A stretch of 64,000 bases of DNA from positions 46,524 to 110,523 of IMG/VR virus record IMGVR_UViG_3300000228_000004. The stretch is one strand, 5' to 3'. The notes beneath the pieces are model-generated. The model did not search any database. It worked only from the letters and a program-made list of their open reading frames with translations, and was not told the DNA's origin. Positions 1-64,000 of the stretch are shown in pieces; position 1 is the stretch's first letter, and the number at the start of each line of letters is the position of its first letter. This DNA comes from a virus. The translations under genes were made by a program, and so were the position numbers.

Positions 1-1705
1 ATGTATCTAATTCTAATAATTGAACCACATTTCCACCGAGATCGTTGTGTTCTTGATAAACTTTCTTCGCAGTTGAAAGTCTCTCGTATTTTTTTTCTAC
101 TGCTTTAAGTTGGTTCATTTCTTCATCAGATTTACCAGTCCTGTTTTTAATTCTTACCAGTGCTTCTTCGTAGGAAGTACTTAAAAAAAGTACCACTGGC
201 TTCCTTAGTGTCATATTCTTTAGTGTATCAAAATATGCAGCTATTGTATCTGATGGTATTGAACCCTCTAGATACACGCTAAAATCACTGAACTCTTTCC
301 TGTTTAATACTTCTATGGCATACATGATTTCTTTCTTCTTGAGCGTGTCACATCCCCCAAAATTAGATTCCACTCCATAGTTACCCAAAGAGATGAAGTT
401 ATATTTCGGAAAAACCGTGAAAATGGTTTTCTTAAAATAATTTGAATAAATTTTATACGAAAGAGAATCAGTTGCAAGCATTTGCTTGGGGATAGTTGAT
501 TTTCCGGCACCGTTCCCCCCCTTGACATACATGAAAGTTGGTTCACTTTTTTTAATTATTTCAAAAAAACTTTCATCAAATTTTTCGACTGGTGTATCAA
601 ACCAGTCATCATATAAATTAGGCGCGTAAACTTCTTTCTTAACGATGTCGAGTTCGATGTCCCCAACGAAGTTGAATGTTTCTTCGTACTCGTAAATTTC
701 TACTTCAGTGGGCATCTTTCTATTCAAATTTTCGGCGGAAGTTTTAAGGTCTGGTACTGACCCAACTACCCAAAACAGGGTTTTATCGTTTATCAGTTCT
801 GGGTGATTTTTTAATAGGTATTCGTAAACTTTCGCTTCATATCTATAATGAAATGTTATGTCATCTATTTGAATACCCTTAATGGTTTTAGAATACGGTT
901 GTTTCGTGTCGTGCCAAATGAATTCAAACATCGATGTGTCAGCACCCATTAAAGAAAGCCTTTCAAACATATAGTCACGCTTATCGACCCCCACATTTAT
1001 GAGGTGTATTCTTTTCAATGCCTTTGGCGTATCTTTATCATCACTTAACCCCAATAATATAGAAGTTGCTGAATTCGCTGAGCCGAATGGTATGATTAGA
1101 TCAGTGATAAAGGTTGGTATATTCTTTACCTGATGAGCGCCAACTTTATGGAAATCAGTTACCATCTTAGCTGAATTCACAGAAAGCCTATGATCCAGAG
1201 TGATATCTCTTTCAATGGTAAATGATTTCGGGAACTTTTCCATAACTTCCCCGACCCTCTTTTGTATATTCACATTAAACCCAGAGCCACTTGATATTTC
1301 ATACTTAGTACCAAACATAGTCGCGAATAAAGGAAGTTGGTGTTTATTTATAGCGTCGAAACTTGTCCCACCAGCCACTTGAATACACCGAAGCCCGTAA
1401 TGCTCTGCCATTGCGGCAGCCATAATGGTCTGTGGTGATGAGTTGACATTCGTTGCGTGTATTACTGTATCAGCACCCGTTGGTCTATTTTCAAATAAGT
1501 GAAGGAGTTGTCTACACTTAGACCCGTTCGCGGTGTTTATCCCGAAAAGAGAGAATTTATCTTCTCTCTTATAGTACATACCATCTGATTTCTGTTCCAC
1601 TGGGGTTAGTTCCCACATATAATCTTTCCACCGTTTACCTTCCGGAAGAGGAAAGGGTACAACGGAATCTCGTAAATCTTCATTCAGTGTAATTCTTTCT
1701 GTCAT
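1..1705 (-). CDS. PLP-dependent (fold type II) enzyme fused to P-loop 5-hmdU DNA kinase; 3'-truncated by window edge
   Basis: Absent from the ORF track because there is no stop in the window. Manual translation from ATG at 1705 stays open to base 2: MTERITLNED...YYKREDKF...NGSKCRQ (PLP lysine region)...IPFGSANS...LYDDWFD...MYVKGGNGAGKST (P-loop)...LGNYGVESNFGGCDT...VYLEG...LVRIKNR. Confidence 0.8.
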   Translation of the reverse strand, partial: MTERITLNEDLRDSVVPFPLPEGKRWKDYMWELTPVEQKSDGMYYKREDKFSLFGINTANGSKCRQLLHLFENRPTGADTVIHATNVNSSPQTIMAAAMAEHYGLRCIQVAGGTSFDAINKHQLPLFATMFGTKYEISSGSGFNVNIQKRVGEVMEKFPKSFTIERDITLDHRLSVNSAKMVTDFHKVGAHQVKNIPTFITDLIIPFGSANSATSILLGLSDDKDTPKALKRIHLINVGVDKRDYMFERLSLMGADTSMFEFIWHDTKQPYSKTIKGIQIDDITFHYRYEAKVYEYLLKNHPELINDKTLFWVVGSVPDLKTSAENLNRKMPTEVEIYEYEETFNFVGDIELDIVKKEVYAPNLYDDWFDTPVEKFDESFFEIIKKSEPTFMYVKGGNGAGKSTIPKQMLATDSLSYKIYSNYFKKTIFTVFPKYNFISLGNYGVESNFGGCDTLKKKEIMYAIEVLNRKEFSDFSVYLEGSIPSDTIAAYFDTLKNMTLRKPVVLFLSTSYEEALVRIKNRTGKSDEEMNQLKAVEKKYERLSTAKKVYQEHNDLGGNVVQLLELDT

Positions 1706-2937
1706 AACCACTCACTTATTTGTTTTTCTATGGTTGGGGTGATTTTATTATTGGTTTTCTTCCCATACCATTCTTTTTCTTTTTCTTCGTGATTAATGAA
1801 GAAATTATTTTTAAAAACTGGGTTATAATTTTCCATCATAATAACTTCCCCTGTTTTCTTATACCAATTCTGTTTGACCTTAACCAATCCTGGGTCATTC
1901 GGGTTATCTTCCATCCTAAGTTCAGAAGGAAGATATTTTCTTCTTGCTTCCCAAAAATCTTTGAAATCTATATCAGACCCATCAATTTCTTTCCAATCCC
2001 TTGTTTCTGCTTTTTTTATTCTATCATGGAACATATCATTATAAACATTAGGATATCTTCTATTTTCCCTGTGCCAACTCTTATAGCAACAAAGCGTGGA
2101 CTCAAGGGTGAAGTAGTTCACATCTTCAAAGAACGGTTCTTGTGAAAATCTTTCCTTGGCATCTGATAATAGTACCGCGCCCTCTTTTTCTAGCCAAATC
2201 ATAACTTCTTTGTTATGCCCGTTGACTATTTCTGTTGGTAAATCTTGGTTATCTTTTCTAACATCAAGATCATCCCTACCACTCACTACACAAAGACCGT
2301 TCCGGTGTGATTTTGAACCAGATTTATCATAAATGAAGAGACTACCGCAATCTATGTTTAATCCCATAATTTTAAGATACTCAAGGTATGAAAATGTTGA
2401 AAGCCTTCCATACATAAAAAAATCGTTAAAAACGGTATCCCAAACTTTTTCAAAATTTCCATAAACATCACCAGTATCACAAAGGTCTGAAAAATACCCT
2501 TCTTGCGTTTTACCACCCAATAATTCTAGGTAATTTTGGTACATTTCAATGAAGTGACCCTTTTGGTATCTTCTGTCGATATCATAGTCGAGGTTTTTCC
2601 AATATTCTCTATGCCATTTTTCCATGTCTTCTATAGAAGAAGACCTTAAAGAAGGGAAATGTTTAAATAACACCCAGGAAGTGAGTGGGTTTTGTGTTGC
2701 TCCGTTTATAAACGCGAACCACAATCTTGTCTCAAAATCCCAATCATGTTTCTTAGCCAAGAAAGGCATCACATAATATACTGCCCCTGGATGAGATTTA
2801 TACTTTAAATGGAACCCATAAAAATTAAGGAAAACTTCTCTTCTATATTCAGGCAACCGAAAATCAACGCCCTCTGCTAATTCCCTTTCTTCGACCCCAT
2901 TTATGTGACAAAATCTACCCAATACCATTGATATCAC
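1702..2937 (-). CDS. amino acid:DNA transferase (AADT / aGPT-Pplase2 family), thymidine hypermodification
   Basis: DFRLPEYRREVFLNFYGFHLKYKSHPG, DIDRRYQKG, GRLSTFSYLEY, GSKSHRNGL, LESTLCCYK and RRYPNVY motifs resemble M6/PaMx11-type AADTs. The likely true start is slightly downstream of the track start. Confidence 0.8.
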   Translation of the reverse strand: MISMVLGRFCHINGVEERELAEGVDFRLPEYRREVFLNFYGFHLKYKSHPGAVYYVMPFLAKKHDWDFETRLWFAFINGATQNPLTSWVLFKHFPSLRSSSIEDMEKWHREYWKNLDYDIDRRYQKGHFIEMYQNYLELLGGKTQEGYFSDLCDTGDVYGNFEKVWDTVFNDFFMYGRLSTFSYLEYLKIMGLNIDCGSLFIYDKSGSKSHRNGLCVVSGRDDLDVRKDNQDLPTEIVNGHNKEVMIWLEKEGAVLLSDAKERFSQEPFFEDVNYFTLESTLCCYKSWHRENRRYPNVYNDMFHDRIKKAETRDWKEIDGSDIDFKDFWEARRKYLPSELRMEDNPNDPGLVKVKQNWYKKTGEVIMMENYNPVFKNNFFINHEEKEKEWYGKKTNNKITPTIEKQISEWL

Positions 2938-3460
2938 CTTTTATGAATTCATAAATTTCCACCCATTCAACATAAGGGAATTCGTCACTGGGCGAGTTAA
3001 GGAAACTTTTAATTTGAAAAACTTTAGAATGAGGGGAAACATCCCTACAATATTTCTTATAGTCATCAACGAAATAATCACATCTCACGAATTTCTTATC
3101 AGAAGTGGACACAAACCCCTTAGAGTATGGGAAATTTCTTCTTATGAAATGTCGTTTCGATTCTTCATGCTCTGGGATACAACTTGATACGAATATTATA
3201 CCAATACCGAGTTCGTGGATTTTTTGTAAGTATATTTTAGCATGTTCAAATGCTTCTAATTTATCATATAACTTAGGGTCTCTCCAAAATTTCATTGGGT
3301 CATTATGATTTTTCATCAAGGTTTCTAGGTCATTATTCTCAGATGAAAGTGACCCTAAATCATCCCCAGTCAAATCTTTGTACCAATTTACCCAAGGGGT
3401 AACTGAGTCAACCACTGTTAAATCAACATCGACCGCGATTATTTTATTCATTTCAGACAT
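2915..3460 (-). CDS. HAD-family 5'(3')-deoxyribonucleotidase
   Basis: DVDLTVVD motif I and FVDD motif IV. Confidence 0.8.
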   Translation of the reverse strand: MSEMNKIIAVDVDLTVVDSVTPWVNWYKDLTGDDLGSLSSENNDLETLMKNHNDPMKFWRDPKLYDKLEAFEHAKIYLQKIHELGIGIIFVSSCIPEHEESKRHFIRRNFPYSKGFVSTSDKKFVRCDYFVDDYKKYCRDVSPHSKVFQIKSFLNSPSDEFPYVEWVEIYEFIKGDINGIG

Positions 3461-3583
3461 TTTTCACCTTTTTGTTCATTTTACTAAAGTAACCTTTCAG
3501 AAACCTTAAATCTTTTTAATAAACCACGCTTAGTATGTTTCATAGATTTAAGGTCAGTATAAGTTTCAGTTCCGACTTTAATT

Positions 3584-4225
3584 TTATTTGAATAATTTGG
3601 TGTTATCTTCGTTACCATTTTCATCAAATTTTGCATATGCATCAGCTGATTCAGTATAACCGCCGTCAACTCTTTCGTGGTTCAGTTTATTCTTCCCCAT
3701 ATATAATTGATACATATATTCAGGTGTCATATTCGCGTACCACCCAAGTGAATTTATCAGGTACACGAACGCGGTCAATGATTCTTCCCTTTGGTCTAAA
3801 AGAGAAGATAATGAAAATGAATTGATATCTAACATCAATCCACTAGATAAATTTTCCCCATTTTCATCAAATTCCGCTTTAGAGAACTCCTCGTGGCAAG
3901 AAATATAATCACCTAACAATTGTTCTATATTAGACCCGTAATTCATAATCAATACACTGATCGCAAAGTGGATAATATCAACTGCTTCTACTTGCATGTT
4001 ATTAAAGTCATTCTCTAGGAAAATTTTCCACCACTTCCAACCAGTTCCTGTATCACCAGTCCTAGGGGAACTTTCCAATAGTTCCCCTAACTCAGCCATC
4101 ATTGCTGAAATAAAGTGTGATTTTGGGATAATCTCAGCCCAATCTTCCCCTGAATACTTCTCATTTAATAATACCTGTGCGCTCAAAATTTCACTAAATT
4201 CATTTACTTTCATTATGTTAAACAT
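3584..4225 (-). CDS. dut: dimeric (all-alpha) dUTPase/dNTP pyrophosphatase
   Basis: AELGELLES, WKWWK, EAVDIIHF and KNKLNHER..GGY motifs of Campylobacter-type dUTPase_2. Confidence 0.85.
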   Translation of the reverse strand: MFNIMKVNEFSEILSAQVLLNEKYSGEDWAEIIPKSHFISAMMAELGELLESSPRTGDTGTGWKWWKIFLENDFNNMQVEAVDIIHFAISVLIMNYGSNIEQLLGDYISCHEEFSKAEFDENGENLSSGLMLDINSFSLSSLLDQREESLTAFVYLINSLGWYANMTPEYMYQLYMGKNKLNHERVDGGYTESADAYAKFDENGNEDNTKLFK

Positions 4226-4236
4226 TATTTTTCCTT

Positions 4237-4666
4237 TTATTTATGATTTGAAGTACTCAGTACTTCACCGTCCTTATCAACCCATTTTCTCAGTTTGAAA
4301 TCCAGTATATACATAGTTTTATCTGAATTTTCTTTGGCATCAATCGTGTGTTTTGTGCCCTTAGATTCCCCATCCCAGATAACCAAGAACATACCCGAAT
4401 TATCCCAGATGGTTTTGTTTCTTATAAAACCAGCACTTTCCATATTTTTCCCAATCAGCTGGGTAAATTTCAGTGGGAATATCATTTACTTCAGTATAAT
4501 ATTCAGCCATAGAATCTATCCCTCTTGCGCCACCTGATACTATAGTGTCAAATTGTGTTTTTAAACGCATAGAGTCTAAAATTTTTACCAAAAGGTCAAA
4601 ATCTTCAAACCCACGGGAACCAATGACCGCTAATCTTATCACGGGGGGGAGAACCACTTTTTTCAA
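4237..4666 (-). pseudogene. SLOG/YspA-like (DUF2493) protein, frameshifted
   Basis: N-half (LAVIGSRGF...IVSGGARGID...YPADWEKYGK) and C-half (SAGFIRNKTI...WDGESKGTKHTI) are in different frames, about 2 nt missing near 4438. Confidence 0.7.
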
Positions 4667-4683
4667 TCACTGTCTCATCCTTA

Positions 4684-5865
4684 TCAATGCGTTTTCAACC
4701 ACTCATCGGTTTGTTTTATTTCAGTATCTGAATCATTTGGATTTCGTTTATACCTATTTCTTGGTCTTCCAGTTTTCTGTTTCACAGAGACTATTTTTTG
4801 TAATTCACAGAAACTGTTTTCACACATCATAACATTTAATTTTCGATCTTCCTCTGGTAAATGGTCAAAAAGTTCACTATAATCAATGTGAAGTCCGCGT
4901 TTTTCCCATTCAGTCTCTATATTATCCCTGACCCAGAATAATGCTTCTTCGTGGGTCATACCGTCCCTGTCTTCCATTAAAAGGTCTATCCCTCTATCAC
5001 ATCCTGGCCCAGACACTACGAATTCATTTTCACTGAACTTGAATTCTGGTATATATGTTAAGTCAACAAATACTTGGTACGCCAAAAACCCAGCCAATCC
5101 TGGGATTTCTCTCAAAATATTGAATACTTCCTCTTGAGTATTCGCCCCTTGAACTCGAGTGGATATATCCGTGTTTTTAACCCATTGTATCATGTGTATC
5201 ATCCTAGTTGGCATATTTTTTTCTACACCAACTATTTCATACCCTTCATTTTCTTTAATATACCCCTTTGCTTCTTTCCAGGTCATTTCTTCTGTGTCAA
5301 TATGACCTTCTTTTCTTACCTCAACCACCATACCCGAATTCGTGCATTCGTACTCTAATGTTTTAGGGAAAGCCCAACTTGCTTTGAGCCCACCAGTGTT
5401 AAATGCTGGTGTGAAAAATGCATATTTCGGATTTTCTTTAGCATATTCGATAAATATTTCACGGAACGCGTCTATGTCTAAATTGTCAAAATCTTCTATG
5501 TAACCACCAAATAATTCTGATGTACTAGACTTGTTATATGTTCTGAAGAAGATAGAATTGAGGATCTTTACTTCTAGTGTTAGATTCGGGTTTGTGCTAA
5601 TATTCTTAATCAACCATTTAGACTCTCTATCGAGTTCACGCCTTACATTAGTGAATCTATAATTCTTGAACACTTCATCGTCTGTCCATTCTTGTTGTGG
5701 TAATTTTTCAATTTCTTTTCTTTTGTGTATATTGTGTCTTTCAGACATGAACAAATTATGATATCTTAGCACCTCTTCATTTAAAATCGGTTTCGCGTTT
5801 TTTATCTTTTCGATATCAACACCACAATATCTAATATCGGCTTCCTTTGTTTTCATTAAAACCAT
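4684..5865 (-). CDS. aGPT-Pplase1 / 5-hmdU DNA kinase helical-domain (HhH) protein
   Basis: ERHNIHKRK...WTDDEVFKNYRFTNVRRELDR, FLAYQVFVDLTY, GPGCDRG, ENSFCE. Confidence 0.8.
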   Translation of the reverse strand: MVLMKTKEADIRYCGVDIEKIKNAKPILNEEVLRYHNLFMSERHNIHKRKEIEKLPQQEWTDDEVFKNYRFTNVRRELDRESKWLIKNISTNPNLTLEVKILNSIFFRTYNKSSTSELFGGYIEDFDNLDIDAFREIFIEYAKENPKYAFFTPAFNTGGLKASWAFPKTLEYECTNSGMVVEVRKEGHIDTEEMTWKEAKGYIKENEGYEIVGVEKNMPTRMIHMIQWVKNTDISTRVQGANTQEEVFNILREIPGLAGFLAYQVFVDLTYIPEFKFSENEFVVSGPGCDRGIDLLMEDRDGMTHEEALFWVRDNIETEWEKRGLHIDYSELFDHLPEEDRKLNVMMCENSFCELQKIVSVKQKTGRPRNRYKRNPNDSDTEIKQTDEWLKTH

Positions 5866-7025
5866 TCCTCAAGTTTAAAATTTTGCTTCATATCATAACC
5901 AACTGCTTCTAACATAAGGTTAAGTGGTGATATGAAATAATCTTCCCACATTTTACCCCTATCAACATATTTTTCAAGCCCAGAGTCTGTTATAAAGTCA
6001 GAATCTAGAAACCCGATTATATCATCACCTAAAATGTTGGGTTTCTTTAAAATACAATATTTTATTTTATCACTGTCTGTTATTTTAGGGTATTTGGATA
6101 ACCCAGTTCTTTCTAAAAAAATATTGTAATTCATTGCCGCCCTTACATTCATTGGCGCAGTTAAAATTTTTCCATTTTTCTTAGTGGTGAATTTACCTAT
6201 ACCCCCCTTATAATCCAAAGACCCGATACCAGAAACCCTGCATATGTCACCCAATGGTGCTTTGTAGAATTTCTCTTCTATCTCAGATATAGAAGCAATC
6301 GTTTCTTTTGCATCGTTATCTAGAATTACATTCACCATATCTTTGAGATATTTCCTACAAAAGGGCGGAGTAGAAGATCGTACTATCTCCAACCCAGTGA
6401 CCGCCAATTTAGGGTCATCGACAAGTATAGACCCTTCGTCCCAAACGGCACGCAAAGCATATTTTTTCTTTGCAACAAACATCCCTTTATCGGCAATTTT
6501 TTCAAGTTTTGCCCCGATGGGCTTGGCACTAAATGCGTTGAAATTGTCTGAGAAAGAATCTATGTATTCTTGGACCCATACATCGAGGTATTTATGATCA
6601 AAATTAACAAGTTTATCAAGTATTTCGTGATTATTAGCGGTGTCGAATTTTTTTACTAATTCATTAAGAGTAAAATACACAGAGTCGGTGTCACCATAAA
6701 CTACAAAGTCAATATTGGTATTAAGAACACTTCGTAACTTCCCATTTACATAATTCGCCAATCCTTGTATAAATATCCTACCGTTCCCAGTGATACTTGC
6801 AGCAACATCTCGATTGAATAGTAAAAAGTGTATATTTGCTAGAGCACCATATAATGAGTTCATCGAAATCTTTAGAGCCATCTGATATACATCGAAATAA
6901 GCAATTCTAGTGTCTATATATTTCATATCTGCCGTTAAACCACTAACATCCAAATCGTTGATTTTATCAATCGTCATTGAACCGTCTTCTATACCATCGT
7001 AAATTTCTTCTATTGTCATGTTCAC
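5856..7025 (-). CDS. 43: family B DNA polymerase, C-terminal fragment (fingers-B, palm, thumb; gp43B-like)
   Basis: KISMNSLYG, SITGNG, YGDTDS, KKKYAL, GLEIVRSSTP. Confidence 0.95.
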   Translation of the reverse strand: MNMTIEEIYDGIEDGSMTIDKINDLDVSGLTADMKYIDTRIAYFDVYQMALKISMNSLYGALANIHFLLFNRDVAASITGNGRIFIQGLANYVNGKLRSVLNTNIDFVVYGDTDSVYFTLNELVKKFDTANNHEILDKLVNFDHKYLDVWVQEYIDSFSDNFNAFSAKPIGAKLEKIADKGMFVAKKKYALRAVWDEGSILVDDPKLAVTGLEIVRSSTPPFCRKYLKDMVNVILDNDAKETIASISEIEEKFYKAPLGDICRVSGIGSLDYKGGIGKFTTKKNGKILTAPMNVRAAMNYNIFLERTGLSKYPKITDSDKIKYCILKKPNILGDDIIGFLDSDFITDSGLEKYVDRGKMWEDYFISPLNLMLEAVGYDMKQNFKLEEWF

Positions 7026-7436
7026 CTCTTAATTAAGTTAAATTATAGTAAAAATGACTTAATTAAAACTTAATTAACAATCATTAAAGAACCGTCACTC
7101 GACGGTATTATTCTTTTCTACTTTACCGCAGTAATTTTCCTCAGCTGTCACATTTTATGCTTAACAAAAATACCATCAATCTTGCTCTTCCCAATTACCC
7201 CAATCGTTATTCTGATATGCATTAAACCCTTCTGACCATAATATGGCTAGAACTCGTTTCGAAATGTCCTTGTAAACATTAAATGAGTCAGCTTCAAAAA
7301 GGGTCACAAAGGGCGAGTGTCAATTTTTCTCGAACCCCGACCACTTTCAAGGCATAGATCAGCAACTCTTTCAGCTTCTTCCTGAAGCATTTTTTCAAAT
7401 TGAGTAAATGTATTCACGCCACATCCTCACAATTCA

Positions 7437-7745
7437 TTAAGCTACTTTCTTTTCAGCCATATAAGTTTCTATTTCTTCTTGAGTAAGAACTCCTTCTGAG
7501 TATATAATACCAGAATAACCGTCACTAGCAGCATTATTTTTAGCGTTGTAAATGTTTGTTATAAGTGAACCGATACTTTTAGGGCTTCTGTTGATTTTCT
7601 TGTTACCCTTTTCATGTTCCCAAGACTGCCCTACCTCTAACACATAACTGAAATATTTGATCAACTCTTCTAGAGTACCGATTTCTGAGGGATAATCTCT
7701 TCCTGATTTTCTCTGGTTGATTTTGAATATTTTTACTTTTGCCAT
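7437..7745 (-). CDS. hypothetical early protein
   Basis: ORF directly downstream of an early promoter/RBS cassette. Confidence 0.6.
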   Translation of the reverse strand: MAKVKIFKINQRKSGRDYPSEIGTLEELIKYFSYVLEVGQSWEHEKGNKKINRSPKSIGSLITNIYNAKNNAASDGYSGIIYSEGVLTQEEIETYMAEKKVA

Positions 7746-7777
7746 TTTAGACCCTTTATGTTTAATTATTATATAAT

Positions 7778-7810
7778 ATTATACCGTAAGTTAGCTTAAA
7801 CCTTGCTTAA
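7778..7810 (-). promoter_or_regulatory. early promoter (TTAA-N6-TTTAAGCTAACTTACGGTATAAT)
   Basis: Member of a repeated motif ending in TATAAT; the leader and RBS are nearly identical to the copy at 10548-10616. Confidence 0.8.
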
Positions 7811-8054
7811 TTTTAAAAAATTCCACTTATTTATGCATCGACTTCTTTCAATTTACCCTGAAGTACCTCATATATAAGCATGCGTCTTCTAGGAAGTTTA
7901 ATTCTTTTTGAGATATGCCGAAATCTCAAGAAGTTTCGTTAATCTCTTTTATGGTCATTTCACCATTTTCTATTTTCAGACAAAGTTCATTGAAATCCAT
8001 TTAATAAACCTTACATTATTTTCATCTATTATACCAAAAAATATTAAAGTTTGC

Positions 8055-8294
8055 TTAATACTGGTCTTCACCTGGATACTGATTTCCAAAACCTTGGATG
8101 GTACTGACTCCTTCTGAATTTAGGATTATCCTAATTCTTCTGTAAATTTCGTTTGTCACATCTATCGAATTTACGTCGAATATTGAAATGATCTGAAGAA
8201 CATTTACCTTAGTTTGGCCACAGCCGTCTAAATATACATCGACTACCCTTTCAGCTTCGGCTTGTATCATTTGTTCAAGTTCAGAAATACGCAT
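8055..8294 (-). CDS. hypothetical protein
   Basis: ORF with GAGGGG RBS; a degenerate paralogue (MLQEEAERVAD) lies at about 7300-7420. Confidence 0.5.
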   Translation of the reverse strand: MRISELEQMIQAEAERVVDVYLDGCGQTKVNVLQIISIFDVNSIDVTNEIYRRIRIILNSEGVSTIQGFGNQYPGEDQY

Positions 8295-8380
8295 TTGCCC
8301 CTCGATAAAAATTTATAATATTTACACCGAATATAGTTTATTGAGATTAATAACCATTCGTGATCTCATTTCTTTGTTTT

Positions 8381-8836
8381 TTAAAGTTCTTCCTCTATCG
8401 CGGTTTCTTCTATCTTACATATAAACAGTGCACCCTCTTCTTTACCTTCCTCTCCTGTATAAAAACCACTTGTGATAAAATAATTACAAGTTTCACTGTC
8501 GTATATAACCCACTTCCACTTAGTCACCGTTTTCGGTTTTATGCGATAAGAATACTCAGCATATAGATGCTGAGTGAACATATCCAAATCAGTGAGTGTA
8601 GTTATTTCCCACTCTCCGTGCAGTGTATTGAGCCATTCAATTTGCGTTTTGTCATCTACGAATTGCTTTCGTAGTGATGCATATTCATCGTCTAGTATGT
8701 AGATTAAATCCTTATCCCAGCTTGGTAATGTTGTTACATCCCAAAGTTCATCAGTTGGCATCTTACACCATACTATTGTTCCAACTGGACTATTTGCGAA
8801 TTTAATCATCTCTTCTTTATGTACTCTGCCCATCAT
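8381..8836 (-). CDS. YRIKP-family paralogue 3
   Basis: Shares H..E...WA..P.GT.VW, YI[LV]DD, RKQF and YRIKPKTVTKWKWVI motifs with its neighbours. Confidence 0.7.
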   Translation of the reverse strand: MMGRVHKEEMIKFANSPVGTIVWCKMPTDELWDVTTLPSWDKDLIYILDDEYASLRKQFVDDKTQIEWLNTLHGEWEITTLTDLDMFTQHLYAEYSYRIKPKTVTKWKWVIYDSETCNYFITSGFYTGEEGKEEGALFICKIEETAIEEEL

Positions 8837-8995
8837 TCAACTTCCTTTCTTGTTTCTTCTATCTTACATATAAAAAATGCGTTACCATTACCTTCCTCTC
8901 CTGTATAAAAACCACTTGTGATAAAATAATTACGAGTTTCACTGTCGTATATAACCCACTTCCACTTAGTCACCGTTTTTGGTTTTATGCGGTAA
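8445..8995. repeat. ~100-bp near-identical direct repeat in the 3' ends of two paralogues (8445-8549 and 8891-8995)
   Basis: ccttcctctcctgtataaaaaccacttgtgataaaataattac[a/g]agtttcactgtcgtatataacccacttccacttagtcaccg... with three substitutions seen. Confidence 0.85.
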
Positions 8996-9282
8996 CAGTC
9001 TGATGTATGATTCCACAAGAACCCATCAAATTTTAACAGATTTTCAAAATTGTTTGGAACCCATTTACTTGAACACTCATCATATATCTCAATCTGTGAT
9101 GCATTATCTATGAATTGCTTTCGTATTTCTGAGTGCTCGTCATCTACGATGTAGTGGAAATTATTATACCATCCTGGTTCTACTACCTTAACCCACTCTG
9201 TGTGCCTTTTTTCCCTATACCAAACATTTGTACCATCAGGTCTATCCGCCCATCTATTAATTTCTCTTCTATGGTGTTTCAT
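8833..9282 (-). CDS. YRIKP-family paralogue 2
   Basis: Same motifs as 8381-8836. Confidence 0.7.
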   Translation of the reverse strand: MKHHRREINRWADRPDGTNVWYREKRHTEWVKVVEPGWYNNFHYIVDDEHSEIRKQFIDNASQIEIYDECSSKWVPNNFENLLKFDGFLWNHTSDCYRIKPKTVTKWKWVIYDSETRNYFITSGFYTGEEGNGNAFFICKIEETRKEVE

Positions 9283-9743
9283 ACTTCAAACTCTCTTTCA
9301 GTTTCTTCGATTTTACAAACAAATATATGGAATTTACTTTTTGAACCATCTACATAGTAACCATTTGATATTCTATGTTCATTCGTTAAGATATCTTTTA
9401 TAACCCACTTCCACATAGTTACCGTTTTCGGTTTTACCCGATACCTATGCCCCATATCAAGAAATTTCGTTAGGCTATCTAGCTCCCGTCTATCAGTTGC
9501 TACCCACTTATCATCGATATAGTGGTGCCACTCGACCCTTGTCGGGTCATCAAGGAATTGCTTTCGTATTTTAGCGTGTTTGTCATCTACTATGTATAAG
9601 AGATCTGTATTCCAACTCGGGTGGGCTGTTAGTATCCACTCCAGTTCATTTTGTCTTTTAAACCATACACCAGTTGCTTCTGGTGCGTCAGCCCAGCGTA
9701 TTATTTCACTTCTATGCTTTTTCATCTTTTGAATATCCCCCAT
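9279..9743 (-). CDS. YRIKP-family paralogue 1
   Basis: Same motifs as 8381-8836. Confidence 0.7.
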   Translation of the reverse strand: MGDIQKMKKHRSEIIRWADAPEATGVWFKRQNELEWILTAHPSWNTDLLYIVDDKHAKIRKQFLDDPTRVEWHHYIDDKWVATDRRELDSLTKFLDMGHRYRVKPKTVTMWKWVIKDILTNEHRISNGYYVDGSKSKFHIFVCKIEETEREFEV

Positions 9744-9949
9744 GATTTTAATAGCGTATATTCCAGTTCGGTGATATCACTTATTTCTCCCCGAGACAGT
9801 GAGATTCACTAATCTTATATCCTGCTTCCTGGAGCTTTTTAATCGCTTTTTCTATTTTCATTTTTTATCCTCTGAATCTTTCAGGGCATACTCTGTTCCC
9901 GTTCCGTACCTGTTTGTCTTTTGCTCGATACCTTTGTACATCAGGTATA

Positions 9950-10213
9950 TCAGTCCAATTTTAATTCAAATTTGGTACAACCATTGCAGTATTCAAGTAT
10001 CATTGAACAATCACCGTCTATAATGCTGCAATATTCGATAGACATGAACCCTTCACAGTTTTTGCAGTTTATGCTTTTATCAAACCCATCATAGTTTTCT
10101 ATTGTGAAATCTACCACATCATGTAACATCAAACTCATAACCCTTGGTTGGTCAACCAATATAAATTTATTTTTTATTTCATCTACTGTCATCTTATATC
10201 TCCAAAAGTTCAC
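9950..10213 (-). CDS. hypothetical Cys-rich protein
   Basis: CKNC...C...C...CNGC pattern. Confidence 0.5.
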   Translation of the reverse strand: MNFWRYKMTVDEIKNKFILVDQPRVMSLMLHDVVDFTIENYDGFDKSINCKNCEGFMSIEYCSIIDGDCSMILEYCNGCTKFELKLD

Positions 10214-10583
10214 TATATAAATTTAATCACTTTTTATAGTGATACCTCTGCTTTTTCGTGTATACCTGCCTCTTTAAGCCTTTTAACCACTAACTTCTTT
10301 CACCGTTTTTATATCTATCGTGTTAGATATATCAGGGTATATAGCGAACACGCCATACCATACCCAAAGTACTGTTTGGATAAATGGTATTCAGGCAAAT
10401 TCACGATTTCAATAATTTCATATTAAACGCCGAATTTTGCCCTAAAATCATTTAACATTTCAAGTAAGTCTTCTACTTGAAATTGATTCAACCATTCTCT
10501 AGTCAATCCGAACTCATTTGCTAATGTATTCACTACTTGTGATTTTGCCATTTTAGACCCTTTATGTTTAATTGTTATAATAT

Positions 10584-10616
10584 ATTATACCGCAAGTTAG
10601 CTTAAAGTAAGGTTAA
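10584..10616 (-). promoter_or_regulatory. early promoter; distal TTAA overlaps the stop codon of the middle polymerase fragment
   Basis: Minus strand TTAACCTTACTTTAAGCTAACTTGCGGTATAAT. Confidence 0.8.
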
Positions 10617-11878
10617 ACAGTCTTCAATTTAGCTTGTAATGCTTTATACATTAACATTTTTCTCTTTACTTCTTTCCTAGTAGAATAAATGTTCCCTACT
10701 ATTTCGGGTATTATACCCTCATTGTCACGCCTAAAGAAAGCATTCATGCCAAAAGCAACATCATATTTATGCGTAACTTCTCTAATTTCAGCAAGGCTAT
10801 CAGGATTAAGGTACACTTCTTCATGCTCGTGTGTGTGATACTTAGCTCGTAAATTTTTCAATTCTTGAGGCAACTCATATTCATTTATATATGTTTCTGG
10901 TGACATATTAAAAGCGCGCATACCAAGTAACGGGTACATTGAGTTGACGTCGACTGAAACCAACCAATTATGTTTACCCTTTTGTGGTTGTCGAACATAA
11001 CCACCAATAATTGTTTTATCTAGGCGGCTATGTCTGTCGAACGGCATTACAAGTCCCTCTTTCATAGCAAGGTTAGTCAGATATTGCCCCCAAGGTTTAA
11101 CAGTGCCGAAGGAGTCATCCATATTAATACCCATCATTGAAGATAAAATTTTCATAAGCTCTATTAACTTCAGTTTATCCTCTAGTTTTTTCAGGAGCAA
11201 AACATCTTGTATAGAATATTCTATGAATAAGTCTTTATCCCCGTGATAGAAATCTACTATATCATCAAACTTCCCATAGTCAACCTTACCCTCACCAACA
11301 CCAAGTTCCACTTTAACGATGTTGTCCAATGCGTATGACACTTGTGGCTTAGTTACGAACTTTTTGTATGCTTTCATCATATCGATTAGATAAATTCCTT
11401 CCCAGTCATAGTTCATCCCTTCCATCGTTTTTATCTCTTTAACTTTATTAATTGGGGATAATCTTCTATAATTCACCCCGTCCAATTTCATTGCTCTGTT
11501 AGTGATATATGGGAAGTCGAATGAATCACCATTCCAAGCAGTTATAACCGTCGGTTTTAAATTTTCAAGTAATTTAATAAAATCTTTAAAAAGTTCTTTT
11601 TCATCATAGTAGTGTTTGAATATCAAATTATCATATTTCTTAAATTTGGTTTCGTCGACCATTTTGTCTAAACTTAGAATTATTATCTTGTTGCTATAAC
11701 TGTCGTATATCTGTATTTGTGAAACTGTCTTTTCAGCAAGCTGAGGATCTGGGAATGACTTATCTGCGTAATAACATGAATTTTTAAATAAAACCCATTC
11801 ATTCAATTCTTCATCGAATACTTCATAGTCAGTATAATCTTCAGCAAGAATCTCCGACATTTTCATTATTTTTTCCAT
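10613..11878 (-). CDS. 43: family B DNA polymerase, middle fragment (Exo II/III, palm motif A, fingers-A)
   Basis: FPDP, AWNGDSFDFPY, YSIQDV, GGYVRQP, SVDVNSMYP, GIIPEIV..IYSTRK. Confidence 0.95.
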   Translation of the reverse strand: MEKIMKMSEILAEDYTDYEVFDEELNEWVLFKNSCYYADKSFPDPQLAEKTVSQIQIYDSYSNKIIILSLDKMVDETKFKKYDNLIFKHYYDEKELFKDFIKLLENLKPTVITAWNGDSFDFPYITNRAMKLDGVNYRRLSPINKVKEIKTMEGMNYDWEGIYLIDMMKAYKKFVTKPQVSYALDNIVKVELGVGEGKVDYGKFDDIVDFYHGDKDLFIEYSIQDVLLLKKLEDKLKLIELMKILSSMMGINMDDSFGTVKPWGQYLTNLAMKEGLVMPFDRHSRLDKTIIGGYVRQPQKGKHNWLVSVDVNSMYPLLGMRAFNMSPETYINEYELPQELKNLRAKYHTHEHEEVYLNPDSLAEIREVTHKYDVAFGMNAFFRRDNEGIIPEIVGNIYSTRKEVKRKMLMYKALQAKLKTV

Positions 11879-12535
11879 CTTTCATTTCCTCCATTAATTT
11901 TCTTTCAGAATGTTTCTTTTTTACTGCTTCAGATATTCTTTTCCTTTGTTCAGGGGTTCCTTTTCTTATCAGAATTACTTTCGACAATATTTTTATACCT
12001 TTTGTCTCTTTCTTCCTTTTGGGCGTCCGTGAGGTTTTCCGTATATACATATACTGAATCTGATCGTCGCCTAATCGTTTCCTCTGAAGCCTTCGTACCT
12101 CTTCTTTTCTCAATCATTTTTTCTACGCGTTCTTCTAATTGCTCTTTAGAAAGGGATTCGATATATTTTTTCTGTGCTTTTGAATTTACACTTCTTCGCC
12201 AACTACTCTTATTCATCTCCGAAAGAAATTTCCCTTGTTCTTTAGCCCAAGTTTCTCTTATCAACGCAAAATCTCTATTATTAGTAACATACCTATTCTG
12301 ATTTTCACTTTGCATTAACACACAATTCAATAAGTATTCCTCTTTCATTCGTGTAAATTTTCACTAATGACTTATGAGCTATAAAATGTTCTCTAGCAGT
12401 TAAGTAAACTAAGTTTGAATTTTCGTTATCACCGCCCATACAAGATGGAACAATATGATGAACTTCACCATACCCTTCAAAACAAATTTCTCTTCTCTTT
12501 TTAACCAATTCTTGGTAAATTTTCAAATAATCCAT
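11841..12535 (-). pseudogene. MobE-like HNH homing endonuclease, broken into three frames
   Basis: YLKIYQEL...EVHHIVPSCMGG...NLVYLTAREHFIAH...KIY, continuing in ORFs 11950-12348 and 11841-12113 with basic NUMOD-like repeats. Confidence 0.8.
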
Positions 12536-12575
12536 AAATACTCCTTTTAAGTAATTAATGCTCGATATCTAAAAA

Positions 12576-12989
12576 CTAACTTTTCACCCTAACTCGTATT
12601 TCATAGTCTCTTCCGTACTTATTTTCTTCAACAGTTTCTATATCGAAAAACCATATTCGCATATCGTTGTTTTTTCCATTATTGAAAAAATTATCTCTTA
12701 TGTGTTTGTACTCTGGTCTCTGTCCGCCGTATAGTTCTTTACCGAGTGAATCCATCAACCCCTTAAACTCTTTTTCTTCTTTTGAAGAAGTAAATTCCCT
12801 TTTAGACAATTTCACGGATGGGTCTAGTATATATGAAAATTCACCATTTTTATTTTTTTCAAAGTATTCGTATTTTGGTGATATTTCTTCTATTCTTACT
12901 TGGTTCGTGTCAGTGTTCCTTGTTCTGCAAAAGTATTTAAAATCACTTTTCCATACTTTTTCATATTGTTCATTTTCGTAATCTCTCAT
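12576..12989 (-). CDS. 43: family B DNA polymerase, N-terminal fragment ending just after Exo I
   Basis: gp43-like N-domain ending MRIWFFDIET plus an 18-aa tail. Confidence 0.85.
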   Translation of the reverse strand: MRDYENEQYEKVWKSDFKYFCRTRNTDTNQVRIEEISPKYEYFEKNKNGEFSYILDPSVKLSKREFTSSKEEKEFKGLMDSLGKELYGGQRPEYKHIRDNFFNNGKNNDMRIWFFDIETVEENKYGRDYEIRVRVKS

Positions 12990-13258
12990 TATATACCACC
13001 GAATAGTTTTCTTAATATGATCTGATAATTCCTTCCCTTTCTAGTACTATAATCTATCGCAGTGACGACCACCATAGAATAAGGGACTGAAAGGTTTGGA
13101 TGTGATATCCAAGAGCTATATAATTCACCCAAACCAAATTTTATAGAAGCATCTTTTATTTGTGAAAGATAAAAATTTATTTTTCTAAAATTAAACATAA
13201 CAAATAACCAGCCCATCCTAGAAGAAATTTTCCTAAAAAACATTATTTTCTCTTTCAT
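12989..13258 (-). CDS. hypothetical protein
   Basis: ORF packed between the helicase and polymerase genes. Confidence 0.45.
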   Translation of the reverse strand: MKEKIMFFRKISSRMGWLFVMFNFRKINFYLSQIKDASIKFGLGELYSSWISHPNLSVPYSMVVVTAIDYSTRKGRNYQIILRKLFGGI

Positions 13259-13265
13259 ACTAATC

Positions 13266-14624
13266 CTAATTGAAATTTATTACTGAAGTATCCATATCTC
13301 GTTCAGTCGCTTTTTGTAAAACATGTGTATTCGCTTTCGCCACTTGTTGCTCGACACCATCTTCATCAAGGTCACTGAACCTGACAGTAGAAAAATCCGT
13401 TTCAACTAAATGCGATGAAAGCATACCTGTGTTCCTATTCTTTAAGAACTTAATTAGGCTTTGATTCATTTCCCTTAATTGTGGGTTAGAAAGTAACGCG
13501 ATTACATTGTCAGCGGTCTGTATAACACCAAGTGAGTCAGCGATAGAGTCCAACCCTGACTCTAAGTTATCAAAACTCCCTCTGTTTAACTGGGCAGCAG
13601 TTAGTGCGATTATATCCTCTTTCTTGCTAAAACCATGTAATTCTTCCGCGATAGACTTGTAATAGGCATACCCACCAGCCGTACCTAAAGAAACCCTTGT
13701 TGACGCCATTAAGCCTATGTAATCAATACATATTAAGTCTGGCGTGAAACCATCCTTTGACTTCAATTCATTTAAAAGTGCTTTTAATGTCAATGTACTG
13801 AAAGTACCAGATGGAAAATCCTTAATGACCAAATTCCCAGCTATTTCTGAAATGGATTTCATCCTACTTTCAAATTCTTTTCTATCTAATTTACCCAAAT
13901 CGTTAGCAGGGTGGTTCAAAAGATTAGCGTCTATCCTTCTAGCGATTTCCATATCAGTCATTTCCAGTGAAATGAATAAAACATTCTTCCCAGATAAGTA
14001 AGCCGAACTTGCCGCCGACATAAGGATCGCACTTTTACCGCCGTGTGAAGGTGCTACGATTAAATTCAATGTTTTAGACCTCAACCCACTACCAAGTGCC
14101 AAATCTACCGACGGGAGCCCGATACTAAGCCCAGATATTCTTTGAGTATAGTAATCATATCTTTCTAGTGTGGCTTTTTCTTCCTTGTATTTCATCCCTA
14201 TATCATAGTCAAATGAAATACTCAGTGCTTTCTCTATCATACCAATAATAGGTTCGAATGGCTGGTCATTTTCTATTAAATCGGCTGATTTAAAAATTGC
14301 TTCAGATAATTCTTCTTTTTGGATATATTTTTCAGTTTGGTCAATTAAAAATTCTTTATTTTCAACAGATGGTTCAAGAATAACTTCTTTGAATTGCCCA
14401 ATAACTTTAAGTTTGATATTCTCACTCACCTCACCTGAATTTTTAATAAAAATACCAAGTTCTTTAGGGTTTGGGGTAGCATCGTATTCTTTGTTATATT
14501 GTACTAGAGCCTTAAATATCTCAGAATTTTCTAAGTTCGAAAAATGTGAACTCTTTAAGTGCGGGAAAACCTTTGCGAAATATTCTGGGTCAACTATCAA
14601 ATTTTTCAGTATTACACTTTCCAC
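13266..14624 (-). CDS. 41: replicative DnaB-like helicase (gp41)
   Basis: APSHGGKS Walker A, FISLEM, ICIDYIGL, AAQLNR, LKNR. Confidence 0.93.
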   Translation of the reverse strand: MESVILKNLIVDPEYFAKVFPHLKSSHFSNLENSEIFKALVQYNKEYDATPNPKELGIFIKNSGEVSENIKLKVIGQFKEVILEPSVENKEFLIDQTEKYIQKEELSEAIFKSADLIENDQPFEPIIGMIEKALSISFDYDIGMKYKEEKATLERYDYYTQRISGLSIGLPSVDLALGSGLRSKTLNLIVAPSHGGKSAILMSAASSAYLSGKNVLFISLEMTDMEIARRIDANLLNHPANDLGKLDRKEFESRMKSISEIAGNLVIKDFPSGTFSTLTLKALLNELKSKDGFTPDLICIDYIGLMASTRVSLGTAGGYAYYKSIAEELHGFSKKEDIIALTAAQLNRGSFDNLESGLDSIADSLGVIQTADNVIALLSNPQLREMNQSLIKFLKNRNTGMLSSHLVETDFSTVRFSDLDEDGVEQQVAKANTHVLQKATERDMDTSVINFN

Positions 14625-14739
14625 ATCAATCCTTTTATTACAACGCGATGTATATTATTTTCACATGCGCGTTACCACCCATAACGGGGGTGTTTGTTTT
14701 GGTTATTATACCACATTAATATAAAATCAAACTTAATCA

Positions 14740-15557
14740 ACCTTTGCTAAAACCACTCAGAAACTAACTCTAAATTTTCACTGAAAAATAAACATTCCAA
14801 ATTTCCATTTTTTTGTTTGTTGGTTGAAGGAGCAGTTGAATTCATTTCCCTTATTTTTTCGAATTTTAAATCACCATTTATATTGTTCAGTATATCTGTA
14901 TAAACATAATCAAAATCCCCTTTTTTTAAAAAGTCAATGAATTCGCGTAAATCGTTTTCAGAAAACCCACTATAAGATGAAGCTTGTGAAAAATAAGGGG
15001 ATCTAAAAAATACAGCGCATCGGTGTTCCCCATCAGGGTTTTATATGATAGATTAGTAATCTTTGTCTTTCTTAATACATCTTTCACTGAATTGAAATCC
15101 GTTTCATTTAAAGTGTAAAATCTACCCCCGAAGCTTTGATTCATACCGTTTGGTCCAAATCTTAAAAATGAATTAATACAAGAATTTGTTAAAAAATGTA
15201 GATATACCCCTTCCTCTTCTACCCCAGTCTTCCAGAAATTTTGATTGAACCAATCCCTGAAAGCATAATAAGAATTTTTGTCTTCTTTTATATATCCCCA
15301 AATTTCTCTAGTACGAACCGTTGTTCTTGGGTATATTCTTTGAAATTTATTATTTTAAATGTTTCGTACATTCTATATATATTTTCGTCTAAATCATTTA
15401 CCGAATATTCATCAAATGATTTATCCAAATTAAACAAAACCGCACCTGAACCGACGAAAGGTTCTATATAAATTTCCTTTTTCGTATTATTGATGTATTC
15501 ATTTATGATACCGACAAACTTAGATTTACTGCCGGAATACCTAAAAAATTTTAACAT
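14740..15557 (-). pseudogene. dam: Dam-like N6-adenine DNA methyltransferase, frameshifted
   Basis: FRYSGSK, EPFVGSGAV, NDLD, RFGPNG.NQSFG; the FLDPPY motif is broken by a missing C in a C-run near 14997, with another shift near 15290. The reconstructed end is ...LVSEWF*. Confidence 0.8.
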
Positions 15558-15572
15558 TTTTTGTCCTTGTTA

Positions 15573-16553
15573 TTAAAACGGGGTGTTTATGTGGTCTTCA
15601 ATAATTTCAATGATCCCCTCTATTATACCCAAGTGGTCATCCCTCAACATATTATCATCAATAGTAATACCGAAAGCATGATCATGTCCACCACTTGATA
15701 TTACCATCGGGTTTTGTCTCACATACCACAGGATAGTATCTTTCAATTGCTTAGCGTCGGTGTTATCTACCCTATGTGAAAATCGTATAGAAATATTCTT
15801 ACCTTTTGTCTCATAAGGTAAAACATAATAATCGAAATCTGGGTAGTCATTTTGCCAAAATGACTTATGTTTATCACAAAAAGCAAGTAAAATAGAATTT
15901 TCTTCGTCAAACACCGCTATATTGTTTTCTATAAGTGATTTGAAATACCTATCTTTATCTTCCAAAATTTTAACATATATATCTTTGAACATTTTAGGTA
16001 TTTTATATTGGTTTCTTATGATGTTTGATTTGAATGCCGAAAGCTTCAATTCCCAGAATACTGAATTTAAAAACCAACCTATTTTGAAATTAGTTGGGTC
16101 TTCAAACTCTTTGTATATATCAAATGCATTAATAAACCCAACCAACTTTCCTAAATCTTCATTTACTGAGTGCGTAAATTCATAAGTCAATAGGGTAGCT
16201 GACTTCCCTATCTCGTGCTTACAGTAAACATTAGGGAAACTCGCCAATTCATTAAATGTTTCTAATACATCACCCTCATATGGGTGATGGTCTATGAATA
16301 TAATTTTAATATGTGGGTGCCCTTCCGCTACTCTCATCAATTCTAGAAAAGCATCTTTATCGAAACTTAAATCAGTCACGAATAGGGTTTTAGTTAAATG
16401 ATTGATGTCCAAGTCTATTGATTTCAGTGTATCTGTTACTGACCCATACGATACATGAAAGGTATCCATATCCCCGAATTTTTCTCTTAGTACTATGTTC
16501 GACCCAGCGCCATCAAGATCATTATGCGTCAAGTTAATTCTTTCTTTCATCAA
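15573..16553 (-). CDS. DHH-family phosphoesterase/exonuclease
   Basis: THNDLDG, VTDLS, IDHH and GGH motifs. Confidence 0.85.
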   Translation of the reverse strand: MMKERINLTHNDLDGAGSNIVLREKFGDMDTFHVSYGSVTDTLKSIDLDINHLTKTLFVTDLSFDKDAFLELMRVAEGHPHIKIIFIDHHPYEGDVLETFNELASFPNVYCKHEIGKSATLLTYEFTHSVNEDLGKLVGFINAFDIYKEFEDPTNFKIGWFLNSVFWELKLSAFKSNIIRNQYKIPKMFKDIYVKILEDKDRYFKSLIENNIAVFDEENSILLAFCDKHKSFWQNDYPDFDYYVLPYETKGKNISIRFSHRVDNTDAKQLKDTILWYVRQNPMVISSGGHDHAFGITIDDNMLRDDHLGIIEGIIEIIEDHINTPF

Positions 16554-16987
16554 ACTTTACCCTTTGAATATTTTTTGTTAATTCTTTCTATTTCGATTTC
16601 AGGCATCATTTCTATATATTCTAACGCAGTACTTTCATTACACCTATAATATCTCATTACATTATCGATGGAACCGCTTTCGAATTTTTTCTTCCCTTTT
16701 TCAAACGGTATAAAACTTTTCGAGACCATGTTTCGTATTATATCCCATTGCTTATCAACTGGTATAGTTTTAGTCGTGAACATCAAAGCAAAATCTAAAG
16801 TATTCTCGAATCTAGCCAATAATTTATGAAACATAAATTCACTTATTTTCTCTTTTTCTTTTTGGGGGGGTTTTATTTTTTTATCAATACTAGCATTCAT
16901 TACGCTCCACATAGAAGTTTCTTTTGGCGGCATATACTCTGGTATACTGGTTTCAGTATGGGTTATACCCCATTCATCAGCCAACAT
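16550..16987 (-). CDS. 62: clamp loader small subunit (gp62-like)
   Basis: Size, position near gp44 and the VMRYYRCNESTALEY helix motif. Confidence 0.7.
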   Translation of the reverse strand: MLADEWGITHTETSIPEYMPPKETSMWSVMNASIDKKIKPPQKEKEKISEFMFHKLLARFENTLDFALMFTTKTIPVDKQWDIIRNMVSKSFIPFEKGKKKFESGSIDNVMRYYRCNESTALEYIEMMPEIEIERINKKYSKGKV

Positions 16988-17372
16988 CCGATACCTCAGA
17001 TGTTCGTTTTGAATTAGCGGAAACTGGGGCTACTGGGTCAGGCGTTTCCTGACCTTTACCCTCACGCGGAATTCCTTTCTTTTTCATTAGGTCGTGAACA
17101 CCTAGATTGGCTTCTTCACCAAATATGTCATAGTAATAAGAAATCGCGTCATTGATATTAGAGCTATGAAATTTATAAGACTCTTGTGCTTTTTCAACGA
17201 TACTCTTGAGGTTTTCATCTTCTGGGGTTTTATCCAGGACACCAGCCATATGTGAGTGAACAGACATTGCTTGTGACGCAAGGTGTGAATTTGACAAGGT
17301 ACTGAAAACTAAATCTAACCTCACTGTAATTTCTTCTAATTTTTTTCTTAACTCTTTCATTTCATTTTCCAT
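16977..17372 (-). CDS. hypothetical protein
   Basis: ORF with RBS. Confidence 0.55.
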   Translation of the reverse strand: MENEMKELRKKLEEITVRLDLVFSTLSNSHLASQAMSVHSHMAGVLDKTPEDENLKSIVEKAQESYKFHSSNINDAISYYYDIFGEEANLGVHDLMKKKGIPREGKGQETPDPVAPVSANSKRTSEVSDVG

Positions 17373-17482
17373 TTCATTCCCTTAAAATTGTTGATATTAT
17401 TACAACATAAGACCATATGTAGCTACATATGGTCGATCTCTCCCAATCCTCTGCATATGACTCCAAAGTACATTGTATGAAT

Positions 17483-17830
17483 TTACCATATATTCATAGA
17501 CTCACTTGAACCAGATATCGTTTTCGGTTTGATGCGGTATTTTATCCCTCTTTTAATATTCGAATCAAACCTGTTTAAGGTATCTGTAACTGTATCACGC
17601 CACTCATTGGTGTATTTATCACGCACTTGAATTTCCCTTCGGTCATCTATGAACTGTTTCCTAAGTTCCGCATATACATCATCTACTATGTAGTGATTGT
17701 ATATACACCAATTTGGTTCTTCTAGAAGTTCCCATCTTTTTCCTGGTTGTCTACTTCTGAACCACACCTTAATACCTGATGGGCTATTAGAGAATTTGTC
17801 CATCTCATCTTTATGTCCAGGTTTACACAT
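17483..17830 (-). CDS. YRIKP-family paralogue 4 (dispersed copy)
   Basis: HKDEM..F.NSP.G..VW, YIVDD, RKQFIDD, YRIKPKT. Confidence 0.7.
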   Translation of the reverse strand: MCKPGHKDEMDKFSNSPSGIKVWFRSRQPGKRWELLEEPNWCIYNHYIVDDVYAELRKQFIDDRREIQVRDKYTNEWRDTVTDTLNRFDSNIKRGIKYRIKPKTISGSSESMNIW

Positions 17831-17839
17831 TTCATTCCC

Positions 17840-18397
17840 TTAAAATTCAAAATCTTCATCATCTATTTCGCTATGCATAAAAGTATATTTTTCCTCAAAC
17901 CTCAACGCTACTGCTGGGTCTGATAATATTGGCTTCAAAAATTCCTTCCAATTATTCCATATTTCCTTTTCTCGCCATTTTTTGTCACCTTCTACACTAG
18001 CGCGTGAATAATACCCCATAGTCGGTTTTGTCACGAAACCGAATTCCAATAAATCATCTAAGATTCCATATGCTGGGTGTATCCCTCCGTCATATTTTAT
18101 GAGGTATCTAAGCTTCGTCAGTTCTTTACAGAACCTAGACTTTTTTGTCTGGGCTAATATTAATGCGCCAGTTATTTCCGTACTTGAATCAGTATCTTTC
18201 GCTTTTGCTTTTGAAGATCCAAGTACAATCGAGCTTGAAGCGAAGTATAACCCTCTACCACCGCCAATCGCAAGTGGATCGAACTGGTTCATGGAATTAT
18301 GTGAAATCAGCCCATTTCCTAATATATAATTATGACAAGGCGTTTCAATGTCATATACAGTTTCATGACCTTTTATGTTTACGCTTTTAACTTTCAT
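17840..18397 (-). CDS. uvsX: UvsX/RecA C-terminal half preceded by a 34-aa C-intein
   Basis: MKVKSV...VYDIETPCHNYILGNGLISHN|S (blocks F/G) then MNQFDPLAIGGGRGLYFASS...KKSRF; own AGGAGA RBS. Confidence 0.92.
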   Translation of the reverse strand: MKVKSVNIKGHETVYDIETPCHNYILGNGLISHNSMNQFDPLAIGGGRGLYFASSSIVLGSSKAKAKDTDSSTEITGALILAQTKKSRFCKELTKLRYLIKYDGGIHPAYGILDDLLEFGFVTKPTMGYYSRASVEGDKKWREKEIWNNWKEFLKPILSDPAVALRFEEKYTFMHSEIDDEDFEF

Positions 18398-18791
18398 CTA
18401 TTTCTCCTAATTTAATTTTCCACCCATAGAATTTACTTCTTTTGGAATATGGTTCTCTTTTCACACCCCGATTAAATTTGAATTACCATCATCCAATGTC
18501 AGTATATAACCTCTGGTCGTCATATAATTGGATATCATCATCAGTGACTAATTCACTCACTGGTACCCAAATTTGTTTTCCATCTCGCTCAACTAAAAAC
18601 TTATGGTTTTCCGTGAATTCCAATATTTCACCATTTTCCATCTCTATTGAATACACTGGGGCATCATCGTATTGGAAAATATCTTGGACTTCTTGATAAC
18701 CTTCCGTCGTTAATACTTCTTCACCTATCTTAATGTCAGCTAAAGACTTCCTTCCTTCTTTAGTCTTAACGGTCATTTTATTTGTCCCGCA
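18296..18791 (-). mobile_element. naturally split intein in UvsX (IntN 18492-18791, 100 aa; IntC 18296-18397, 34 aa)
   Basis: Cys1 after INQVYD, block B FTENHKF, C-terminal HN followed by Ser+1. Confidence 0.9.
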
Positions 18792-19379
18792 GTCATATAC
18801 CTGATTGATAACAAACACTGTCATCCCCAAACCAGTAAGGAGTTTCGCGAAAGTATTTTTCTTTTTTGATACGGTAAAGTCGGCTGCATCATTACCAGTA
18901 ATCGCGTCATTCACCGATTTAGAAGTGACTAAACCACCCCAAGAATCTATTACAAGTAAAACATTCCCTCTTTCTTCTTTACTCAATTCTTTAGTGATCG
19001 CCATGACCTGTTGTTGAACATCTTCTATTTGGTTACTTTGAATAACGAGGAGTCTCCCGAGGTCAATCCCGACAGAATTAGCAAAATCGAAGTCGAATGC
19101 CATTTCAGAATCGATGTAAATGACAATGAACTCATCATTTATTTTTTGTGAATTTTTAGATACTTTCAACCCAACAAAACTTTTTCCTAAACTGCTTGGC
19201 GCCGCGATTTGTGATATTTTTCCGACTGGTATACCGCCATTCAATCTTCCGCTAAAGAGGATATTCAGTACCAAAGAACCAGTACTGATGAACTTTTGCT
19301 CTCTTTCTATATTTTGGTACAGGTTTTCCTTTATCACTTTGTTTTTTGATAACTTCCCTATCATACTATTTTCTTTCAT
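18489..19379 (-). CDS. uvsX: UvsX/RecA N-terminal half followed by N-intein
   Basis: ISTGS..LN...SG, APSSLGKS, YIDSE, VIDSWG, INQVYD|CGTNK. Confidence 0.92.
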   Translation of the reverse strand: MKENSMIGKLSKNKVIKENLYQNIEREQKFISTGSLVLNILFSGRLNGGIPVGKISQIAAPSSLGKSFVGLKVSKNSQKINDEFIVIYIDSEMAFDFDFANSVGIDLGRLLVIQSNQIEDVQQQVMAITKELSKEERGNVLLVIDSWGGLVTSKSVNDAITGNDAADFTVSKKKNTFAKLLTGLGMTVFVINQVYDCGTNKMTVKTKEGRKSLADIKIGEEVLTTEGYQEVQDIFQYDDAPVYSIEMENGEILEFTENHKFLVERDGKQIWVPVSELVTDDDIQLYDDQRLYTDIG

Positions 19380-19801
19380 TCTTCCCCCGATTTATTGATT
19401 TGTTCTGATTTTTCTTTTAAATACTCTTCATACCTATTTGCTTGGAGATCACTGAGATTATCCAACATCGCTTCTACATCATTGATATCCCTTTCAGGAG
19501 AAGAATACCTGAATTCATCTTCGACACCATTCAATTCTTCCATTAGGAAGAAAAATTCTTCCATGAATATTTCCATACTTAGGTCATCTTCAAATAAAAT
19601 CCCATAAGAGTCATTTATTACTATCGAAGACTCTTTTTCATTTATAGAAACCGAATAAGGGTTTTCTAGAGCGCCATCTAAAACAAACAAGAGCGTTTCG
19701 ACTTCAGTGAATGTTCTATCTTCATGCACGGAATATAATTTCCTTATGTAACCGTTTACTCTCTTCACCATGAAATATGTTACATTATTTAGAAAATTCA
19801 C
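19376..19801 (-). CDS. hypothetical acidic protein
   Basis: ORF with RBS in the replication cluster. Confidence 0.55.
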   Translation of the reverse strand: MNFLNNVTYFMVKRVNGYIRKLYSVHEDRTFTEVETLLFVLDGALENPYSVSINEKESSIVINDSYGILFEDDLSMEIFMEEFFFLMEELNGVEDEFRYSSPERDINDVEAMLDNLSDLQANRYEEYLKEKSEQINKSGEE

Positions 19802-19843
19802 GCTCCCCCCTTTCCTTTAATTATACCGCGTCATACTTTACAT

Positions 19844-20794
19844 TTACTTAAACTTTATCGTGGTATCACTTATAATCTTCACCGCGAACGCGAGTAATGG
19901 GATATGTTTGTTCTTTGCCCTTTGTGAATAGTCTTGGTAATCAGCTAACTCTAGAATAACCATGGGTTGGGCTTCTGGTTTGAAAATATTGTCAAGATTT
20001 TTATATACATAAGTGTAAAAATTATCTGGTATTAAAATTTCATTAACTACATCTTTCACTATCTTGAATTTCCTGTGTAACATCGCATCAATTAAAGAAG
20101 CGAAAATATCATCAGTTTTTGCAATATTTTCGAACTCTAATTTACCGGAACTAGAATGTTTTTGTATGAACATCAACATATTCCTAGTTGATGGGTACAT
20201 AGTAGTCACCACTTTCATTATATCCTGTTTATCGTAGGTAATATCTTCATTTTCAAGTACAGAACACAACCGCTTGAAAATTTGAGTACCGAGTTCTTTC
20301 TTGTTCTGGCTATAAATATCATCCAAATTGAATATTTGTAATCTATCCAATAACGGGGGCATAAGTTTATCTATATAGTTCCCAGTAAACATAAATCTGT
20401 TATTTTTAGCGTACTGTTCTAGGTCAGAACGAAGCGTTGACTGAGCAGCAGTCGTCAGGTAATCTGACTCATCTATACAAGTAATTTTATGTTTACCTAG
20501 AACCGACTTCCCTCTTGAGAACTGACCAATATCATTCCTCATCACATCAATCCCGTTGTCCTTAGAACCGTTAATCCACAAAGTTTCAACACCAAGTTGT
20601 TTAGTAATGACATTCATTATAGTACTTTTACCAGTTCCAGGTGAAAGCCCGAAAATCCCAATATTTGGTATTTCTCCAGAGTTCAACCAAGTTCTTATAA
20701 TAGCCTTCTCTTTTCCTGGGAAAATTAAGTCATCTATGTTCTCAGGTCTATATTTTTCAGCCCATATATATTGTTCGTCGTTAGTTACCATCAT
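19844..20794 (-). CDS. 44: clamp loader large subunit (gp44, RFC-like)
   Basis: WAEKYRP, SPGTGKS, IDESD, AQSTLR. Confidence 0.93.
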   Translation of the reverse strand: MMVTNDEQYIWAEKYRPENIDDLIFPGKEKAIIRTWLNSGEIPNIGIFGLSPGTGKSTIMNVITKQLGVETLWINGSKDNGIDVMRNDIGQFSRGKSVLGKHKITCIDESDYLTTAAQSTLRSDLEQYAKNNRFMFTGNYIDKLMPPLLDRLQIFNLDDIYSQNKKELGTQIFKRLCSVLENEDITYDKQDIMKVVTTMYPSTRNMLMFIQKHSSSGKLEFENIAKTDDIFASLIDAMLHRKFKIVKDVVNEILIPDNFYTYVYKNLDNIFKPEAQPMVILELADYQDYSQRAKNKHIPLLAFAVKIISDTTIKFK

Positions 20795-20799
20795 TTTTC

Positions 20800-21357
20800 C
20801 TATAATTCAATTTGTGTTAAAAGGGAATTGATCCTAATTATTGATTCTCCTTTAAATGTCAAGAAAAGCATCATGAATTTAAGCTTCCTCAATACATGCC
20901 CAAAAGTTCTCCCTAGATCGGCTTGGTCGTTATCGTATTTCCTAAAGAACCACGCGGTGTAAAATTTAATATTTCCGTCCATAAATTCCTTTAAAACTAT
21001 TTGTTGCGTTATGTTACTTCCGTATTTTTCCCTAAAAAATTTTACATCTGCGCCGATAAATTCTTGATAATTGAGAATTATGTGTTTAAACATAGTTATT
21101 TCTTTTAGTTCCAACTCCCTTAGTTCAGCCAACATACCCCTGAAAGAAGAAGGTGTCTTAGAAAACATTATATAAACGCAAGCCAAGACAAAGGTTTCTT
21201 TGGTCTTTCCCTCCCATTTTTGGTAAGGGAAGTATGACTTTGAATTTTCTTTAGTGTTAAATTTATGATTTGAATGTAGTAACCTATAATCTAATTGACT
21301 ATCATAAGTAACAAATATCCCTTGGGCTATATCATATTGTTGGCCAAATTGTAGCAT
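20800..21357 (-). CDS. possible helicase loader (gp59-like)
   Basis: Size, all-helical basic composition and position next to the gp33-like gene; weak motif support. Confidence 0.4.
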   Translation of the reverse strand: MLQFGQQYDIAQGIFVTYDSQLDYRLLHSNHKFNTKENSKSYFPYQKWEGKTKETFVLACVYIMFSKTPSSFRGMLAELRELELKEITMFKHIILNYQEFIGADVKFFREKYGSNITQQIVLKEFMDGNIKFYTAWFFRKYDNDQADLGRTFGHVLRKLKFMMLFLTFKGESIIRINSLLTQIEL

Positions 21358-21536
21358 TACTTTAACCTAAATTCTTTTATAGTAACTACTAATCCGTGTT
21401 CAGTTAAATCATCAGATGCAATATATGCATCTTCTATATCCTTGAATATTTCTATGATATTTCTATCTATAATTATAGCGTAAACCATTCCATTTTCCTT
21501 TATTCCTTATTATACCATACTTCTATAAATTAGAAC

Positions 21537-21785
21537 TTAAACCCACTCTTCTATGTTTAAAAAAGATCTTTTGGTCGTTTGAAACTTAGCTTCGTTGTGA
21601 AACTTTAGGTCTTCTTCAAATGTAGTCCTGAAAGATTTGTCTTTCTTTAACATTTCACCTACTGTGTCTATATCTTTATCCAATTCTTCGCAATAAGTTG
21701 TTATCACTTCCAAGATTGAAATACCAGATAACTTTCTCTGTTTCTTGAACAGTAGAATATCTTGGTAAATACTAGAAAATTCCAT
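21537..21785 (-). CDS. 33: late transcription coactivator (gp33-like)
   Basis: ISILEVITTYCEELDKDIDTVGEML pattern, small size, acidic-aromatic C-terminus. Confidence 0.7.
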   Translation of the reverse strand: MEFSSIYQDILLFKKQRKLSGISILEVITTYCEELDKDIDTVGEMLKKDKSFRTTFEEDLKFHNEAKFQTTKRSFLNIEEWV

Positions 21786-21794
21786 CTTCCCCCC

Positions 21795-23528
21795 TTAAAT
21801 TTCATCGGTTTCAAATGAACTGAAACCATCAATTTGTTTTACTTTTATGATTCTGCTTAAAAGTTCCAATTTATTTTTTATATCTGGGTTATGTGAAATT
21901 AAAACAACATCTTTGCTTTTACTAAAGACCTCATCGATAATAACCATAACCTCATCTATGCCGCTTACATCAAGTGAACTATCCAAATATTCATCTAATA
22001 TTAACAAGTTGGTGCTGATACCATTCTTTTCTTCTATCAACTTCAAGAAAGCAAATAAAATACTTAAAGTTATCCTTTGTTTTTGACCATTCGAAAGAGA
22101 GTTAAAATCATTATCAGAATTTCTTGAAATAATCTTTTCGTTAAATTCATTGTCTATAACAAAGTTGAACTTAGAACCAAACAGTTCAAGGAACTCATTG
22201 ATGTATTTGTTCAAAAATGGGAGTTGTTGATTTAAAATAACGCCCTTTAAATTTTTATCTGAAACCATTTCTTCTAATTCATCCAAATCAGATAGAGAAT
22301 TCTTTATGCTAACGAACCTATTTTTAGTATTGTCAAATTCTACCTCTTGTAAGTTTAGTTCAGCGTAATTTACTTCAATTTGTTTCCACTCATTTATCTT
22401 ATCAAATTTTTCCTTGATTTTTGCTAATGAAATTTTTGACTGTTTTTCATTCTCGGCTATTCTATTCCTATTATTGGTCTTCTGTAATATTTCATTTTGA
22501 ATTTTAATGGTATCTTCTACGACTGACAAAGTTTCAGTTTTTTCTACTAGAACGCAATTCAATTCATCTTTCATTGCCTGAGCAGAATATGGCAAATGTT
22601 CTTTTATTTCAAATTCACAAGACGGGCAAATGACCTTATTTTGTTCATTCGCGATAAGCTTCCTTACCTTAGCTTTTATATCCTGTTCTTTTTCGAGTAT
22701 AGTTTCCAATGATGAATTCATTTCTTTCAGTTTTTCACCATTTTCGAGCCACTCTGAGTGTAATTTATCTAATGCTGATAAAAGAACTGGGTATTTGTCT
22801 AATTTACACATAATTTCAAACTCTTCATCTTTCAAGTGTGAAATAATCGAGTCCCTGTTTTCATTCATTTCTTCATTTTGTTTTTCAAGTGACGCAATAC
22901 TAATTTTCATTGAATCTAAGTTGTGTTTCTGGACTTCAATTTTATATGAATATTCTGTCAACATAGTTTTTTGGGTAGTTTTTTCTTCTTTAACCCTTTC
23001 CTTTATTTTCGTAAAAATAGCGGTATCAGTGATAACCTGAAGCACTTCTTCTTTTTCGTTCTTATTGAGCTCCATAAAATTTCTAGATGTACTCAAATTA
23101 GCCCCAAGAGCAATCAATTGCCTGAATACATTTTCCCCAAATTGGAGAATATTCTCTTCAAGCAAGATTTGGTAGTCTCTGTTCGTACTAGGTTTCTCTA
23201 TTTGCGAGAAACCACTTTCGTCTTCTTTGTAAATTTCAAAAATATCTGGTTTGATGCCACGCACCACTTTAAACCTATTCCCATTAATACTGAAGATGGT
23301 TTCTGTGTGTAAAGCCTTGTTGTTTTTGTTATTGACCAATTTTCCGATATTTATCTTTCTAAATGGTTTCCCGAATAAACAATATGTAAGAGCGTCGACA
23401 AAAGAAGATTTACCCATCCCATTAGACCCCATCACTAAGTCTATACCATTCTTGAAATTGAATTCAGTTATTGTGTTACCGTAACTTAGTATGTTTTTAA
23501 ACTTTAAATTTTCAAAATCTATTTTCAT
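21795..23528 (-). CDS. 46: recombination endonuclease ATPase subunit (gp46/Rad50/SbcC)
   Basis: GSNGMGKS, CPSC hook, LSNGQ signature, LILDE, ISH. Confidence 0.95.
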   Translation of the reverse strand: MKIDFENLKFKNILSYGNTITEFNFKNGIDLVMGSNGMGKSSFVDALTYCLFGKPFRKINIGKLVNNKNNKALHTETIFSINGNRFKVVRGIKPDIFEIYKEDESGFSQIEKPSTNRDYQILLEENILQFGENVFRQLIALGANLSTSRNFMELNKNEKEEVLQVITDTAIFTKIKERVKEEKTTQKTMLTEYSYKIEVQKHNLDSMKISIASLEKQNEEMNENRDSIISHLKDEEFEIMCKLDKYPVLLSALDKLHSEWLENGEKLKEMNSSLETILEKEQDIKAKVRKLIANEQNKVICPSCEFEIKEHLPYSAQAMKDELNCVLVEKTETLSVVEDTIKIQNEILQKTNNRNRIAENEKQSKISLAKIKEKFDKINEWKQIEVNYAELNLQEVEFDNTKNRFVSIKNSLSDLDELEEMVSDKNLKGVILNQQLPFLNKYINEFLELFGSKFNFVIDNEFNEKIISRNSDNDFNSLSNGQKQRITLSILFAFLKLIEEKNGISTNLLILDEYLDSSLDVSGIDEVMVIIDEVFSKSKDVVLISHNPDIKNKLELLSRIIKVKQIDGFSSFETDEI

Positions 23529-24604
23529 TAAGCTCCCTCTAGCCCAGACATTATTTTATCTAGAAGTGGTACTAAGTGCGGTTTCTTTTCATTCACTGTC
23601 TTAAAAAGAAGCTCAGTACCACCTATATTGTCAATGTCACCTTTGAAATCAGTCCCTATAAGGTCTGATATTTCTACATTGTTTATGAAATCAAATGTTA
23701 CCCCAGAATGGTGTAAATCAAATGCAATGGTTTCATATTCTTTGTCTTTTGATTGGTTCACGAAGAATTTAACTTTATGTGTTCTTATATCTGGTAGTTC
23801 TAGAACCGAGTTGAAAAATAGCGGTTCTTCATAGAACCCAGATAATTCTAATTTATTTTCGTTCGAGTCATCATACTTTATTTTAAGGTGTTTGGGTGTC
23901 ACTGTATTTTCTATGAATTCATATTCATGTCCTTGGAATACAAAAAACCCCCTTGGTGTATCGTAATCACCCCAATTAATCTGATACGGTGTACCGACAT
24001 ACATAACAAAGCCGTCAGTGGATTGAATATGATAGTGTCCCGACACGACCCTTTTTAAACTTTTGATCTTCTTAAAGAAGCTAGAGCTTAACTCAGATTT
24101 TTCATCTAAGTGCCCTTTGATGATTTCAAAGTTCTTAATTTCAAAATGCCCAAGTACTACATCAACGCCTTTTATGTCCCTTTCAGATATCTTATCACCA
24201 ATTATCCAAGGAAATAACTTATACTTAGTACCCCCGATATCAAGAACTGTTGGTTCAGTGTAAATAGAAACAGAGCCCGGAAATAAGTCACCGAAATACT
24301 TCACTAGATTAATATTGAGCGTGGTTGAATAGTAAATATCATGGTTCCCGAGAAAACTAATAAACTTAAACCCGAGCTCTTTCATAGGAGTAAAAAATTC
24401 TTTTACTATTGTATCGAATGTTTTTATATTCATCATTTTACGATTATCTAGAAAATCACCCAATTGTACGATAGTGTTGATGTTGTTTTCTTTCATATAA
24501 GGGAAAAGTTGTTCTCTAAAAAAATTGAGTTGTTGCTCTAGGAAATCGTCGCTGAATCCTTTAATCCCGAAGTGTAGGTCACCGATTATTATAATTTTTT
24601 CCAT
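23528..24604 (-). CDS. 47: recombination endonuclease nuclease subunit (gp47/Mre11/SbcD)
   Basis: GDLHFG, LGDFLD, GNHD, SGHYH. Confidence 0.95.
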   Translation of the reverse strand: MEKIIIIGDLHFGIKGFSDDFLEQQLNFFREQLFPYMKENNINTIVQLGDFLDNRKMMNIKTFDTIVKEFFTPMKELGFKFISFLGNHDIYYSTTLNINLVKYFGDLFPGSVSIYTEPTVLDIGGTKYKLFPWIIGDKISERDIKGVDVVLGHFEIKNFEIIKGHLDEKSELSSSFFKKIKSLKRVVSGHYHIQSTDGFVMYVGTPYQINWGDYDTPRGFFVFQGHEYEFIENTVTPKHLKIKYDDSNENKLELSGFYEEPLFFNSVLELPDIRTHKVKFFVNQSKDKEYETIAFDLHHSGVTFDFINNVEISDLIGTDFKGDIDNIGGTELLFKTVNEKKPHLVPLLDKIMSGLEGA

Positions 24605-24605
24605 T

Positions 24606-24875
24606 CTAGAATCCGTTCTTTTTTACTTCGACCCACTTCCCACATTTACCACTTTTTTCAACGCACACCCTCAACACATTATCCATATCATATGCCTCAT
24701 ATACATTACTCTTGAGGTTCGTTAGTTTCGCGAAATATCTAGCTGAACTCCATTCTGTCCCTGTATCTAATATATTCCCATTAGAAAGAATATCATCCAT
24801 ATAGGTACATACAACTAATTTATAATTTTTAGATGGTTTACTGTAATAGCAATCAACGCACTTTTTTTCTGTCAT
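24606..24875 (-). CDS. hypothetical Cys-containing protein
   Basis: CVDC...C...CG pattern, RBS. Confidence 0.5.
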   Translation of the reverse strand: MTEKKCVDCYYSKPSKNYKLVVCTYMDDILSNGNILDTGTEWSSARYFAKLTNLKSNVYEAYDMDNVLRVCVEKSGKCGKWVEVKKNGF

Positions 24876-24919
24876 ATAAGCTCCTTTTAAAGGTAAAGTA
24901 TATTAAAAATAACTTAGTT

Positions 24920-25470
24920 TTAACTTAAAAGTAAATTTAAAAGTGTATGTATTTCTATGGGGGTATAATCAATCGCTTCAACTGAAACATTGTAATGATC
25001 TTCAAGTCCGACATTTTTATTATGTGTGTGCCCGTGTATTACATATTCGATATTATTTTTCTTTGCTATTTCTGAAAGAGATAATATATTTTTTACTTCT
25101 TTGGTAGATTGATATTCATTTGTTTTCAATGGGTAATGCGTAAGAAGAACATTTTCCATAATGATGTAATTATATACTCCCGAAAACCCCAGATTTTTAA
25201 TATACCAATCATCTGGTTTATGGTCGTGATTTCCCCGTATAAGGTATTTCTCACCGTTCAAATTAGAGAATATATCAATAAGAGTTTCTTCTTTTCCCTT
25301 TATCCCTGCTGCGATGTCACCTAAGTGGAAAACTATATCATTATTAGAAACAGTGGCGTTCCAATTCTTAATGGTTATTTCTTCAAAATTTTCTGGTCTA
25401 GAACAGTACTTAATGATGTTTTTATGTAAAAAATGAATTAAGTGTCCCCTATGAGATAAATTTTTTGTTT
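24920..25470 (-). pseudogene. calcineurin-like metallophosphoesterase with disrupted 5' end
   Basis: IYLIGDT-[TAATT insertion]-HFLHKNII...HLGD...RGNHD...THYP...HGHTH...NVSVE. Confidence 0.7.
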
Positions 25471-25530
25471 TATCTCTTCGGGGACATCCTCCTTATTCTG
25501 TATTGTGCTCATATCATTATTTCCTTTTTA

Positions 25531-26232
25531 TTAAAGTGAGTTTATATTTTCGCGAATGAAGCTAGATTGCCATAGTGAATCAAATTCCATATTGGGGATT
25601 AAGTTCTCTTTGAACTTAATCCTTTTCTGGGCGTATGGGCTCAATTCTTTTTCTTCGATAATCGACAAAGCAAATTTATAAAATTCGCCCTTTTCAAGTA
25701 ATGTTGTATCAAAATCATAATTAGCTTTTTCCTGGGAAGTGATTAACCTTATGAATTCTTTTTCAGTTTTGGTTCTACTCAATTTTCCCAAAAGGGAAAT
25801 TCTATCAGTGAATGGCATTTTTAAAAAATTATATTTATCATCTTTCAGTATGTGGTTTTCTTCGTCTGGAGCAAGATTTGAATTCACGGTGCGTTTAGCC
25901 AACTTAGATAATTTATCCGCTTCTTTATTCAGTTCTCTTGGATCCCAAGTTGTTTTGAAATCAATACCGCGCATATATATATCGATAAGAGGACTTTTTT
26001 CTTTAGAAACACCCAAGTTGTCGGTAAAAAATAAAACCCCAGTGCACCCTAATCCCTTAGCATATTTCAATGCTTCAAAGTAAGCAACTCTTTCACTTTT
26101 GTCTGAATTGTTCCCAGAATAAAAATCTACAATTTTAGAAATTCTAGTTTTATTCGTCATGTCATATATACCAACACCAACGCATTTTGTATTATGATCT
26201 ATGCTTGCATCGAACGCGACTTTTATCCTCAT
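25531..26232 (-). CDS. RNase HI-like nuclease
   Basis: FDAS..GVG, SERVA, FTDN and RELNKEADKL acidic motifs. Confidence 0.75.
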   Translation of the reverse strand: MRIKVAFDASIDHNTKCVGVGIYDMTNKTRISKIVDFYSGNNSDKSERVAYFEALKYAKGLGCTGVLFFTDNLGVSKEKSPLIDIYMRGIDFKTTWDPRELNKEADKLSKLAKRTVNSNLAPDEENHILKDDKYNFLKMPFTDRISLLGKLSRTKTEKEFIRLITSQEKANYDFDTTLLEKGEFYKFALSIIEEKELSPYAQKRIKFKENLIPNMEFDSLWQSSFIRENINSL

Positions 26233-26260
26233 TTTTAAACCCTTTACTTTGATATGTAAT

Positions 26261-26293
26261 ATTATACCGTAAGTTAGCTTAAAGAGAGGTTAA
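26261..26293 (-). promoter_or_regulatory. early promoter
   Basis: TTAACCTCTCTTTAAGCTAACTTACGGTATAAT; TTAA overlaps the upstream stop codon. Confidence 0.8.
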
Positions 26294-26790
26294 ACTGCGA
26301 GGCGTGAATTGTTTAGAAGTGAAATTATTTCTTTATCGGTTTCTGTGAAACCACGAAATTCTGAGAACTGATCTATTTTAGATTGTGTTTCAAGGTCGGT
26401 TATATTTTTTTCAGGTATCTTTTCAAACCCATTTTCACAATCCCTGATAACACCTAACCTCAAAAGCTCTGCCGTCACATATATCTCAGGACGAAGTACT
26501 ATAGATATACTTGTCGTTATCCTATTCAGTGAGTCATCTTCTTTAAATTTAGCCCAAGGGGAGTCATTAAATTTTGATAAAAACACCCAAGTTATATTTT
26601 CAAGAGAGATTGAATTACCGCCATTAAGTGCAATGTGGGTTTTATGGTTTTCAGCCCAATCATATAAAAGAGCATATTCATCAGAGTCTTTGTTCCTATA
26701 CTTCAAGAATAACTCAACAGTTGCGTGCCCTGACTGAACCCCTTGGGCAATTGTACTGAGCATACTATGCGTGAATGTGTATAACCTCAC
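26290..26790 (-). CDS. Pth2-like peptidyl-tRNA hydrolase family protein
   Basis: LSTIAQGVQSGHA...W...KT.I.LNGG...F.ED...T pattern. Confidence 0.6.
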   Translation of the reverse strand: MRLYTFTHSMLSTIAQGVQSGHATVELFLKYRNKDSDEYALLYDWAENHKTHIALNGGNSISLENITWVFLSKFNDSPWAKFKEDDSLNRITTSISIVLRPEIYVTAELLRLGVIRDCENGFEKIPEKNITDLETQSKIDQFSEFRGFTETDKEIISLLNNSRLAV

Positions 26791-27227
26791 TTCTTCGCCT
26801 TAATTTTATCTTTCAATGCGCCCTTTAAACCTTCAACTATTCGTTTTTCAGATAGTTTTTCGATATTAGAAACAAAGTGTTCTTTTTCATCAGTTTTATC
26901 ATACACTAGGAATTTAAGCCCAGTCTGCGTCTTTATAGTCCTGATGAATTCTCCTGGCAACATATTTTCTACAAACCCCAGCCACAGAGATAGTTTCATT
27001 TCTTGACCCATAAATAACTGGTTCACCTCAATTTCTTTGGCGTTAGTGATCCCTTCCACGAACTCACCACCAGTATTATCTAAGTTACTCGGTTGAGACA
27101 TAACCGTGATAAGGTCGTTTATTTCAACGCTGAAATTGGTCTTAATAAACTTATCAGTAACCTTTGCTAGAGTGATACCGTCCACTCGGAACTCTTCAAC
27201 CATTTTATTGAAATCCAATTTTTTCAT
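26787..27227 (-). CDS. hypothetical protein
   Basis: ORF overlapping its neighbours by 4 nt. Confidence 0.55.
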   Translation of the reverse strand: MKKLDFNKMVEEFRVDGITLAKVTDKFIKTNFSVEINDLITVMSQPSNLDNTGGEFVEGITNAKEIEVNQLFMGQEMKLSLWLGFVENMLPGEFIRTIKTQTGLKFLVYDKTDEKEHFVSNIEKLSEKRIVEGLKGALKDKIKAKK

Positions 27228-27517
27228 TGTTTCCCCTTATTTTTAAAGTAGTTAGCTATGATCATGAATTCATTCAAATCATGCCTATCACATTTTTCTC
27301 TTGTCGATTGTTTGTAATCATTGTGGAAATGTGAATGACATTCACCGCACAAAGTTATACCATTATCTATAATGAATTTTTGTTCTGGAAAATATGTAGC
27401 ATGGTTTATATGGTGCGCATGCCTGTCCTGGAGGCTGCCACAACATTGACAGGTACTGTCTCTTCTTATAACCCCTACTCTCCAAATTCTGTATTCTTTC
27501 GTGTTTCTCCAATCCAT
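27224..27517 (-). CDS. small HNH endonuclease
   Basis: RDSTCQCCG...HAHHI...NGITLCGECH..FH. Confidence 0.85.
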   Translation of the reverse strand: MDWRNTKEYRIWRVGVIRRDSTCQCCGSLQDRHAHHINHATYFPEQKFIIDNGITLCGECHSHFHNDYKQSTREKCDRHDLNEFMIIANYFKNKGKQ

Positions 27518-27544
27518 ATTGCCATTCTCCGGTGATTATAATGT

Positions 27545-28402
27545 TTATTTTAATTTTTTATAGATATATGCTATACATTTAGATAAACTATCAATAAACA
27601 GCACATAATAATTTTTTATTATAGTCTTAACCGTATCTAAAATGCTTGGTTTTGTTGGTTTTGATACACCTATTTCTACCGCAGTCCAAACATCCCAAAC
27701 ATCTTCAGTCAACAAATCATAGTTTAAAAGAAATAATCCATTATCCCCCCAGTTGTCGCCCCACGAATTTTCAACAATGAAACCATTTAAAGAGTCGTCC
27801 CAACCGACAATGCTCATCGCGTGTGAGCCAATACTCGGGTTTTCATTAGAAACTTTTACATATTTTTGGTCTTTTAGAGGTCCTGAAACTTTATAAAACG
27901 CGTTACCGAGTTCCATCGAAAATATAACAGCGTTCTTCCCATATACGGCATCTTTTATACTATTTATGGTTCTTAATAATCTCTCATACCGCATAACTTT
28001 GAAATGTGATTTACTATATATTTCATCTGAAGGCTCGTTATTTACATTTTTGATTATATAGGGGTAATCTTCTTCTGAACAAATGCCGTACCTGTTAGCA
28101 TATTTAAAAGCATCTCTAGTATAAGACCCTTTATCTCTACCATTTAGTTCTAAATAATCTTTCCTTAAATTAAAATATAAGAATAACCTACTCAGATTTA
28201 TTTTTTCAGCGCTCATCATTTCTAGTGACGAGCAAGCAGCATTCGCTACACAAGAACTTAGGTTATATTGGTTTTCTATTTCCCTTATATTACTATTAAT
28301 AAATTTCTCTGGGAATATGCGCGTTTCTTTCGACGGGGTATATTTAAAATCGCGTGGGTCTTCTTCATCTTTCAATACATTCGATAACAAATTTGTTAGC
28401 AT
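27545..28402 (-). CDS. papain-like C1 cysteine peptidase
   Basis: QYNLSSCVANA, HAMSIVGW, ENSWG catalytic motifs. Confidence 0.9.
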   Translation of the reverse strand: MLTNLLSNVLKDEEDPRDFKYTPSKETRIFPEKFINSNIREIENQYNLSSCVANAACSSLEMMSAEKINLSRLFLYFNLRKDYLELNGRDKGSYTRDAFKYANRYGICSEEDYPYIIKNVNNEPSDEIYSKSHFKVMRYERLLRTINSIKDAVYGKNAVIFSMELGNAFYKVSGPLKDQKYVKVSNENPSIGSHAMSIVGWDDSLNGFIVENSWGDNWGDNGLFLLNYDLLTEDVWDVWTAVEIGVSKPTKPSILDTVKTIIKNYYVLFIDSLSKCIAYIYKKLK

Positions 28403-28612
28403 ATCTTAATCCTTAAATGTTGGGTTGTTCTCGTTCACCGAGATTCTAAATGTTTGGTATTTTAACTCATTTAGATTTTTTACCGTTTATTCTCGGCTCC
28501 ATTAAATCTTTTTAGCTTCTCTTTATTTAAAGTTGGTGATTTATCTTCTTTTAACAAAACCACTCCTTTAATTTTAATAAATTTTAATTATTTAACTCTT
28601 ATTGTAATCAAA

Positions 28613-28928
28613 TGGTGGGCATGGCGGGTAACGATCCCGCGTCCAAGAATTTTTTCTGTTTTGAAATTAACCTTACGGTTGGCGATTGCCTACAAGTTTT
28701 TGATTTAATTTTTTACAAAAATTATAAAAATATGAAACGCATTGAAATGTTAATCTTGTTCGGTTAGTTCGTTTGGCAATGAAGTGAACTACTCTTCAAA
28801 GGATTAAGCTACTTGAACCATCCCTGTATAATTTATATTGTTTTCATCTATTTTTGTTTTGAGGTTTAACTTCTCCAAGTACTTGTTTCTACACATAATA
28901 AAACTCCTGTCGATACCATTTCACGCCC
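28613..28928 (-). ncRNA. ssrA: tmRNA; predicted tag (X)ENNINYTGMVQVA*
   Basis: 5' GGGCGTGAAATGGTATCGAC, 3' GGACGCGGGATCGTTACCCGCCATGCCCACCA, resume context AAAAATAGAT GAA...GTA GCT TAA. Confidence 0.88.
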
Positions 28929-28989
28929 ATATCGTATAAATATCTAGACCAGCATCGTTGAGAGGCAATCCCTACTTAACTTCGGGTGA

Positions 28990-29345
28990 TATCTAGACCT
29001 ATTGAGTTATACTCAGTAAAGGTTATTTTTCTGAGTGGGAGAAGTTTAACTCCCGATGTGAATTTTTATTACCGAGGTTCAATTCCTCTAGTGACTTTTT
29101 ATTCCCAACTGATCTACATTCGAAAGTTTTTAACCTTTCTCATTTAAGACCCAGAGAGGACTTCGGTTCATCTTAGGTTTTGTCTGATTTAATTTTTTAT
29201 TGTGGCAGTTCACCCTTTCGGACCTAATACCCGTTCTGCCAATTCCCCTTGTTTCATCAGATAGGACTTCTGCGGTTCCTCGATCTTTTATTTTGATTGG
29301 CGTCTAAGTTTCCAACTTTTTACTGAGCTAACAAACGACACATTA
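28990..29345 (-). ncRNA. candidate ~350-nt structured ncRNA upstream of tmRNA
   Basis: No ORF, GC-richer than its flanks, closing helix CTCAGTAAA/TTTACTGAG, nested helices TCTGAT/ATCAGA and GGCAG/CTGCC, promoter-like motif at about 29380-29412. Confidence 0.5.
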
Positions 29346-29425
29346 ACAGCGGTTCTGAAGCGTGAAAATATATAATTTTTATTGTACCAGTTTAATATTA
29401 AAATTAACTTAATCGACTTGGGTTT

Positions 29426-30010
29426 TTATAATCTCATGAAAATTACTACATTTTCATTATCTGGTTCTACTTCACCTTGGTCATTGACAAAATAAGAAAC
29501 CCCATTTCTTATAGAATACGCTTCCCCGTCTTCACCAGAGTTCATATTAGAATCAACTTTAAACCCATTTCTTGAATAAAGTGTGAAAAGAGGTCCGCTT
29601 ATTTTACCGTTCTTGTCTTGTTGAGCAAAACAATCTAATCTCTTTGCGCCATGTAACTTCGCATTTTGTACGATAGCATCCCCACTTGAACCTTGTGAGC
29701 TGAAAACTGAAACAAGTTCATCCTTATGTGCTATCGCATATCCACTTGAATTATTTGTGCCGACATAACACAACATATTCTCATATTCTTTGGGTGAATA
29801 TACTGATAAAGTTTCAAGTCCTCTTGGGATCTTCCTAGAAATATCATTTTGTTTGATTTTCGATACGATCTTTCCAAATACCCTTCCACTAACTTGAGTG
29901 AATACTGAATCATCTCCCTTCGGTAGTTTCTGACCCTTTTCTAGTTCGACCCCGTGCATCCTTCCCAAATCCCTAAAAACTTCATCAACCACATCTTTAA
30001 ATATCCCCAT
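29426..30010 (-). CDS. hypothetical protein, possible GNAT-like fold
   Basis: ELVSVFS...G..IV..A...GA.RLDCF...L...YSRNGF. Confidence 0.5.
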   Translation of the reverse strand: MGIFKDVVDEVFRDLGRMHGVELEKGQKLPKGDDSVFTQVSGRVFGKIVSKIKQNDISRKIPRGLETLSVYSPKEYENMLCYVGTNNSSGYAIAHKDELVSVFSSQGSSGDAIVQNAKLHGAKRLDCFAQQDKNGKISGPLFTLYSRNGFKVDSNMNSGEDGEAYSIRNGVSYFVNDQGEVEPDNENVVIFMRL

Positions 30011-30725
30011 AATAGCCCCTCTCGTATTTATCTATAACGCATAAAACCAACTGTATTAGACTATTTACTTTTAAGAAATTATCATTATCCTTTTCCCTTG
30101 AGTTCCCTCGGTTTTTTAGATATGTTCTTTTATTGAGCTCTATCATTATACTCTTGACCCTTTTGTCACCAGAAAACTCTTCTGGTAAAATTGAGCCAGA
30201 ATAAGGTTCATTAACGCCGACTGAGTAACCATTTGAAATAATCAACTCACTTATTTCAGAAACGAGTTCTTTCGGTGTATTGTACTCAGTAACCCCTATA
30301 CAAAAATCTATGGGGGACTCTTCAGAATAAAAACTATGGCAATCTACTATACAAACAACGTCGAAATAACACAATGACATGTGTATAGAAGAAAGTAGTG
30401 ATTGATGGTGTGGAATATAAATATCCGAAATTATTCTTGACTTCGTAGCTAAGAATTCACTCACTTTATCATCTCTTACAGTGTTTCCAAATATATCTTG
30501 GGTATAGACTATCCCCATACCCTTTTTATACATATCCTCTTTTTCATCATAGTATCTTTCGACATCACAATAAAACCTTGAAAATTCGAATTGATGTCTC
30601 GTTGAATGCTCATGGGTAAAAAGTTCATCAGTGTACCAGTCAGTTTGAATAGTCATCGCTAGTTCATCAACTAATAATTTCGTGTCAGGGATTGTGTGGG
30701 ATGAATGTGGTATATGCAAAATCAT
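29997..30725 (-). CDS. N-formylglutamate amidohydrolase
   Basis: LHIPH, TDWYTDELF, SRFYCDVER, DCHSF, NEPYSG, MIELNKRTY. Confidence 0.85.
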   Translation of the reverse strand: MILHIPHSSHTIPDTKLLVDELAMTIQTDWYTDELFTHEHSTRHQFEFSRFYCDVERYYDEKEDMYKKGMGIVYTQDIFGNTVRDDKVSEFLATKSRIISDIYIPHHQSLLSSIHMSLCYFDVVCIVDCHSFYSEESPIDFCIGVTEYNTPKELVSEISELIISNGYSVGVNEPYSGSILPEEFSGDKRVKSIMIELNKRTYLKNRGNSREKDNDNFLKVNSLIQLVLCVIDKYERGYYGDI

Positions 30726-30767
30726 ATTATACCTTTCAATTTTATATTTCGGTATTTGAAAACTTAT

Positions 30768-30791
30768 CTGAGTACTCCGAAGAGTACTCAG
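30768..30791. terminator. hairpin, probable terminator
   Basis: ctgagtactc-cgaa-gagtactcag perfect 10-bp stem (TTCG loop on the minus strand) after the porin gene. Confidence 0.6.
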
Positions 30792-30797
30792 TAAATC

Positions 30798-31358
30798 TTA
30801 AAACTTATAGTTCAAACCAAGCGTAACCGTATCGGCTTGAAATTCATCATTTCTAGTATAGTCAACGAATACTTCAGTACCGAAAGCGAACGGAGTACTT
30901 ACACCAGCGCCATAAACAAGACCAGCATTATCACCAAAATCTACATTATCAGTCATAACATCACCGTAACCAACTAGACCATAAACAGATGCGCCATCTA
31001 GATCATATGCAGGTTTTACGAAACCTGTTAATGTAGCAACGTCACCAAAATCATTAGCATCAGTCGAATACCTAACTTCAAGTGCAGTACTAAATCTCTC
31101 ATTTCTGTATGCTACCCATCCAGCTTGCACCCCAATTGTAGTTCTATCAAACCATTTAATGTTATCAAACTCTGTACCAGACGCTAGTGCTGTGTTAAGA
31201 CCGATATAAAAGTCTTGTTCCTGTACAACCACTTCTGATACCTGAATTGTTTCAACTGGCGCGATGTCTCCACCAGCTACTGCGTTTCCCGTGAATAAAA
31301 CAAAAACAGCACCAATTGCTACCAACATTCTTTTAACTTGTGTCATAATGACCCCCAT
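30798..31358 (-). CDS. outer-membrane beta-barrel (porin-family) protein, host-derived
   Basis: Signal peptide, AGGDIAPVE mature N-terminus, amphipathic strands, C-terminal YKF. Confidence 0.85.
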   Translation of the reverse strand: MGVIMTQVKRMLVAIGAVFVLFTGNAVAGGDIAPVETIQVSEVVVQEQDFYIGLNTALASGTEFDNIKWFDRTTIGVQAGWVAYRNERFSTALEVRYSTDANDFGDVATLTGFVKPAYDLDGASVYGLVGYGDVMTDNVDFGDNAGLVYGAGVSTPFAFGTEVFVDYTRNDEFQADTVTLGLNYKF

Positions 31359-31538
31359 TTTTATATTTTTTTACGGGAAACCCAACCTTCCGAGGAGAGG
31401 AACTCTATTCATTAATACATTAATATAAAGTATATGAAGTTATAACTTCATTTACTTAAAATAAACTTAATGACTCGTAACCTTACTTTCTTAAAATAAA
31501 AAACTTAACTCACCGCGTGGGTTACACCACTTATGGCT

Positions 31539-31796
31539 CTATATTACGGGAAGTAGTGTTAATTTTCTTGTTTTAAACGGTAACTTTCTAGTAAGTACCT
31601 TCACTTTCTCTTTCGCCATTGATAAAGAAACTCCTACTCTTCCGGACATATCGAGGTCTTCAGGGTAAATACTGTGCGCTTCACCCGTAACTTGGACACC
31701 ATTTTTTAAAGTTAGTACGCAAATAGTTAATGTATCACCGACGCTGAAATATTTTTCTGATATAATCACTTGCTCAACCATTTCATTAGTCACCAT
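31539..31796 (-). CDS. Gp49/Sf6-66 family (Tad1-like) protein with frameshifted C-terminus
   Basis: TLTICVLTLKNG..VTGE; removing a TACT duplication near 31591-31598 restores ...EKVKVLESYRLKQEN*. Confidence 0.65.
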   Translation of the reverse strand: MVTNEMVEQVIISEKYFSVGDTLTICVLTLKNGVQVTGEAHSIYPEDLDMSGRVGVSLSMAKEKVKVLTRKLPFKTRKLTLLPVI

Positions 31797-31800
31797 GGTA

Positions 31801-33297
31801 TCACTCCCCTAAAGAAATAGCTTCTATTTCTTTTATAAGTGCATTTTTATCTTCCCATATTTTAGGGATTACTGATAACATATTTTCTGAAAACCCAGCA
31901 ACTTCTAAAACATCATGAGAAAGCTTCATTGGGGTCGCGCCACCATACCCCTGAAGGTTCCAAAATAGGAATTTTGTGTTCGGGCTTAATTTTTTGTAAT
32001 CAGTAACCATATCTCTAAAAGGTTTTCCGTGCCCGACTTGATTTTCTTGCATATCGGTGAATATCACAATCTTATCAACTTTGGTTTTTGTTTTTATCAA
32101 ATCAGTCATAGCCCCACCAAGGTCTGTACCGCCACCTTTGGTAATAGTCATTCTGATGAACTCCATAGGTGAACCATCTATTGAAATTTGTCTCGAATTG
32201 TCCGCCCAAAGATAAGCCAATGTTTTCTCTTTATCTAACCCACATAACATAGAAGCCATTAAAGTTTTACCAATCATAAACGGTGAAACTTTTTTGTATT
32301 CACATCCCATTGAACCAGATTCATCTAATAGGATGGCTACAGATTCACCTTCTTCGACAATTGGTATATTTTTTGAAGAGTATATGAACCCTTGTTCTAT
32401 AGCCTTCAAAAGTTTTTTATGTCTAAACATATCAATAGAATTTATGATTCTAACCTCATTATATGCGTACACGAATCTAAAAGGGAGTAATTTAGAATTT
32501 AACACGGCTTTTTCAGATGACAATAATTCACATAACATACCGAATGCTTCATCATCTATACCAGATTCAACCATATTCTTGATGTTCTTCAATGCAGCCA
32601 TATACCCCAATTTTCTTTCTGAAAGCATTGACTTGTAGAGAATAGCTCTTTCTTCACCAGTTGAACTAGCATTAACAGTTTGCGCAGTATTGATATTAGG
32701 GAGTTTGTTCTCTAACGCCATTTTAAACATCAATCGTTGTTCATCGTCTTTAGGTGTTGGGTGGGATATATTCACTAAATTGGAAACTTTCACAGAACCA
32801 TTACCAAAATACTTTTTCAGCTGATACGAGCCCCACTTTGTTTCCAAGGAAATCTTCACTGCTTTTCTTAGAGAGTTCGGGATCATCATATCTGGGTTTC
32901 TTGAATTCCATAACGCGACCATCTCAATCGCGTCATCTGGTCTAAGCATCGTTTTGTCTAACGCGTGCTTCATAAATGTTTCGCCTTTTACATTTTCCGC
33001 TAAAATGGTTCCAATAAAATGAGAAATAGAACGCAAATTACCAACTGTTCTAGCATAAACCATAGATTTGGCTAGAAATTCTGCGTGTTCTGGGTTATTA
33101 GTGATATACCCTTCAATTTTATCTAATCTTTCTTTTTCAGTTTCGTAAAACGAATCAGTTCCATTTAACATAGAATTGAGTATCACGGAAACAACTTCAC
33201 CTTTGAAATTATCCCTAGAGAATCCTGACATACCTGAATAATTCACATCATCACGGTTTTTTGGGTTTGTTTTGATTTTTAAATTGAATTTTGACAT
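31801..33297 (-). CDS. rsr: Ro60/TROVE-domain RNA-binding protein with vWA domain
   Basis: FYE, YAR..GNLRS, RPDD, YQLKKY, HPTP, LGYMAALKN, SKLLPFRF..AY, DESGSM MIDAS, GGTD, IFTDMQ. Confidence 0.93.
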   Translation of the reverse strand: MSKFNLKIKTNPKNRDDVNYSGMSGFSRDNFKGEVVSVILNSMLNGTDSFYETEKERLDKIEGYITNNPEHAEFLAKSMVYARTVGNLRSISHFIGTILAENVKGETFMKHALDKTMLRPDDAIEMVALWNSRNPDMMIPNSLRKAVKISLETKWGSYQLKKYFGNGSVKVSNLVNISHPTPKDDEQRLMFKMALENKLPNINTAQTVNASSTGEERAILYKSMLSERKLGYMAALKNIKNMVESGIDDEAFGMLCELLSSEKAVLNSKLLPFRFVYAYNEVRIINSIDMFRHKKLLKAIEQGFIYSSKNIPIVEEGESVAILLDESGSMGCEYKKVSPFMIGKTLMASMLCGLDKEKTLAYLWADNSRQISIDGSPMEFIRMTITKGGGTDLGGAMTDLIKTKTKVDKIVIFTDMQENQVGHGKPFRDMVTDYKKLSPNTKFLFWNLQGYGGATPMKLSHDVLEVAGFSENMLSVIPKIWEDKNALIKEIEAISLGE

Positions 33298-33358
33298 TAT
33301 TTTACCTTAGTTCTAATTGAGTATTAGACGATTGAAATCGCACCGCATTGTCGGACGA

Positions 33359-33539
33359 ATGAGTTTTTTAATTATTGTTAATATGGATGAAATTGAAAAA
33401 GAGTATTTTTTGCGTCCTACCATTAGACGACCTCACTTCTCGAAGATAGCGAGGGAAGGATTCGAACCAACATTTCATGCTCCCAATGCGATGTAATCTT
33501 TCCCTGTAATCCCATATTAACAATAATTAAAAAACTCAT
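33359..33539 (-). ncRNA. yrlA: Y RNA-like element 1 (YrlA-like, permuted tRNA domain)
   Basis: 28-bp perfect terminal stem; inside, T-arm GGTTCGAATCC, closed acceptor-like stem, then D-arm GTCTAATGGTAGGAC. Confidence 0.8.
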
Positions 33540-33659
33540 CTTTAAATAGATGAAATCGACTAAGAAGGTTAGAGCGGTGGTCAACACGGTGAATATAACT
33601 CTTATTATTTTCAAGTAATGATGTATTCTTAGTCTGTAATTCTATTTAAAGATGAGTTT
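33532..33659 (-). ncRNA. Y RNA-like element 2
   Basis: 19-bp perfect terminal stem and the shared ATTACAG..AGAATACATC / GTCGATTTCATC motif. Confidence 0.7.
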
Positions 33660-33661
33660 GG

Positions 33662-33903
33662 TATCAAAAGTTGAGATGAAAGCATTAAAGAGTTGACTCC
33701 TGGAAGCCTTTTAACCGAGTGAATTACCAATTCGGCGATTCTCTTTTACCCAAGAGAACAGGGGTATCTACCCATTTATCCGCCAATCTGTCCGCTTCAA
33801 CCTATTTCAAATGAAGAGCGATTTAGCAACGCTAACAGATACAGCCCAACGCGTTTCTCTTAATTAATGATGTAATCTTTAACTGTAATTCTCACTTTTG
33901 ATA
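33662..33903 (-). ncRNA. Y RNA-like element 3 (large multi-hairpin domain with degenerate T/AS/D module)
   Basis: Shared stem motif; GGGTAGATACCC, TTCTCTT..AAGAGAA, GCCGAATTGGTA. Confidence 0.7.
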
Positions 33904-33926
33904 TTTAAAGAACATAGAGCATATGC

Positions 33927-34010
33927 TCAAAAAAGAAAGATAAAATCGACAGAGAGCAGTTTAATTCAATATTGTGATGTAATCTCTGGCTGTAATTCTT
34001 TCTTTTTTGA
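33927..34010 (-). ncRNA. Y RNA-like element 4 (minimal)
   Basis: 14-bp perfect terminal stem, shared motif, about 20-nt loop. Confidence 0.7.
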
Positions 34011-34022
34011 ACTTATGTAATA

Positions 34023-34054
34023 ATTATATAGTTTTAAACTTAAAATTAACTTAA
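34023..34054 (-). promoter_or_regulatory. promoter of the Y-RNA/Ro60 operon
   Basis: TTAAGTTAATTTTAAGTTTAAAACTATATAAT, about 12 nt upstream of element 4. Confidence 0.6.
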
Positions 34055-34220
34055 TTAATTGTGGTCGGGTGGTATTGAACCGACTGGTCTATATGCGCGA
34101 AATGAAAACCTTCAAAGCACCTACACAATTCCAACATTCAATAAATACCGTATTTGATTAATTATTTAATCACCTTATTATGTATACAAGTAGTATACCT
34201 AACTTTCACTTAAAAACACC

Positions 34221-34427
34221 TTAAATCCAAACCTTTTTAAAAATGTTCTTCATTTTTTTAAACAAATCTGGGGTATTGAAGTCTGTTCGATATTCAACCC
34301 CTATTTTATTCTCGCTCAAACCAACTTCAAAGTCAGATTTTTTCATAGAACTTTCGTTTATTATTTTTTCAGTATCGAATATTTCTGATAATTGAGAACC
34401 TTTTATATTCAGGGTATGTTTTTTCAT
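34221..34427 (-). CDS. hypothetical protein
   Basis: Overlaps the groEL stop codon. Confidence 0.45.
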   Translation of the reverse strand: MKKHTLNIKGSQLSEIFDTEKIINESSMKKSDFEVGLSENKIGVEYRTDFNTPDLFKKMKNIFKKVWI

Positions 34428-36031
34428 GCCTTATCCTCAAATATAGCAACTTCTGTTGTTAATAACATACCAGCAATAGAACTAGCATTAATAAGGGCAA
34501 TTCTTTCGACCTTCAATGGGTCAATGACCCCTGAGTCAAAAAAGTTTTCAATTTTCCCAGTAGAAGCATTAAAACCGTACTCCCACTGATTTTCGCCCCC
34601 GTAATCCATAACATCTGAAGATATATCCAATATTTCATCATAAGAATATCCAGCATTATCTAAAATCGTTTTGAAAGGGGATAATATAGATTCAAATATG
34701 ACTTGTTTCCCTCTTTCTTCATCTGAAAGTTCTCTTTCTAATGACCCTAAACCATCCATTAGGGACAATGAAGCATGGAAGAACGCGCTACCTCCCCCAA
34801 CTACTATCCCCTCTGAAATTGCCGATTTAGTGGCTTCAACGGCATCATCAAATCTATCTTTTTTCTCTGACATTTCAAATTCTGTTTGCGCGCCAACTTT
34901 TATGGTCGCAGCCCCTCCAGATAATCTAGAAATCCTTGTTTTTATTTGGTTTTTGAGTTCCCCATCATCCATATTCTGAACTTGAAGTTTGAGACCATCA
35001 ATCGTCAAATTTATGATTTCTTTATCTCCGCCACCATTCACTATAACGGTGCTCTGTGAATTTATGATAACCTTCTTAGCCTGCCCTAGATCATTTAAAT
35101 CAACTGATGCTAGAACTTTACCAGAACTATCGGAAACCAACGAAGCCCCTGTGGTTAAACAAATATCTTTCAAGAGTTCTTCTTTCATAGAACCAAAACC
35201 AGGAGCTTTCACGGGGTACACTTCGAGTATCCCCCTCATTTTATTGACTACGATAGATGAAAGAGCTTCGCCCTCTATCTCGTCAGCTATGATAAGCAAA
35301 GGTCTTTGGGTTTTCTGAACCTTTTCTAGTATAGGGAGAATATTTATCAATTGTGAAATCTTTCCGTCGGTCACTAAAATGAACGGGTCTTCAAGTTCGG
35401 CTCTGTTTCTTTCTTGGTTAGTGATGAAATGTGGGGAAAGAAACCCTCTTCTAAATTCCATTCCTTCCGTTATTACGAGCTCATCTTTAACCCCAGTGTT
35501 TTCTTCAACTGTTATAATACCATCTTTCCCGACTGCTAGGATGGCGTCAGAAATTATTTTTCCTATTTCAATATCACCATTCGCGGATATAGTAGCAACA
35601 TTGATAATATCCCCATCTTTTATTTCTCTTGATTTTTCTATTATGAAATTTATGACATCTTTAACCGCTTGATCCATCCCTCTTTTCAATGAATTTGGGT
35701 CTACTCCTTCATCAACCGCACTTAAACCATTTTTGAAAATTTCATTGACGAGCACAGTAGATGTAGTTGTCCCATCACCAGCTTCGAACGCGGTATTTGA
35801 GGAAACCTCTTTCACGATTTGGGCACCCATGTCTTGTAGTTTATCTTTTAAAAAAACTTGTTGGGCGACACTGACCCCATCTTTCGTGAGGTATGGTCTT
35901 TTCCCTTCTTCGTGGATGAGTACATTTCTCCCTTTCGGACCCATAGTTACTTTAACCGCGTCACAAAGGCTTTCTATACCCTGAGCTATTTTATTCCTAG
36001 CACTTTCCCCGAAAACTATTTCTTTAGACAT
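34424..36031 (-). CDS. groEL: chaperonin GroEL
   Basis: VKVTMGPKGRNV, TKDGVSVA, AGDGTTT, KAPGFG, GVIDPLKV; no GGM tail. Confidence 0.97.
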   Translation of the reverse strand: MSKEIVFGESARNKIAQGIESLCDAVKVTMGPKGRNVLIHEEGKRPYLTKDGVSVAQQVFLKDKLQDMGAQIVKEVSSNTAFEAGDGTTTSTVLVNEIFKNGLSAVDEGVDPNSLKRGMDQAVKDVINFIIEKSREIKDGDIINVATISANGDIEIGKIISDAILAVGKDGIITVEENTGVKDELVITEGMEFRRGFLSPHFITNQERNRAELEDPFILVTDGKISQLINILPILEKVQKTQRPLLIIADEIEGEALSSIVVNKMRGILEVYPVKAPGFGSMKEELLKDICLTTGASLVSDSSGKVLASVDLNDLGQAKKVIINSQSTVIVNGGGDKEIINLTIDGLKLQVQNMDDGELKNQIKTRISRLSGGAATIKVGAQTEFEMSEKKDRFDDAVEATKSAISEGIVVGGGSAFFHASLSLMDGLGSLERELSDEERGKQVIFESILSPFKTILDNAGYSYDEILDISSDVMDYGGENQWEYGFNASTGKIENFFDSGVIDPLKVERIALINASSIAGMLLTTEVAIFEDKA

Positions 36032-36305
36032 TCTCTAACACCCCTAATATATTAATTTCTTGAAGAATAACGATCTCTTCACCTTCTACCGTGATCTTAT
36101 GCCCACCGTGCGTTTCATAATAAATCTCATCACCGACTTTCACTTTAGTGACTTCGTCCCCGATTGATAAAATAGTTGCTTTTGTGGTTTTTTCAGTACC
36201 TGAATTAGAGCTTTCTGTTTGAAGAACAATACCAGATTCAGTGATACTTTCTTTTTCGAAAGTCTGTGCTTTAATAATTACTCTGTTACCAATTGGTTTT
36301 ATCAT
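36024..36305 (-). CDS. groES: co-chaperonin GroES
   Basis: IKPIGNRVII, TESGIVL, VKVGD. Confidence 0.93.
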   Translation of the reverse strand: MIKPIGNRVIIKAQTFEKESITESGIVLQTESSNSGTEKTTKATILSIGDEVTKVKVGDEIYYETHGGHKITVEGEEIVILQEINILGVLENV

Positions 36306-36556
36306 ATAAACTCCTCGTTGTGTGAGTTTATTATACCATTAATACCTTAATTGTAACTTAACAATACGAGAACGATAAATGGGGGATTAAAATGCGGGAA
36401 TATATTTATTCATCAATTGTGAAATAAACTCTATATAAATCTTTTTGAAGATCTCTAAGAATCAATTAGGTGAAAGTTCCTTAAGTGAACCACCTGGACC
36501 AATATCGTGATATTGTTTCTCTTTAAACAAATCCATAGAATTCATCCCTTTTATTC

Positions 36557-36644
36557 TGGTGCACCCACTCGGACTCGAACCGAGACTCTCTTTCGAGAAG
36601 TGGATTTTAAGTCCACTGCGGCTACCTGATTACGCCATGAGTGC
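36557..36644 (-). tRNA. tRNA-Leu(TAA)
   Basis: Cloverleaf with long variable arm, GTGGA-CTTAAAA-TCCAC, CCA end. Confidence 0.92.
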
Positions 36645-36976
36645 ATAGTAACTTTCACATTGATTGGTATTCTTTTCTATGCCCAAATACCTTGTAAAAT
36701 GTAAGTATGTTCTATGGGCAACTTACAAGTTTTTGAAAATTATACTTTACTAACCTACTTATCAGTATTTGCAACTACTTCAAAGCGTAACCACACAGGA
36801 GTCCAGGACAGGTTTATTTTTTCAGTGTCTATTCAAACACTCTGCTCTTGATATTACAGGTATAATTTTTATTTTAAGAGTTTTATCTCTTGAGTCTGAT
36901 AGTGTTTGGGTATAAACCCCTCTCGCATAACTCATAAAAATCTTCAATGGAAACTTTTATGAATTATTTTTAATTT

Positions 36977-37051
36977 TGGTTGCTCGTTGTGGATTTGAAC
37001 CACATTATAAGAGCTTATGAGACTCCCCCAGATACCTACCTGCCACCAGCT
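36977..37051 (-). tRNA. tRNA-Met(CAT), initiator-like or degenerate
   Basis: CTCATAA loop, GGTTCAAATCC T-arm, CCA; 1:72 mismatch plus one internal acceptor mismatch. Confidence 0.65.
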
Positions 37052-37297
37052 ATAATATAATCTAACTTTAGTTTCCTGTTACACTCAGTATTTAGACCAA
37101 GTTCAGTGGTATTTCAACCATTGTTAGATGTTGTTCTCAATTTTCTCGAGTATTCGCGTTACCTACATGATACGAAATAAATCACGATTGTTTTTGATTT
37201 ACAACAAACCTTTAACACTTGAAACACCTATGTGATAGAAATATTCTGTAGTATAATAGGCGTTTCAAGTACTAAATTGTTTGAACTTCATATTTTT

Positions 37298-37372
37298 TGG
37301 TTGGTCGTATAGGATTCGAACCTACAACCATTCCGTTATGAGCGGAATGCTCTACCATTGAGCTAACGACCA
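37298..37372 (-). tRNA. tRNA-Met/Ile2(CAT)
   Basis: Clean cloverleaf, TTCCG-CTCATAA-CGGAA, CCA. Confidence 0.92.
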
Positions 37373-37410
37373 ATAAACACCAAGGTTCTTTTATATAGCG
37401 TCGTCTTGGT

Positions 37411-37713
37411 TTACCAACGCTGTTTATTTTTATAATTTTTTTCTGCTATTTCTAATTTACCGTAAAACTCTTCATTATCTTTTTCTAGATTTATATTAAT
37501 GATATGGTATCGTAAATTACCAATATATTCTAATACTTTTTCCTTACTTTGATTAATAAGCACTTGCTCTAATTCTAGTAACTTGTTTTGTTTATCTTTT
37601 TCATATCTTTTCTTTTCAAGAAGAAAAAATAATATGAATAGTGAAGAAGAAGCCACTAATATACCAGAAAAGTATAATAAAAATAAGTTTCCTGTTTGTA
37701 CTAAAATTCCCAT
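37411..37713 (-). CDS. hypothetical membrane-anchored protein
   Basis: N-terminal hydrophobic helix. Confidence 0.45.
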   Translation of the reverse strand: MGILVQTGNLFLLYFSGILVASSSLFILFFLLEKKRYEKDKQNKLLELEQVLINQSKEKVLEYIGNLRYHIININLEKDNEEFYGKLEIAEKNYKNKQRW

Positions 37714-37854
37714 ACATTTTCTTTCGTAATCAGATTTTTAAGTTTGTTAGTATTTTCTATGGTCAACTAACATTTTTTAAAAGACAAGTATATTCTATGC
37801 CCACCTTGTTTTCTGGGCAATAATTAAACTCTACATTCCGCACCAATTCAATCA

Positions 37855-37950
37855 TTAACTCCAAAAAAGCCTACAATACTCCAATCCTAAGATGCCTTGC
37901 GCAAGGTCTACGCAGGTTTGCCGGAGTGACTATAAGCTTTTTGGAATTAA
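37855..37950 (-). ncRNA. candidate hairpin-closed small RNA
   Basis: About 15-bp terminal inverted repeat around a GC-rich core; promoter at 37995-38027. Confidence 0.5.
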
Positions 37951-37994
37951 CAATGGGTGGTAAAATAACATAAGGTTTAATCCTTATATGTTAT

Positions 37995-38027
37995 ATTATA
38001 CCGTAAGTAAGCTTAAAACTCACTTAA
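37995..38027 (-). promoter_or_regulatory. early promoter
   Basis: TTAAGTGAGTTTTAAGCTTACTTACGGTATAAT. Confidence 0.8.
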
Positions 38028-38038
38028 ACTCGGTAATT

Positions 38039-38169
38039 AACAACTAAGTTTCATTAAGTTCTTTTTCCTTCCGAACGCTCACGGTTGCCCACACGGACAC
38101 ATACCTCTCTTGGGCATTACCTCGGTCTTACTTCTCAAGAGTATAAGAACTTAATGAAACTTAGTTGTT
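38039..38169 (-). ncRNA. candidate small RNA closed by a 25-bp perfect stem
   Basis: AACAACTAAGTTTCATTAAGTTCTT and its reverse complement; starts about 10 nt below a TATAAT. Confidence 0.6.
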
Positions 38170-38179
38170 TATTACTTAT

Positions 38180-38212
38180 ATTATACCCTAAGTAATCTTA
38201 AAGCTCACTTAA
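38180..38212 (-). promoter_or_regulatory. early promoter
   Basis: TTAAGTGAGCTTTAAGATTACTTAGGGTATAAT. Confidence 0.8.
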
Positions 38213-38236
38213 AATATTGTATATATTTCATAAAAA

Positions 38237-38314
38237 TAACTCTAAAAAATTATCTTGCCACGGTCATTATAGAGGCTTCGGAGGTTTTAACCTCTAGATA
38301 TTTTTTTAGAGTTA
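38237..38314 (-). ncRNA. candidate hairpin-closed small RNA
   Basis: TAACTCTAAAAAA.TATCT stem around a GC-richer core, immediately 3' of the tRNA-like RNA. Confidence 0.45.
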
Positions 38315-38315
38315 A

Positions 38316-38402
38316 TGGTGAGTCTGGGTGGAGTTGAACCACCATCTCCTTTTGGGAGCACACGCATTAAGATATCCTTTTACAGACACCCATTCTAGAC
38401 TC
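38316..38402 (-). ncRNA. tRNA-like RNA without a canonical anticodon arm
   Basis: Acceptor GAGTCT/AGACTC-ACCA, T-arm GGTGG-TTCAACT-CCACC, hairpin CTCC-CAAAA-GGAG; no 5-bp/7-nt anticodon arm. Confidence 0.6.
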
Positions 38403-38448
38403 ATAATTTACAGAACTTAAAGGTCTAATGCCACCATTTATATGTTAT

Positions 38449-38481
38449 ATTATACCGTAAGTAAGCTTAAAGCTCGCTTAA
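38449..38481 (-). promoter_or_regulatory. early promoter
   Basis: TTAAGCGAGCTTTAAGCTTACTTACGGTATAAT. Confidence 0.8.
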
Positions 38482-38513
38482 ATTTCAATAATATTGAATT
38501 TTCATGTAATAAT

Positions 38514-39293
38514 TTAATTTATATCGATTTTTTCAATTTCAGTTGAAGTAACATACCCTGAAAATTTGAATCCCAATTTTTCTATTTCATTCACGAAGGG
38601 GGTATAGTCCATTGAATCATCGTCTTGACCGGAAATTTTAACTATCTTAACTTCTCGCACTTTCACCTCGTGTAATAAAAATTCATCACTACTCCAAACT
38701 TTACTGGTCTTTTTTGAGATTGACGCCCTTATTTTTTCTATGAGTTCCTTCGTGATAATTTTTTTAGATTCATCCATATACCACTTCATAAATTGAGCCT
38801 TTCCCGTACCGTCGAGTTTTTTTGAGGCTGACCCAATACTAAATCGGTCTTCCACACCGAAATATTCCATCATCTTTTTATTCATGGGTACAGTGAACTC
38901 ATTATTTATCACATAATCCTTTTCAGTCATAATTGGATTAAGCCATTTATAACCGCTCCTTGATAATTGAGAATTGAAATCGGTACCAGCATCAAACGAA
39001 GATACACCAGAAACAGATACTAAGAACCGAGCTTGTCTTCTGGCGCCAGTAGAAATACCCTCGCCACCACGCTTGAAAACTGAAATAGTTTTCTTTTGAC
39101 CAATTAAGCCCTTTAAAGTTATCAATCCTTCTATATCGGTCACATGGTACGCTAATTCGACTGGTTTATTGAAATCTCTCATTATAGTCTGAGTTAGTGG
39201 TAAAAAGCCATGAGACGCCATTTCCCATTCTTTCATCGCTGATTTATTGTCTATATATCTTTCAAATACGGTATTTATGGCTTGTCTGAACAT
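38514..39293 (-). CDS. hypothetical protein, possible ADP-ribosyltransferase fold
   Basis: AYHVT...ISVF...DEFLL spacing; N-terminal MFRQAINTVFE motif. Confidence 0.45.
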   Translation of the reverse strand: MFRQAINTVFERYIDNKSAMKEWEMASHGFLPLTQTIMRDFNKPVELAYHVTDIEGLITLKGLIGQKKTISVFKRGGEGISTGARRQARFLVSVSGVSSFDAGTDFNSQLSRSGYKWLNPIMTEKDYVINNEFTVPMNKKMMEYFGVEDRFSIGSASKKLDGTGKAQFMKWYMDESKKIITKELIEKIRASISKKTSKVWSSDEFLLHEVKVREVKIVKISGQDDDSMDYTPFVNEIEKLGFKFSGYVTSTEIEKIDIN

Positions 39294-39819
39294 ATAGTCC
39301 CCTCTTAATGATTTTCAAAAATTACAAAGTAGTATTCTCTGAAAATGATTAAAGAATTGTGACCCTCAAGGATCTTTTTTTACATATAATCGCATAAAAT
39401 TTTCCTCTGAAGAGAAATAGGGTCTTGTTTCAACCCTCGAAATTTTAATTGACCATATTTGTTGTCCACTTGCAAGGTTTCGACTACTCATCGTGACTCC
39501 TTTAGTTCTGGAAATGTGTAGCATGCTACGGAAATATTTAATTTGTTTTTTCAGAGATAATGTAAATTATGAGATTATCGAATATACTAAATGTATCTAT
39601 TATATACGCAGTAGATAGGATCGTAATTTGAGAGTTTTTCTTGGGTAGTTGGTACTGTTCCTCTTCGGTGTATTCAAAGATAGTTTTACCATTTAGGGAA
39701 AATTTTAAAGTATACAAAGTATCATACCTCTTTTTTAGAGGTATTTAACGCACGGTAAGATTCCGTGAACATGTACGCAATAAGCCCACCGCCATAGGTT
39801 TCCGTGAACATATTTCGTT

Positions 39820-40299
39820 TCAAACCTTCAACAAACGGTCTGCGACATGCGATGCTGCCCAAGCTTCTGGTTTTACTTTCGGGGTAATCCCATTTACACC
39901 CTTAATGTACCCGATAGCCTGATGTAACGCGACTGAAGAGCCATGCATTATATTCGGATTAATATCCAAATGAACTTCAAAATACCTACCTTTCAACACA
40001 TCGGATAACTGGGTCACGATAGATGAAACTTTAAAAACTTCATTCATCATTCTTAACGATGGGCGACCAGGATCTTTATCAAAATCTCTTTCAAATGAGA
40101 CTTCCCCGAAAATTTTATTGTTGTCTTTTTCATAAACAACTATCGCCGTAACAAATCTCGCATGCCAATGACCACCCTTCCTGAATTTTTGGCTGTCGCA
40201 CCCAAGATATATTTTCGCAGATGGGTTGTCTTTTATATAATCAATAACTTCTTTTAAGTTTATTTTAAATTCTTTTGAGTTTATTTTTCTAGTTTTCAA
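39820..40299 (-). CDS. RNase H-like YkuK (DUF458) family protein
   Basis: IYLGCDSQ, RMMNEV, EVHLDIN, KPEAWAASHVAD. Confidence 0.85.
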   Translation of the reverse strand: MKTRKINSKEFKINLKEVIDYIKDNPSAKIYLGCDSQKFRKGGHWHARFVTAIVVYEKDNNKIFGEVSFERDFDKDPGRPSLRMMNEVFKVSSIVTQLSDVLKGRYFEVHLDINPNIMHGSSVALHQAIGYIKGVNGITPKVKPEAWAASHVADRLLKV

Positions 40300-40302
40300 T
40301 TT

Positions 40303-41089
40303 TCATTCCTCTATTGTCAATTCACTTAGTCCCCTAGAAGGAAATATTCCAGCGTATTTGATATCATTTTTTTCACAGAAAGACCGTATTTTACCATTGT
40401 CTGAATTCAAAGAATATACACTATCGATTTTGAATTTAGTTAAAATGACCTCATTGTATTTCATTTCTGCCGCATTATCCAAGAATTTTTGAAGTTCTTT
40501 GTAACCTCCGCCATCAATCCATTTTTCTATTTTTTTGAAATACGACTTTTGAAATTCTAATTGTTGCTTGACAGGAAGATTTTTTATTTTTTGTAAAACC
40601 AATTCTTCTGTTTGATCCTGTGGTGAAAAATCAACCCCAAATTCTTTAAAAATAGAAGTTATGACACCATCAATGGAAAATGTGAGTTTGAACTTACTAG
40701 CTCTTTCAGGTGAATCGTGGTTTATCCACCTTACACCATTTTCATCGACAGTAGTCCAAATATCACTTTTCCCCGTATTACTTCTGTTCCAGTAAGAACG
40801 GTTAGGCAGTTTGGTTGGGACGGTAATCGAGCCAACTCAGGACCTCCAACGGTGAAAGTAGATATTTGCGCATTTGTTTTAGAAATATTTTTGAGAGTTT
40901 CGAGGTGAACCTCATTCGTAAGATGAAAACTCTTGACTCCTTCTTGAGAATACCCTAATCTTTTCATCATCGGTAAAAAAGAGGAATTGCTCTATTAGAA
41001 ATCAAAGTATTATAGCCCCTTTTCATACCAGCGATTTTACTTAACTCTTCTTTTAAATATTGAATACTCTTTATAGCTTCTTTAATCAA
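40303..41089 (-). pseudogene. paralogue of 38514-39293, two single-base homopolymer frameshifts
   Basis: TTG-IKEAIKSIQ...AIPL(fs)PMMKRLG...SFHLT...QISTF...(fs)SDIWT...RWIN...YNEVIL. Confidence 0.65.
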
Positions 41090-41170
41090 TGAGTAACCTT
41101 TCTGCGTTGTTTCTTTTGGGTATTTAACGATTTGAGAATCCATGGGGATAAGTTATATTACATTCAATTG

Positions 41171-41327
41171 CTATCGATTTTTCTGAAGATATATCGCACC
41201 ATCAGGCGGTATAGTATTAAACCCTTATGGATATCCTGGATCGTTCTATGCCGCGTCATCTGTATCTTTGGTATATTCTAGATAACTTCAGAACCCGTCT
41301 TTGATATATCTTCAGAAAAATTGATAG
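41171..41327 (-). ncRNA. candidate late small RNA closed by a ~25-bp stem
   Basis: CTATC[A/G]ATTTTTCTGAAGATATATC inverted repeat; TATAAATA at 41333-41340 just upstream. Confidence 0.55.
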
Positions 41328-41433
41328 TTTACTATTTATAACAAACGCTCAAACTTTTTCCATAGGGTAATCGTGGCTTTCGTACCCAATTATTTGGAAC
41401 TATTTACGGTGAACGAAAATACACTTTTACTTA

Positions 41434-41510
41434 CGGTACTCCATGAGGGACTCGAACCCCCAATCCAACAGGTCGAAACCGATTGCTCTATACATTTGAG
41501 CCAATGAAGT
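41434..41510 (-). tRNA. tRNA-Arg(TCG), weak anticodon stem
   Basis: Acceptor ACTTCAT/ATGGAGT, loop TTTCGAC, T-arm GGTTCGAGTCC; ends CCG. Confidence 0.65.
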
Positions 41511-41517
41511 ATATATT

Positions 41518-41593
41518 CGGGGTAGATAATGGGAATTGAACCCAGATAACTCGTGCCACAGACAAGGATACTTACCATTGTACTATATCCACC
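41518..41593 (-). tRNA. tRNA-His(GTG)
   Basis: G-1, CTTGT-CTGTGGC-ACGAG, GGGTTCAATTCCC. Confidence 0.85.
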
Positions 41594-41602
41594 ATACATC
41601 GT

Positions 41603-41803
41603 TTATCTTTTTAAGGTAAACCCTTTATTCTTATCTTTAATTTTTATTTCTACTCTATCGTTGAAATGAACTACTCTGAAATCAATATTTTCTTTCAGAC
41701 CTTTATTTTTCAAAACTGTTATGAGTTGCTTTTGCTTAAATGTCATAATTGTCCCCCGTCTTATCATCATTTTCCTTATATTATTTTTGAGCGAGTGTAA
41801 CAC
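41603..41803 (-). CDS. hypothetical protein
   Basis: Short ORF; start uncertain. Confidence 0.35.
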   Translation of the reverse strand: MLHSLKNNIRKMMIRRGTIMTFKQKQLITVLKNKGLKENIDFRVVHFNDRVEIKIKDKNKGFTLKR

Positions 41804-41810
41804 GGATGAG

Positions 41811-42053
41811 CTACGCGCGCAAGTTTTGCATGAAGTTCAATACTTCTATTGTCAATTTATTCCCGTCACCATAAGGAAAGTTTATCTTACCTACTTTAGT
41901 GTGACTAGGTTTATATTCGAAATCATAAGAAAACTCATAAATATCGTAAGAACACATTTCACCATTACTTGGAATTCCGGATGGTTTCGTACGGTGAACG
42001 CCGATCTTTGTGAATGGTAAATTATCATTTACCCTTATTTCTATGAACATCAT
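41811..42053 (-). CDS. hypothetical protein
   Basis: ORF with AAGG RBS inside the tRNA island. Confidence 0.5.
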   Translation of the reverse strand: MMFIEIRVNDNLPFTKIGVHRTKPSGIPSNGEMCSYDIYEFSYDFEYKPSHTKVGKINFPYGDGNKLTIEVLNFMQNLRA

Positions 42054-42187
42054 TTTAAACCTTTTTATACTTTTATACGAGATAGAGGGTAAAACCCCTC
42101 CTCTTCAAATACTTGATTGTTATGATTTCAGTTTCCTTGTTGAACAAGTACTCACACCATTTACCACGGGAAGGTAATCAATACAAA

Positions 42188-42263
42188 TGGCAGCCCATAG
42201 AGGGATTTGAACCCCCGACCGCTTCATTACAAGTGAAGTGCTCTACCACTGAGCTATGTGGGC
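42188..42263 (-). tRNA. tRNA-Thr(TGT)
   Basis: CTTCA-CTTGTAA-TGAAG, canonical D and T arms. Confidence 0.9.
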
Positions 42264-42311
42264 ATTTGTGCGGTGTTATACATCTACGCAAAGAAGTAAC
42301 CCAATTTATTT

Positions 42312-42386
42312 TGGTTGACGCAGAAGGATTCGAACCTCCAACCTCTTGGTTCAAAACCAAGCATTCTGCCGTTGAATTATACGTCA
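42312..42386 (-). tRNA. tRNA-Gln(TTG)
   Basis: CTTGG-TTTTGAA-CCAAG, U1-A72, CCA. Confidence 0.88.
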
Positions 42387-42389
42387 ATA

Positions 42390-42476
42390 TGGAGGAAGAT
42401 GTGGGTAACGACCCCACTCAGGTTTTACCCAGACTCCGTTTAGCAAACGGGCACATTACCTTTCTGTCAATCTTCC
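42390..42476 (-). tRNA. tRNA-Ser(GCT)
   Basis: CCGTT-TGCTA-AACGG region with GCT anticodon, long variable arm, atypical T-loop GTCGTTA. Confidence 0.82.
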
Positions 42477-42486
42477 ATTTTTGAAC

Positions 42487-42563
42487 TGGAGCCTGATATC
42501 CGATTTGAACGGATAATCTTTCGCTTTGCAGGCGAGTGCTTTGCCAACATAAACTATAGGGGA
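42487..42563 (-). pseudogene. tRNA-Cys(GCA) with unpaired acceptor stem
   Basis: CTGCAAA loop, T-arm and U73-CCA intact, but the 5' strand does not pair with ATCAGGC. Confidence 0.6.
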
Positions 42564-42574
42564 ATAAACTTTTT

Positions 42575-42648
42575 TGGTCCTCGGTGAAAGTATCGATCTT
42601 TCGTCTAACGCTTATCGGGCGATCGTTCTGCCTTTGAACTAACCGAGG
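42575..42648 (-). tRNA. tRNA-Ile(GAT), non-canonical
   Basis: Acceptor CCTCGGT/ACCGAGG-ACCA, loop CCGATAA (C33), T-loop ATCGATA. Confidence 0.75.
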
Positions 42649-42649
42649 A

Positions 42650-42741
42650 TGGAGGAAGATAAGGGATTCGAACCCTTGGAGCGTTTAACGACCCTCTGGT
42701 TTTCAAGACCAGCGCACTCGACCAGACTATGCGAATCTTCC
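42650..42741 (-). tRNA. tRNA-Ser(TGA)
   Basis: CTGGT-CTTGAAA-ACCAG, long variable arm, CCA. Confidence 0.92.
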
Positions 42742-43144
42742 GTTTAAAAAATATCTTTGTACCTGAGCAGGTACTTATAAAAAATGTTTTGAGTTATATT
42801 TTTTGAACCTAAGAAAGATTCAAGGAGAAATAAAGAACTCATAAGAGCTCTTTATTTAGAAGAGTTCTTATGAAGTCTAGATATTCCCAGATCTTTGATA
42901 ATCGTGATTATCAATCAACTTGGTGGATTTCGGGGCACTAATAGATTCATTAGTAATGAAATTCGTATTAAAAATATTTTTCGTGTAATATTTCATACAG
43001 TGCTCCTTTTATTTGAAGTTATTTAATGTTTAAGTTTAATAACCTTTTAACTTCTATTATTATAGCTGACATTTACTTAAAGTTAGCTTAAATTTTGAAG
43101 TTATTTCAATCTTTTGTTACCAACTACCTAGATTTTTGATGAAT

Positions 43145-43480
43145 TTATTCATACTCACCATAAATATCACCGACTTCTATGATGGCGTTATAATCATCGC
43201 TAGAATTTTCTTGCGAAAGTGAATATTGGAACTCACTCCCTATATTTGTTTCGAGAGATTTTTTTATAAAATTAAAATCTCCCTTATTTTCCATACCTAC
43301 AGTGATCACCCAAGCATTATTCCAATAAGCAGGAGATACATCAATAACTTCTACGCCTTTCACCCCTTTCAGGGATCGTTTGATCCGTTTCACCATTACA
43401 TTGATACTGGATTTCGCACCCATTTCGACGAAATGGGATGATTTTAATTTTTCTACTATTTCTTTCAACATCGTTTTCAC
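43145..43480 (-). CDS. hypothetical protein with N-terminal MLKEIVE motif
   Basis: ORF with GAGG RBS. Confidence 0.55.
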   Translation of the reverse strand: MKTMLKEIVEKLKSSHFVEMGAKSSINVMVKRIKRSLKGVKGVEVIDVSPAYWNNAWVITVGMENKGDFNFIKKSLETNIGSEFQYSLSQENSSDDYNAIIEVGDIYGEYE

Positions 43481-43567
43481 CTCAACTATTTTATAGTATT
43501 CTGAACAATATCAGATTGTTATTGGACACCAAATACTGACGGCGATAATTTCAAATTCGACTAACTT

Positions 43568-44095
43568 TCAATTTTCGCGTGTAGTCTGTTTACTATTTAA
43601 TATTTCCAAATAATAGTCTTTAATTCTCTGGTGCGTGACGAACTCATAATCATTGACATCCAAATTTACATTAAAGTACCGTTTATCATCCAAAACTTCT
43701 TTATGTAAATGCCCGTGTATGCAACCAGCCCTATCCCTTATTTCTTGTGGGTGTATTGGGCAGTGCGTGAGCCAAGTATTTTTGTAAGAAAAGAGCGGTA
43801 ACTGAATTTCAATGAAATCTTCTTTATACAGTTTCATTGAATCATGGTTCCCCATAACTAATTTGATCCTACATTTAACCTTTCTCAATCTTTCAATATA
43901 CGCTTCATAGTGACTACCATCAAAAAGGAAATCACCCAAAACAAAAAGAATATCTCTCTTCCCTAACGCTTCAATTTTTTTGAATACATATTCATCATGC
44001 TCTTCAGCATTCAAAAACACATCTCTATATTTATAAATTTCCATGTGACCTAAGTGGAGGTCGCTCGTAAAATAATTCACATTTTCCCCTTCCAT
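43568..44095 (-). CDS. calcineurin-like metallophosphoesterase
   Basis: SDLHLGH, LGD, GNHD, THCP, HGHLH. Confidence 0.88.
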   Translation of the reverse strand: MEGENVNYFTSDLHLGHMEIYKYRDVFLNAEEHDEYVFKKIEALGKRDILFVLGDFLFDGSHYEAYIERLRKVKCRIKLVMGNHDSMKLYKEDFIEIQLPLFSYKNTWLTHCPIHPQEIRDRAGCIHGHLHKEVLDDKRYFNVNLDVNDYEFVTHQRIKDYYLEILNSKQTTREN

Positions 44096-44245
44096 GAAAT
44101 ACTCATGATAATATTAAAGTGACTTTTGTTCCTGGGAATTTAACACCCTTTCGTGAACCACCCTGCCATAAATGACGAGGGTTTACGAAACTGATGCCAA
44201 TTGTTCTATATTATCAATCATCGTAATCCTTTTACTGTGAAGTAT

Positions 44246-44278
44246 ATTATACCGTAACTCAGCTTAATTGTCGCTTAA
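44246..44278 (-). promoter_or_regulatory. early promoter
   Basis: TTAAGCGACAATTAAGCTGAGTTACGGTATAAT; TTAA is the stop of the upstream gene. Confidence 0.75.
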
Positions 44279-44754
44279 TTACCAAAATCAGCCTTGATAT
44301 GCTCCACAGTTTCATTTTCAAAACATATAGTGAAATCAACCATTGGTAAATTAGAAATATCAATATCTCCAGCATTATAAGATAATGTAAAATGTGGTTT
44401 GTATTCACTGAAGTCACTCACGAACCCATATTTTTCAACAAGTTCTGAATTCCTGTGAAAAAGTTCTTGTGAATGTATTTCAACAACAAGTGCTTCACCA
44501 TCTTTTCCGAATTTTGAATAATTAGTCGGGATTGCTTCTATTGAATATTCCTTAGACTCTATTTCACCGAAAAAAGGTTTTTTAGAGTATATAAGGGTAC
44601 AGTGTTGATCATAATTGAATTCAATGCCGTTAAGGTACTTGTTTGTAAATTCTTCAAGTTTGTCTATTGAAGTTTGTTTCATTTTTAATGCGATATATAC
44701 GCCTCGCGTATATAGTAAATCAGAAGAAAGTTTTTCGATAATTTCTCTAATCAT
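44275..44754 (-). CDS. 2H phosphoesterase, T4 gp57B/Acb1-like
   Basis: G.YIA, HCTLIYS and YKPHFTLSY twin HxT motifs. Confidence 0.8.
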   Translation of the reverse strand: MIREIIEKLSSDLLYTRGVYIALKMKQTSIDKLEEFTNKYLNGIEFNYDQHCTLIYSKKPFFGEIESKEYSIEAIPTNYSKFGKDGEALVVEIHSQELFHRNSELVEKYGFVSDFSEYKPHFTLSYNAGDIDISNLPMVDFTICFENETVEHIKADFGN

Positions 44755-45311
44755 AGTTGCCCCTCATATATTTGTAATACTTCAACCCCATTATCAGCTA
44801 GGTAAACTAATGCGGAAGAGTCACCGTATTCTTTACAGAATACAACTCTCTTCACTCCACTCGTAATAATAGCATTACAACATTCTATGCAAGGGGAGTG
44901 GGTGATGTACATTTCACACCCATCTATTCGGATACCATTTTTGGCGGAAAAATATATAGCATTCCGTTCAGCGTGAAGAACATTAGACTTTGTTCTTGTT
45001 TTCTTTATTACATGTACTACCCCAGATGCGCCACATGCCGTACATCGGTTTTTTGAAATATCTTCGCTATAAAGAAGTTTATTCTGGACTGAACAACCGC
45101 AAACAGAACATACATTTTCGAACCAATCTTCTTCACAACAGTTTTCCATTCCAGGGGGAGTACCATTATACCCAGTAGCTAAGGGTCTCCCGTCTTTTGC
45201 GATAACCGCGCCGACTTTCAACCTTTCGCAATTAGACATCTTTGAAAAAACGAAAGCTGTTTCTAATAGGACTTTATCAAATTTCTTTATCATTTCGTGT
45301 TGATTACTCAT
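44751..45311 (-). CDS. cd: dCMP deaminase with Zn-ribbon insertion
   Basis: KVGAVI, GYNGTP, HAERNA, SPCIEC. Confidence 0.93.
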   Translation of the reverse strand: MSNQHEMIKKFDKVLLETAFVFSKMSNCERLKVGAVIAKDGRPLATGYNGTPPGMENCCEEDWFENVCSVCGCSVQNKLLYSEDISKNRCTACGASGVVHVIKKTRTKSNVLHAERNAIYFSAKNGIRIDGCEMYITHSPCIECCNAIITSGVKRVVFCKEYGDSSALVYLADNGVEVLQIYEGQL

Positions 45312-45494
45312 TTTATCTCAATTCATTTTAATTTTAATAGAATTTCCAATTCTTCCTGTAGTGAGCCTTTTTCGCTGGGATCATCAGAGAGCTTTATCGA
45401 AAGCTTCAAAAATTCTATTTCTGTGTTTAATTCTGTTATATCTTCTTCAGTCATTGATTCCCCTTAACTTTGTAAATATTTAAGGGGAATTGAT

Positions 45495-47240
45495 TTATCC
45501 TTCACATGCGACGCAAGTAGAACGGTCTATTTTAACTTTCGTTTTTCCATTCAGGGTTCTTATATAATATAAAGACTCTATATCAGGGTCTCTGAATGCC
45601 GCATCGTGAACTTCTGAAATTTCCTCTTCTAACGCATCGTGCGGGAAGTAAAGGTTCGTTGATTGACCTTGACCCCCACCAGATTTATTCATATTTCTTT
45701 GTCTGTCTCCGGACATCTTCAATATAGAATAAGGACTAATCTCAAACGCGGTTCTAAAAATGTCTTTTTCATGCTGTGTTAGCCAACTTTCACCTTGAAC
45801 TGAACCCTTGTCTTCCGCTATGCGCTCAATTACTTCAGGTGAATTCATACCTCTCTTTTTCATCAACTCTAGGAAAGGGGGATTAATCCTGAAAACTGTT
45901 CCGCCTGCAGTGTCTTGTTCATAAACATTAGCGAATACTGGTTCTATTCCTTGTGAAATCCCGCCCATAATTATAGAAGTTGACATCGTCGGAGGAAATG
46001 CTAATCTATGGCTGAATCTTTCGCCATAACCAACCATCCACTCTGGTTCACCGACTTCTCTTGCTAGCCACTGCGAAACTTCTAATGTTCTGTCATCTAA
46101 TTGTTTGACCAAAAGTTGATTAAACATAATTGAAGACAAATCACCAAATACCCAACCCTCTTGTTGATAATATGTGGCTTCACCGAGAATACCTAACCCA
46201 ATTGCTCTTGATTTTTCAGTGAAATTAACTACCCTTTCAAACCCCTTCTCCCCTTTAGCCTTTATTAACATATCGGAAATAATAGCATCTAAAAACACCG
46301 TTGCTATTTCTACTGCTTTAGTATCTTTCCACTCATTATATTTTGATACATTCATTGAAGCCAAAACACAAGTAAACGAATGATCTTCATCACTCATCAA
46401 TTGAATCTCACAGCATAGGTTACTACCCTTAATCAAGAACCCTTTATCTTTATACATTCTTGGTCGGCTTCTATTTGCTTTATCTATGAAAAAGAAATAT
46501 CCTTTACCTTTGATGAGCTTTATTCTCAACATTTTCTTCCAAATTCTATCAGCGCTTTCTGGGTCAGTGTTGAACAAGTCTTCAAATTCATCAGTTATAT
46601 TCCAACCAATATTCCAACCAGCATCATCTGAAAGTATTTGGTCAGCGACTTCATCAAAATCTGGGTGAAGTGGGTCTATGTACAAACCAGCTGCACCCCT
46701 CCGACTTGATCCCTGAGACACATCTTTCATATCTTGAACAATACCTGCCGCAGGTTGCATGACCCCGTTAGCAGTCCCACCAGTAGATATTGGTGAACCG
46801 CGATGCCTAGCATCACCTATAACAGTAGAAGTACCGTACCCCCTCTGGGTAAGTTGTGACATTTCTAATCTTGCTTCATACCAACTCCTAATAGAGTCAC
46901 CTAGATGCGTACCACTACAGGATACTGGGTGACCCCTATCATTACCAAAGTTGATTAATGTCGGTGAAGCTGGTGACACCCAACCTTTCCAAATAACTTG
47001 GAAAAACGCGTCTTCCCAATTTTCAAAACCCCAATCATCTGGGATTGGTACTGTCGTTAATTCTGCTGCTCTTTTAGCTTGTCTCCTGTACATACCAAGA
47101 GGAGTTTCGTCTGGTGCTAAGTATCTTTGTTCTGTTGCCAATTGAAACCCAGCGGTGGTGTACCATTCTGGAGCCTCTCCTTGTTCTTGTAAAGTTTTTC
47201 TCAGGTTTGAAAGTTTTTCATATTTTGTTTCTATTGACAT
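45495..47240 (-). CDS. nrdA: class I ribonucleotide reductase alpha subunit
   Basis: PVSC, SNLCCEI, PPTMSTS, SLYYIR, C-terminal CVACEG. Confidence 0.93.
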   Translation of the reverse strand: MSIETKYEKLSNLRKTLQEQGEAPEWYTTAGFQLATEQRYLAPDETPLGMYRRQAKRAAELTTVPIPDDWGFENWEDAFFQVIWKGWVSPASPTLINFGNDRGHPVSCSGTHLGDSIRSWYEARLEMSQLTQRGYGTSTVIGDARHRGSPISTGGTANGVMQPAAGIVQDMKDVSQGSSRRGAAGLYIDPLHPDFDEVADQILSDDAGWNIGWNITDEFEDLFNTDPESADRIWKKMLRIKLIKGKGYFFFIDKANRSRPRMYKDKGFLIKGSNLCCEIQLMSDEDHSFTCVLASMNVSKYNEWKDTKAVEIATVFLDAIISDMLIKAKGEKGFERVVNFTEKSRAIGLGILGEATYYQQEGWVFGDLSSIMFNQLLVKQLDDRTLEVSQWLAREVGEPEWMVGYGERFSHRLAFPPTMSTSIIMGGISQGIEPVFANVYEQDTAGGTVFRINPPFLELMKKRGMNSPEVIERIAEDKGSVQGESWLTQHEKDIFRTAFEISPYSILKMSGDRQRNMNKSGGGQGQSTNLYFPHDALEEEISEVHDAAFRDPDIESLYYIRTLNGKTKVKIDRSTCVACEG

Positions 47241-47255
47241 ATATTATCCTTATTT

Positions 47256-48308
47256 TTAGTTATACGAAAGTTCTGTTTTAGGCTTTGATAAAAATGGTAA
47301 CCTAGAAAGATTATTTGTTTTCCAAGATCGTCTATAGCTTGATGTACCAGAAACAAAGAAATCATGCATCTTTATTGAGTTTGCCCCTTTATAAAACCAT
47401 TTTGAAATAGGGTTGTCAACTACATCATATATCGTTTTAAACCCACATTCAGTGAGCGTCGAGTCTGCTCTAGAGCGTATGAAAGATTTCAAATGAGAAG
47501 GCGTTATATCATTGATAGAAGCTTCACCTCTGAAGACATAATCTATTACGGCATCTTCGTGAGAAATAATCTCGCGCACAAGGGTATTAACATTTTCTTC
47601 ATGCTCTTTGAACGGAAAACTTTCCCCGAACTCTTCTATATAGGTGTTATGTAAATAAGAAGCAAATATTCCGTGAAGAGTCTCATCTTGAACAACAAAA
47701 TCAACACCAGTAACTGTATTGGTGATAAGGTTATGTCCGTTTGCTTGAAATGATTTCAACATTGCAAAGTTACTAAATAATAAAACTTGTTCTATCATAG
47801 AAACGGTCACGAGTGAAAGTGCCTTATTTTTATCTAAATTCTTCGTGATTTCATTCAAGAAAGTCAATTTACTTTTTAACACAGATATGGTTTGTTGATT
47901 TCTAGCAGTCATTTCTGGTTCAATATTCATTTCATCAGACATTTTTTGATAAAAGAACGCGTGAACTGATTTCTCCATAGAAGAAATCGCGGAACAAGCA
48001 CCCTCTATTTCAGAGTGGGGGAACCAACTCGCTATTGTTTCCCAAACCATACCAACCTTTTGTTCTATTTCAACAAAAAGATCTAGTGTCACGCTGGTCA
48101 AATTAAACTGCGCTTTAGACATGTTATGCCTATAATCGTGGATGTCTTTTTCAATTGGAATTTCTTGTTCAGTCCAAAATACATCTTGTTGTTTTTTTCT
48201 TATTTCGTTCGCTAATGGGTAAAGGTAGTCACCGAATAAACTCGGTGTTTCGATTTGAAGTTTTTTATCTCTTCCTACAGTATAGTCACTGTTTTTGTCT
48301 ATAATCAT
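47256..48308 (-). CDS. nrdB: class I ribonucleotide reductase beta subunit
   Basis: FWTEQEI, EKSVHAFFY, EQVLLFSNF, DETLH, DFF. Confidence 0.93.
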   Translation of the reverse strand: MIIDKNSDYTVGRDKKLQIETPSLFGDYLYPLANEIRKKQQDVFWTEQEIPIEKDIHDYRHNMSKAQFNLTSVTLDLFVEIEQKVGMVWETIASWFPHSEIEGACSAISSMEKSVHAFFYQKMSDEMNIEPEMTARNQQTISVLKSKLTFLNEITKNLDKNKALSLVTVSMIEQVLLFSNFAMLKSFQANGHNLITNTVTGVDFVVQDETLHGIFASYLHNTYIEEFGESFPFKEHEENVNTLVREIISHEDAVIDYVFRGEASINDITPSHLKSFIRSRADSTLTECGFKTIYDVVDNPISKWFYKGANSIKMHDFFVSGTSSYRRSWKTNNLSRLPFLSKPKTELSYN

Positions 48309-48455
48309 TTATAATTCTCCTAAGTTGATTGTGTGATATTTAAGTGATAACCACATACACAAACTACCCCAATTATAAACCTTTTTTCTTAAAATGCGCT
48401 TAACTTTTGGTCGTGGTCGTGGTTGAAGCCCGAATTTCATGCGGATTTTTAAATA

Positions 48456-49193
48456 TTAAATTTTAAGTTGTTTTATGATATCGTAAACTTGGTTCGCGTA
48501 AGTTTTATCTGGGATCCCGTTAGCATTCCTAATCACCCCATAGTATCTCAACAAAGCAGACTCTTCTTTCGTCTCGGTGAATTTCAACTTCTTCTTTTCG
48601 TGCGTATATACACCCAGAATAAAAGCAGATGCTTTGATGTTTGTCTCTAAGTTAGATAATGAGTTTTTGGACTTGATGCCTATATCACAAAGCTCGTATT
48701 TCCAAATCTCATAAATAACGCCACCCATACCTTGGGCATTAACTTTCGCGGTCTTGACTTTTGTCCAATTTTTCTTTATCGGTATTTTCACGAAAACAGT
48801 TGAATGTTTAGCATTTTTATCCATACTAGACTCTTTCGCCAAAAGCGCAGTAAGAGTAACTGGGTCAATTTGATATTCTTTAGCATATCTCAAAATAGCC
48901 GATACGATAATTCCTTTATCTTTTGATGTATTCGGGTAAACCCCAACAAGTCTCTGTACCGCAATTAAATCTTCTAGTTCAGTCTGGGTCAGGGAAGAAC
49001 CTTTATCCGTTACTTTTTCTGGTACTTTAGTTGGTTCTTCAACTCTAGTTATTTCGTTTCCACCGCGAGCCTTATTTTCAATACTGTGTTCGCTTTGAAT
49101 TTTAGAAGTCACTATAATCGTACTGAAAACACCTATAGAAGCGGATAAAACAATTAACGATGTTATCACCAATGTATATCTGTATTTTACCAC
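48456..49193 (-). CDS. SLT-family lytic transglycosylase with N-terminal membrane anchor
   Basis: IDP..LTALLAKESS, NIKASA.IL, ALLRYYG, YANQV. Confidence 0.75.
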   Translation of the reverse strand: MVKYRYTLVITSLIVLSASIGVFSTIIVTSKIQSEHSIENKARGGNEITRVEEPTKVPEKVTDKGSSLTQTELEDLIAVQRLVGVYPNTSKDKGIIVSAILRYAKEYQIDPVTLTALLAKESSMDKNAKHSTVFVKIPIKKNWTKVKTAKVNAQGMGGVIYEIWKYELCDIGIKSKNSLSNLETNIKASAFILGVYTHEKKKLKFTETKEESALLRYYGVIRNANGIPDKTYANQVYDIIKQLKI

Positions 49194-49516
49194 TGAGTCC
49201 CTTTCTCTACGCTTTCAATGATTTGATAAGTTATCGTTCCATGCTTTCACATAAATCAAAATGTGCACCCAAAGATTTCAATGATAAATCACCCTTGTGT
49301 GTAAAATCGCCGTCACTTCTCAGGTTAATTATACCAACACCCAGATCCTACCTATTGAAATCCTCTTACCGACACGACACAGTTTTTCAAGTATACTTCC
49401 TCTAGAAAACCCAAATAAATGTCCGCTTTTGGGATAACCTCGTATGGGGTACTCGGCATAAATATTTCTCTCGATTTCGTAGCCATTTTTAACCCTTTCT
49501 TTATGTTACATAATAT

Positions 49517-49549
49517 ATTATACCGTAAGTTAGCTTAAAGAGAGGTTAA
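49517..49549 (-). promoter_or_regulatory. early promoter
   Basis: TTAACCTCTCTTTAAGCTAACTTACGGTATAAT. Confidence 0.8.
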
Positions 49550-49709
49550 AACGCGACGCGGTTAGATGAAAATTCACGAAACTTCTTTGGGGACATCACC
49601 ACCCCTTCTTAAAAGAAGTTCTACCATTTCAGTATTTCTTTTTTCATACGCTATGATTAACGGGAAGCCACCGTTGTTTTGAATATCAGCTTCGGCATCC
49701 AATAGCACT

Positions 49710-50267
49710 TCAACCACCGTCAAATATCCCATCTTCACGGCAACATTCAGAGGATATAAGTTTGATATATTTTGGGTTTGCGCCCCAGCGCAATAGAATT
49801 TTAACGGATTCAGTACAACCGAAATATGAAGATTTTTTCAGACACTCATCTTTTTTGAAATCAAGTAAAAGAGAATGCCTTAAAATAAAAGCCATCATTG
49901 AACAATTCCCTGATTCGAATATCTTTTCTATTACAAGACCCCCTCTTGCATTGATATCAGCACCAGATATTAAAAGAAATTCAAATATTTCAGGTTTGCC
50001 GAGCAAGACCGCCCGTAACAAAGGTTCATTTTCACTAGAGGACACACTTGTACCAAAGTTTAAAACCAACTTCACTAAATCAAGGTCACGAGTGTCGACC
50101 GCCTTTACGAGAAATAATCCGTCTCTGTAATTAACATCCATATTTTTACTATCAATTATTCCTTTAGCTTTCCAGAAATCTTTTTCTTCGATGAATTTCA
50201 ATAATTTTTCTTCATTATTGAAAAATAGCAATTTCTTAATATTCTTGAAAGTAATTTTCATTTTCAC
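49710..50267 (-). CDS. ankyrin-repeat protein (repeats appear to continue in another frame to about 49600)
   Basis: PLLRAVLLGK.EI..FLL..GADIN; VKILLRWGANP. Confidence 0.75.
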   Translation of the reverse strand: MKMKITFKNIKKLLFFNNEEKLLKFIEEKDFWKAKGIIDSKNMDVNYRDGLFLVKAVDTRDLDLVKLVLNFGTSVSSSENEPLLRAVLLGKPEIFEFLLISGADINARGGLVIEKIFESGNCSMMAFILRHSLLLDFKKDECLKKSSYFGCTESVKILLRWGANPKYIKLISSECCREDGIFDGG

Positions 50268-50298
50268 TCCTAATGTTTTTGTTTGCAGTAAAGCAGCT

Positions 50299-51324
50299 TC
50301 AACTATTATACAATTTAAGAAATTGAAGCTCTAAGGTATCCATCAATGATCTATTTGAAGTTTCCGGTAATCCTGAAGTTTCGAGAAGCCCTTTCACTTC
50401 ATCTAATTTCGAGTTCACGAAATCCATCACTAAATCTAAACCTAACTTTCCACCTTTAACTGTTTTCACGAAATCTTTTTCTCTCAACGGGAATGTAACA
50501 AAGTTTGTTTTGAGTAGTTCTTCAACTTCAAATAATACCCTAACAGAATGAGAAAGTGATTTCCAATCAACTCCTTCTGAACTTGCTTTAGTCCTGTTAC
50601 CGAAACCTTGCATTGATTCAGCCATTCTATCAAAGAAATAATTAAAAGTTACATCTTTAGAGAATTTCTTACCTAGAACTTCAATATATTCTATCATATT
50701 TTCACCATCACCAGTTTTCGGTCCAGGTGATTTTACGACTTTAAGATATTTGAAACCTTGTTCTTCGAAGAATTCTTTAAATTCATCAAGATAATTTTCA
50801 AGTTTGTACTTAACCGTGGTATTAAATTGTTTACCAAGATATTCATAAAATTCTTGTACTTCTTTATATCTTGTCCCCTTGACTCCATATTTTTGTGATT
50901 GCCCAACCGCGTACCCAGTAAATGAATGCAACCCTCTATTCAAGAAATGTAAGTAATTAACTTTCATCTCTGAAGTAAAATCCCTGTTTTCATACACAAC
51001 TGATTCAGACCACATACTAAATAATAAATCTAATGCTCCAGTTTCACCCTTTCTCAGTAATTCAAAGAATTTGTTAACTGAAAATAACTGTAAATCCGTG
51101 TCAGTTGTGGAGTTTTTTATATTGGTATTATTTGTGTTCGAAGTCCAATGGTCTAAGTCTTTTTTTAATAAAACTAAATCGGAGTTTTGAACGAATACAC
51201 CTTTATAGTCAGTATCAGAATTTTCATTTTCTGTTCCATACAACTTAGAGCCATACTTGGTTACAAACAAAACAGTTGCTTGATTTTCTTTTTCAAATTG
51301 TTTTAATTTCTCTGTCATTTTCAA
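50299..51324 (-). CDS. Pol-beta superfamily nucleotidyltransferase (YcgL/RlaP, T4 NrdC.11-like)
   Basis: GSKLYG...SDTDYKGVF, DWKSLSHSVR, FPL. Confidence 0.85.
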   Translation of the reverse strand: MKMTEKLKQFEKENQATVLFVTKYGSKLYGTENENSDTDYKGVFVQNSDLVLLKKDLDHWTSNTNNTNIKNSTTDTDLQLFSVNKFFELLRKGETGALDLLFSMWSESVVYENRDFTSEMKVNYLHFLNRGLHSFTGYAVGQSQKYGVKGTRYKEVQEFYEYLGKQFNTTVKYKLENYLDEFKEFFEEQGFKYLKVVKSPGPKTGDGENMIEYIEVLGKKFSKDVTFNYFFDRMAESMQGFGNRTKASSEGVDWKSLSHSVRVLFEVEELLKTNFVTFPLREKDFVKTVKGGKLGLDLVMDFVNSKLDEVKGLLETSGLPETSNRSLMDTLELQFLKLYNS

Positions 51325-51607
51325 TCCTTCGTTTATTTTGAATCATAAGACAATAATATTATGGGTATCTTTATAGTATAATTAATCACTTGCCTTCAAA
51401 ATACACGCAAATATTGTCGCTATCATAACCATCAATGGATGAGATTTTAATAACTTTATTCAGTGCAACCATTTCTTTATAAGCCAATTCTTTAAATTCT
51501 GCCCATTCATTGGCTGAACCTCGTACATAAAAATCTGAAATTTTTTCATTGCAGTATCAAATTCTTTTTTTTTTGTCATCGTAAATCATTTAATTGTTAT
51601 ATAATAT

Positions 51608-51640
51608 ATTATACCGTAAGTCAAGTTAAAGAAAGTTTAA
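51608..51640 (-). promoter_or_regulatory. early promoter
   Basis: TTAAACTTTCTTTAACTTGACTTACGGTATAAT. Confidence 0.75.
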
Positions 51641-51825
51641 TCGTTCTTCCATTTCCGTTCATTTGGGTTTCTCAGAATAAGATACAATGCTTGCTCAATT
51701 TTTCTGAGTTCATTATATTCTTCATTCGCCCCTACATCGTATCTCGAAGCATCATCTATGAACTCTCTTCTGGTTCTTAACATTACCAGCACCTCAGCCA
51801 ACATTTCTTTTATCTCATCGAGCAT
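51637..51825 (-). CDS. hypothetical protein
   Basis: Short ORF with RBS. Confidence 0.45.
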   Translation of the reverse strand: MLDEIKEMLAEVLVMLRTRREFIDDASRYDVGANEEYNELRKIEQALYLILRNPNERKWKND

Positions 51826-51826
51826 A

Positions 51827-52060
51827 TTAATCCTTTATTGTTCTTATGTTATTTGAAAATTCTCTTGTTACATCCATAGCTTCTGGATAACAAACACAGC
51901 TTATTTGAGCCTTATCTGTATATTTTAAAATTTTGTTTTTGTGATATCGTGATTGCGTATTTATAAAAAGGAGCGAGTATTTCTTAACTTGCTTCAAAGT
52001 TCGTAAACAATCATTTGAATAAGAAACGCTCACCATCAACGCCAAGACCAATGATTTCAT
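51827..52060 (-). CDS. hypothetical secreted protein
   Basis: Short signal-peptide-like N-terminus, early promoter upstream. Confidence 0.5.
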   Translation of the reverse strand: MKSLVLALMVSVSYSNDCLRTLKQVKKYSLLFINTQSRYHKNKILKYTDKAQISCVCYPEAMDVTREFSNNIRTIKD

Positions 52061-52091
52061 TTTTAAACCTTTTCTTTATGATATATGATAT

Positions 52092-52124
52092 ATTATACCG
52101 TAACTTAGCTTAAAGTAAGGTTAA
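52092..52124 (-). promoter_or_regulatory. early promoter
   Basis: TTAACCTTACTTTAAGCTAAGTTACGGTATAAT. Confidence 0.8.
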
Positions 52125-52225
52125 AAATGAAATTTTTAAAAATTTAAATAATAGGGGGATATAATTCGTGAGTCACTACCCTGCTTTGGGTGGGTTTTTA
52201 GTAGATTTGAGCAAGCGGTGACATA

Positions 52226-52759
52226 TCAGAATTGAATGAAAAAGCTGTGAATCGTTATTAATGAACTTTTTAAATGTTCAAACGCTAAATCAACCGCCCT
52301 TCGAAGATGAATTTTCAATTGTTTGTCTTGATAACCGAGTTCATTGATAGTATTCTCCAACCCTTCAATTTCGCCACGATATTTACCCAATTCACTTCCC
52401 AATATACTAATTTCGATTTTATGTATACCTTGAATGGCACTAATTTTTTTCGTGAGAGCATTAATACTCTCGTTCATTTCGATATTATCTGGTTTCAAAT
52501 ATATTGAAGTAGAAGCCAACAACATCTTAACCCCATTAGAGGCCTCTTTTATGTGAACATCATATAAAATTTTATCAGTCAATGCCTCTGATAGAATCTT
52601 CTTTATCATTCCTTTTGGCGCGTTGTACGGCAGCCAACTCGAAATAGTTTGTCTTTTTAATTCTATAGCATCAAAAGATTGTGAAAAGATTCCATCTGTG
52701 TCAGTATATTCAGTCGTTTCAATTTTCGAAGCTGGTGAATAGTCTAGTTCTATGCTCAC
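52226..52759 (-). CDS. hypothetical coiled-coil protein
   Basis: ORF overlapping the upstream stop. Confidence 0.5.
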   Translation of the reverse strand: MSIELDYSPASKIETTEYTDTDGIFSQSFDAIELKRQTISSWLPYNAPKGMIKKILSEALTDKILYDVHIKEASNGVKMLLASTSIYLKPDNIEMNESINALTKKISAIQGIHKIEISILGSELGKYRGEIEGLENTINELGYQDKQLKIHLRRAVDLAFEHLKSSLITIHSFFIQF

Positions 52760-53508
52760 AATAATTCCTTTGGGGGTGTATTATAATGACACTCGAAAAA
52801 GTCTTCAGAACCGTCTTGAAGAATTTCTTTATGTATTAAATCTACATGCATATGCCCAAAATGCCATTCCTTGAAGGTCACGCGTTCATATAAAACCTCA
52901 AGGAATTCTGAGGTGGTATCTTTTATTTTACCGACATTATATTTGGTTATATGAATAAATTTTTCAACTAAAGAAGTCGGGCAAGTATGAGTCAATACAT
53001 AATCGAGATCATATCCTTTTGAGTCAAGTTCATTGAAACAGTCCTCAGTTTCTTTATACGATATATCTTCTTGTACCCACCAAGATACATCTTTTGTTCT
53101 ATTTGATTTGTCTATACTGTGCGCGCCACCGACTGTTAAAATCTTCCTTCCGTTTATAGTGTAAATACCGCCACGCTTAAAGAAATAAATTCTATCACCA
53201 GCACTTGACTCCCAAAATTGAACTTCGTTGCCCCACATTTCACACCAAGGCAAGGTTTCAATTTCATTATAATTCTCGTGGTTTCCTAGCACTACAGCTG
53301 TAGTGAATTTTTTCCTAGCAACCCATTCTAACCAATAGGTCTGTTCTTTATTCATACCCAATGGATACCAAATACCACCGAAATCGCCAAGTTGTATTAA
53401 AACATCATTTTTACTTAATGTCTTTTGTTCTGGGAAATTTCTTGTATTGATTTTTTGTATATCGTGGGACATGTGCGTGTCACCGCACACAAATAATCTA
53501 TTTTTCAT
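52756..53508 (-). CDS. metallophosphoesterase
   Basis: GDTH, LGDFG, GNHE, GGAHSID, THTCP, FGHMH. Confidence 0.9.
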   Translation of the reverse strand: MKNRLFVCGDTHMSHDIQKINTRNFPEQKTLSKNDVLIQLGDFGGIWYPLGMNKEQTYWLEWVARKKFTTAVVLGNHENYNEIETLPWCEMWGNEVQFWESSAGDRIYFFKRGGIYTINGRKILTVGGAHSIDKSNRTKDVSWWVQEDISYKETEDCFNELDSKGYDLDYVLTHTCPTSLVEKFIHITKYNVGKIKDTTSEFLEVLYERVTFKEWHFGHMHVDLIHKEILQDGSEDFFECHYNTPPKELL

Positions 53509-53781
53509 TTACTTCCCTTTCTTAGGAATAATTTTTATTTCAAAAAGCAGAACTACCTGACTTTTTCTTGCGTACCTAGCTGATACGCGGCTTTCATCAA
53601 CTCTTCTACCGCATACATTTCTTCCAAGTTTATATTAGAAATTATTTCCAATAAATCTTCTATATCAGCATCACCGAACTGTTCATCGATTGTTCTCAAA
53701 CATAATTCTATTTCGTTCATAAAGTACCCCTGTTACATTTTCAACTATTTAAGCCCAATAACATGGTGTGTCCTGTTATCG

Positions 53782-54129
53782 TTAGATATATTTCTCAATG
53801 TCCAAATTTTCAAACCCGAATATATCACCGTCACTATTATTAGAAAAAACGATTTTTTGAATTTCACCCTTTAAAACATCATTCAAGATTCCTTCAATTA
53901 TATCAGCTATTCTTTTTTTATCCTTGATAAATGAACCCTTATATTTTGTTTTAAATATTGCTTGAGTCAACCACTTTGGTATATTTTCAGATGATCTATA
54001 AACTGAAGGGTTGTCAATCATATCCTGTATTTCAGCGGATTCATAAGTGAAAGTTCTATTCTTTCTTGACCCAGTGACCTGTAAAATTATCTCATTATTC
54101 TCTATTGATTCTACTATTTCTCTTAACAT
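53782..54129 (-). CDS. hypothetical protein with N-terminal MLREIVE motif
   Basis: ORF with AGGA RBS. Confidence 0.55.
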   Translation of the reverse strand: MLREIVESIENNEIILQVTGSRKNRTFTYESAEIQDMIDNPSVYRSSENIPKWLTQAIFKTKYKGSFIKDKKRIADIIEGILNDVLKGEIQKIVFSNNSDGDIFGFENLDIEKYI

Positions 54130-54439
54130 ACGCTTTCCTTAATTTTATATTCGTGATTCAAATATATAAAAATGGCACTGAAAAAGTATGTTTTTTACAC
54201 GCCTTTAGTACTCATTTTAAGTATTTAATACTGAATTTCTAGTCTAGTTCACGACCCAGTGCCGATGTGTTCATAATGTGTCTCTGGTTGAGCCCATTAT
54301 TTCATCTGCTCTTTTCAATATATGTTTAGGTGGATTTTTGAAGTCACTTGGTTCAACTTCATTATTAAATTTTGTGCCCTAGTTCCCTTGTATATTTTCA
54401 TCAAATCTACCATGAGCTAATGTGCTTCTACTTTTAAAT

Positions 54440-55855
54440 TCACTCCAACCCCTTAGCTGAATTTTCTATGGCTATCGCACTTTCAAGTGTGTCACCGTGT
54501 TCTTTATCATCTCTTATTAGTTTAAATACTGGGTGGAGGCAAGACCAATTACCATCGGAGTCTCTACTTAACCCAGAACATTTTATCTCAACAAGTTTTC
54601 CGTTAAGTGAATCCATATTTTCGGTTATGAATAACATGTCTTTTTCAGTTATGCCTCCAGGGGAAGTTCTTAAATTTCCACATTCTGAGGTAACATTTAA
54701 ACTAGATATGACATTTTCGTTTTTTGTTCCAGGAGTACCGTAATTAAAACTTTCAATCCTTAAATCTAGATCGATTGAAATCTTCATTTTAATCTGGTGG
54801 GAAGGCTTTCCGTCTGCCCACTCGCCATTAGATCCTTTTAGTATAGTCCCTTCTTCACCCCTGTGTAACATGTCTTGGAAATGCTCTACTGCTTCAGCCT
54901 TATTTCTAACCACTCTGTACTCAATTATCTCAAATGATGAAGTCTCTTTTATCGCATCTTCTAATAACATCAGTCGTTGACTTCTAGAAGTTTCTGAACA
55001 TTTCTTACGGTAATCAGATAAAGGGATGTAATCCCAAGCAACTAATGTGAGTGAGTCATTCACATTAGCTAAAGTGACTCCATTACTGTCCCTGAATTTT
55101 CTGGCTTCTTTAGATATATCCTTCCCATCAAATTGTTTTTGTGCGATAGAAATATAACTAGATATGATACCATTTGCTTTATACCTATCTTTTTCACCCC
55201 TAAGCATTAACTCACCATTGATAACAATATCAAACCCAAAATAATCCCTCAACTTCTTAGCTTCTATTTCAAGAGCACCCATTAATGGGTTCGGGTTTCC
55301 ACCCCTTGACTCAAAAAATACCCCAGTTGAAGTTGAAATGATATTCAAATATCTCCCGTCCATCTTTACTTCTGAAAATGCATATGGGTGTTTTTCAAAT
55401 AATGATTTTATTTTCTTTTCATCGTATGATACAGCACCCATATACGGTACTTCGTATATTTGGAATGGTTTCATTTCATCGTTAATTAACGAAATTCCGA
55501 AACCAGCCTTGAAATCTTTTGAAATAATCCATTTTATTACTTGAGCATCTTTTTCGGAAGTAGCCCCTAAAATTTCTTTCAAAAACGCAATGCCGTCAGT
55601 CCCAGTACTCTCCCTATGGACTAATTTACTTAGGGCTTCAATTGCCTCTTTTAAAGATAAATCTGGTGCGTGATATTCATACTCTGGTATTTTTTTGATA
55701 CCGAATGTCACCCTTGGGTCAAGTGCATTAGTGAGGACAAGTTGAAATAATTCATTTTCTTTATTATCTCTTAGAATTTCTCTTTTTGAATTTATACTTG
55801 AAGTTGTTCTTAGTTGTTCTATTATATCATAAGGGGTCATTATAGTTCCATTCAA
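54440..55855 (-). CDS. 30: ATP-dependent DNA ligase (gp30)
   Basis: EVKMDGRY, INGEL, AWD, EEGTILK, IKMK, HPVF...RDDK. Confidence 0.95.
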   Translation of the reverse strand: MNGTIMTPYDIIEQLRTTSSINSKREILRDNKENELFQLVLTNALDPRVTFGIKKIPEYEYHAPDLSLKEAIEALSKLVHRESTGTDGIAFLKEILGATSEKDAQVIKWIISKDFKAGFGISLINDEMKPFQIYEVPYMGAVSYDEKKIKSLFEKHPYAFSEVKMDGRYLNIISTSTGVFFESRGGNPNPLMGALEIEAKKLRDYFGFDIVINGELMLRGEKDRYKANGIISSYISIAQKQFDGKDISKEARKFRDSNGVTLANVNDSLTLVAWDYIPLSDYRKKCSETSRSQRLMLLEDAIKETSSFEIIEYRVVRNKAEAVEHFQDMLHRGEEGTILKGSNGEWADGKPSHQIKMKISIDLDLRIESFNYGTPGTKNENVISSLNVTSECGNLRTSPGGITEKDMLFITENMDSLNGKLVEIKCSGLSRDSDGNWSCLHPVFKLIRDDKEHGDTLESAIAIENSAKGLE

Positions 55856-56106
55856 TTTAATTGTTTCTGGCGCGCATCATCTAATTCTTCGAACACAATT
55901 TTTTTATCATCTAGACTTAGTTCAAATATAAATACAGCATTTTCGTCCATATACATCGCGTGTTCACTTAACACGATGAAATTCATAATATCGACTCCAG
56001 GGAATTCATTAACAAATTCCTCCCATATACCCATTGCTTCTAAGTTCAACGCGTCAACTAAAGTCTCACCATTCTCAAAAACAACACTAAATTTAGCATC
56101 TTTCAT
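55852..56106 (-). CDS. hypothetical protein
   Basis: ORF below an early promoter. Confidence 0.55.
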   Translation of the reverse strand: MKDAKFSVVFENGETLVDALNLEAMGIWEEFVNEFPGVDIMNFIVLSEHAMYMDENAVFIFELSLDDKKIVFEELDDARQKQLN

Positions 56107-56133
56107 TTTAACCCTTTATTTTCGTTATGTAAT

Positions 56134-56166
56134 ATTATACTGTAAGTTAGCTTAAAGTAAGGTTAA
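56134..56166 (-). promoter_or_regulatory. early promoter
   Basis: TTAACCTTACTTTAAGCTAACTTACAGTATAAT. Confidence 0.8.
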
Positions 56167-56168
56167 TA

Positions 56169-56582
56169 TCATTCCATTGACAATTTATATGACAATGTGT
56201 CTATATCGCCTTGTATATCTTCCAATACCCCGTTTAAAGAAAGTAAATCACCGCTAGAAGTTTTGTCAAGCATAAATGAGACCTTTGTTCTAAGACCAGA
56301 CAATTGTTTTATGAGTTCTTCTTTTTTATACCCAATTTTAAAATTGACATTCACTTCACCAGAAGATATCGTGAAACCCATACCCAAATAGGTTTCTATT
56401 AAGGTATCTACATCACCTTGTATGTCTTCATAAAATTCACCTAGAGCAACATGCTCTGAGTATGAACTTGTAAATAAATGGTATAAGTGTGTTTGTTCAA
56501 CGAACCATAACATTTCTAATGCCAAATTTTCAAATTCACCCTCAGTACTTTTATCAAACCCCTCTAAAATCTCTTTTAACAT
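56169..56582 (-). CDS. Dps/ferritin-like protein (DUF5856-like)
   Basis: HLYHL.T.SYSEHVALGEFYE......D.LIE.Y.G, C-terminal YKL. Confidence 0.75.
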   Translation of the reverse strand: MLKEILEGFDKSTEGEFENLALEMLWFVEQTHLYHLFTSSYSEHVALGEFYEDIQGDVDTLIETYLGMGFTISSGEVNVNFKIGYKKEELIKQLSGLRTKVSFMLDKTSSGDLLSLNGVLEDIQGDIDTLSYKLSME

Positions 56583-56594
56583 AGTTAATACCTT

Positions 56595-56837
56595 TTAATA
56601 ATTTTTAAACACTATATTTTTGTTAATCCAGCGTTTATCAGTTTCATATACCCCAGCGTTTCCACCCACCACGAAATTCATTTTAATGATGTTACCCAAT
56701 ATCCTGTAATCAGAAAGAACAACATTATCACCGAACTTGTGTTTCAAGAATGCTACTATCTCTTCAGATGTGACATCAGCCACGGAATCATCATCTATTC
56801 CGATTACCCTTTCTAATATTTCTCGTATCAACTTCAT
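56595..56837 (-). CDS. hypothetical protein with LIREILE motif
   Basis: Tightly packed ORF. Confidence 0.5.
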   Translation of the reverse strand: MKLIREILERVIGIDDDSVADVTSEEIVAFLKHKFGDNVVLSDYRILGNIIKMNFVVGGNAGVYETDKRWINKNIVFKNY

Positions 56838-57230
56838 TTACCCCAGAACTAACATTTTTTCACCATTTTTGATTTTATAATCATTGGGTGTTTTCTTATT
56901 GAGTTGCATGATAGTCACGAAGGTCATAGTCTTAAACTCATTGTTGACGGACACTAAGCAATTTTGATACCCGTTAGCGTCTTGGTAAATTAAATGGTAT
57001 TTTCCATCTTGTATTTCAATCGGACGCTTCTTAAGAAACAACTTCACTATTCCGATAAATTCTTTACAGAAAAACCCGTCATCTCTTTCTTTTTCAGAAG
57101 GAGGTCTTGGGTCGTCTAAGTGTGATGTTCTACCTATAATCCAAGTACCCAATTTAAACATAGCACCGTTTCCAGTAGAGCAATCTGGAGAAACCCTTTC
57201 TAGAACTTTTAAAACAGCTTCTCTTATCAT
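56838..57230 (-). CDS. hypothetical protein with MIREAV motif
   Basis: ORF with strong GGAGG RBS. Confidence 0.55.
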   Translation of the reverse strand: MIREAVLKVLERVSPDCSTGNGAMFKLGTWIIGRTSHLDDPRPPSEKERDDGFFCKEFIGIVKLFLKKRPIEIQDGKYHLIYQDANGYQNCLVSVNNEFKTMTFVTIMQLNKKTPNDYKIKNGEKMLVLG

Positions 57231-57537
57231 ACTCCCTCCTCAATTTTTCATATATTATATACCATTACATTTGTTTAGAATACCAGTCTAAAGTTTTCTT
57301 AGAAATTTTTGCGCCGAGTTTCTTCAATTCTTTGTTAAGCTCATCAAACCCCATTGTTTGCGCTATAAAATAATCATCATCAGCTCTTCCGATATCAAAT
57401 TCACCAAATTCCCCGTAACCAACATATTAATTTTCACCATCATTGCCTTTGAATGGGAGGGTATCCCATTCAAGTTCTCTCTTAATTTCAATTTCCTCGT
57501 TAATACTCTTTACTATTTCTCTCAACATGTTTTATCC

Positions 57538-58086
57538 TTAATTTTTATAAATTATCACGGATTCAACATTTTCGTCTTTCCCGTACTTAACAGTATTTAA
57601 TTTTGAAACTTCCACGGTTCTTATGACTTTGTCATCTGGTACCAATCTTTGTTCACCGCCAGCATGCCTTTCTTTATTGCGTTTTAAAGCAGTTTCAGGT
57701 TCCACATCAACAAGTAGTACCACAACTTTCATTCCGGCATCTTTAGCCCACTTGAACTTGTTAGAAGATGATTCTATATTGTTACCAGTCCCCATCTGAA
57801 CTATTGTCTGTTTGTTTTTAAATGCGTCCAATAATTCTTTTTTAGACCTTGCGGTTGCTCTCGAAACTTGTTTCCTCGGGTCAGTGTTAAATTCCTTTCC
57901 AAATTCAGCAGTGTATTCGTCTATATCTATAAGCTTCAACCCTTTTAGGTATTTGTTGAAAACGAAATTTTTACCAGCACCAGCTCCGCCGACCATGAAA
58001 ATGAAAGTAGGTTCTTTTTCAGCGAGTTCTTTCAAATCACTTATTTGAACTTTGGATATAGCTTCCCTTATATATACGCGTCTCAT
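57538..58086 (-). CDS. P-loop kinase (AAA_33/zeta-toxin/PNK-like)
   Basis: GGAGAGKN, IDID, ALKRNKER. Confidence 0.75.
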   Translation of the reverse strand: MRRVYIREAISKVQISDLKELAEKEPTFIFMVGGAGAGKNFVFNKYLKGLKLIDIDEYTAEFGKEFNTDPRKQVSRATARSKKELLDAFKNKQTIVQMGTGNNIESSSNKFKWAKDAGMKVVVLLVDVEPETALKRNKERHAGGEQRLVPDDKVIRTVEVSKLNTVKYGKDENVESVIIYKN

Positions 58087-58110
58087 TATTTTCCATATAG
58101 AAGTATATGG

Positions 58111-59016
58111 TTATCGTGGAACCCATCTATTTCTGAAGACAAAATAGTAAACTGAGTTTTTTTCATTTTTTCTAATCTTATCGGTTTCCCATTTTTTAAT
58201 ACCATATATCACTTCACCAATTTCAATGTTCTTTATCTTCGATGTAAATTCATCATATAAACCGCTATTTTTTAAAAGTTCAATGTCTTCATCACTATAA
58301 AAATTCTCAATTAATGTAGTCCTAACTAACGCTTCTCTAAAGATTGATTTCTTAATAGAAGAAACCGAAATAATTTTAAATCTGTCATTTAGAGCCTTTA
58401 TCGTAGAAAACGCCAAATGTATTACTGTCCCACCGACCCAAGGAAATGACAAACCTACGAAAACACCAGAAGCGAGTAATGACAACATTTTTAAACCCTT
58501 GTCACCGCCAAAAATATTCTCAAGTGAGAAGTCACCTAATAAAGCGCCAATAATATCTGAAAAATCGAAATCATATTCTATATCACCAGTGAATGACATA
58601 TTCAACCAGATGAAAACTAGAATACCCCCTACTGCGAACCCACCCAATCTCTTCATTTTGGGATTCGCTTGTAACCAAGTATCAAGTTCTTTTAATTTTT
58701 CAGTAGTCCACTTAGTGACTTTATTTTTAGAGGCAAATTTAAAAATTTCATTTAAAAGTGTTTTGTATGCTCTATACCCTTCTTTCACTGCTTTGAATAA
58801 AATATTGAAAGACCATTTTATTGAATTAAAAAATTTTAATACAAGCTTCTCTTTGAATAACTTTAGTAAATCCTTAAATCCAACATTTAATTTAGACGCA
58901 AGGTCAGTTATGAAGTCGATTTGATTCTTAAATTTATCAAATAACCCTTCATTGGCTTGTCCCAATAACATAGATTCTATGAATGATTCAAATTCTACGA
59001 TATTTACTTGGGTCAT
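58111..59016 (-). CDS. hypothetical membrane protein
   Basis: Two to three hydrophobic segments. Confidence 0.55.
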   Translation of the reverse strand: MTQVNIVEFESFIESMLLGQANEGLFDKFKNQIDFITDLASKLNVGFKDLLKLFKEKLVLKFFNSIKWSFNILFKAVKEGYRAYKTLLNEIFKFASKNKVTKWTTEKLKELDTWLQANPKMKRLGGFAVGGILVFIWLNMSFTGDIEYDFDFSDIIGALLGDFSLENIFGGDKGLKMLSLLASGVFVGLSFPWVGGTVIHLAFSTIKALNDRFKIISVSSIKKSIFREALVRTTLIENFYSDEDIELLKNSGLYDEFTSKIKNIEIGEVIYGIKKWETDKIRKNEKNSVYYFVFRNRWVPR

Positions 59017-60617
59017 TTTTGACCACCTATTAATTCAACAACTTTTCTTAACATATATACACTATTTCTTCTGAATGACTCGCCCTGAGTATAAGTTTTA
59101 ATAAGTTCATCGTAGAACGGGTAAACTTCTTTGGGCGTGTTTAATTTAAAATAATTCACATCACTGAGGTTTCTAATAACCTTAGTAGCCGACTCATCAT
59201 CATCAGACCTTTTCACTTCTTCAACTTGAACATCCAAATTTCTTTCTAGTTGTTTTCTATATTCAACTACTCTATCTGACCCAGCTAATACCGTATTGAT
59301 ATTATTTGAAGTTTTATTTATGATTGTAATAAGATTTCCTGTTTGCGCTTGAATAACTTCAACTTCCGGAAAAACCGCTTTTATCATATTTGTTCTTAAA
59401 GCCAGAGTTGCTTTAGTCTCTTTGTTTGTGACTAAAGAAACCGTGAGGGTATCACTCTTAGATAATGCTTGTTCGAACATTTTCTTATGCCCATTAGTGA
59501 ACACCCTAAACTTCCCTATCACCAACGCCCCATTGTTTCCAGGAAGCATCCTCATAATCATCGACTTTGAAGTGAGTTGTATGTCATCTCTGATATTTAG
59601 TTCAGTTTTCTTTTTATGGGAAAAATCTAAATGTAAATCTTTGTAAACCACTTGAGACAAGTCTTTAAGTACATTCGGGAATTTTTGCGTTAGATTTAAG
59701 TTTTTGATAATTTCAGATGCGCTCTCTCTGACCTTTAACCAATATTGGTCTTCATCATTGATTTCCATTTTGTATTTCATTTTAATACTAAACCTAAGTT
59801 CTTTATCATATTGGTCATCTTGTACTATCTTTATGATATCAGAATTCCCTATTGCTGAAGATAAATGTATTACAACCCCTTCTTCTTTAATTGAACCATA
59901 TAGGGATGGGAGTTGCATAAAGAAGTTTTTGGCTAGTTCCCAAAACCCGTATGGCGGTAATCCCTTAAATGAGTTTTCGAAATCTTTGAAATATTCTTTT
60001 GCTCTTTGATTAAGCCCCTTCGGCATATCAATGAGTTTTCCTGAAAAAATAAGTTCTGGTAAATTCAACCCTAGAAGTTTCGCCCATTTTTCCCTATCAG
60101 ACATATCTAAACCGTTCGTCTTGATATCAATTTTACCGTTATTAATAGATACATTCGTAACTTTACCATGCCCAATGAGAACTAATTGCCTAAGTTTTGT
60201 ATATTGGCGAGTCAAAGTTGGCTTGTTCATTAGAAATTCAACAAAGAATTCTGTATTCTTCGGGACTGATTTCCAAGACTTGAAATTGCCAGCCACATGG
60301 TCTATAACTGATTTGTATTGAGACACACCAACAGTTGTATCAAAATCACCTTGGGCGTGAGCGTACTCTGTGCCATATATAATATTCCCTTTATATGAAA
60401 CAATAAACATCTTCCACCATTGAGTGTCATCCCAATCTGAGCCAGTTCTAAGTAAGCTTAGTTTCGTACCATCATATTTACCATAAATGTCAACTGATTG
60501 GTTGATAAGCTGAGTTGCTGTTTTTTCATCGGTCACTACCTTATCAACATTCTTAATGCTGATATCTAAGTACGATGCCTCATTCTCTAAAATAGTATTT
60601 ATACTTTCTCGTATCAC
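59013..60617 (-). CDS. RNA-ligase-like covalent nucleotidyltransferase fused to HxGH-type cytidylyl/adenylyltransferase
   Basis: KYDG, FVEF, EEGVV and IIKIV motifs; then GKFRVFTNGH...AGSDR...SATK. The likely start is GTG 60617 after a GGAGG RBS (MIRESINTILE). Confidence 0.7.
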   Translation of the reverse strand: MIRESINTILENEASYLDISIKNVDKVVTDEKTATQLINQSVDIYGKYDGTKLSLLRTGSDWDDTQWWKMFIVSYKGNIIYGTEYAHAQGDFDTTVGVSQYKSVIDHVAGNFKSWKSVPKNTEFFVEFLMNKPTLTRQYTKLRQLVLIGHGKVTNVSINNGKIDIKTNGLDMSDREKWAKLLGLNLPELIFSGKLIDMPKGLNQRAKEYFKDFENSFKGLPPYGFWELAKNFFMQLPSLYGSIKEEGVVIHLSSAIGNSDIIKIVQDDQYDKELRFSIKMKYKMEINDEDQYWLKVRESASEIIKNLNLTQKFPNVLKDLSQVVYKDLHLDFSHKKKTELNIRDDIQLTSKSMIMRMLPGNNGALVIGKFRVFTNGHKKMFEQALSKSDTLTVSLVTNKETKATLALRTNMIKAVFPEVEVIQAQTGNLITIINKTSNNINTVLAGSDRVVEYRKQLERNLDVQVEEVKRSDDDESATKVIRNLSDVNYFKLNTPKEVYPFYDELIKTYTQGESFRRNSVYMLRKVVELIGGQK

Positions 60618-60706
60618 TAATAACCCCTCCTGAACCGAACCCAGATTCATTTTTTCTTTTTATTATTTAAGTTATACTTTTTATCAGATTCACGGCTATC
60701 TGGGTG

Positions 60707-62011
60707 TTAGCGGATTATAATATAGTCTGATGAAGTGTTTGTTAGGTTCTTACTGTACCTATATAACCACTCAAAGAATTTTTCCTGACCATGATCTTTT
60801 AAAGGGGCAATTAAAAACCCGTGTAAATACTTAACCAAATTAAATGCTTTGGCTTTATCTTCATCACCCAACTCATTGTAACTTTCTAGTGCGTACTCAA
60901 AATTGACTGGTTTTTTAGCCATATTAAAATTGTATTTATTGAAACAAGATTTTAGGAGCTTCTCGAACTCTCTATCGTTCTTTTTCTTATCAATGTCTAT
61001 ATCTGCACCAAAAGATTTTAGTTTCGAAACTAAAGATTGCTTTCCTATCGCGCCTAAGCTATAATTTGAGCCGACTTCTTTTCCCTCTGCGTATATGTTC
61101 AAATTATCCGCTTTATACCCAACTCTTGCACCAAACCCACTTTCAGTCCATGCTATAAAATTTTTATATGACTTCAAGTTTATATCGATCCAAGTCACTC
61201 TGAAATTTTTATTAATTTCTATACCTGAAGAAATAGTTTCGACTTTTGCTTCAGTACCTGAAACTTGCTTCAATGAAATAGGGAGAACATTTTTTTCCTT
61301 CATAGAGTTCGCTAAGAAAGCATTCAAAATTTGTATATCATCTGCTTCTTTGTTGAAGTTTTTTATAAATCCTCTAAACTCCCCCAAGAAGCTTTCTTTT
61401 ATAAGCCAAACATCCCCAGGATTCCAGTTATCTTTATTCAAGCCTGTTAATTTTCTAGCTAATTCATAACACCCTATTGTTTCGACACCTCTCTGTGGTT
61501 CACCATAATACCCAGAAGTGGGGTTTATACCGAACTTTATCAAAGCCCGTAATTGCGTAACTGCACTCGTATAATACAATGTCTTATAAAAAAGTTTCTC
61601 TTTCTCTGATAAAACATTAATTACTTCTTCTTCAGAGACTTCCCCATTTAAAAAGATAAATAAAGATATTTTTTCCTTTAAATCAGTAAGAAATGAAGTG
61701 TTTCCTTTCCCTTTCTCACTGTTGTGGTTAAACAACGAGTTCATTACTGTTCTAGAACCATTTAGGCGTATGACTCTTCCGCTGACATCTTTCAAAAAAA
61801 TAGAAGATATATCTTTAGTACCCCCAATTTCATAAATGTGTTTAGTGTCTTCTTCGACCCACTTAATAAAAGTGTCGCCCCCTTTATAATCACTTAAAAA
61901 TTTTATATTCTTTTGTAAGTTCGGTTTTATATATATCTCAGAACCAGTGCCGTATTTTTCTTTCCAGATATTGGCTTCATCAATCGCGGATAAAATAGCT
62001 TCCCTAATCAC
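60707..62011 (-). CDS. PD-(D/E)xK nuclease-like protein
   Basis: DNWNPGDVW...PISLKQ motif; N-terminal MIREAIL. Confidence 0.55.
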   Translation of the reverse strand: MIREAILSAIDEANIWKEKYGTGSEIYIKPNLQKNIKFLSDYKGGDTFIKWVEEDTKHIYEIGGTKDISSIFLKDVSGRVIRLNGSRTVMNSLFNHNSEKGKGNTSFLTDLKEKISLFIFLNGEVSEEEVINVLSEKEKLFYKTLYYTSAVTQLRALIKFGINPTSGYYGEPQRGVETIGCYELARKLTGLNKDNWNPGDVWLIKESFLGEFRGFIKNFNKEADDIQILNAFLANSMKEKNVLPISLKQVSGTEAKVETISSGIEINKNFRVTWIDINLKSYKNFIAWTESGFGARVGYKADNLNIYAEGKEVGSNYSLGAIGKQSLVSKLKSFGADIDIDKKKNDREFEKLLKSCFNKYNFNMAKKPVNFEYALESYNELGDEDKAKAFNLVKYLHGFLIAPLKDHGQEKFFEWLYRYSKNLTNTSSDYIIIR

Positions 62012-63204
62012 AATATTCTCCTTAATGCTTCGGTAAAGATTGAGTCTTTATCTCTGTCCGGGAAATTACTATAGTACGCGTCGATAATTTTTTGGTTTTG
62101 TTTCACACCAAAGGATTTACAATAATACGCGTAACCAGCGATTTTCACTTCAAAATCGCCTTTTGGGTCACCCCTTTCAATCACCTGAGCAAACTTATCA
62201 AAAAGTTTCTCTTCATATCTTAAAGTAGTGTGTTGTATTTGAGTTTTATCTAGGTAAGAATGCATAAGCTCTATTATACCAACGAATGAACCGAATTTTT
62301 CTACATCTGTTGGGCTATCTTCTAGTCTCCCAAAAGCAAGTTTATATATTTCTTTCACTATTGTGACATAAACATCGGTCTTTGAATCTCTGGCTTTATA
62401 TACTTGTTTACCATCTAAGAATATTGGTTCACCGTTCTCGTTATACATTGGGTCATAAGCAGTTCTTATACCCCTTCCGACAGAAAACTTCAACATTCTT
62501 GGTAATGTATCAGTCTTGTTGCCTGAAATTTTTATTTTGTCTGGTGTTGAAGAAGGTGTTGCTATAACTATATCATCTCTTATAGAAGCCCCACCAATAA
62601 TAGACTGAATAAGGTATTTATGGTGAAGAGCTTTGATACCAGCTTTTGCGTCATCAAAACTTGAACTATGTGAAAACTTTGCCCACTGTGATGGTGTACC
62701 TATGTCATCTTCCATTTCAAGAAATTCCCAGTCTACTTGCGCAGCAACTATCAAACCGCCACCAAAATCAACTCTAAACACTGAATTAATTTGTTCGCCT
62801 ATTGAAGAAACGGTCTCTTTGTTTGAACCGATATATTCGACCCCTTTAAGTATAGTTTCCCCTTCTAACTTATCCAATAAGCGCCAAACATTTCCTTTCG
62901 TGTCATCAGGAACAATGATATCTAAGTCACCAGCATGTGTTTTATATTTGACAATTTCTTCGTCAGGTATATCACCATTAAAGATAAAAGAAGTCGAACC
63001 ATTGAATTGAAGCCCATTTTCTATGTTTTTCTCATTCACCCACAGTGGTTTGCCGTAAGCTTTCTTATACAAAACATTAATCTCTTTAAAAATAGAAATA
63101 AACTTCTTGGTAAAATTACTTCTCCCAATATCTTTTATTGGGATTTTTTCTGCTCTTAATTGTTCACCTGACCGCTTATTTATACCAGTTACATTTCCAC
63201 CCAT
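62008..63204 (-). CDS. Pol-beta superfamily nucleotidyltransferase
   Basis: MGGN, NGST, GDLDIIV, QVDWE, KALHH. Confidence 0.75.
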   Translation of the reverse strand: MGGNVTGINKRSGEQLRAEKIPIKDIGRSNFTKKFISIFKEINVLYKKAYGKPLWVNEKNIENGLQFNGSTSFIFNGDIPDEEIVKYKTHAGDLDIIVPDDTKGNVWRLLDKLEGETILKGVEYIGSNKETVSSIGEQINSVFRVDFGGGLIVAAQVDWEFLEMEDDIGTPSQWAKFSHSSSFDDAKAGIKALHHKYLIQSIIGGASIRDDIVIATPSSTPDKIKISGNKTDTLPRMLKFSVGRGIRTAYDPMYNENGEPIFLDGKQVYKARDSKTDVYVTIVKEIYKLAFGRLEDSPTDVEKFGSFVGIIELMHSYLDKTQIQHTTLRYEEKLFDKFAQVIERGDPKGDFEVKIAGYAYYCKSFGVKQNQKIIDAYYSNFPDRDKDSIFTEALRRIL

Positions 63205-63491
63205 CAGTAACCCCTCATATTTCTATATTCTGATCTTTCTCTGCCCAAGAAAACTTTTGGTGAAGTTCTATTGAACTCCCTTAATGCATTAAATGCGTCT
63301 TTGAATATTTTATTTGCGGAGATATATTCTCGTGAAGTTCTTATTTCTTCAGGCACCAATCCGCCTTTATTTTTACCAGCAAGCGTGAGCAACTTTGATT
63401 CAGCATCTTCTACACCCTGTTCCAACTTTTCTTTTTCAGTTTTCCAGTTGTTGTACGGGATATCAACATTTTCAATTATTTCTCTGAGCAT
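63204..63491 (-). CDS. hypothetical protein with MLREIIE motif
   Basis: Tightly packed ORF. Confidence 0.55.
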   Translation of the reverse strand: MLREIIENVDIPYNNWKTEKEKLEQGVEDAESKLLTLAGKNKGGLVPEEIRTSREYISANKIFKDAFNALREFNRTSPKVFLGRERSEYRNMRGY

Positions 63492-63492
63492 T

Positions 63493-63735
63493 TTATTTCA
63501 CATCTTTCAGATTGAATTTATTCTGTATTTTTTCTATTTCAACATTAAATGGTGAATTTAGTTTTTTCTCTATATACATAAACTTCTTGTCTGAAGTCAC
63601 GATTACATCAGTTAGCTTCCCAAGTTCAAATACCGCTTCTTTATGGTACGGTAATGTACATACCTCACCATCCCAATTATAAATGGTCTTATCAATCATT
63701 TCATCACTGAGTTTTCTTATTGCTTCTCTTAACAT
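63493..63735 (-). CDS. hypothetical protein with MLREAI motif
   Basis: ORF below an early promoter. Confidence 0.55.
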   Translation of the reverse strand: MLREAIRKLSDEMIDKTIYNWDGEVCTLPYHKEAVFELGKLTDVIVTSDKKFMYIEKKLNSPFNVEIEKIQNKFNLKDVK

Positions 63736-63758
63736 CTGTCAATCCTATTTTGTTGTTT

Positions 63759-63791
63759 ATTATACCGTAACTAAGCTTAAAACCACCTTAA
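63759..63791 (-). promoter_or_regulatory. early promoter
   Basis: TTAAGGTGGTTTTAAGCTTAGTTACGGTATAAT; TTAA overlaps the upstream stop. Confidence 0.8.
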
Positions 63792-64000
63792 CCAGCATTT
63801 GCTTCATCATCGAGTTCTTTTAAAGTTTTGAATTCTTCTCTTTTAAGGTTCAATCTTTGTCTCATTGCTTGTTGTTCAGCATCGTACCATCTCTTTGAAT
63901 ATAATACATTAGAATCTTTAACATCAGTTATTCTTACTTTATATGAACCGTCTTGATTTTTATCCAGAACTTCACCTCTAGCATTATTCCACATATATTT
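63788..64000 (-). CDS. hypothetical protein, 5' end probably outside the window
   Basis: Open frame to the window edge. Confidence 0.4.
   Translation of the reverse strand, partial: KYMWNNARGEVLDKNQDGSYKVRITDVKDSNVLYSKRWYDAEQQAMRQRLNLKREEFKTLKELDDEANAG

Follow-up and report, generated by a model that had tools for sequence, protein, structure and literature searches.

The window is a 64,000-nucleotide stretch (positions 46,524 to 110,523 of IMG/VR record IMGVR_UViG_3300000228_000004) of a 110.5-kb contig from an uncultured, T4-related phage. Genes for DNA-modification enzymes are clustered at its start beside the DNA polymerase gene, which is split into two halves; replication and late-transcription genes follow. 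The features discussed here are listed below, with C-termini given up to the stop codon.

1..1711, minus strand: PLP-dependent enzyme fused to a ViI gp67-like 5-hmdU DNA kinase, 596 aa (PF18748 HMUDK_HMUD1)
599..619, minus strand: internal NLYDDWF in the linker of the PLP/kinase fusion (from the translation)
1702..2937, minus strand: AADT (amino-acid:DNA transferase, aGPT-Pplase2); homologues carry PF18724; ends QISEWL
2915..3460, minus strand: NT5C-type 5'-deoxynucleotidase in the modification cluster (PF06941, E 7e-8); no terminal motif
3584..4225, minus strand: MazG-like NTP pyrophosphohydrolase in the modification cluster (phrog_173, E 2e-19); no motif
4684..5865, minus strand: ViI gp160-like protein (Pfam HMUDK_hel, PF18723, E 1e-60; phrog_2396), first described as aGPT-Pplase1; ends QTDEWLKTH
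5856..7025, minus strand: C-terminal half of the family B, gp43-like DNA polymerase (phrog_262/1918, E 8e-90); ends FKLEEWF
10613..11878, minus strand: N-terminal (exonuclease) half of the polymerase (phrog_262 positions 128-495, E 1e-93)
14750..15557, minus strand: Dam-like D12 adenine methyltransferase (segment 1 matches PF02086, E 3e-14); last segment ends LVSEWF
16550..16987, minus strand: gp62-like clamp-loader small subunit (phrog_225 clamp loader, E 6e-14); starts MLADEWGI (16967-16987)
19844..20794, minus strand: gp44 clamp-loader ATPase (phrog_168, E 4e-73); no motif
20800..21357, minus strand: gp59-like helicase loader, 185 aa (AF2 model); no motif
21537..21785, minus strand: gp33-like late-transcription coactivator, 82 aa (Pfam Trans_coact, E 1.2e-3; phrog_254, E 4.7e-4); ends NIEEWV
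L002:7068-8123, minus strand, same contig outside the window: RNase H/FEN; ends SLSEWV
L002:9302-10006, minus strand, outside the window: predicted divergent gp45-type clamp, 234 aa (ESM Atlas likeness)
L003:5724-6410, minus strand, same contig outside the window: HMUD2-like kinase-like protein, 228 aa; ends KDTEWF
Genome 42947-44041: thyA-like dUMP hydroxymethylase, 364 aa, predicted source of 5-hmdU (phmmer E 2e-42 to the ViI thyA-like protein)

The identities given to the polymerase, gp33-like protein, AADT, gp160-like protein (HMUDK_hel), D12 methyltransferase N-terminus and gp62 in a preliminary description of this DNA all hold. The gp160-like protein is 40% identical to ViI gp160. The AADT, 29% identical to ViI gp247, is laid out as a core, a basic linker and then the tail; the protein itself has no direct Pfam match at E 0.01, and many of its 1367 homologues have a precomputed PF18724 match. 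PF18748 covers residues 391-552 of the PLP/kinase fusion (E 6.5e-25), the last 26 residues of which fall beyond the left edge of the window. The PF18747 (HMUD2) match to the 228-aa kinase-like protein, at 24.3 bits, is just below the 25-bit cut-off. The gp33-like gene sits directly upstream of gp59. Like the thymidine-hypermodification systems of ViI, M6, PhiW-14 and SP10, this phage has the 5-hmdU DNA kinase, aGPT-Pplase2/AADT and PLP decarboxylase families (PMC8989533), represented by a gp160 homologue, a gp247-type AADT, a gp226-type PLP enzyme, a gp67-type kinase and the thyA-like dUMP hydroxymethylase; unlike in the ViI-type pathway, PLP enzyme and kinase form a single fusion protein.

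A terminal E-W motif on replication and modification proteins

Seven proteins of the contig have E-W-[FLV] within their last 3-9 residues: the polymerase C-terminal half, the gp33-like protein, RNase H/FEN, AADT, the gp160-like protein, the kinase-like protein and the Dam-like methylase. As the exact C-terminus, the motif is found on five called proteins, compared with 0.033 expected for the 163 minus-strand ORFs of the 110.5-kb contig; a further copy closes the frameshifted Dam-like gene and another lies three residues before the stop of the gp160-like gene. In a six-frame scan, all matches behind open frames of at least 80 codons were these seven carriers, and the remaining matches all lay behind frames of at most 46 codons. 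Among the contig proteins, the motif is absent from gp32, gp41, gp44, gp46, gp47, gp59, gp61 and ligase, and likewise from the clamp. Every motif string quoted in the preliminary description was found in the sequence, at the terminus or linker to which it had been assigned. Equal frequency in other proteins had been named as a refuting outcome; the whole-contig scan gave no spread beyond the carriers.

The motif is short, the one point in favour of tails that arose by chance or through shared descent of their carriers. That origin is extremely improbable: the counts (5-7 observed, 0.033 expected) already refute chance, the carriers belong to unrelated folds and families, the linkers before the tails are non-homologous, and the tails are conserved in orthologues of 40-80% identity. 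The shared tail is real and far beyond chance.

A tail could also be something other than a docking peptide, such as a proteolysis, timing or localization tag, or a side effect of overlapping gene starts, given that the E-W codons GAATGG and GAGTGG contain ATG or GTG and that two carriers (the polymerase C-terminal half and AADT) run a few bases into the next gene. Against this, four carriers have no overlapping downstream gene, and the downstream starts are likely ATGA/TAATG overlaps, for which the embedded ATG or GTG is not needed. The codons also vary while the residues are kept: Glu is GAG or GAA, and the last residue is TTT, TTA, GTA, GTT or TTG. Because the codons differ and the embedded start is not needed by the next gene, the motif is conserved at the protein level. 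In addition, relatives retain the peptide despite D/E and L/I/F swaps and differing distances from the stop, and ViI and T4-like phages display the same pattern with unrelated sequences (see below). We regard a tag or by-product as very unlikely.

Two of the sites first reported call for qualification. The reconstructed Dam was said to end in LVSEWF, and the tail is indeed present, but the gene is broken in the assembly by two frameshifts (near 15291 and 14998) and LVSEWF is reached only across both. The PF02086 match is confined to segment 1, where the FxGxG motif is present; motif I (FxGxG) and motif IV (DPPY) are not in one frame, and DPPY is restored only across the second shift. The frameshifts reflect either a pseudogene or an assembly error. 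tblastn of the Dam-like segments gave no match in the related contigs; one of these, G002, encodes an intact 259-aa D12 methyltransferase ending SIDEWL, a different and distant copy. The second site is the N-terminus of gp62, which reads MDMSEWGI and MTELDEWGI in relatives. By analogy with T4 gp62, in which Trp17 packs against gp44 (PMC8121543), this Trp may be a structural residue instead.

Joint variation in relatives and other lineages

Conservation in homologues had been named as a test of the motif, and in three related contigs (G001, a complete relative of 155 kb, G002 and G003) the same orthologues carry the tail, which shifts jointly on its carriers. Orthologues of the polymerase C-terminal half end MEEWI, VDEWL and ELDDWDF, those of the gp33-like protein MSEWL and VSEWE, and those of the gp160-like protein SIDEWL, TLDEWAD and SLENW, giving a clade consensus of hydrophobic-x-[D/E/S]-[E/D]-W-[L/I/F/V] at the C-terminus or a few residues from it. 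All five carriers visible in G003 have moved together to forms in which Trp is terminal or almost so (DDWDF, DDWA, LENW, IENW and FDEW). In 15 AADTs of the clade the Trp is invariant and the Glu nearly so, and the preceding basic linker is variable; AADTs of other clades have other clamp-motif-like tails or no tail. A 527-aa protein of G001 ending LMTEWEK is not conserved in this phage and was taken as a chance match.

The PLP/kinase fusion has the motif internally. In relatives the PLP enzyme is a separate 350-aa protein; these proteins share 65-70% identity with the N-terminal half of the fusion and end EIDEWLKESE, INEWIGE and EIENW at the place matching NLYDDWF. NLYDDWF is a remnant of the tail that once closed the PLP enzyme.

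gp55 is absent from this contig. A phrog_234 search matched gp55 only in G001, where it ends NMDSFMYK, a Phe variant instead of Trp. phmmer searches with ViI gp55, gp33, gp45 and gp59 as queries gave no match in this phage clade.

Other lineages repeat the rule that modification enzymes bear a polymerase-type tail, each with a peptide of its own. In Salmonella phage ViI, the polymerase (RRVNLLSMMGKKG), gp243 (SSVSLLGLMRKA), gp247 (TSVNLMSLLKR) and gp160 (GSVNLLDRLKKPE) have V-N/S-L-L/M in common, and 5 of the 8 occurrences of V[NS]L[LM] in the ViI proteome lie at most 7 residues from a C-terminus. A T4-like phage (G004) has L-E/D-x-F-F on its polymerase (ATLEDFFG), Tet/JBP oxygenase (Tet_JBP; STLDSFF) and a 259-aa protein (STLDSFF), and I-E-H-F-Y on AADT (GIEHFYTE); no other protein there shows the pattern within 10 residues of its C-terminus. 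Polymerase and AADT end STLEDFFG and NNNLEKFI, respectively, in G011. The jumbo contig G009 gives an ambiguous pair, with DKFIKLMK on the polymerase and SLRGFVCKK on AADT. Of 25 further contigs with an AADT, only two gave a polymerase in a PF00136 search.

The clamp as candidate receptor

T4 gp43 and gp33 bind the gp45 clamp through terminal peptides (PMC2988020), and the LDFLF motif has been described, including an internal copy in T4 ligase (PMC6212786); β-clamp or PCNA 'toolbelt' clients include FEN1 and ligase (PMC9690074). The tails described here resemble those of T4/RB69 gp43, gp33 and gp55 in being short hydrophobic-acidic peptides that follow a variable linker and close the protein (PMC2988020, PMC6212786). 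As in T4/RB69, the polymerase has its tail in common with the gp33-like coactivator, and genes for gp44/62 and a predicted gp45-like clamp are present. Unlike the LDFLF/SLFDMF type, the peptide is Trp-centred (x-[DE]-E-W-[LIFV]), although still hydrophobic-acidic-aromatic, and the putative clients also include a Dam-like methylase and four to five enzymes of thymidine hypermodification, besides RNase H, which bears the tail at its C-terminus. The clamp-binding reading of the preliminary description is supported in that RNase H/FEN, a classical clamp client, also has the tail and the listed non-clients lack it.

The clamp was found through the ESM Atlas only. Pfam gp45 families PF02916 and PF09116 had no match on the contig, the clamp alignment had no significant match in PDB profile searches or, by hhalign, to ViI gp45, and a PHROGs scan of ten and ten further proteins revealed no clamp. 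Compared with clusters carrying PF09116 (gp45-slide_C), the 234-aa protein scores 0.97 for ESM Atlas features and has a structure TM of 0.82, and a 65%-identical homologue has a PF09116 match. On this language-model and structural likeness, together with the one homologue's Pfam match, it is the predicted gp45-like clamp. The 185-aa gene product beside gp44 was rejected as a clamp: its AF2 model (66 homologues, pLDDT 95) is all helical, with T4 gp59 (1c1k) as top PDB match (TM 0.65, prob 1.00), and it is gp59-like; its single-sequence fold was useless (pLDDT 40).

Modelling of the peptides with the phage's own clamp had been proposed. Complex prediction with three clamp copies and the last 30 AADT residues gave a score of 0.57, compared with 0.02 for the best of 3 controls, with no interface reported; of 80 solved complexes 58 pass the mark, as do 2 of 110 mismatched pairs, and only 7 of those 80, plus both passing mismatches, do so at scores of 0.60 or below. 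At least 54% of contacts agree between runs and the partner pLDDT is at least 45. Because solved gp45-peptide complexes exist, the pass may partly reflect likeness to known structures. The prediction lends weak support to docking.

T4 RNase H also works through gp32. The tail might, in the same vein, dock to another replisome or nucleoid hub (gp32, the helicase/primase, a replication-compartment scaffold or another phage protein) and still concentrate the enzymes at replication sites, and the weak fold support for the clamp leaves room for such a receptor. It is nevertheless unlikely: in the T4 paradigm gp45 is the only partner for which the polymerase, gp33 and RNase H use a common peptide (PMC2988020, PMC6212786), the clamp is the only known partner of the gp33 tail, the tail covaries with that of the polymerase across three unrelated motif classes, and the fold-test controls do not exceed 0.02. 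We consider it probable that the E-W tail is this clade's docking peptide for its own gp45-type clamp, recruiting modification enzymes to nascent DNA.

A proposed model for modification behind the fork

Because the modification enzymes share their tail with the polymerase, RNase H and the gp33-like protein, DNA modification probably proceeds from the sliding clamp on new DNA; both the clamp's role as receptor and the importance of tethering are inferred from sequence. As in T4, the tails of the polymerase, RNase H/FEN and the gp33-like protein would dock on the clamp, and flexible, often basic linkers ending in the tail would place the gp160-like protein, the kinase-like protein, AADT and the PLP enzyme there too. 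Clamps that stay behind on newly replicated DNA would recruit or carry these enzymes, which would turn 5-hydroxymethyluracil in DNA into hypermodified thymine, and the Dam-like methylase with its own putative docking peptide, so that nascent DNA would be modified just behind the fork. On naked DNA in vitro, ViI modification enzymes are active with no clamp present (PMC8989533), and tethering is therefore not required for catalysis.

On balance we favour a broader form of this proposal, in which post-replicative base hypermodification in clamp-encoding phages would be a clamp-tethered assembly line: every step (oxygenase/kinase, transferase, PLP enzyme and even adenine methylase) would have a polymerase-type peptide that co-evolves with the clamp by lineage, and the present clade would add an undescribed Trp-based class of gp45-binding peptide. 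In the literature searched, we found no description of clamp coupling for DNA-hypermodification enzymes. Unlike in the published account of the ViI pathway, in which the word clamp has no occurrence (PMC8989533), the enzymes carry the polymerase's tail, both here and in ViI itself.

Newly made phage DNA needs immediate protection against the nucleases of the host. If the model is correct, clamp-riding enzymes would explain how a multi-step hypermodification keeps pace with replication, and tethering might also explain partial thymine modification. The Trp-based motif would add to the known classes of clamp-binding peptides. For annotation, a protein ending in the polymerase's tail becomes a candidate DNA-acting clamp client, a rule by which new modification enzymes of uncultured phages can be spotted, and docking is directly testable with peptides and recombinant clamp.

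In eukaryotes, the PIP box of DNMT1 couples maintenance methylation to PCNA. As there, a short clamp-binding peptide would bring a DNA-modifying enzyme to newly replicated DNA, although the phage system would involve a gp45-type clamp, a multi-step base hypermodification in place of a single methyltransferase, and a lineage-specific motif. Phage T-dioxygenases depend on ParB (PMC13229309) and likewise pair a thymine-modifying phage enzyme with a DNA-sliding, clamp-like partner; unlike in the model proposed here, that partner is CTP-dependent ParB and not a replication clamp, and there is no shared polymerase tail.

Gene content of the contig

The source is a linear viral contig of 110,523 bp from IMG/VR, with a completeness estimate of 71%, and the minus strand carries almost every gene. 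The window covers bases 46524-110523 of this contig. A T4-type replication and recombination module is adjoined by a thymidine-hypermodification cluster.

Genes and gene groups (window positions; L002, same contig left of the window)
1-24600: replication module, comprising gp47, gp46, an 82-aa gp33-like gene, gp59, gp44, split UvsX, gp62, a DHH phosphoesterase, gp41, a frameshifted Dam-like gene and a split family-B DNA polymerase
14750-15557: the Dam-like methyltransferase, with two frameshifts, each beside a short homopolymer run
Adjoining the module: HMUDK_hel protein (resembling gp160 of Salmonella phage ViI), MazG, NT5C, amino-acid:DNA transferase (AADT), and a PLP enzyme fused to a gp67-like 5-hmdU DNA kinase
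Immediately left of the window: HMUD2-like kinase-like protein and thyA-like dUMP hydroxymethylase
Farther left: gp61, RNase H/FEN and gp32
L002:9302-10006, minus strand: candidate clamp, 234 aa, immediately upstream of gp32

The polymerase gene is in two pieces (N-half 10613-11878, C-half 5856-7025), about 3.6 kb apart; between them lie three paralogous ORFs in tandem (8381-8836, 8833-9282 and 9279-9743), each about 150 aa long and ending ...CKIEET.... The halves are separated by only about 1.2 kb in the related genome G001.

A C-terminal E-W peptide shared by polymerase and modification enzymes

The preliminary description had proposed, from seven peptide strings, that the polymerase and the DNA-modification enzymes share a C-terminal E-W-[FLV] tail that docks to a gp45-type sliding clamp. 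All seven strings are present in the sequence, and two proteins encoded outside the window carry the tail as well, RNase H/FEN (SLSEWV) and the HMUD2-like protein (KDTEWF). Chance is excluded as the origin of the pattern: 0.033 C-terminal occurrences are expected in 163 ORFs versus 5 seen in called genes; the broken Dam-like gene supplies another, and one lies three residues before an end. In a six-frame scan, long open frames precede these seven matches only. The E-W codons vary from gene to gene, and the genes after the carriers most probably use start codons in ATGA or TAATG overlaps and not an ATG or GTG within the E-W codons; conservation thus acts on the peptide and not on the DNA. A coding artefact, or a role for the tail other than docking, is unlikely.

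The Dam-like gene is the only one requiring frameshift correction. PF02086 matches its first segment, and one of the frameshifts takes a C out of the DPPY codons; the gene is either a pseudogene or misassembled. A related contig, G002, encodes an intact D12 methyltransferase ending SIDEWL, supporting our reading of the broken gene. A 143.7-kb contig encoding identical proteins exists.

In this phage and in G001 the tail is absent from gp32, gp41, gp44, gp46, gp47, gp59, gp61, ligase and the clamp, among others. The gp32 protein (L002:8216-9289, minus strand, outside the window) ends DDDDILALLNDL and its G001 counterpart SDDDVLAMLDDL; this conserved acidic-hydrophobic tail differs from the E-W peptide and is presumably the gp32 interaction tail.

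Conservation of the tail and its equivalents in other lineages

AADT led to three related contigs: G001, a complete genome of 155 kb that has terminal repeats, and the fragments G002 and G003.

C-termini of tail carriers in the related contigs
Polymerase C-half: G001 VDEWL; G002 MEEWI; G003 ELDDWDF
AADT: G001 TEEWL; G002 LGEWI; G003 IDDWA
gp160-like protein: G001 LDEWAD; G002 IDEWL; G003 SLENW
Kinase-like protein: G001 LDEWF; G002 MDEWI; G003 FDEW
Separate 350-aa PLP enzyme: G001 EIDEWLKESE; G002 INEWIGE; G003 EIENW
RNase H: G001 TDEWL; G002 and G003 no entry
gp33-like protein: G001 VSEWE; G002 MSEWL; G003 no entry

In G003 the Trp has shifted to or near the very end on every carrier together, as expected if one receptor is common to them. 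The internal NLYDDWF of the PLP/kinase fusion is the former C-terminal tail of the PLP enzyme, as explained by the relatives, in which this enzyme is a separate protein with the tail at its C-terminus; in T4 ligase, an internal motif is still able to bind gp45 (PMC6212786). The gp55 of this phage lies beyond the contig end. The motif had been expected on gp55; the G001 protein ends NMDSFMYK, a version of the same hydrophobic-acidic-aromatic pattern with Phe, not Trp. The E-W at the gp62 N-terminus is also kept (G001 MTELDEWGI, G002 MDMSEWGI); because the sensitive Trp17 of T4 gp62 packs against gp44 and not the clamp (PMC8121543), we do not rely on it.

The 120 best AADT homologues include 15 from this clade, in which Trp is invariant and Glu nearly so, behind a variable basic linker. 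Those of other clades have different tails (for example GIEDFL, NLEKFI, TLEAFL, QSLF and LDLL) that resemble clamp motifs, and many homologues end where the catalytic core ends. Across 80 related loci, gp44, gp46 or gp47 occurs in the flanks of 18 outside this clade, and in 17 of these (counts uncorrected for phylogeny) the AADT tail is hydrophobic-acidic-aromatic, the exception being a fused 1089-aa protein (L016).

Three other lineages were checked. The hypermodification enzymes of ViI have been studied biochemically (PMC8989533); in this phage the polymerase ends RRVNLLSMMGKKG, the kinase gp243 SSVSLLGLMRKA, the AADT gp247 TSVNLMSLLKR and gp160 GSVNLLDRLKKPE. Of the eight V[NS]L[LM] matches in its proteome, five lie no more than 7 residues from a C-terminus. 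In the complete T4-like genome G004, [LIVM][DE]xF-hydrophobic lies within the last ten residues of only four proteins: the polymerase (ATLEDFFG), a Tet/JBP oxygenase (STLDSFF), the product of the next gene (STLDSFF) and the AADT (GIEHFYTE). The AADT-bearing contig G011 pairs a polymerase ending STLEDFFG with an AADT ending NNNLEKFI. Thus, three unrelated peptide sequences follow one rule, namely that the tail of the polymerase recurs on modification enzymes. A 70-aa ViI protein, Vi01_049c (L102:30355-30567, minus strand; phrog_4789), also has a polymerase-type tail, KVNLLSLMRK, which makes it a candidate for a small client or competitor of the clamp.

The candidate clamp and its putative clients

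Most economically, the Trp peptide is read as the putative gp45-binding motif of this clade, with the hypermodification enzymes and the methylase as putative clamp clients. The main rival of this reading is docking of the tail to another shared hub; for the T4 set of polymerase, gp33 and gp55, no single partner other than the clamp is known. The 234-aa protein is likely to be the clamp. In the ESM Atlas it falls among clusters with PF09116 gp45-slide_C (features 0.97), the model provided by the Atlas matches 'sliding clamp family' clusters with a TM of 0.82-0.86, and one homologue, 65% identical, has a precomputed PF09116 match. Pfam gp45 models have no match anywhere on the contig, and sequence profiles alone give no link from this protein to solved gp45 structures, so the identification is good but not airtight. 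A 185-aa gene beside gp44 was rejected as the clamp: its product has an all-helical fold (pLDDT 95, 66 homologues), with T4 gp59 as best PDB match.

T4 polymerase, gp33 and gp55 have interchangeable clamp-binding C-termini in common (PMC2988020). Three copies of the candidate clamp, from an alignment of 21 rows, were modelled with the C-terminal 30 residues of AADT, from an alignment of 15 rows, and the outcome lends weak support to the proposed docking: the score was 0.57, versus 0.02 for the best of three controls. Of 80 solved complexes, 58 reach the mark of this test, as do 2 of 110 mismatched pairs; only 7 of the 80 reach it with a score of 0.60 or below, and both passing mismatches lie in that range. 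The runs share at least 54% of contacts, with partner pLDDT at least 45. As gp45-peptide complexes are already solved, likeness to them may account for part of the score.

The preliminary description knew of no account of such coupling. The ViI pathway paper never mentions a clamp (PMC8989533), and full-text literature searches combining aGPT-Pplase or hypermodification with clamp terms returned nothing on clamp coupling of these enzymes. The nearest parallels in print are 'toolbelt' clients of clamps, PCNA-coupled DNMT1 and ParB-dependent phage T-dioxygenases (PMC13229309). New here are a distinct lineage (its gp59 is nearest to that of Campylobacter phages), a motif built on Trp, the presence of the tail at the C-terminus of RNase H, a methylase as one of the carriers, and the PLP/kinase fusion, in which the tail became fixed at an internal position.

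Several further features of the contig were observed. UvsX comprises two ORFs (18489-19379 and 17840-18397, spanning 17840-19379), as in G001, and the UvsW-like helicase (genome 30805-34094, L002, outside the window) two ORFs flanking an endonuclease-like gene, a single ORF in G001; both splits look like mobile-element or intron interruptions. Ten or more ORFs of small to medium size at 43145-63735 and genome 36056-37092 have near-identical N-termini (MLKEILE, MLREIIE, MIREAIL, MLREIVE and similar; for example 63204-63491, 63493-63735, 60707-62011, 56169-56582, 53782-54129 and 44275-44754), representing either a dispersed paralogous family or a common N-terminal module. At 34424-36305, a 535-aa ORF is immediately preceded by one of 93 aa that overlaps it by 8 bases; the two, kept in G001 (50% and 34% identity), look like a chaperonin-like pair from size and arrangement. 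Finally, the ORFs at 28600-29150, 36500-37400 and 41100-43030 are all short and on the plus strand, whereas the genome is otherwise minus-strand; these stretches may be non-coding or RNA-gene regions.

Follow-up and report, generated by a model that had tools for sequence, protein, structure and literature searches.

The window analysed here is a stretch of 64,000 nucleotides (positions 46,524 to 110,523) of the record IMGVR_UViG_3300000228_000004, a linear 110.5-kb contig in IMG/VR that is estimated to be 71% complete; positions on the whole record carry the prefix C1. The genes and features at the left end of the window, and those elsewhere on the record to which they relate, are the following.

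1..1705, minus strand: fused gene, PLP enzyme::5-hmdU DNA kinase, 594 amino acids from the ATG at 1703-1705 (window ORF 2-1711)
1..556, minus strand: HMUDK_HMUD1 P-loop kinase domain, residues 386-596 (PF18748, 88 bits; 90.9 bits in a second profile search)
260-274, minus strand: LEG motif of the kinase domain
494-520, minus strand: Walker A motif GGNGAGKST of the kinase domain
557..676, minus strand: linker of about 40 residues, with the internal motif NLYDDWF at 599-619
677..1705, minus strand: PLP domain, fold type II, residues 3-345 (phrog_3650, 2e-59), of the ViI gp226 / M6 gp52 decarboxylase family
1061-1090, minus strand: phosphate loop PFGSANSATS of the PLP domain
1517-1519, minus strand: codon of the predicted Schiff-base Lys65, from an ACC deaminase alignment onto the PLP lysine
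1702..2937, minus strand: AADT (aGPT-Pplase2), putative amino acid:DNA transferase (PF18724, 70.4 bits against a cut-off of 26.2; phrog_3271, 2e-77), with the tail ...ISEWL
2915..3460, minus strand: NT5C-type (HAD) deoxypyrimidine 5'-nucleotidase (PF06941, 7e-8; phrog_420, 8e-32)
3584..4225, minus strand: dUTPase_2/MazG-like dimeric all-alpha dUTPase (PF08761, 1e-17)
4237..4666, minus strand: SLOG/YAcAr gene with a +1 frameshift near 4435 (overlapping ORFs 4400-4666 and 4237-4485)
4684..5865, minus strand: stand-alone aGPT-Pplase1 / HMUDK_hel, homologue of ViI gp160 (PF18723, 1e-60), with the tail ...DEWLKTH
5856..7025, minus strand: C-terminal half of a split family-B DNA polymerase (phrog_262, positions 498-851 of 856), with the tail ...EEWF
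10613-11878: N-terminal half, the other part of the split polymerase
44751..45311, minus strand: dCMP deaminase (PF00383, 1e-22), predicted to supply dUMP
C1:42947-44041, 2.5 kb left of the window: TS-family hydroxymethylase, candidate dUMP hydroxymethylase (PF00303; phrog_3676, 1e-80)

The fused gene spans C1:46444-48234 in full and encodes 596 amino acids from a GTG or 594 from the ATG; its final 26 codons and the stop lie to the left of the window (C1:46444-46523). The ATG shares letters with the stop codon of the AADT gene (ATGA), which suggests translational coupling. The in-frame joining of the two domains, as originally predicted from the window, is confirmed, and the 594-amino acid protein is a genuine fusion and no assembly slip. 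Contigs from three metagenome runs, belonging to three studies and three years (2012, 2014 and 2019), have 0 differing letters and 0 gaps over positions 1-1977, the junction included, at word depths of 27, 32 and 6; at most one of these runs can have given rise to the record. The identical protein is present on 4 contigs. An error of assembly or sequencing that turned two neighbouring genes into the long ORF could be argued from the cultured Pseudomonas phage Cygsa01, where both genes lie side by side with 38 nt between them, and from the frameshift in the SLOG gene 3 kb away. However, the agreement among three runs, the existence of a second fusion of 52% identity and the linker, which is 40 residues of open frame and not the trace of a mere lost stop codon, leave such an origin with practically no probability.

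The N-terminal part of the fusion is a PLP enzyme of fold type II. Its AlphaFold (AF2) model has a pLDDT of 95, and Foldseek relates this model with probability 1.0 to D-cysteine desulfhydrase, ACC deaminase and threonine deaminase (PDB 4d8t, 1j0a and 1tzk); Lys65 is invariant across 80 homologues. In tblastn against cultured phages, the PLP domain finds mostly Salmonella and other enterobacterial phages, and it is 31-33% identical to the PLP gene of records in the viral collection that have the size of cultured phages (about 152-160 kb). Ten stand-alone kinases have as invariant residues the Walker A motif, E-G, two arginines and a lysine, and the C-terminal kinase domain keeps them all. If this domain were not the working 5-hmdU kinase, phosphorylation would fall to the HMUD2-like kinase encoded left of the window, and the fused domain would mainly tether the PLP enzyme to 5-hmdU/5-PmdU DNA or be a redundant recent acquisition. 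The closest relatives, a complete genome included, manage with HMUD2 alone, and P0004, the sole other fusion found in the same order, is without the Walker A glycines and serine, GGCD and LEG. Judging from this sister fusion, whose Walker A motif has degenerated to GSKESNKIT, catalysis by the fused kinase domain may not be needed. Yet in the present protein all the invariant residues are intact, and ViI, too, retains two active kinases (PMC8989533); a non-catalytic role is thus considered unlikely, and the fused domain is taken in the following as a putative kinase.

The fusion is a lineage-specific gain, since the closest syntenic relatives have a stand-alone PLP gene and are without HMUDK_HMUD1; a profile search did not find PF18748 in the complete 155-kb syntenic relative. 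In three syntenic relatives (L008, L009 and L017), the stand-alone PLP proteins terminate in ...NEWIGE, ...DEWLKESE and ...IENW, respectively, and the linker of P0004 retains LDDW. By comparison of these sequences, NLYDDWF looks like a relic of the acidic-tryptophan C-terminal tail of the stand-alone orthologues, which would have been buried in the linker when the kinase domain was joined to the 3' end of the PLP gene in this lineage. The order with the PLP enzyme N-terminal and HMUDK_HMUD1 C-terminal was found in only two clusters at 90% identity, represented by the present protein (P0003) and P0004. The view in the original prediction that these enzymes are, as far as known, separate genes was not supported. 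According to Lee et al. (NAR 2022, PMC8989533), metagenomic contigs carry a 5-HMUDK::PLP fusion as well as a triple 5-HMUDK/PLP/AADT (aGPT-Pplase2) fusion, and many other permutations were recovered here, namely HMUD2::PLP::AADT (1278 amino acids), AADT::PLP, PLP::AADT, an AAA_18 P-loop domain::PLP and PLP::Ploopntkinase3. The fusion is real but is a variation on a published theme, and its novelty is weaker than first claimed.

The genes listed for the remainder of the block, aGPT-Pplase1, SLOG, dUTPase, nucleotidase and AADT, were all recovered at the places originally given on the minus strand, except that the SLOG gene is not intact. Both of its ORFs match phrog_289 (profile positions 22-99 and 93-151), and its motif runs across the frameshift (...DWEKYGK, then AGFIRN). 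In the relative L009, only about 200 bases lie between the PPlase1 and dUTPase genes. Pplase1, the start of which is overlapped by the stop of the polymerase C-terminal half, aligns at about 40% identity, along 94-97% of its length, with a single site in records of ViI-like (Ackermannviridae) and Vibrio phages. From its family assignment, the PF08761 protein would hydrolyse dUTP and possibly dTTP, while the NT5C protein would be a dTMP/dUMP phosphatase keeping dTTP low; the viral-collection records of about 152-160 kb likewise show the NT5C gene linked to PolB and the PLP gene. The dCMP deaminase placed at 44751 was likewise confirmed.

Left of the window, where a dUMP hydroxymethylase was to be expected, a candidate is present. 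It keeps the catalytic cysteine and has the uracil-type asparagine at the pyrimidine-specificity position ('sINIf' aligned to 'pFNIa' of TS). The original reading of the cluster as one for hypermodification of thymidine, not cytosine, built on predicted 5-hmdU, is supported. The best PDB sequence match of the hydroxymethylase is the CMP hydroxymethylase MilA, which would fit a cluster decorating hydroxymethylcytosine instead of hydroxymethyluracil. MilA, however, has aspartate at the specificity position; the closest homologues of this enzyme among cultured phages (those of ViI-like (Ackermannviridae), Vibrio and M6-like phages, and SPO1 gp29) all come from 5-hmdU phages; and DNA kinases of two 5-hmdU families are encoded alongside the dCMP deaminase and the dUTPase/NT5C pair, which makes a cytosine substrate very improbable. 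Just left of the window there are also the second, HMUD2-like kinase, a DenB-like nuclease and two dNMP kinases. The HMUD2-like gene falls slightly below the Pfam cut-off (21.6-24.3 bits against 25); its three orthologues pass. Neither ThyX nor a radical SAM (rSAM) gene was found in the 110 kb of the record; since the record is incomplete, an rSAM or other tailoring gene could sit in the missing 29%.

Summarizing, an uncultured T4-like phage probably has in this region the core of a post-replicative pathway of the ViI type for thymidine hypermodification, in which the fusion takes part as a genuine 594-amino acid protein. The domain identities, the catalytic motifs and the synteny are observed; each activity in the scheme, and its product, we infer. 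The dCMP deaminase would yield dUMP, from which the TS-family enzyme would form 5-hmdUMP; the two phage dNMP kinases would lift the latter towards the triphosphate, while dUTPase_2 and NT5C would deplete dUTP, dTTP and dTMP, so that the polymerase would insert 5-hmdU into DNA. There, the HMUDK_HMUD1 domain of the fusion, the HMUD2-like kinase or both would phosphorylate 5-hmdU, AADT would swap the phosphate for an amino acid, and the PLP domain, which is homologous to ViI gp226 and M6 gp52, both proven decarboxylases, would strip the carboxylate. Because no rSAM isomerase was found, the PLP step would need a free alpha-amine on the adduct, as when O-seryl-T is converted to 5-NeOmdU. Among the candidates for the product, 5-NeOmdU or a close analogue comes first. 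Five families (kinase, kinase2, PLP, PPlase1 and PPlase2, no rSAM) suffice for 5-NeOmdU in ViI (PMC5889632 Table 3), and in vitro work has proven the functions of the kinase, of AADT and of the PLP decarboxylase (PMC8989533).

The amino acid donor depends on AADT. Whereas PF18724 is found well above its cut-off, hmmscan of the AADT protein gave no domain match; the protein shares 46-50% identity with the AADT section of fused ORFs of 712 amino acids, which equal in length the PF18724-carrying P0010/P0011. It is 72-79% identical in syntenic relatives and belongs to a large clade other than that of ViI, with 44-58% identity to dozens of viral contigs and 42% to mycobacteriophages (Fortunato gp02, by tblastn), in most loci of which a PLP gene adjoins; no characterised cultured member of this clade was found. 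As identity to the homologues in ViI-like (Ackermannviridae) phages is only 27-28% (tblastn, E 1e-23), in a separate clade of this kind, the donor may not be serine. With a donor that is neither serine nor glycine, the same pathway logic would lead to an undescribed thymidine hypermodification, such as an adduct of Thr, Cys, Orn, Lys or diaminobutyrate that has been decarboxylated and perhaps tailored further. For PLP, Pplase1 and the hydroxymethylase, identity to the counterparts in ViI-like and Vibrio phages is 33-41%; M6-like Pseudomonas phages are absent from the ten commonest host names of the AADT tblastn search; the donor is chosen by a few pocket residues, and many Pplase2 clusters are uncharacterised (PMC13458397); and a conserved P4H-like 2OG-Fe(II) oxygenase lies within the same gene block. 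This oxygenase, however, is of the protein prolyl-hydroxylase type, neither TET/JBP nor AlkB, with no tie to DNA, and the PLP step limits donors to those leaving a free alpha-amino acid. With a gene complement that is exactly the ViI set for 5-NeOmdU, and no rSAM found, the original suggestion of new chemistry was not sustained; another donor is a tentative possibility, and serine-derived 5-NeOmdU or its analogue stays in front.

The Campylobacterota host first assumed is no more than a candidate; the only hints are a G+C content of 34%, the soil and biofilm labels of metagenome runs with this DNA, and a 51% match of GroEL to a Sulfurimonas MAG.

In ViI, 5-NeOmdU is made by the 5-HMUDKs gp67 and gp243, the PLP decarboxylase gp226, the aGPT-Pplase1 gp160 and the serine:DNA transferase gp247 (Lee 2018 PNAS, PMC5889632; Lee 2022 NAR, PMC8989533). 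All five protein families are present here, again with no radical SAM gene found. Unlike in ViI, however, a single polypeptide combines the PLP enzyme with the gp67-type kinase, AADT comes from another clade, the genes form a tight cluster where those of ViI are scattered, and the phage, which is uncultured, has another host and habitat. In the viral-collection records of about 152-160 kb, PLP, PolB, NT5C and AADT share one neighbourhood, too. The 5-NedU pathway of Pseudomonas phage M6 (gp51 AADT, gp52 PLP, gp53 rSAM, gp54 kinase) shares the kinase/AADT/PLP decarboxylase logic and the tight operon but includes the isomerase gp53, for which no counterpart was detected. Bacillus phage SP10 gp186, a kinase::aGPT-Pplase1 fusion and the source of the Pfam name 'HMUDK helical domain', likewise combines a kinase P-loop with a Pplase1 helical domain, the two presumably cooperating; here, as in ViI, the helical domain forms a protein of its own (393 amino acids), and it is the PLP enzyme that the kinase is joined to. 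Cygsa01 (PP179332) has the same module order, with a PLP gene, a kinase gene, a TS-like gene and a dNMP kinase, albeit unfused, the first two being annotated as 'threonine ammonia lyase' and 'baseplate hub'. Sequences 14-16 in Fig. 2 of Lee NAR 2022 are hypermodification enzymes fused in frame as well; in the present fusion PLP stands first and HMUDK_HMUD1 last.

The viral record C1 (IMG/VR record IMGVR_UViG_3300000228_000004; its own coordinates carry the prefix C1) is a single linear sequence of 110,523 bp with an estimated completeness of 71% (CheckV), and the window is its right-hand 64 kb (C1:46524-110523). All ORFs of at least 200 aa lie on the minus strand, the G+C content is 32-37%, and a T4-like replication and nucleotide-metabolism module is present, comprising topoisomerase II subunits, a gp41-type helicase, a split family-B polymerase, an SbcC-like protein, RNR, and GroEL. 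Pfam and PHROG scans of the range under study located the genes of the cluster, as well as the dCMP deaminase gene, at the positions originally predicted.

Genes of the cluster in transcription order, followed by the dCMP deaminase gene (window coordinates)
5856-7025, minus, C-terminal half of family-B DNA polymerase (PolB; phrog_262)
4684-5865, minus, HMUDK_hel, formerly aGPT-Pplase1 (Pplase1; PF18723, 1e-60)
4237-4666, minus, SLOG/YAcAr gene, two overlapping ORFs (phrog_289)
3584-4225, minus, dUTPase_2 (PF08761)
2915-3460, minus, nucleotidase NT5C (PF06941)
1702-2937, minus, amino acid:DNA transferase (AADT; PF18724, 70.4 bits)
2-1711, minus, fusion ORF leaving the window at its left edge (whole ORF C1:46444-48234)
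44751-45311, dCMP deaminase

The SLOG/YAcAr gene contains a +1 frameshift near position 4435, across which the conserved motif passes from ...DWEKYGK to AGFIRN. The shift may mark a pseudogene, be programmed, or reflect an error. In the related locus L009, the distance between the Pplase1 and dUTPase genes is only about 200 bases. The family-B DNA polymerase is encoded by two genes (5856-7025 and 10613-11878) with about 3.6 kb between them, where four ORFs were checked and gave no Pfam match; in the closest syntenic viral loci, L008, L009, and L017, the ORF for the C-terminal part of PolB is similarly short, at about 390-410 aa. A gene for an Acb1 anti-CBASS phosphodiesterase (44275-44754; PF23474, 6e-26) adjoins the dCMP deaminase gene on its downstream side.

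The fusion ORF, joining a PLP enzyme to a 5-hmdU DNA kinase, starts either at a GTG (596 aa) or at an ATG (594 aa), the latter overlapping the AADT stop codon as ATGA. Contigs from three sequencing runs, namely a soil metagenome of 2012, a biofilm metagenome of 2014, and a biofilm metagenome of 2019 from another study, cover window positions 1-1977 or a longer stretch letter for letter and free of gaps (word depths 27, 32, and 6), and a protein identical to the fusion is found on four contigs of the protein collection. A second fusion protein, P0004, shares the domain order, with 52% identity across 97% of the length; the junction between the PLP and kinase domains is a 40-residue open linker and not a lost stop codon. 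With these findings, the fusion is regarded as real. The view that the two activities are separate genes elsewhere did not hold, since 5-HMUDK fused to a PLP enzyme is already on record: Lee et al. 2022 (PMC8989533) describe contigs with such a fusion, plus one triple fusion. The fusion is thus of a published kind. Among representatives at 50% identity, the combinations AADT::PLP, PLP::AADT, and HMUD2::PLP::AADT were found (HMUD2 being the second-kinase family of the ViI gp243 type), and further representatives comprise an AAA_18 P-loop domain::PLP, a PLP::Ploopntkinase3, and a DNA methylase::PLP form. The order PLP::HMUDK_HMUD1 is rare, with only two clusters found at 90% identity. In the cultured phage Cygsa01, the PLP and kinase genes are adjacent yet separate, whereas here they form one polypeptide.

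Insight into the origin of the fusion comes from the syntenic loci L008, L009, and L017, which share the gene order PolB-Pplase1-dUTPase-NT5C-AADT-PLP-HMUD2-...-TS-like, extending in L009 and L017 to unk268 and two dNMP kinases, and whose AADTs are 72-79% identical to the one studied here. In all three, the PLP gene stands alone (about 350 aa) and HMUD2 comes directly after it, and the genome that holds L009, which is complete at 154,998 bp and bears terminal repeats, contains zero matches to PF18748, the Pfam family of the fused kinase. These comparisons indicate that a gp67-type kinase domain was gained at the 3' end of the PLP gene in the lineage of the fusion. The stand-alone PLP proteins of L008, L009, and L017 end in acidic-Trp tails (...NEWIGE, ...DEWLKESE, and ...IENW, respectively), while the linker of the fusion retains NLYDDWF and that of P0004 retains LDDW. 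The locus of P0004 is absent from the 79 viral loci compared. The kinase part of P0004 is devoid of the Walker A glycines, and other motifs are also gone; therefore, the fused kinase may be redundant with HMUD2 in some lineages. The locus illustrates how the modules are reshuffled: one lineage acquired a second kinase through fusion, and this kinase is decaying in a sister lineage.

The C-terminal 210 residues of the fusion constitute an HMUDK_HMUD1 kinase (PF18748, 88-91 bits). When aligned with ten stand-alone kinases, the closest of which is 51% identical, this domain retains every invariant residue, that is, the Walker A motif GGNGAGKST, the E-G of LEG, two Arg, and one Lys, and activity is predicted for it. 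The gene that follows the fusion immediately downstream encodes a 228-aa HMUD2-like P-loop protein. This protein scores 24.3 and 21.6 bits against PF18747 (cut-off 25), with three syntenic orthologues reaching 27.7-37.4 bits; it possesses the Walker A motif GSNGSGKST and matches a true HMUD2 domain in BLASTP at 6e-5. A tblastn search with it against cultured phages returned zero matches.

The N-terminal domain had originally been taken for a PLP enzyme of fold type II. While the fusion protein has no Pfam match to PF00291 (PALP) at E<=0.01, the more distant homologues P0027, P0029, P0031, P0123, and P0129 do match this family. A phmmer search of the PDB with the PLP domain gave a weak ACC deaminase match only, whose PLP-lysine motif aligns with NGSK (K65). 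This Schiff-base lysine is invariant in 80 aligned homologues (alignment A3), in which G210 and S211 of the phosphate loop are (nearly) invariant. An AlphaFold model (AF2) of the PLP domain alone (pLDDT 95, pTM 0.92) was matched by Foldseek to 4d8t, 1j0a, 1tzk, and threonine deaminases with probability 1.0 and E values down to 3e-10; the matches, including D-cysteine desulfhydrase, ACC deaminase and its homologue 1j0a, threonine deaminases, CysM, and TrpB, are all of fold type II. In tblastn searches of cultured phages, the PLP domain found mostly Salmonella and other enterobacterial phages of the ViI-like (Ackermannviridae) type, and it shares 31-33% identity with the PLP gene of records of cultured-phage size (about 152-160 kb) in the viral collection. 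Based on the K65 motif, the matched fold, and the homology to phage proteins, the fold-type assignment was correct. The structure 1j0a also served as template for the alignment of ViI gp226 in Lee et al. (PMC8989533), where members of the family from ViI and M6 are reported to decarboxylate O-seryl-T and Cα-glycyl-T in DNA. The PLP domain belongs to this gp226/gp52 decarboxylase family. Given the published assays, the identity of 31-33%, and the matches in ViI-like phages, we infer that it would act as a decarboxylase on an amino-acid:nucleobase conjugate.

For a dUMP hydroxymethylase, originally proposed as a gene to look for left of the window, there is a good candidate at C1:42947-44041, encoding a 364-aa protein of the thymidylate synthase (TS) family (PF00303, 39.6 bits; phrog_3676, 1e-80). 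Its closest cultured relatives are enzymes of ViI-like (Ackermannviridae), Vibrio, and M6-like phages, plus SPO1 gp29, from 5-hmdU phages; one of the cultured relatives is annotated as deoxyuridylate hydroxymethyltransferase. In the HMMER alignment to the L. casei TS, the catalytic Cys is present and 'sINIf' falls on 'pFNIa', so that the residue governing pyrimidine specificity is the Asn of TS rather than the Asp found in the CMP hydroxymethylase MilA. The protein is thus a candidate uracil-specific dUMP hydroxymethylase. A pathway acting on cytosine (hmC) was rejected on the grounds of this Asn together with the 5-hmdU kinases. No ThyX or second TS gene was found in the 110-kb record, nor was a radical SAM gene, likewise proposed as something to look for left of the window.

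Between the TS-family gene and the fusion, three genes are located, encoding a 209-aa protein (C1:44278-44907) whose predicted fold tentatively resembles restriction endonucleases (PvuII/DpnI-like), a DenB-like endonuclease IV (C1:45140-45733; phrog_1360), and the HMUD2-like protein. DenB of T4 degrades dC-DNA; by analogy, the restriction-like protein and the DenB-like endonuclease may degrade unmodified, T-containing host DNA. A conserved 268-aa 2OG-Fe(II) oxygenase with the invariant HxD...H...R is encoded between the hydroxymethylase and the dNMP kinases (C1:41929-42735, at a distance of 3.8-4.6 kb to the left of the window), a placement syntenic in L009 and L017; the two kinases are a thymidylate-kinase-like protein and a dNMP kinase. 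The AF2 model of the oxygenase (pLDDT 93) matches prolyl-4-hydroxylases (PHD2, Pseudomonas P4H), and with this type of fold and no tie to DNA seen, the oxygenase was rejected as tailoring enzyme.

The AADT reaches 70.4 bits against PF18724 in the genome profile search (cut-off 26.2). In three runs, hmmscan reported no PF18724 for it, with 11 of the 21 aligned homologues passing, and this silence is treated as a filter artefact. The protein is 46-50% identical to the AADT part of 712-aa fused ORFs, equal in length to the PF18724-carrying P0010 and P0011. To single-place proteins of ViI-like (Ackermannviridae) phages, taken as homologues of gp247, its identity is 27-28%; it is much closer to another clade (44-79% overall), including AADTs adjoining PLP genes in dozens of viral contigs (44-58%). 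In the majority of the 79 viral loci compared, the AADT gene adjoins a PLP gene, and no characterised cultured member was found in this very common clade. The clade merits experiments more than the fusion does. Searching the PDB with the AADT, by sequence and by profile, gave nothing useful, and the profile search found no solved AADT. Solved Pplase2 enzymes include those of PaMx11, YuA, and 15599. According to the 2026 paper on phage 15599 (PMC13458397), a change of donor can be brought about by two residues of the pocket, and a large number of Pplase2 clusters have yet to be characterised.

At 42% identity, gp02 of Mycobacterium phage Fortunato (L007, gp02-gp03) is the closest cultured AADT homologue, the homologous stretch being the C-terminal portion of a hypothetical protein (522 aa) of cluster-B mycobacteriophages. 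Its gene adjoins one annotated as terminase small subunit. Since PHROG 800, the 5-HMUDK family, is also labelled 'terminase small subunit', such annotations may hide kinases.

A further feature is shared by the polymerase and the modification enzymes. Of 154 ORFs, 6 end in [DE]-W-[FLIVM], whereas shuffling predicts 0.3 and never exceeded 3 in 500 rounds. The six encode PolB, AADT, Pplase1, HMUD2, a 351-aa protein (C1:27068-28123), and an 82-aa product, the tails being located at 1702-1716, 4684-4700, 5856-5870, and 21537-21550 of the window and at C1:45724-45740 and C1:27068-27080. An acidic-Trp-hydrophobic end is thereby common to HMUD2, AADT, Pplase1, a protein at the RNase H position, and the DNA polymerase. 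In L008, L009, and L017, a similar tail is present on PolB, AADT, Pplase1, HMUD2, and the stand-alone PLP enzyme. The shared tails suggest a common docking partner, such as a sliding clamp. Our most speculative proposal, which we would rather expect to fail than to hold, is that the AADT and PLP pair of this AADT clade installs a chemically undescribed thymidine modification and that the whole enzyme set works at the replication fork. If true, the fusion would have buried the PLP tail (NLYDDWF), physically tying decarboxylation to phosphorylation.

Concerning the host, for which Campylobacterota had been suggested, guanine modification in the characterised Campylobacter phages agrees with the literature (PMC8989533). 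None of the analyses tied the present phage to Campylobacterota, and the only hints are the low G+C content, the soil and biofilm labels of the confirming runs, and the phage GroEL (window 34424-36031; phrog_5725, 2e-147). The latter has one relative in genome contigs, the chaperonin of a Ca. Sulfurimonas ponti MAG itself; a single 51% match to a bacterial chaperonin is too weak for naming the host. Cave and aquifer runs gave small word shares only, which is no evidence of habitat.

Hypermodified thymidines shield phage DNA against restriction enzymes, and they yield both novel enzymes and novel chemistry of DNA. Summarizing, a 5-hmdU-based thymidine hypermodification pathway, as originally proposed, is well supported at the level of the genes, with a TS-family enzyme bearing the specificity Asn, a predicted intact kinase, an AADT, and a PLP enzyme all found. 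Lee et al. 2022 (PMC8989533) showed the order of the steps in the known pathway, with the kinase acting first, the serine:DNA transferase second, and the PLP decarboxylase last. New chemistry is possible, the only pointer to it being the divergent AADT, with the homologues in ViI-like phages only 27-28% identical. For ViI, Table 3 of Lee et al. 2018 (PMC5889632) lists the kinase gp67, the second kinase gp243, the PLP enzyme gp226, PPlase1 gp160, and PPlase2 gp247, with no radical SAM enzyme, and these five genes suffice for 5-NeOmdU. The same five families, with the HMUD2-like protein as candidate second kinase and likewise with no radical SAM gene found, occur in the present record, which would add a compact, fully linked ViI-type pathway from an environmental T4-like phage.

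Follow-up and report, generated by a model that had tools for sequence, protein, structure and literature searches.

Encapsulin cargo-loading peptides are short and terminal, and dock unrelated enzymes inside an HK97-fold shell; they are uncleaved and share no sequence similarity with the leader described here, and encapsulins are not phage heads. The closest described system is the capsid-targeting sequence (CTS) of bacteriophage T4 (MKTYQEFIAE), a short N-terminal peptide carried by four to five otherwise unrelated, fast-evolving proteins. The T4 prohead protease gp21 cleaves after L/I-x-E; known propeptides can be as short as seven residues, and Alt of T4 is trimmed at both ends (PMC9026906). 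In the giant phages phiKZ, 201phi2-1 and SPN3US, a protease related to gp21 cuts many proteins inside the head after Glu, and large packaged protein sets are ejected into the host (PMC9026906). The giant-phage sets were found by proteomics, have S/A-x-E as the cleavage motif and have no described N-terminal address peptide in common, whereas the set reported here is predicted from sequence.

We analyzed a window of 64,000 nucleotides (positions 46,524 to 110,523 of IMG/VR record IMGVR_UViG_3300000228_000004) from a 110.5-kb contig of an uncultured T4-type phage (G000), in which a first-pass annotation had described an N-terminal leader shared by about 15 unrelated proteins. Each listed N-terminus was located on the minus strand at its reported start, and four of these starts were refined (Table 1). 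The gene starting at 30010, proposed as a weak member, does not belong to the set: it scored −32 or −15 against a matrix built from 32 leaders, compared with 13 to 23 for true leaders. Including looser forms, M-[LI]-[RK]-E-[IA]-[IVL] opens about 20 genes in G000 as a short peptide (~10 aa) at the very start of proteins that are otherwise unrelated, an arrangement expected of a T4-type CTS. The strict core stands at the start of 14 called genes, and its tightest form at 11 called starts; judged by how often that 5-mer occurs internally, 0.03 would be expected (Poisson P ~5e-25). The leader is also present in two relatives, G001 and G002; the exact core is found at no called start of T4 or of the related T4-like genomes G008 and G009. 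Conservation extends over ~11 residues, with a hydrophobic residue at 9 and an acidic one at 11. All leaders carry [LI]-x-E at residues 2–4, and a second [LIV]-x-E ending at residues 7–12 is found in 28 of 32, against 60 of 320 (19%) other N-termini; by sequence, these motifs resemble the cleavage sites of gp21.

Table 1. Leader-bearing and related genes of G000 (coordinates are window positions unless indicated).
Feature	Coordinates	Strand	Leader or copy	Remarks
80-aa leader gene	63493..63735	-	MLREAIRKLSDE	G001 orthologue starts MIREAILKVSD
95-aa leader gene	63204..63491	-	MLREIIENVDIP	No G001 orthologue
398-aa protein, no N-terminal leader	62008..63204	-	C-terminal copy ...DSIFTEALRRIL (~62011-62043)	
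434-aa protein	60707..62011	-	(M)IREAILSAIDE	GTG start
534-aa fusion, KxDG ligase-like and cytidylyltransferase-like domains	59013..60617	-	(M)IRESINTILENE	GTG 60617 behind AGGAGG
301-aa protein	58111..59016	-	Internal copy KKSIFREALVRTTL at residue ~225 (~58320-58350)	No G001 orthologue
182-aa P-loop kinase (Zeta_toxin/AAA_33)	57538..58086	-	MRRVYIREAISK	G001 orthologue starts MILNEILDE
33-aa stub ORF	57427..57528	-	MLREIVKSINEE	Perfect leader
130-aa leader gene	56838..57230	-	MIREAVLKVLER	Orthologues start MIRELILSIQER (G001), MIREAIQIIQER (G002)
80-aa leader gene	56595..56837	-	MKLIREILERV	
137-aa DUF5856 protein (PHROG label: starvation-inducible regulator)	56169..56582	-	MLKEILEGFDKS	Pfam domain from residue 35
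115-aa leader gene	53782..54129	-	MLREIVESIENNE	No G001 orthologue
159-aa Acb1-like 2H phosphoesterase	44275..44754	-	MIREIIEKLSSD	Pfam domain from residue 17
108-aa leader gene	43145..43471	-	MLKEIVEKLKSS	True ATG 43471 (first-pass annotation, 43480)
Broken leader gene, three ORF fragments	40303..41143	-	LIKEAIKS at 41089	
259-aa gene	38514..39293	-	MFRQAINTVFER	Degenerate leader
194-aa gene	29426..30010	-	Starts MGIFKDVVDE	Not a leader member
Six more leader genes, outside the window	genome positions 1005, 3479, 36373, 36717, 36907, 37092			

The leader signal resides in the protein rather than in the DNA, because wobble bases vary and only a ribosome-binding site is conserved upstream. Leu is encoded by TTA, TTG, CTT, CTC or CTA, Arg by AGA, CGA or AGG, and Ile by ATA, ATT or ATC; the information content has a three-base period and falls at wobble positions, and a Shine-Dalgarno sequence is the sole conserved signal 5' of the leader genes (starts 60617 and 62011 are GTG codons behind good ribosome-binding sites). 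We therefore rejected a nucleotide-level signal such as a translation enhancer or a RegA-type operator: the amino acids are fixed and the codons vary. Conservation confined to the nucleotides had been named at the outset as a finding that would refute a targeting role. Hidden paralogy of the carriers was also rejected, since BLAST among the leader-trimmed bodies found no mutual similarity and their Pfam domains differ.

The leader is positionally equivalent to the T4-type CTS. In three independent families (a small protein, the Acb1-like enzyme and the P-loop kinase), compared with homologues from other uncultured phages, the N-terminal slot holds the leader, a T4-type CTS (pattern MKTF[KR]E[WY][IL]xE) or nothing, with MKTFKQYIAE, MKTFTQFITEAKV and MKTFREWLRE as examples of T4-type sequences in the leader slot. 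The small-family proteins of G000 and G001, which start MIKEIVEN... and MLKEILEKLNEE-TEYQKFF..., are 54–76% identical (E 1e-10 to 6e-18) to proteins of G010 and G011 starting MGKFREWLRE and MKTFREWLRE. In the alignment of this family M-LKEIL lies below MKT-FREWL and below MKT-YQEFI of T4 IPII; outside the leader, the match between IPII and the family is too weak to count (E 0.035). Acb1 homologues start with the leader (MIREAIHAMFEE, MIREAIKIVKEK or MIKEAIERVFEE) or with a T4-type sequence (MKTFKQYIAESE, MKTFKEYILEIE or MIKFKQYISE), and kinase homologues likewise (MLREILESIKSD or MIRELILETKEP; MKTFTQFITEAKV, MNFREFLTE or MKRFREYMTE), the others in both families being leaderless. The T4-type leader stands on 9 unrelated ORFs in G010 and 7 in G011, and two ORFs of this set lie ~3 kb upstream of an S77 prohead protease gene.

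Compared directly with MKTYQEFIAE, the leader has only the core hydrophobic-[QRK]-E-hydrophobic-hydrophobic in common (YQEFI in T4; LREIV or IREAI here), followed in both by an (L/I)-x-E protease-type motif. The leader matrix is blind to the CTS of T4, which scores −18, at background level (T4 gp22, −6.4), so that the leader is tied to T4 through the intermediates MKTFREWLRE, MKTFKQYIAE and MKTFTQFITEAKV, which share the slot. The MKLIREILERV copy (56837) falls in the same register as MKTYQEFIAEA. Compared with the T4 CTS, the leader is two residues shorter at its N-terminus and aliphatic rather than aromatic, and its Glu is often at position 7 instead of 10; its carriers number ~20 and include enzymes, they are not preceded by a canonical late promoter, and their packaging and cleavage are predictions.

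A comparison with the gp22 scaffold, which the first-pass annotation had recommended, brought out a second likeness. The N-terminus of the gp22-position scaffold (MLEKLFESLDEK) is the ORF start ranked first by the leader matrix in 33 of 53 related loci, with a median score of −1.3 against a background of −19.3 (sd 6.5); because these N-termini form one homologous family, the resemblance counts as one observation, at about the top 1%. Two of them read MLKE[LI]FESLD. The gp22 N-terminus (T4, MLKEQLIAEAQK; related clade, MLEKLFESLDEKVFT) follows the same pattern of M, L, charged pair, two hydrophobics, E, x, hydrophobic, acidic, although the charge pair is mostly reversed (E-K versus R/K-E in the leader) and the scaffolds compared come from relatives. 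This resemblance suggests a testable mechanism by which the tag could act.

We therefore consider it fairly likely that M-[LI]-[RK]-E-[IA]-[IVL]-(E)-x-[IVL]-x-E is a divergent, lineage-specific variant of the T4 capsid-targeting sequence. As the leader occupies the exact slot of the T4 capsid-loading tag in related phages, the phage probably packs the leader proteins, including an Acb1-like anti-defence enzyme, into its head. The steps that we infer, from docking through cleavage and packaging to ejection, would be as follows: the leader would form a short amphipathic helix at the free end of the protein and dock the carrier on the scaffolding core of the assembling prohead, possibly by mimicking the N-terminus of the scaffold protein itself; a T4-family prohead protease would then cleave at one of the [LIV]-x-E motifs, after its Glu, and the freed carrier would remain in the head and exit with the DNA at the next infection. 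In an AlphaFold2 model of the Acb1-like protein, the leader is a low-confidence predicted helix outside the domain (residues 1–10 at pLDDT ~52, helix at 2–12; the domain, from ~19, scores >90).

As cargo we would expect a rapidly changing set of ~20 mostly small proteins and enzymes, among them the Acb1-like phosphodiesterase, the P-loop kinase, the ligase-nucleotidyltransferase fusion and the DUF5856 protein. In the T4-like cyanophage S-CREM2, a cytidylyltransferase and a kinase were identified in purified virions (PMC10665884). A T4-sized head would be carrying a large load if at least 20 proteins were packaged, several of which are ordinary cytoplasmic enzymes. If the reading holds, proteins that are pre-loaded in the head and delivered with the DNA can be listed from sequence alone by means of the leader: they would include the Acb1-like enzyme, which would be destroying CBASS signals as soon as infection begins, the kinase, the ligase-nucleotidyltransferase fusion and a dozen small proteins that make good anti-defence candidates. 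The T4 capsid-targeting sequence would then not be fixed, T4-type lineages using differing versions that can be recognized by their exchange on orthologous proteins.

Parts of the cargo list proposed earlier need correction. No ART-like domain was found among the leader proteins, and the "nuclease" reduces to a weak lead, a possible restriction-endonuclease look-alike in the 434-aa protein, whose central part is common to cyanophage proteins (T4-like gene cluster 419). Between a cyanophage cytidyltransferase and the ligase-nucleotidyltransferase fusion only the nucleotide-binding motif aligns (E 0.029, too weak), and a word-indexed search found no near homologues of the DUF5856 protein. The 301-aa protein looks membrane-bound, judging by eye from its hydrophobic stretches.

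Leader-like strings had also been noticed at or near C-termini, and three such C-terminal or internal copies are real. The G001 orthologue of the 398-aa protein ends ...ESLIREALRRVK, and the alignment with homologues from Vibrio phage Va1 and Campylobacter phages stops ~14 residues earlier; the ligase-nucleotidyltransferase fusion has a copy at its C-terminus (...YMLRKVVELIGGQK, ~59016-59057), and its homologues in CP220 and Va1 lack both leader-bearing ends. Both C-terminal copies are kept in the G001 orthologues and missing from more distant homologues. We know of no tested precedent for C-terminal copies as targeting signals. Copies at both ends of a protein recall T4 Alt, which has removable peptides at both ends (PMC9026906).

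Occurrence at either protein end, with the C-terminal copies conserved in two orthologue pairs, would also fit a position-independent short linear motif that docks on a non-capsid partner, for example the N-domain of host ClpX. The carriers would then be substrates or decoys of ClpXP, or adaptors that bring host proteins to it to be degraded. The placement of the leader genes among early-type genes, lacking canonical late promoters, would agree with this, and the ClpX-tethering motif in the N-terminal arm of UmuD, LREIV, is identical to that in MLREIV. The ClpX-binding tail of SspB is RGGRPALRVVK-COOH (PMC3983244), and the end of the G001 398-aa protein, ...EALRRVK-COOH, is nearly identical to it; leader and tethers share L-R-x-[IV]-[VK] and a place at either end of a protein. 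However, the match spans five residues in a leader that is conserved over more than twice that length, and it explains neither the T4-type CTS in the same slot nor the likeness to the scaffold N-terminus. The SspB tail is, moreover, reportedly bound as a beta strand, whereas the leader is predicted to be helical. We regard a non-capsid docking partner as unlikely, and its most specific form, a tether to the ClpX N-domain that turns ~20 phage proteins into ClpXP adaptors, decoys or timed substrates, as a long shot; if true, it would represent a phage-wide system for hijacking host proteolysis.

Returning to the variant CTS, the leader behaves as a portable module that homologues and one close orthologue do without: it is missing from the CP220 and Va1 homologues of the ligase-nucleotidyltransferase fusion and from the G001 orthologue of the Acb1-like protein, which lacks the first 18 residues. 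The leader genes are accessory and clustered and turn over between G000 and G001; T-even internal-protein genes are likewise accessory, with turnover (PMC3012670). The same turnover could mean that the shared first codons are a functionless by-product of gene gain, through ORFs fused behind a start region or PeSL-type cassette recombination, and T4-type phages do shuffle ORFans at conserved regulatory cassettes (PMC2839356). The stub at 57427-57528, probably a truncated leader gene, and the broken copy at 40303-41143, which is frameshifted here whereas G001 encodes an intact 255-aa version that starts MIREVLKKVQEE, would also fit. What makes this explanation very unlikely is that upstream nucleotides are unconserved and synonymous codons free while the amino acids are fixed, that replacements are conservative (I/L/V, R/K), that the leader is retained between orthologues ~70% identical and in database homologues 43–57% identical, and that C-terminal copies present in both orthologues cannot be remnants of a start region. 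The 259-aa gene, distantly paralogous to the 255-aa leader protein of G001, has a degenerate leader whose score of 6.1 still exceeds the 99th percentile for starts of non-leader genes.

That the leader is instead what a modifying or processing enzyme recognizes, RiPP-like with one maturase for many precursors, is scarcely credible: a radical-SAM ORF lies ~1 kb downstream of the G002 leader cluster, but a search for the radical-SAM family found none in the incomplete contigs of G000, G001, G010 and G011, no candidate maturase co-occurs with the leader in that search, and the leader is carried by full enzymes as long as 534 aa.

For the variant CTS, the docking partner and the protease are assumed from relatives, since the incomplete contigs G000, G001 and G002 contain no capsid, scaffold or S77 protease gene; gp23 and the S77 protease are likewise absent from G000–G004, and both the S77 protease and a gp22-type scaffold are present in positive controls and in relatives. 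The proposal of a T4-like capsid-targeting leader made in the first-pass annotation is supported in part, gaining comparative support from the exchange with T4-type CTSs in three families, the scaffold likeness and the [LIV]-x-E motifs. Scanning viral contigs with the capsid protein of the clade gave none from the G001 and G002 metagenomes and none that was leader-enriched, a walk from the left-end gene through viral and metagenome contigs reached only relatives ≤47% identical, and a DNA-level search of the phage collection gave no match. A longer assembly of 143,667 bp exists.

A canonical TATAAATA late promoter is found within 80 nt upstream of no leader gene, and of no G000 gene whatsoever; its exact form precedes 8 of the 16 T4-type leader ORFs of G010 and G011, and T4 ipII and ipIII likewise have no proximal TATAAATA. 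Sites in a sigma-70 promoter scan were no more frequent than in shuffles. In a discriminative k-mer search upstream of the leader genes, only a TTAAATA lead survives multiple testing; this positional element stands before 6 of 27 leader genes and 18 of 344 others. The Acb1-like gene overlaps the stop of the gene for dCMP deaminase, an early gene in T4.

The N-terminal M-[LI]-[RK]-E-[IA]-[IVL] leader, noticed on unrelated proteins in the first-pass annotation, was borne out both by its enrichment at gene starts and by its conservation at the protein level. A six-frame scan of G000, the contig that holds the window, revealed the motif to be nearly confined to the coding strand and to gene starts. 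Its tightest core was observed at 11 called starts versus 0.03 expected (P about 5e-25), and at none in T4 or in two related T4-like genomes. The strict core opens 14 called genes, and about 20 of ~165 G000 genes qualify when looser members are counted, 14 inside the window and 6 outside; the gene at 30010, previously listed as a weak member, scores at background level and is not a member. Codons vary at the conserved residues (TTA/TTG/CTT/CTC/CTA; AGA/CGA/AGG; ATA/ATT/ATC), information content is concentrated at second codon positions, with little at wobble positions, and a Shine-Dalgarno sequence is the sole signal in the DNA upstream of leader genes. The leader is conserved as protein. It reaches residue 11 (hydrophobic at 2, 5, 6 and 9; Glu at 4, often at 7; acidic at 10-12), the pattern of a predicted amphipathic helix.

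The leader is a lineage-specific, portable module: once it is trimmed, the carriers are mutually unrelated. G001 (140.6 kb) and G002, relatives at about 70% protein identity, have the same leader on at least 13 genes and on 5 genes within 13.5 kb, respectively, and it is absent from the more distant relatives examined (G003, G004, CP220, Va1, G008 and G009). In the Acb1-like protein of G000 the Pfam domain starts at residue 17, and an AlphaFold2 model (mean pLDDT 88.6) shows the leader as a helix of low confidence (residues 2-12, pLDDT about 52) that precedes a confidently modelled domain. The G001 orthologue is missing the first 18 residues; the leader persists in P0016, a close database relative of that orthologue. 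Many G000 carriers are without an orthologue in G001, one carrier gene is broken and another is reduced to a stub, so the set of leader genes turns over fast.

Similar peptides close two proteins at the C-terminus: the 545-aa ligase-cytidylyltransferase fusion (YMLRKVVELIGGQK in G000, GGILRKAISSLHGK in G001) and a 398-aa protein (DSIFTEALRRIL and ESLIREALRRVK). Both tails are kept between orthologues and missing from distant homologues; the CP220 and Va1 homologues of the 545-aa enzyme possess neither N-terminal leader nor tail, and the homologue alignment of the 398-aa protein ends about 14 residues ahead of the tail. The copies fit a putative docking peptide functional at either protein end, for which T4 Alt, trimmed at both ends, would be a loose precedent. 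Together with a 434-aa protein, these two genes form a cassette that recurs whole or in part in Va1 (L005), Campylobacter phages, G008 (L104) and G009 (several paralogues), and in unfused, far diverged form in cyanophage S-ShM2 (L157).

Features of the leader-bearing contigs and of the sequences compared with them
Feature	Source	Position or protein	Remark
Looser leader members	G000, genome coordinates	3479, 36717	
Looser leader members	window	39293, 41089, 57528, 58086	
Decayed carrier	window	40303-41143	broken gene
Decayed carrier	window	57427-57528	33-aa stub
TTAAATA element	window	e.g. upstream of 47256-48308	
TTAAATA element	window	e.g. upstream of 53553-53720	
Cassette	window	59013-63204	398-aa protein opens MGGNVTG...
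Stretch at contig end	window	63788-64000	right end of G000
Radical-SAM ORF	G002	C1:6225-6464 (L006)	open frame 225 aa
T4-type CTS ORFs	G010	L143-L149	9 ORFs
T4-type CTS ORFs	G011	L150-L155	7 ORFs
CTS-type ORFs in tail/head gene cluster	G010/G011	L058:4930-5468	two ORFs
54-aa ORF	T4	minus strand, start 19130 (L118)	opens MKTFKEFIKEDMVAGD
Acb1-like, G000-type leader	database	P0013, P0016, P0018	
Acb1-like, T4-type CTS	database	P0003; P0007 and P0008; P0012	MKTFKQYIAESE (P0003); MKTFKEYILEIE (P0007, P0008)
Kinase, G000-type leader	database	P0021; P0029	MLREILESIKSD (P0021)
Kinase, T4-type CTS	database	P0033; P0024, P0026, P0041, P0048	MKTFTQFITEAKV (P0033)

The best explanation of the leader is probably that it is a variant of the capsid-targeting sequence (CTS) of T4 internal proteins. 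The T4 CTS comprises the first 10 residues, with targeting dependent on residues 4 and 7 and processing on 8 and 10; gp21 cleaves after L/I-x-E, a propeptide can have as few as 7 residues, and Alt is processed at both termini (PMC9026906, PMC3012670). The N-terminal sequence is MKTYQEFIAEA in IPII and IPIII and MELITELFDE in Alt; a further short T4 ORF opens like the IPII/IPIII CTS. A plain T4-type CTS, M[KIQG][TK]FREWLxE, opens 9 and 7 unrelated ORFs in the related T4-like contigs G010 and G011, 8 of these 16 having an exact TATAAATA late promoter and two lying about 3 kb upstream of the gene for the gp21-type (S77) prohead protease.

Three independent protein families appear to connect the two signals. 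In a small family, a 61-aa G000 protein (MIKEIVEN...) and a 55-aa G001 protein (MLKEILEKLNEE...) share 54-76% identity with G010/G011 proteins starting MGKFREWLRE and MKTFREWLRE, and the alignment sets M-LKEIL beneath MKT-FREWL and beneath T4 MKT-YQEFI. Acb1-like homologues, 42-49% identical in alignment, carry the G000-type leader, a T4-type CTS or neither, and P-loop kinase homologues likewise carry one, the other or no leader. Direct likeness between leader and T4 CTS extends no further than a core of hydrophobic-[Q/R/K]-E-hydrophobic-hydrophobic, and one leader in the window, MKLIREILERV, retains the T4 register. In Acb1 homologues P0003, P0005-P0008 and P0012 the C-terminus is additionally extended by a long tail, in which GTL[AV]GKALK precedes a stretch rich in Lys, Glu and Asp; most of these proteins have a T4-type CTS, P0005 as recorded has none, and the G000 protein is without such a tail.

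The scaffolding protein offers a second likeness. T4 gp22 begins MLKEQLIAEAQK. In 69 related loci, representing 53 distinct N-termini, the ORF between protease and capsid gene opens with MLEKLFESLDEKVFT or a near variant of it; two of these scaffolds read MLKE[LI]FESLD. A matrix built from 32 leaders was applied to all ORF starts in the 53 distinct loci and ranked the scaffold start top in 33 (median -1.3 versus a background of -19.3, sd 6.5). Because these scaffolds form one homologous family, the result amounts to one observation, at about the top 1%. No other head-module gene scored high; in T4, gp22 scores -6.4 and the CTS -18. The form MLEKLFESLDEKVFT.ELKESLE is strongly conserved as the N-terminus of the gp22-position protein over dozens of uncultured T4-like phages (L032-L111). 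[LI]-x-E occupies residues 2-4 in all leaders, and a second [LIV]-x-E, ending at residues 7-12, is found in 28/32 leaders versus 19% of other N-termini.

The capsid-targeting role proposed in the first-pass annotation is upheld in part, by the CTS exchange in three families and the scaffold likeness, but the canonical late promoter and the head genes that would accompany it were not found in G000. G000 is a linear viral contig of 110,523 bp (CheckV completeness about 71%), and the window covers its right-hand 64 kb. Its genes are almost all on the minus strand. The contig encodes T4-type functions in replication and nucleotide metabolism (gp32-like SSB, helicases, topoisomerase II, RNA ligases, thymidylate synthase, RNR, GroEL/ES), and at the protein level it is related to T4-like phages of Campylobacter (CP220 group) and to Vibrio phage Va1. 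Searches that recover capsid and prohead-protease genes in T4, CP220, Va1 and related contigs found neither on G000, and no protease or scaffold gene was found on the leader-bearing contigs. Two G000 proteins have exact matches on a 143,667-bp contig; public data therefore contain a longer assembly of this phage.

No G000 gene, leader genes included, has TATAAATA within 80 nt upstream, whereas 53/72 capsid genes in the wider clade do; as T4 ipII and ipIII likewise lack a proximal late promoter, this is a weak but real objection. TTAAATA, never ATAAATA, is sharply concentrated 18-29 nt before start codons (20 observed versus 1.1 expected, G000 and G001 genome-wide) and precedes 6/27 leader genes versus 18/344 others (about 5-fold, p = 0.005). 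It is a positional, promoter-like element and a candidate lineage version of the T4 late promoter TATAAATA.

A docking motif unrelated to the capsid, for example one binding host ClpX, is a rather unlikely alternative. In UmuD, the tether to ClpX has the sequence LREIV. The leader-like tails are similar to the SspB tail that binds ClpX, RGGRPALRVVK (PMC3983244), but the likeness to such tethers spans five residues only, and ClpX docking leaves the exchange with the T4-type CTS unexplained. A by-product of recombination or expression is improbable, being contradicted by protein-level conservation. Least probable is a RiPP-like recognition tag: in a search for radical-SAM genes as its partner enzyme, none turned up in G000, G001, G010 or G011.

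T-even phages are already known to put a conserved CTS on internal proteins that are diverse, evolve fast and counter host defences (PMC3012670, PMC9026906). What a variant capsid-targeting leader would add is a divergent tag, the extent of its use (about one G000 gene in eight), enzymes among the carriers, including the Acb1-like protein, terminal copies at C-termini, and the finding that tag versions replace one another on orthologues.

G002 has a radical-SAM ORF roughly 1 kb downstream of its leader genes; G000 and G001 yielded no counterpart. The three independent contigs G000, G001 (right end) and G002 (left end, L006) all stop about 0.3-2 kb past their outermost leader gene, which is transcribed inward in each. 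This coincidence points to the end of a genome, a terminal repeat or an assembly-breaking hypervariable stretch.
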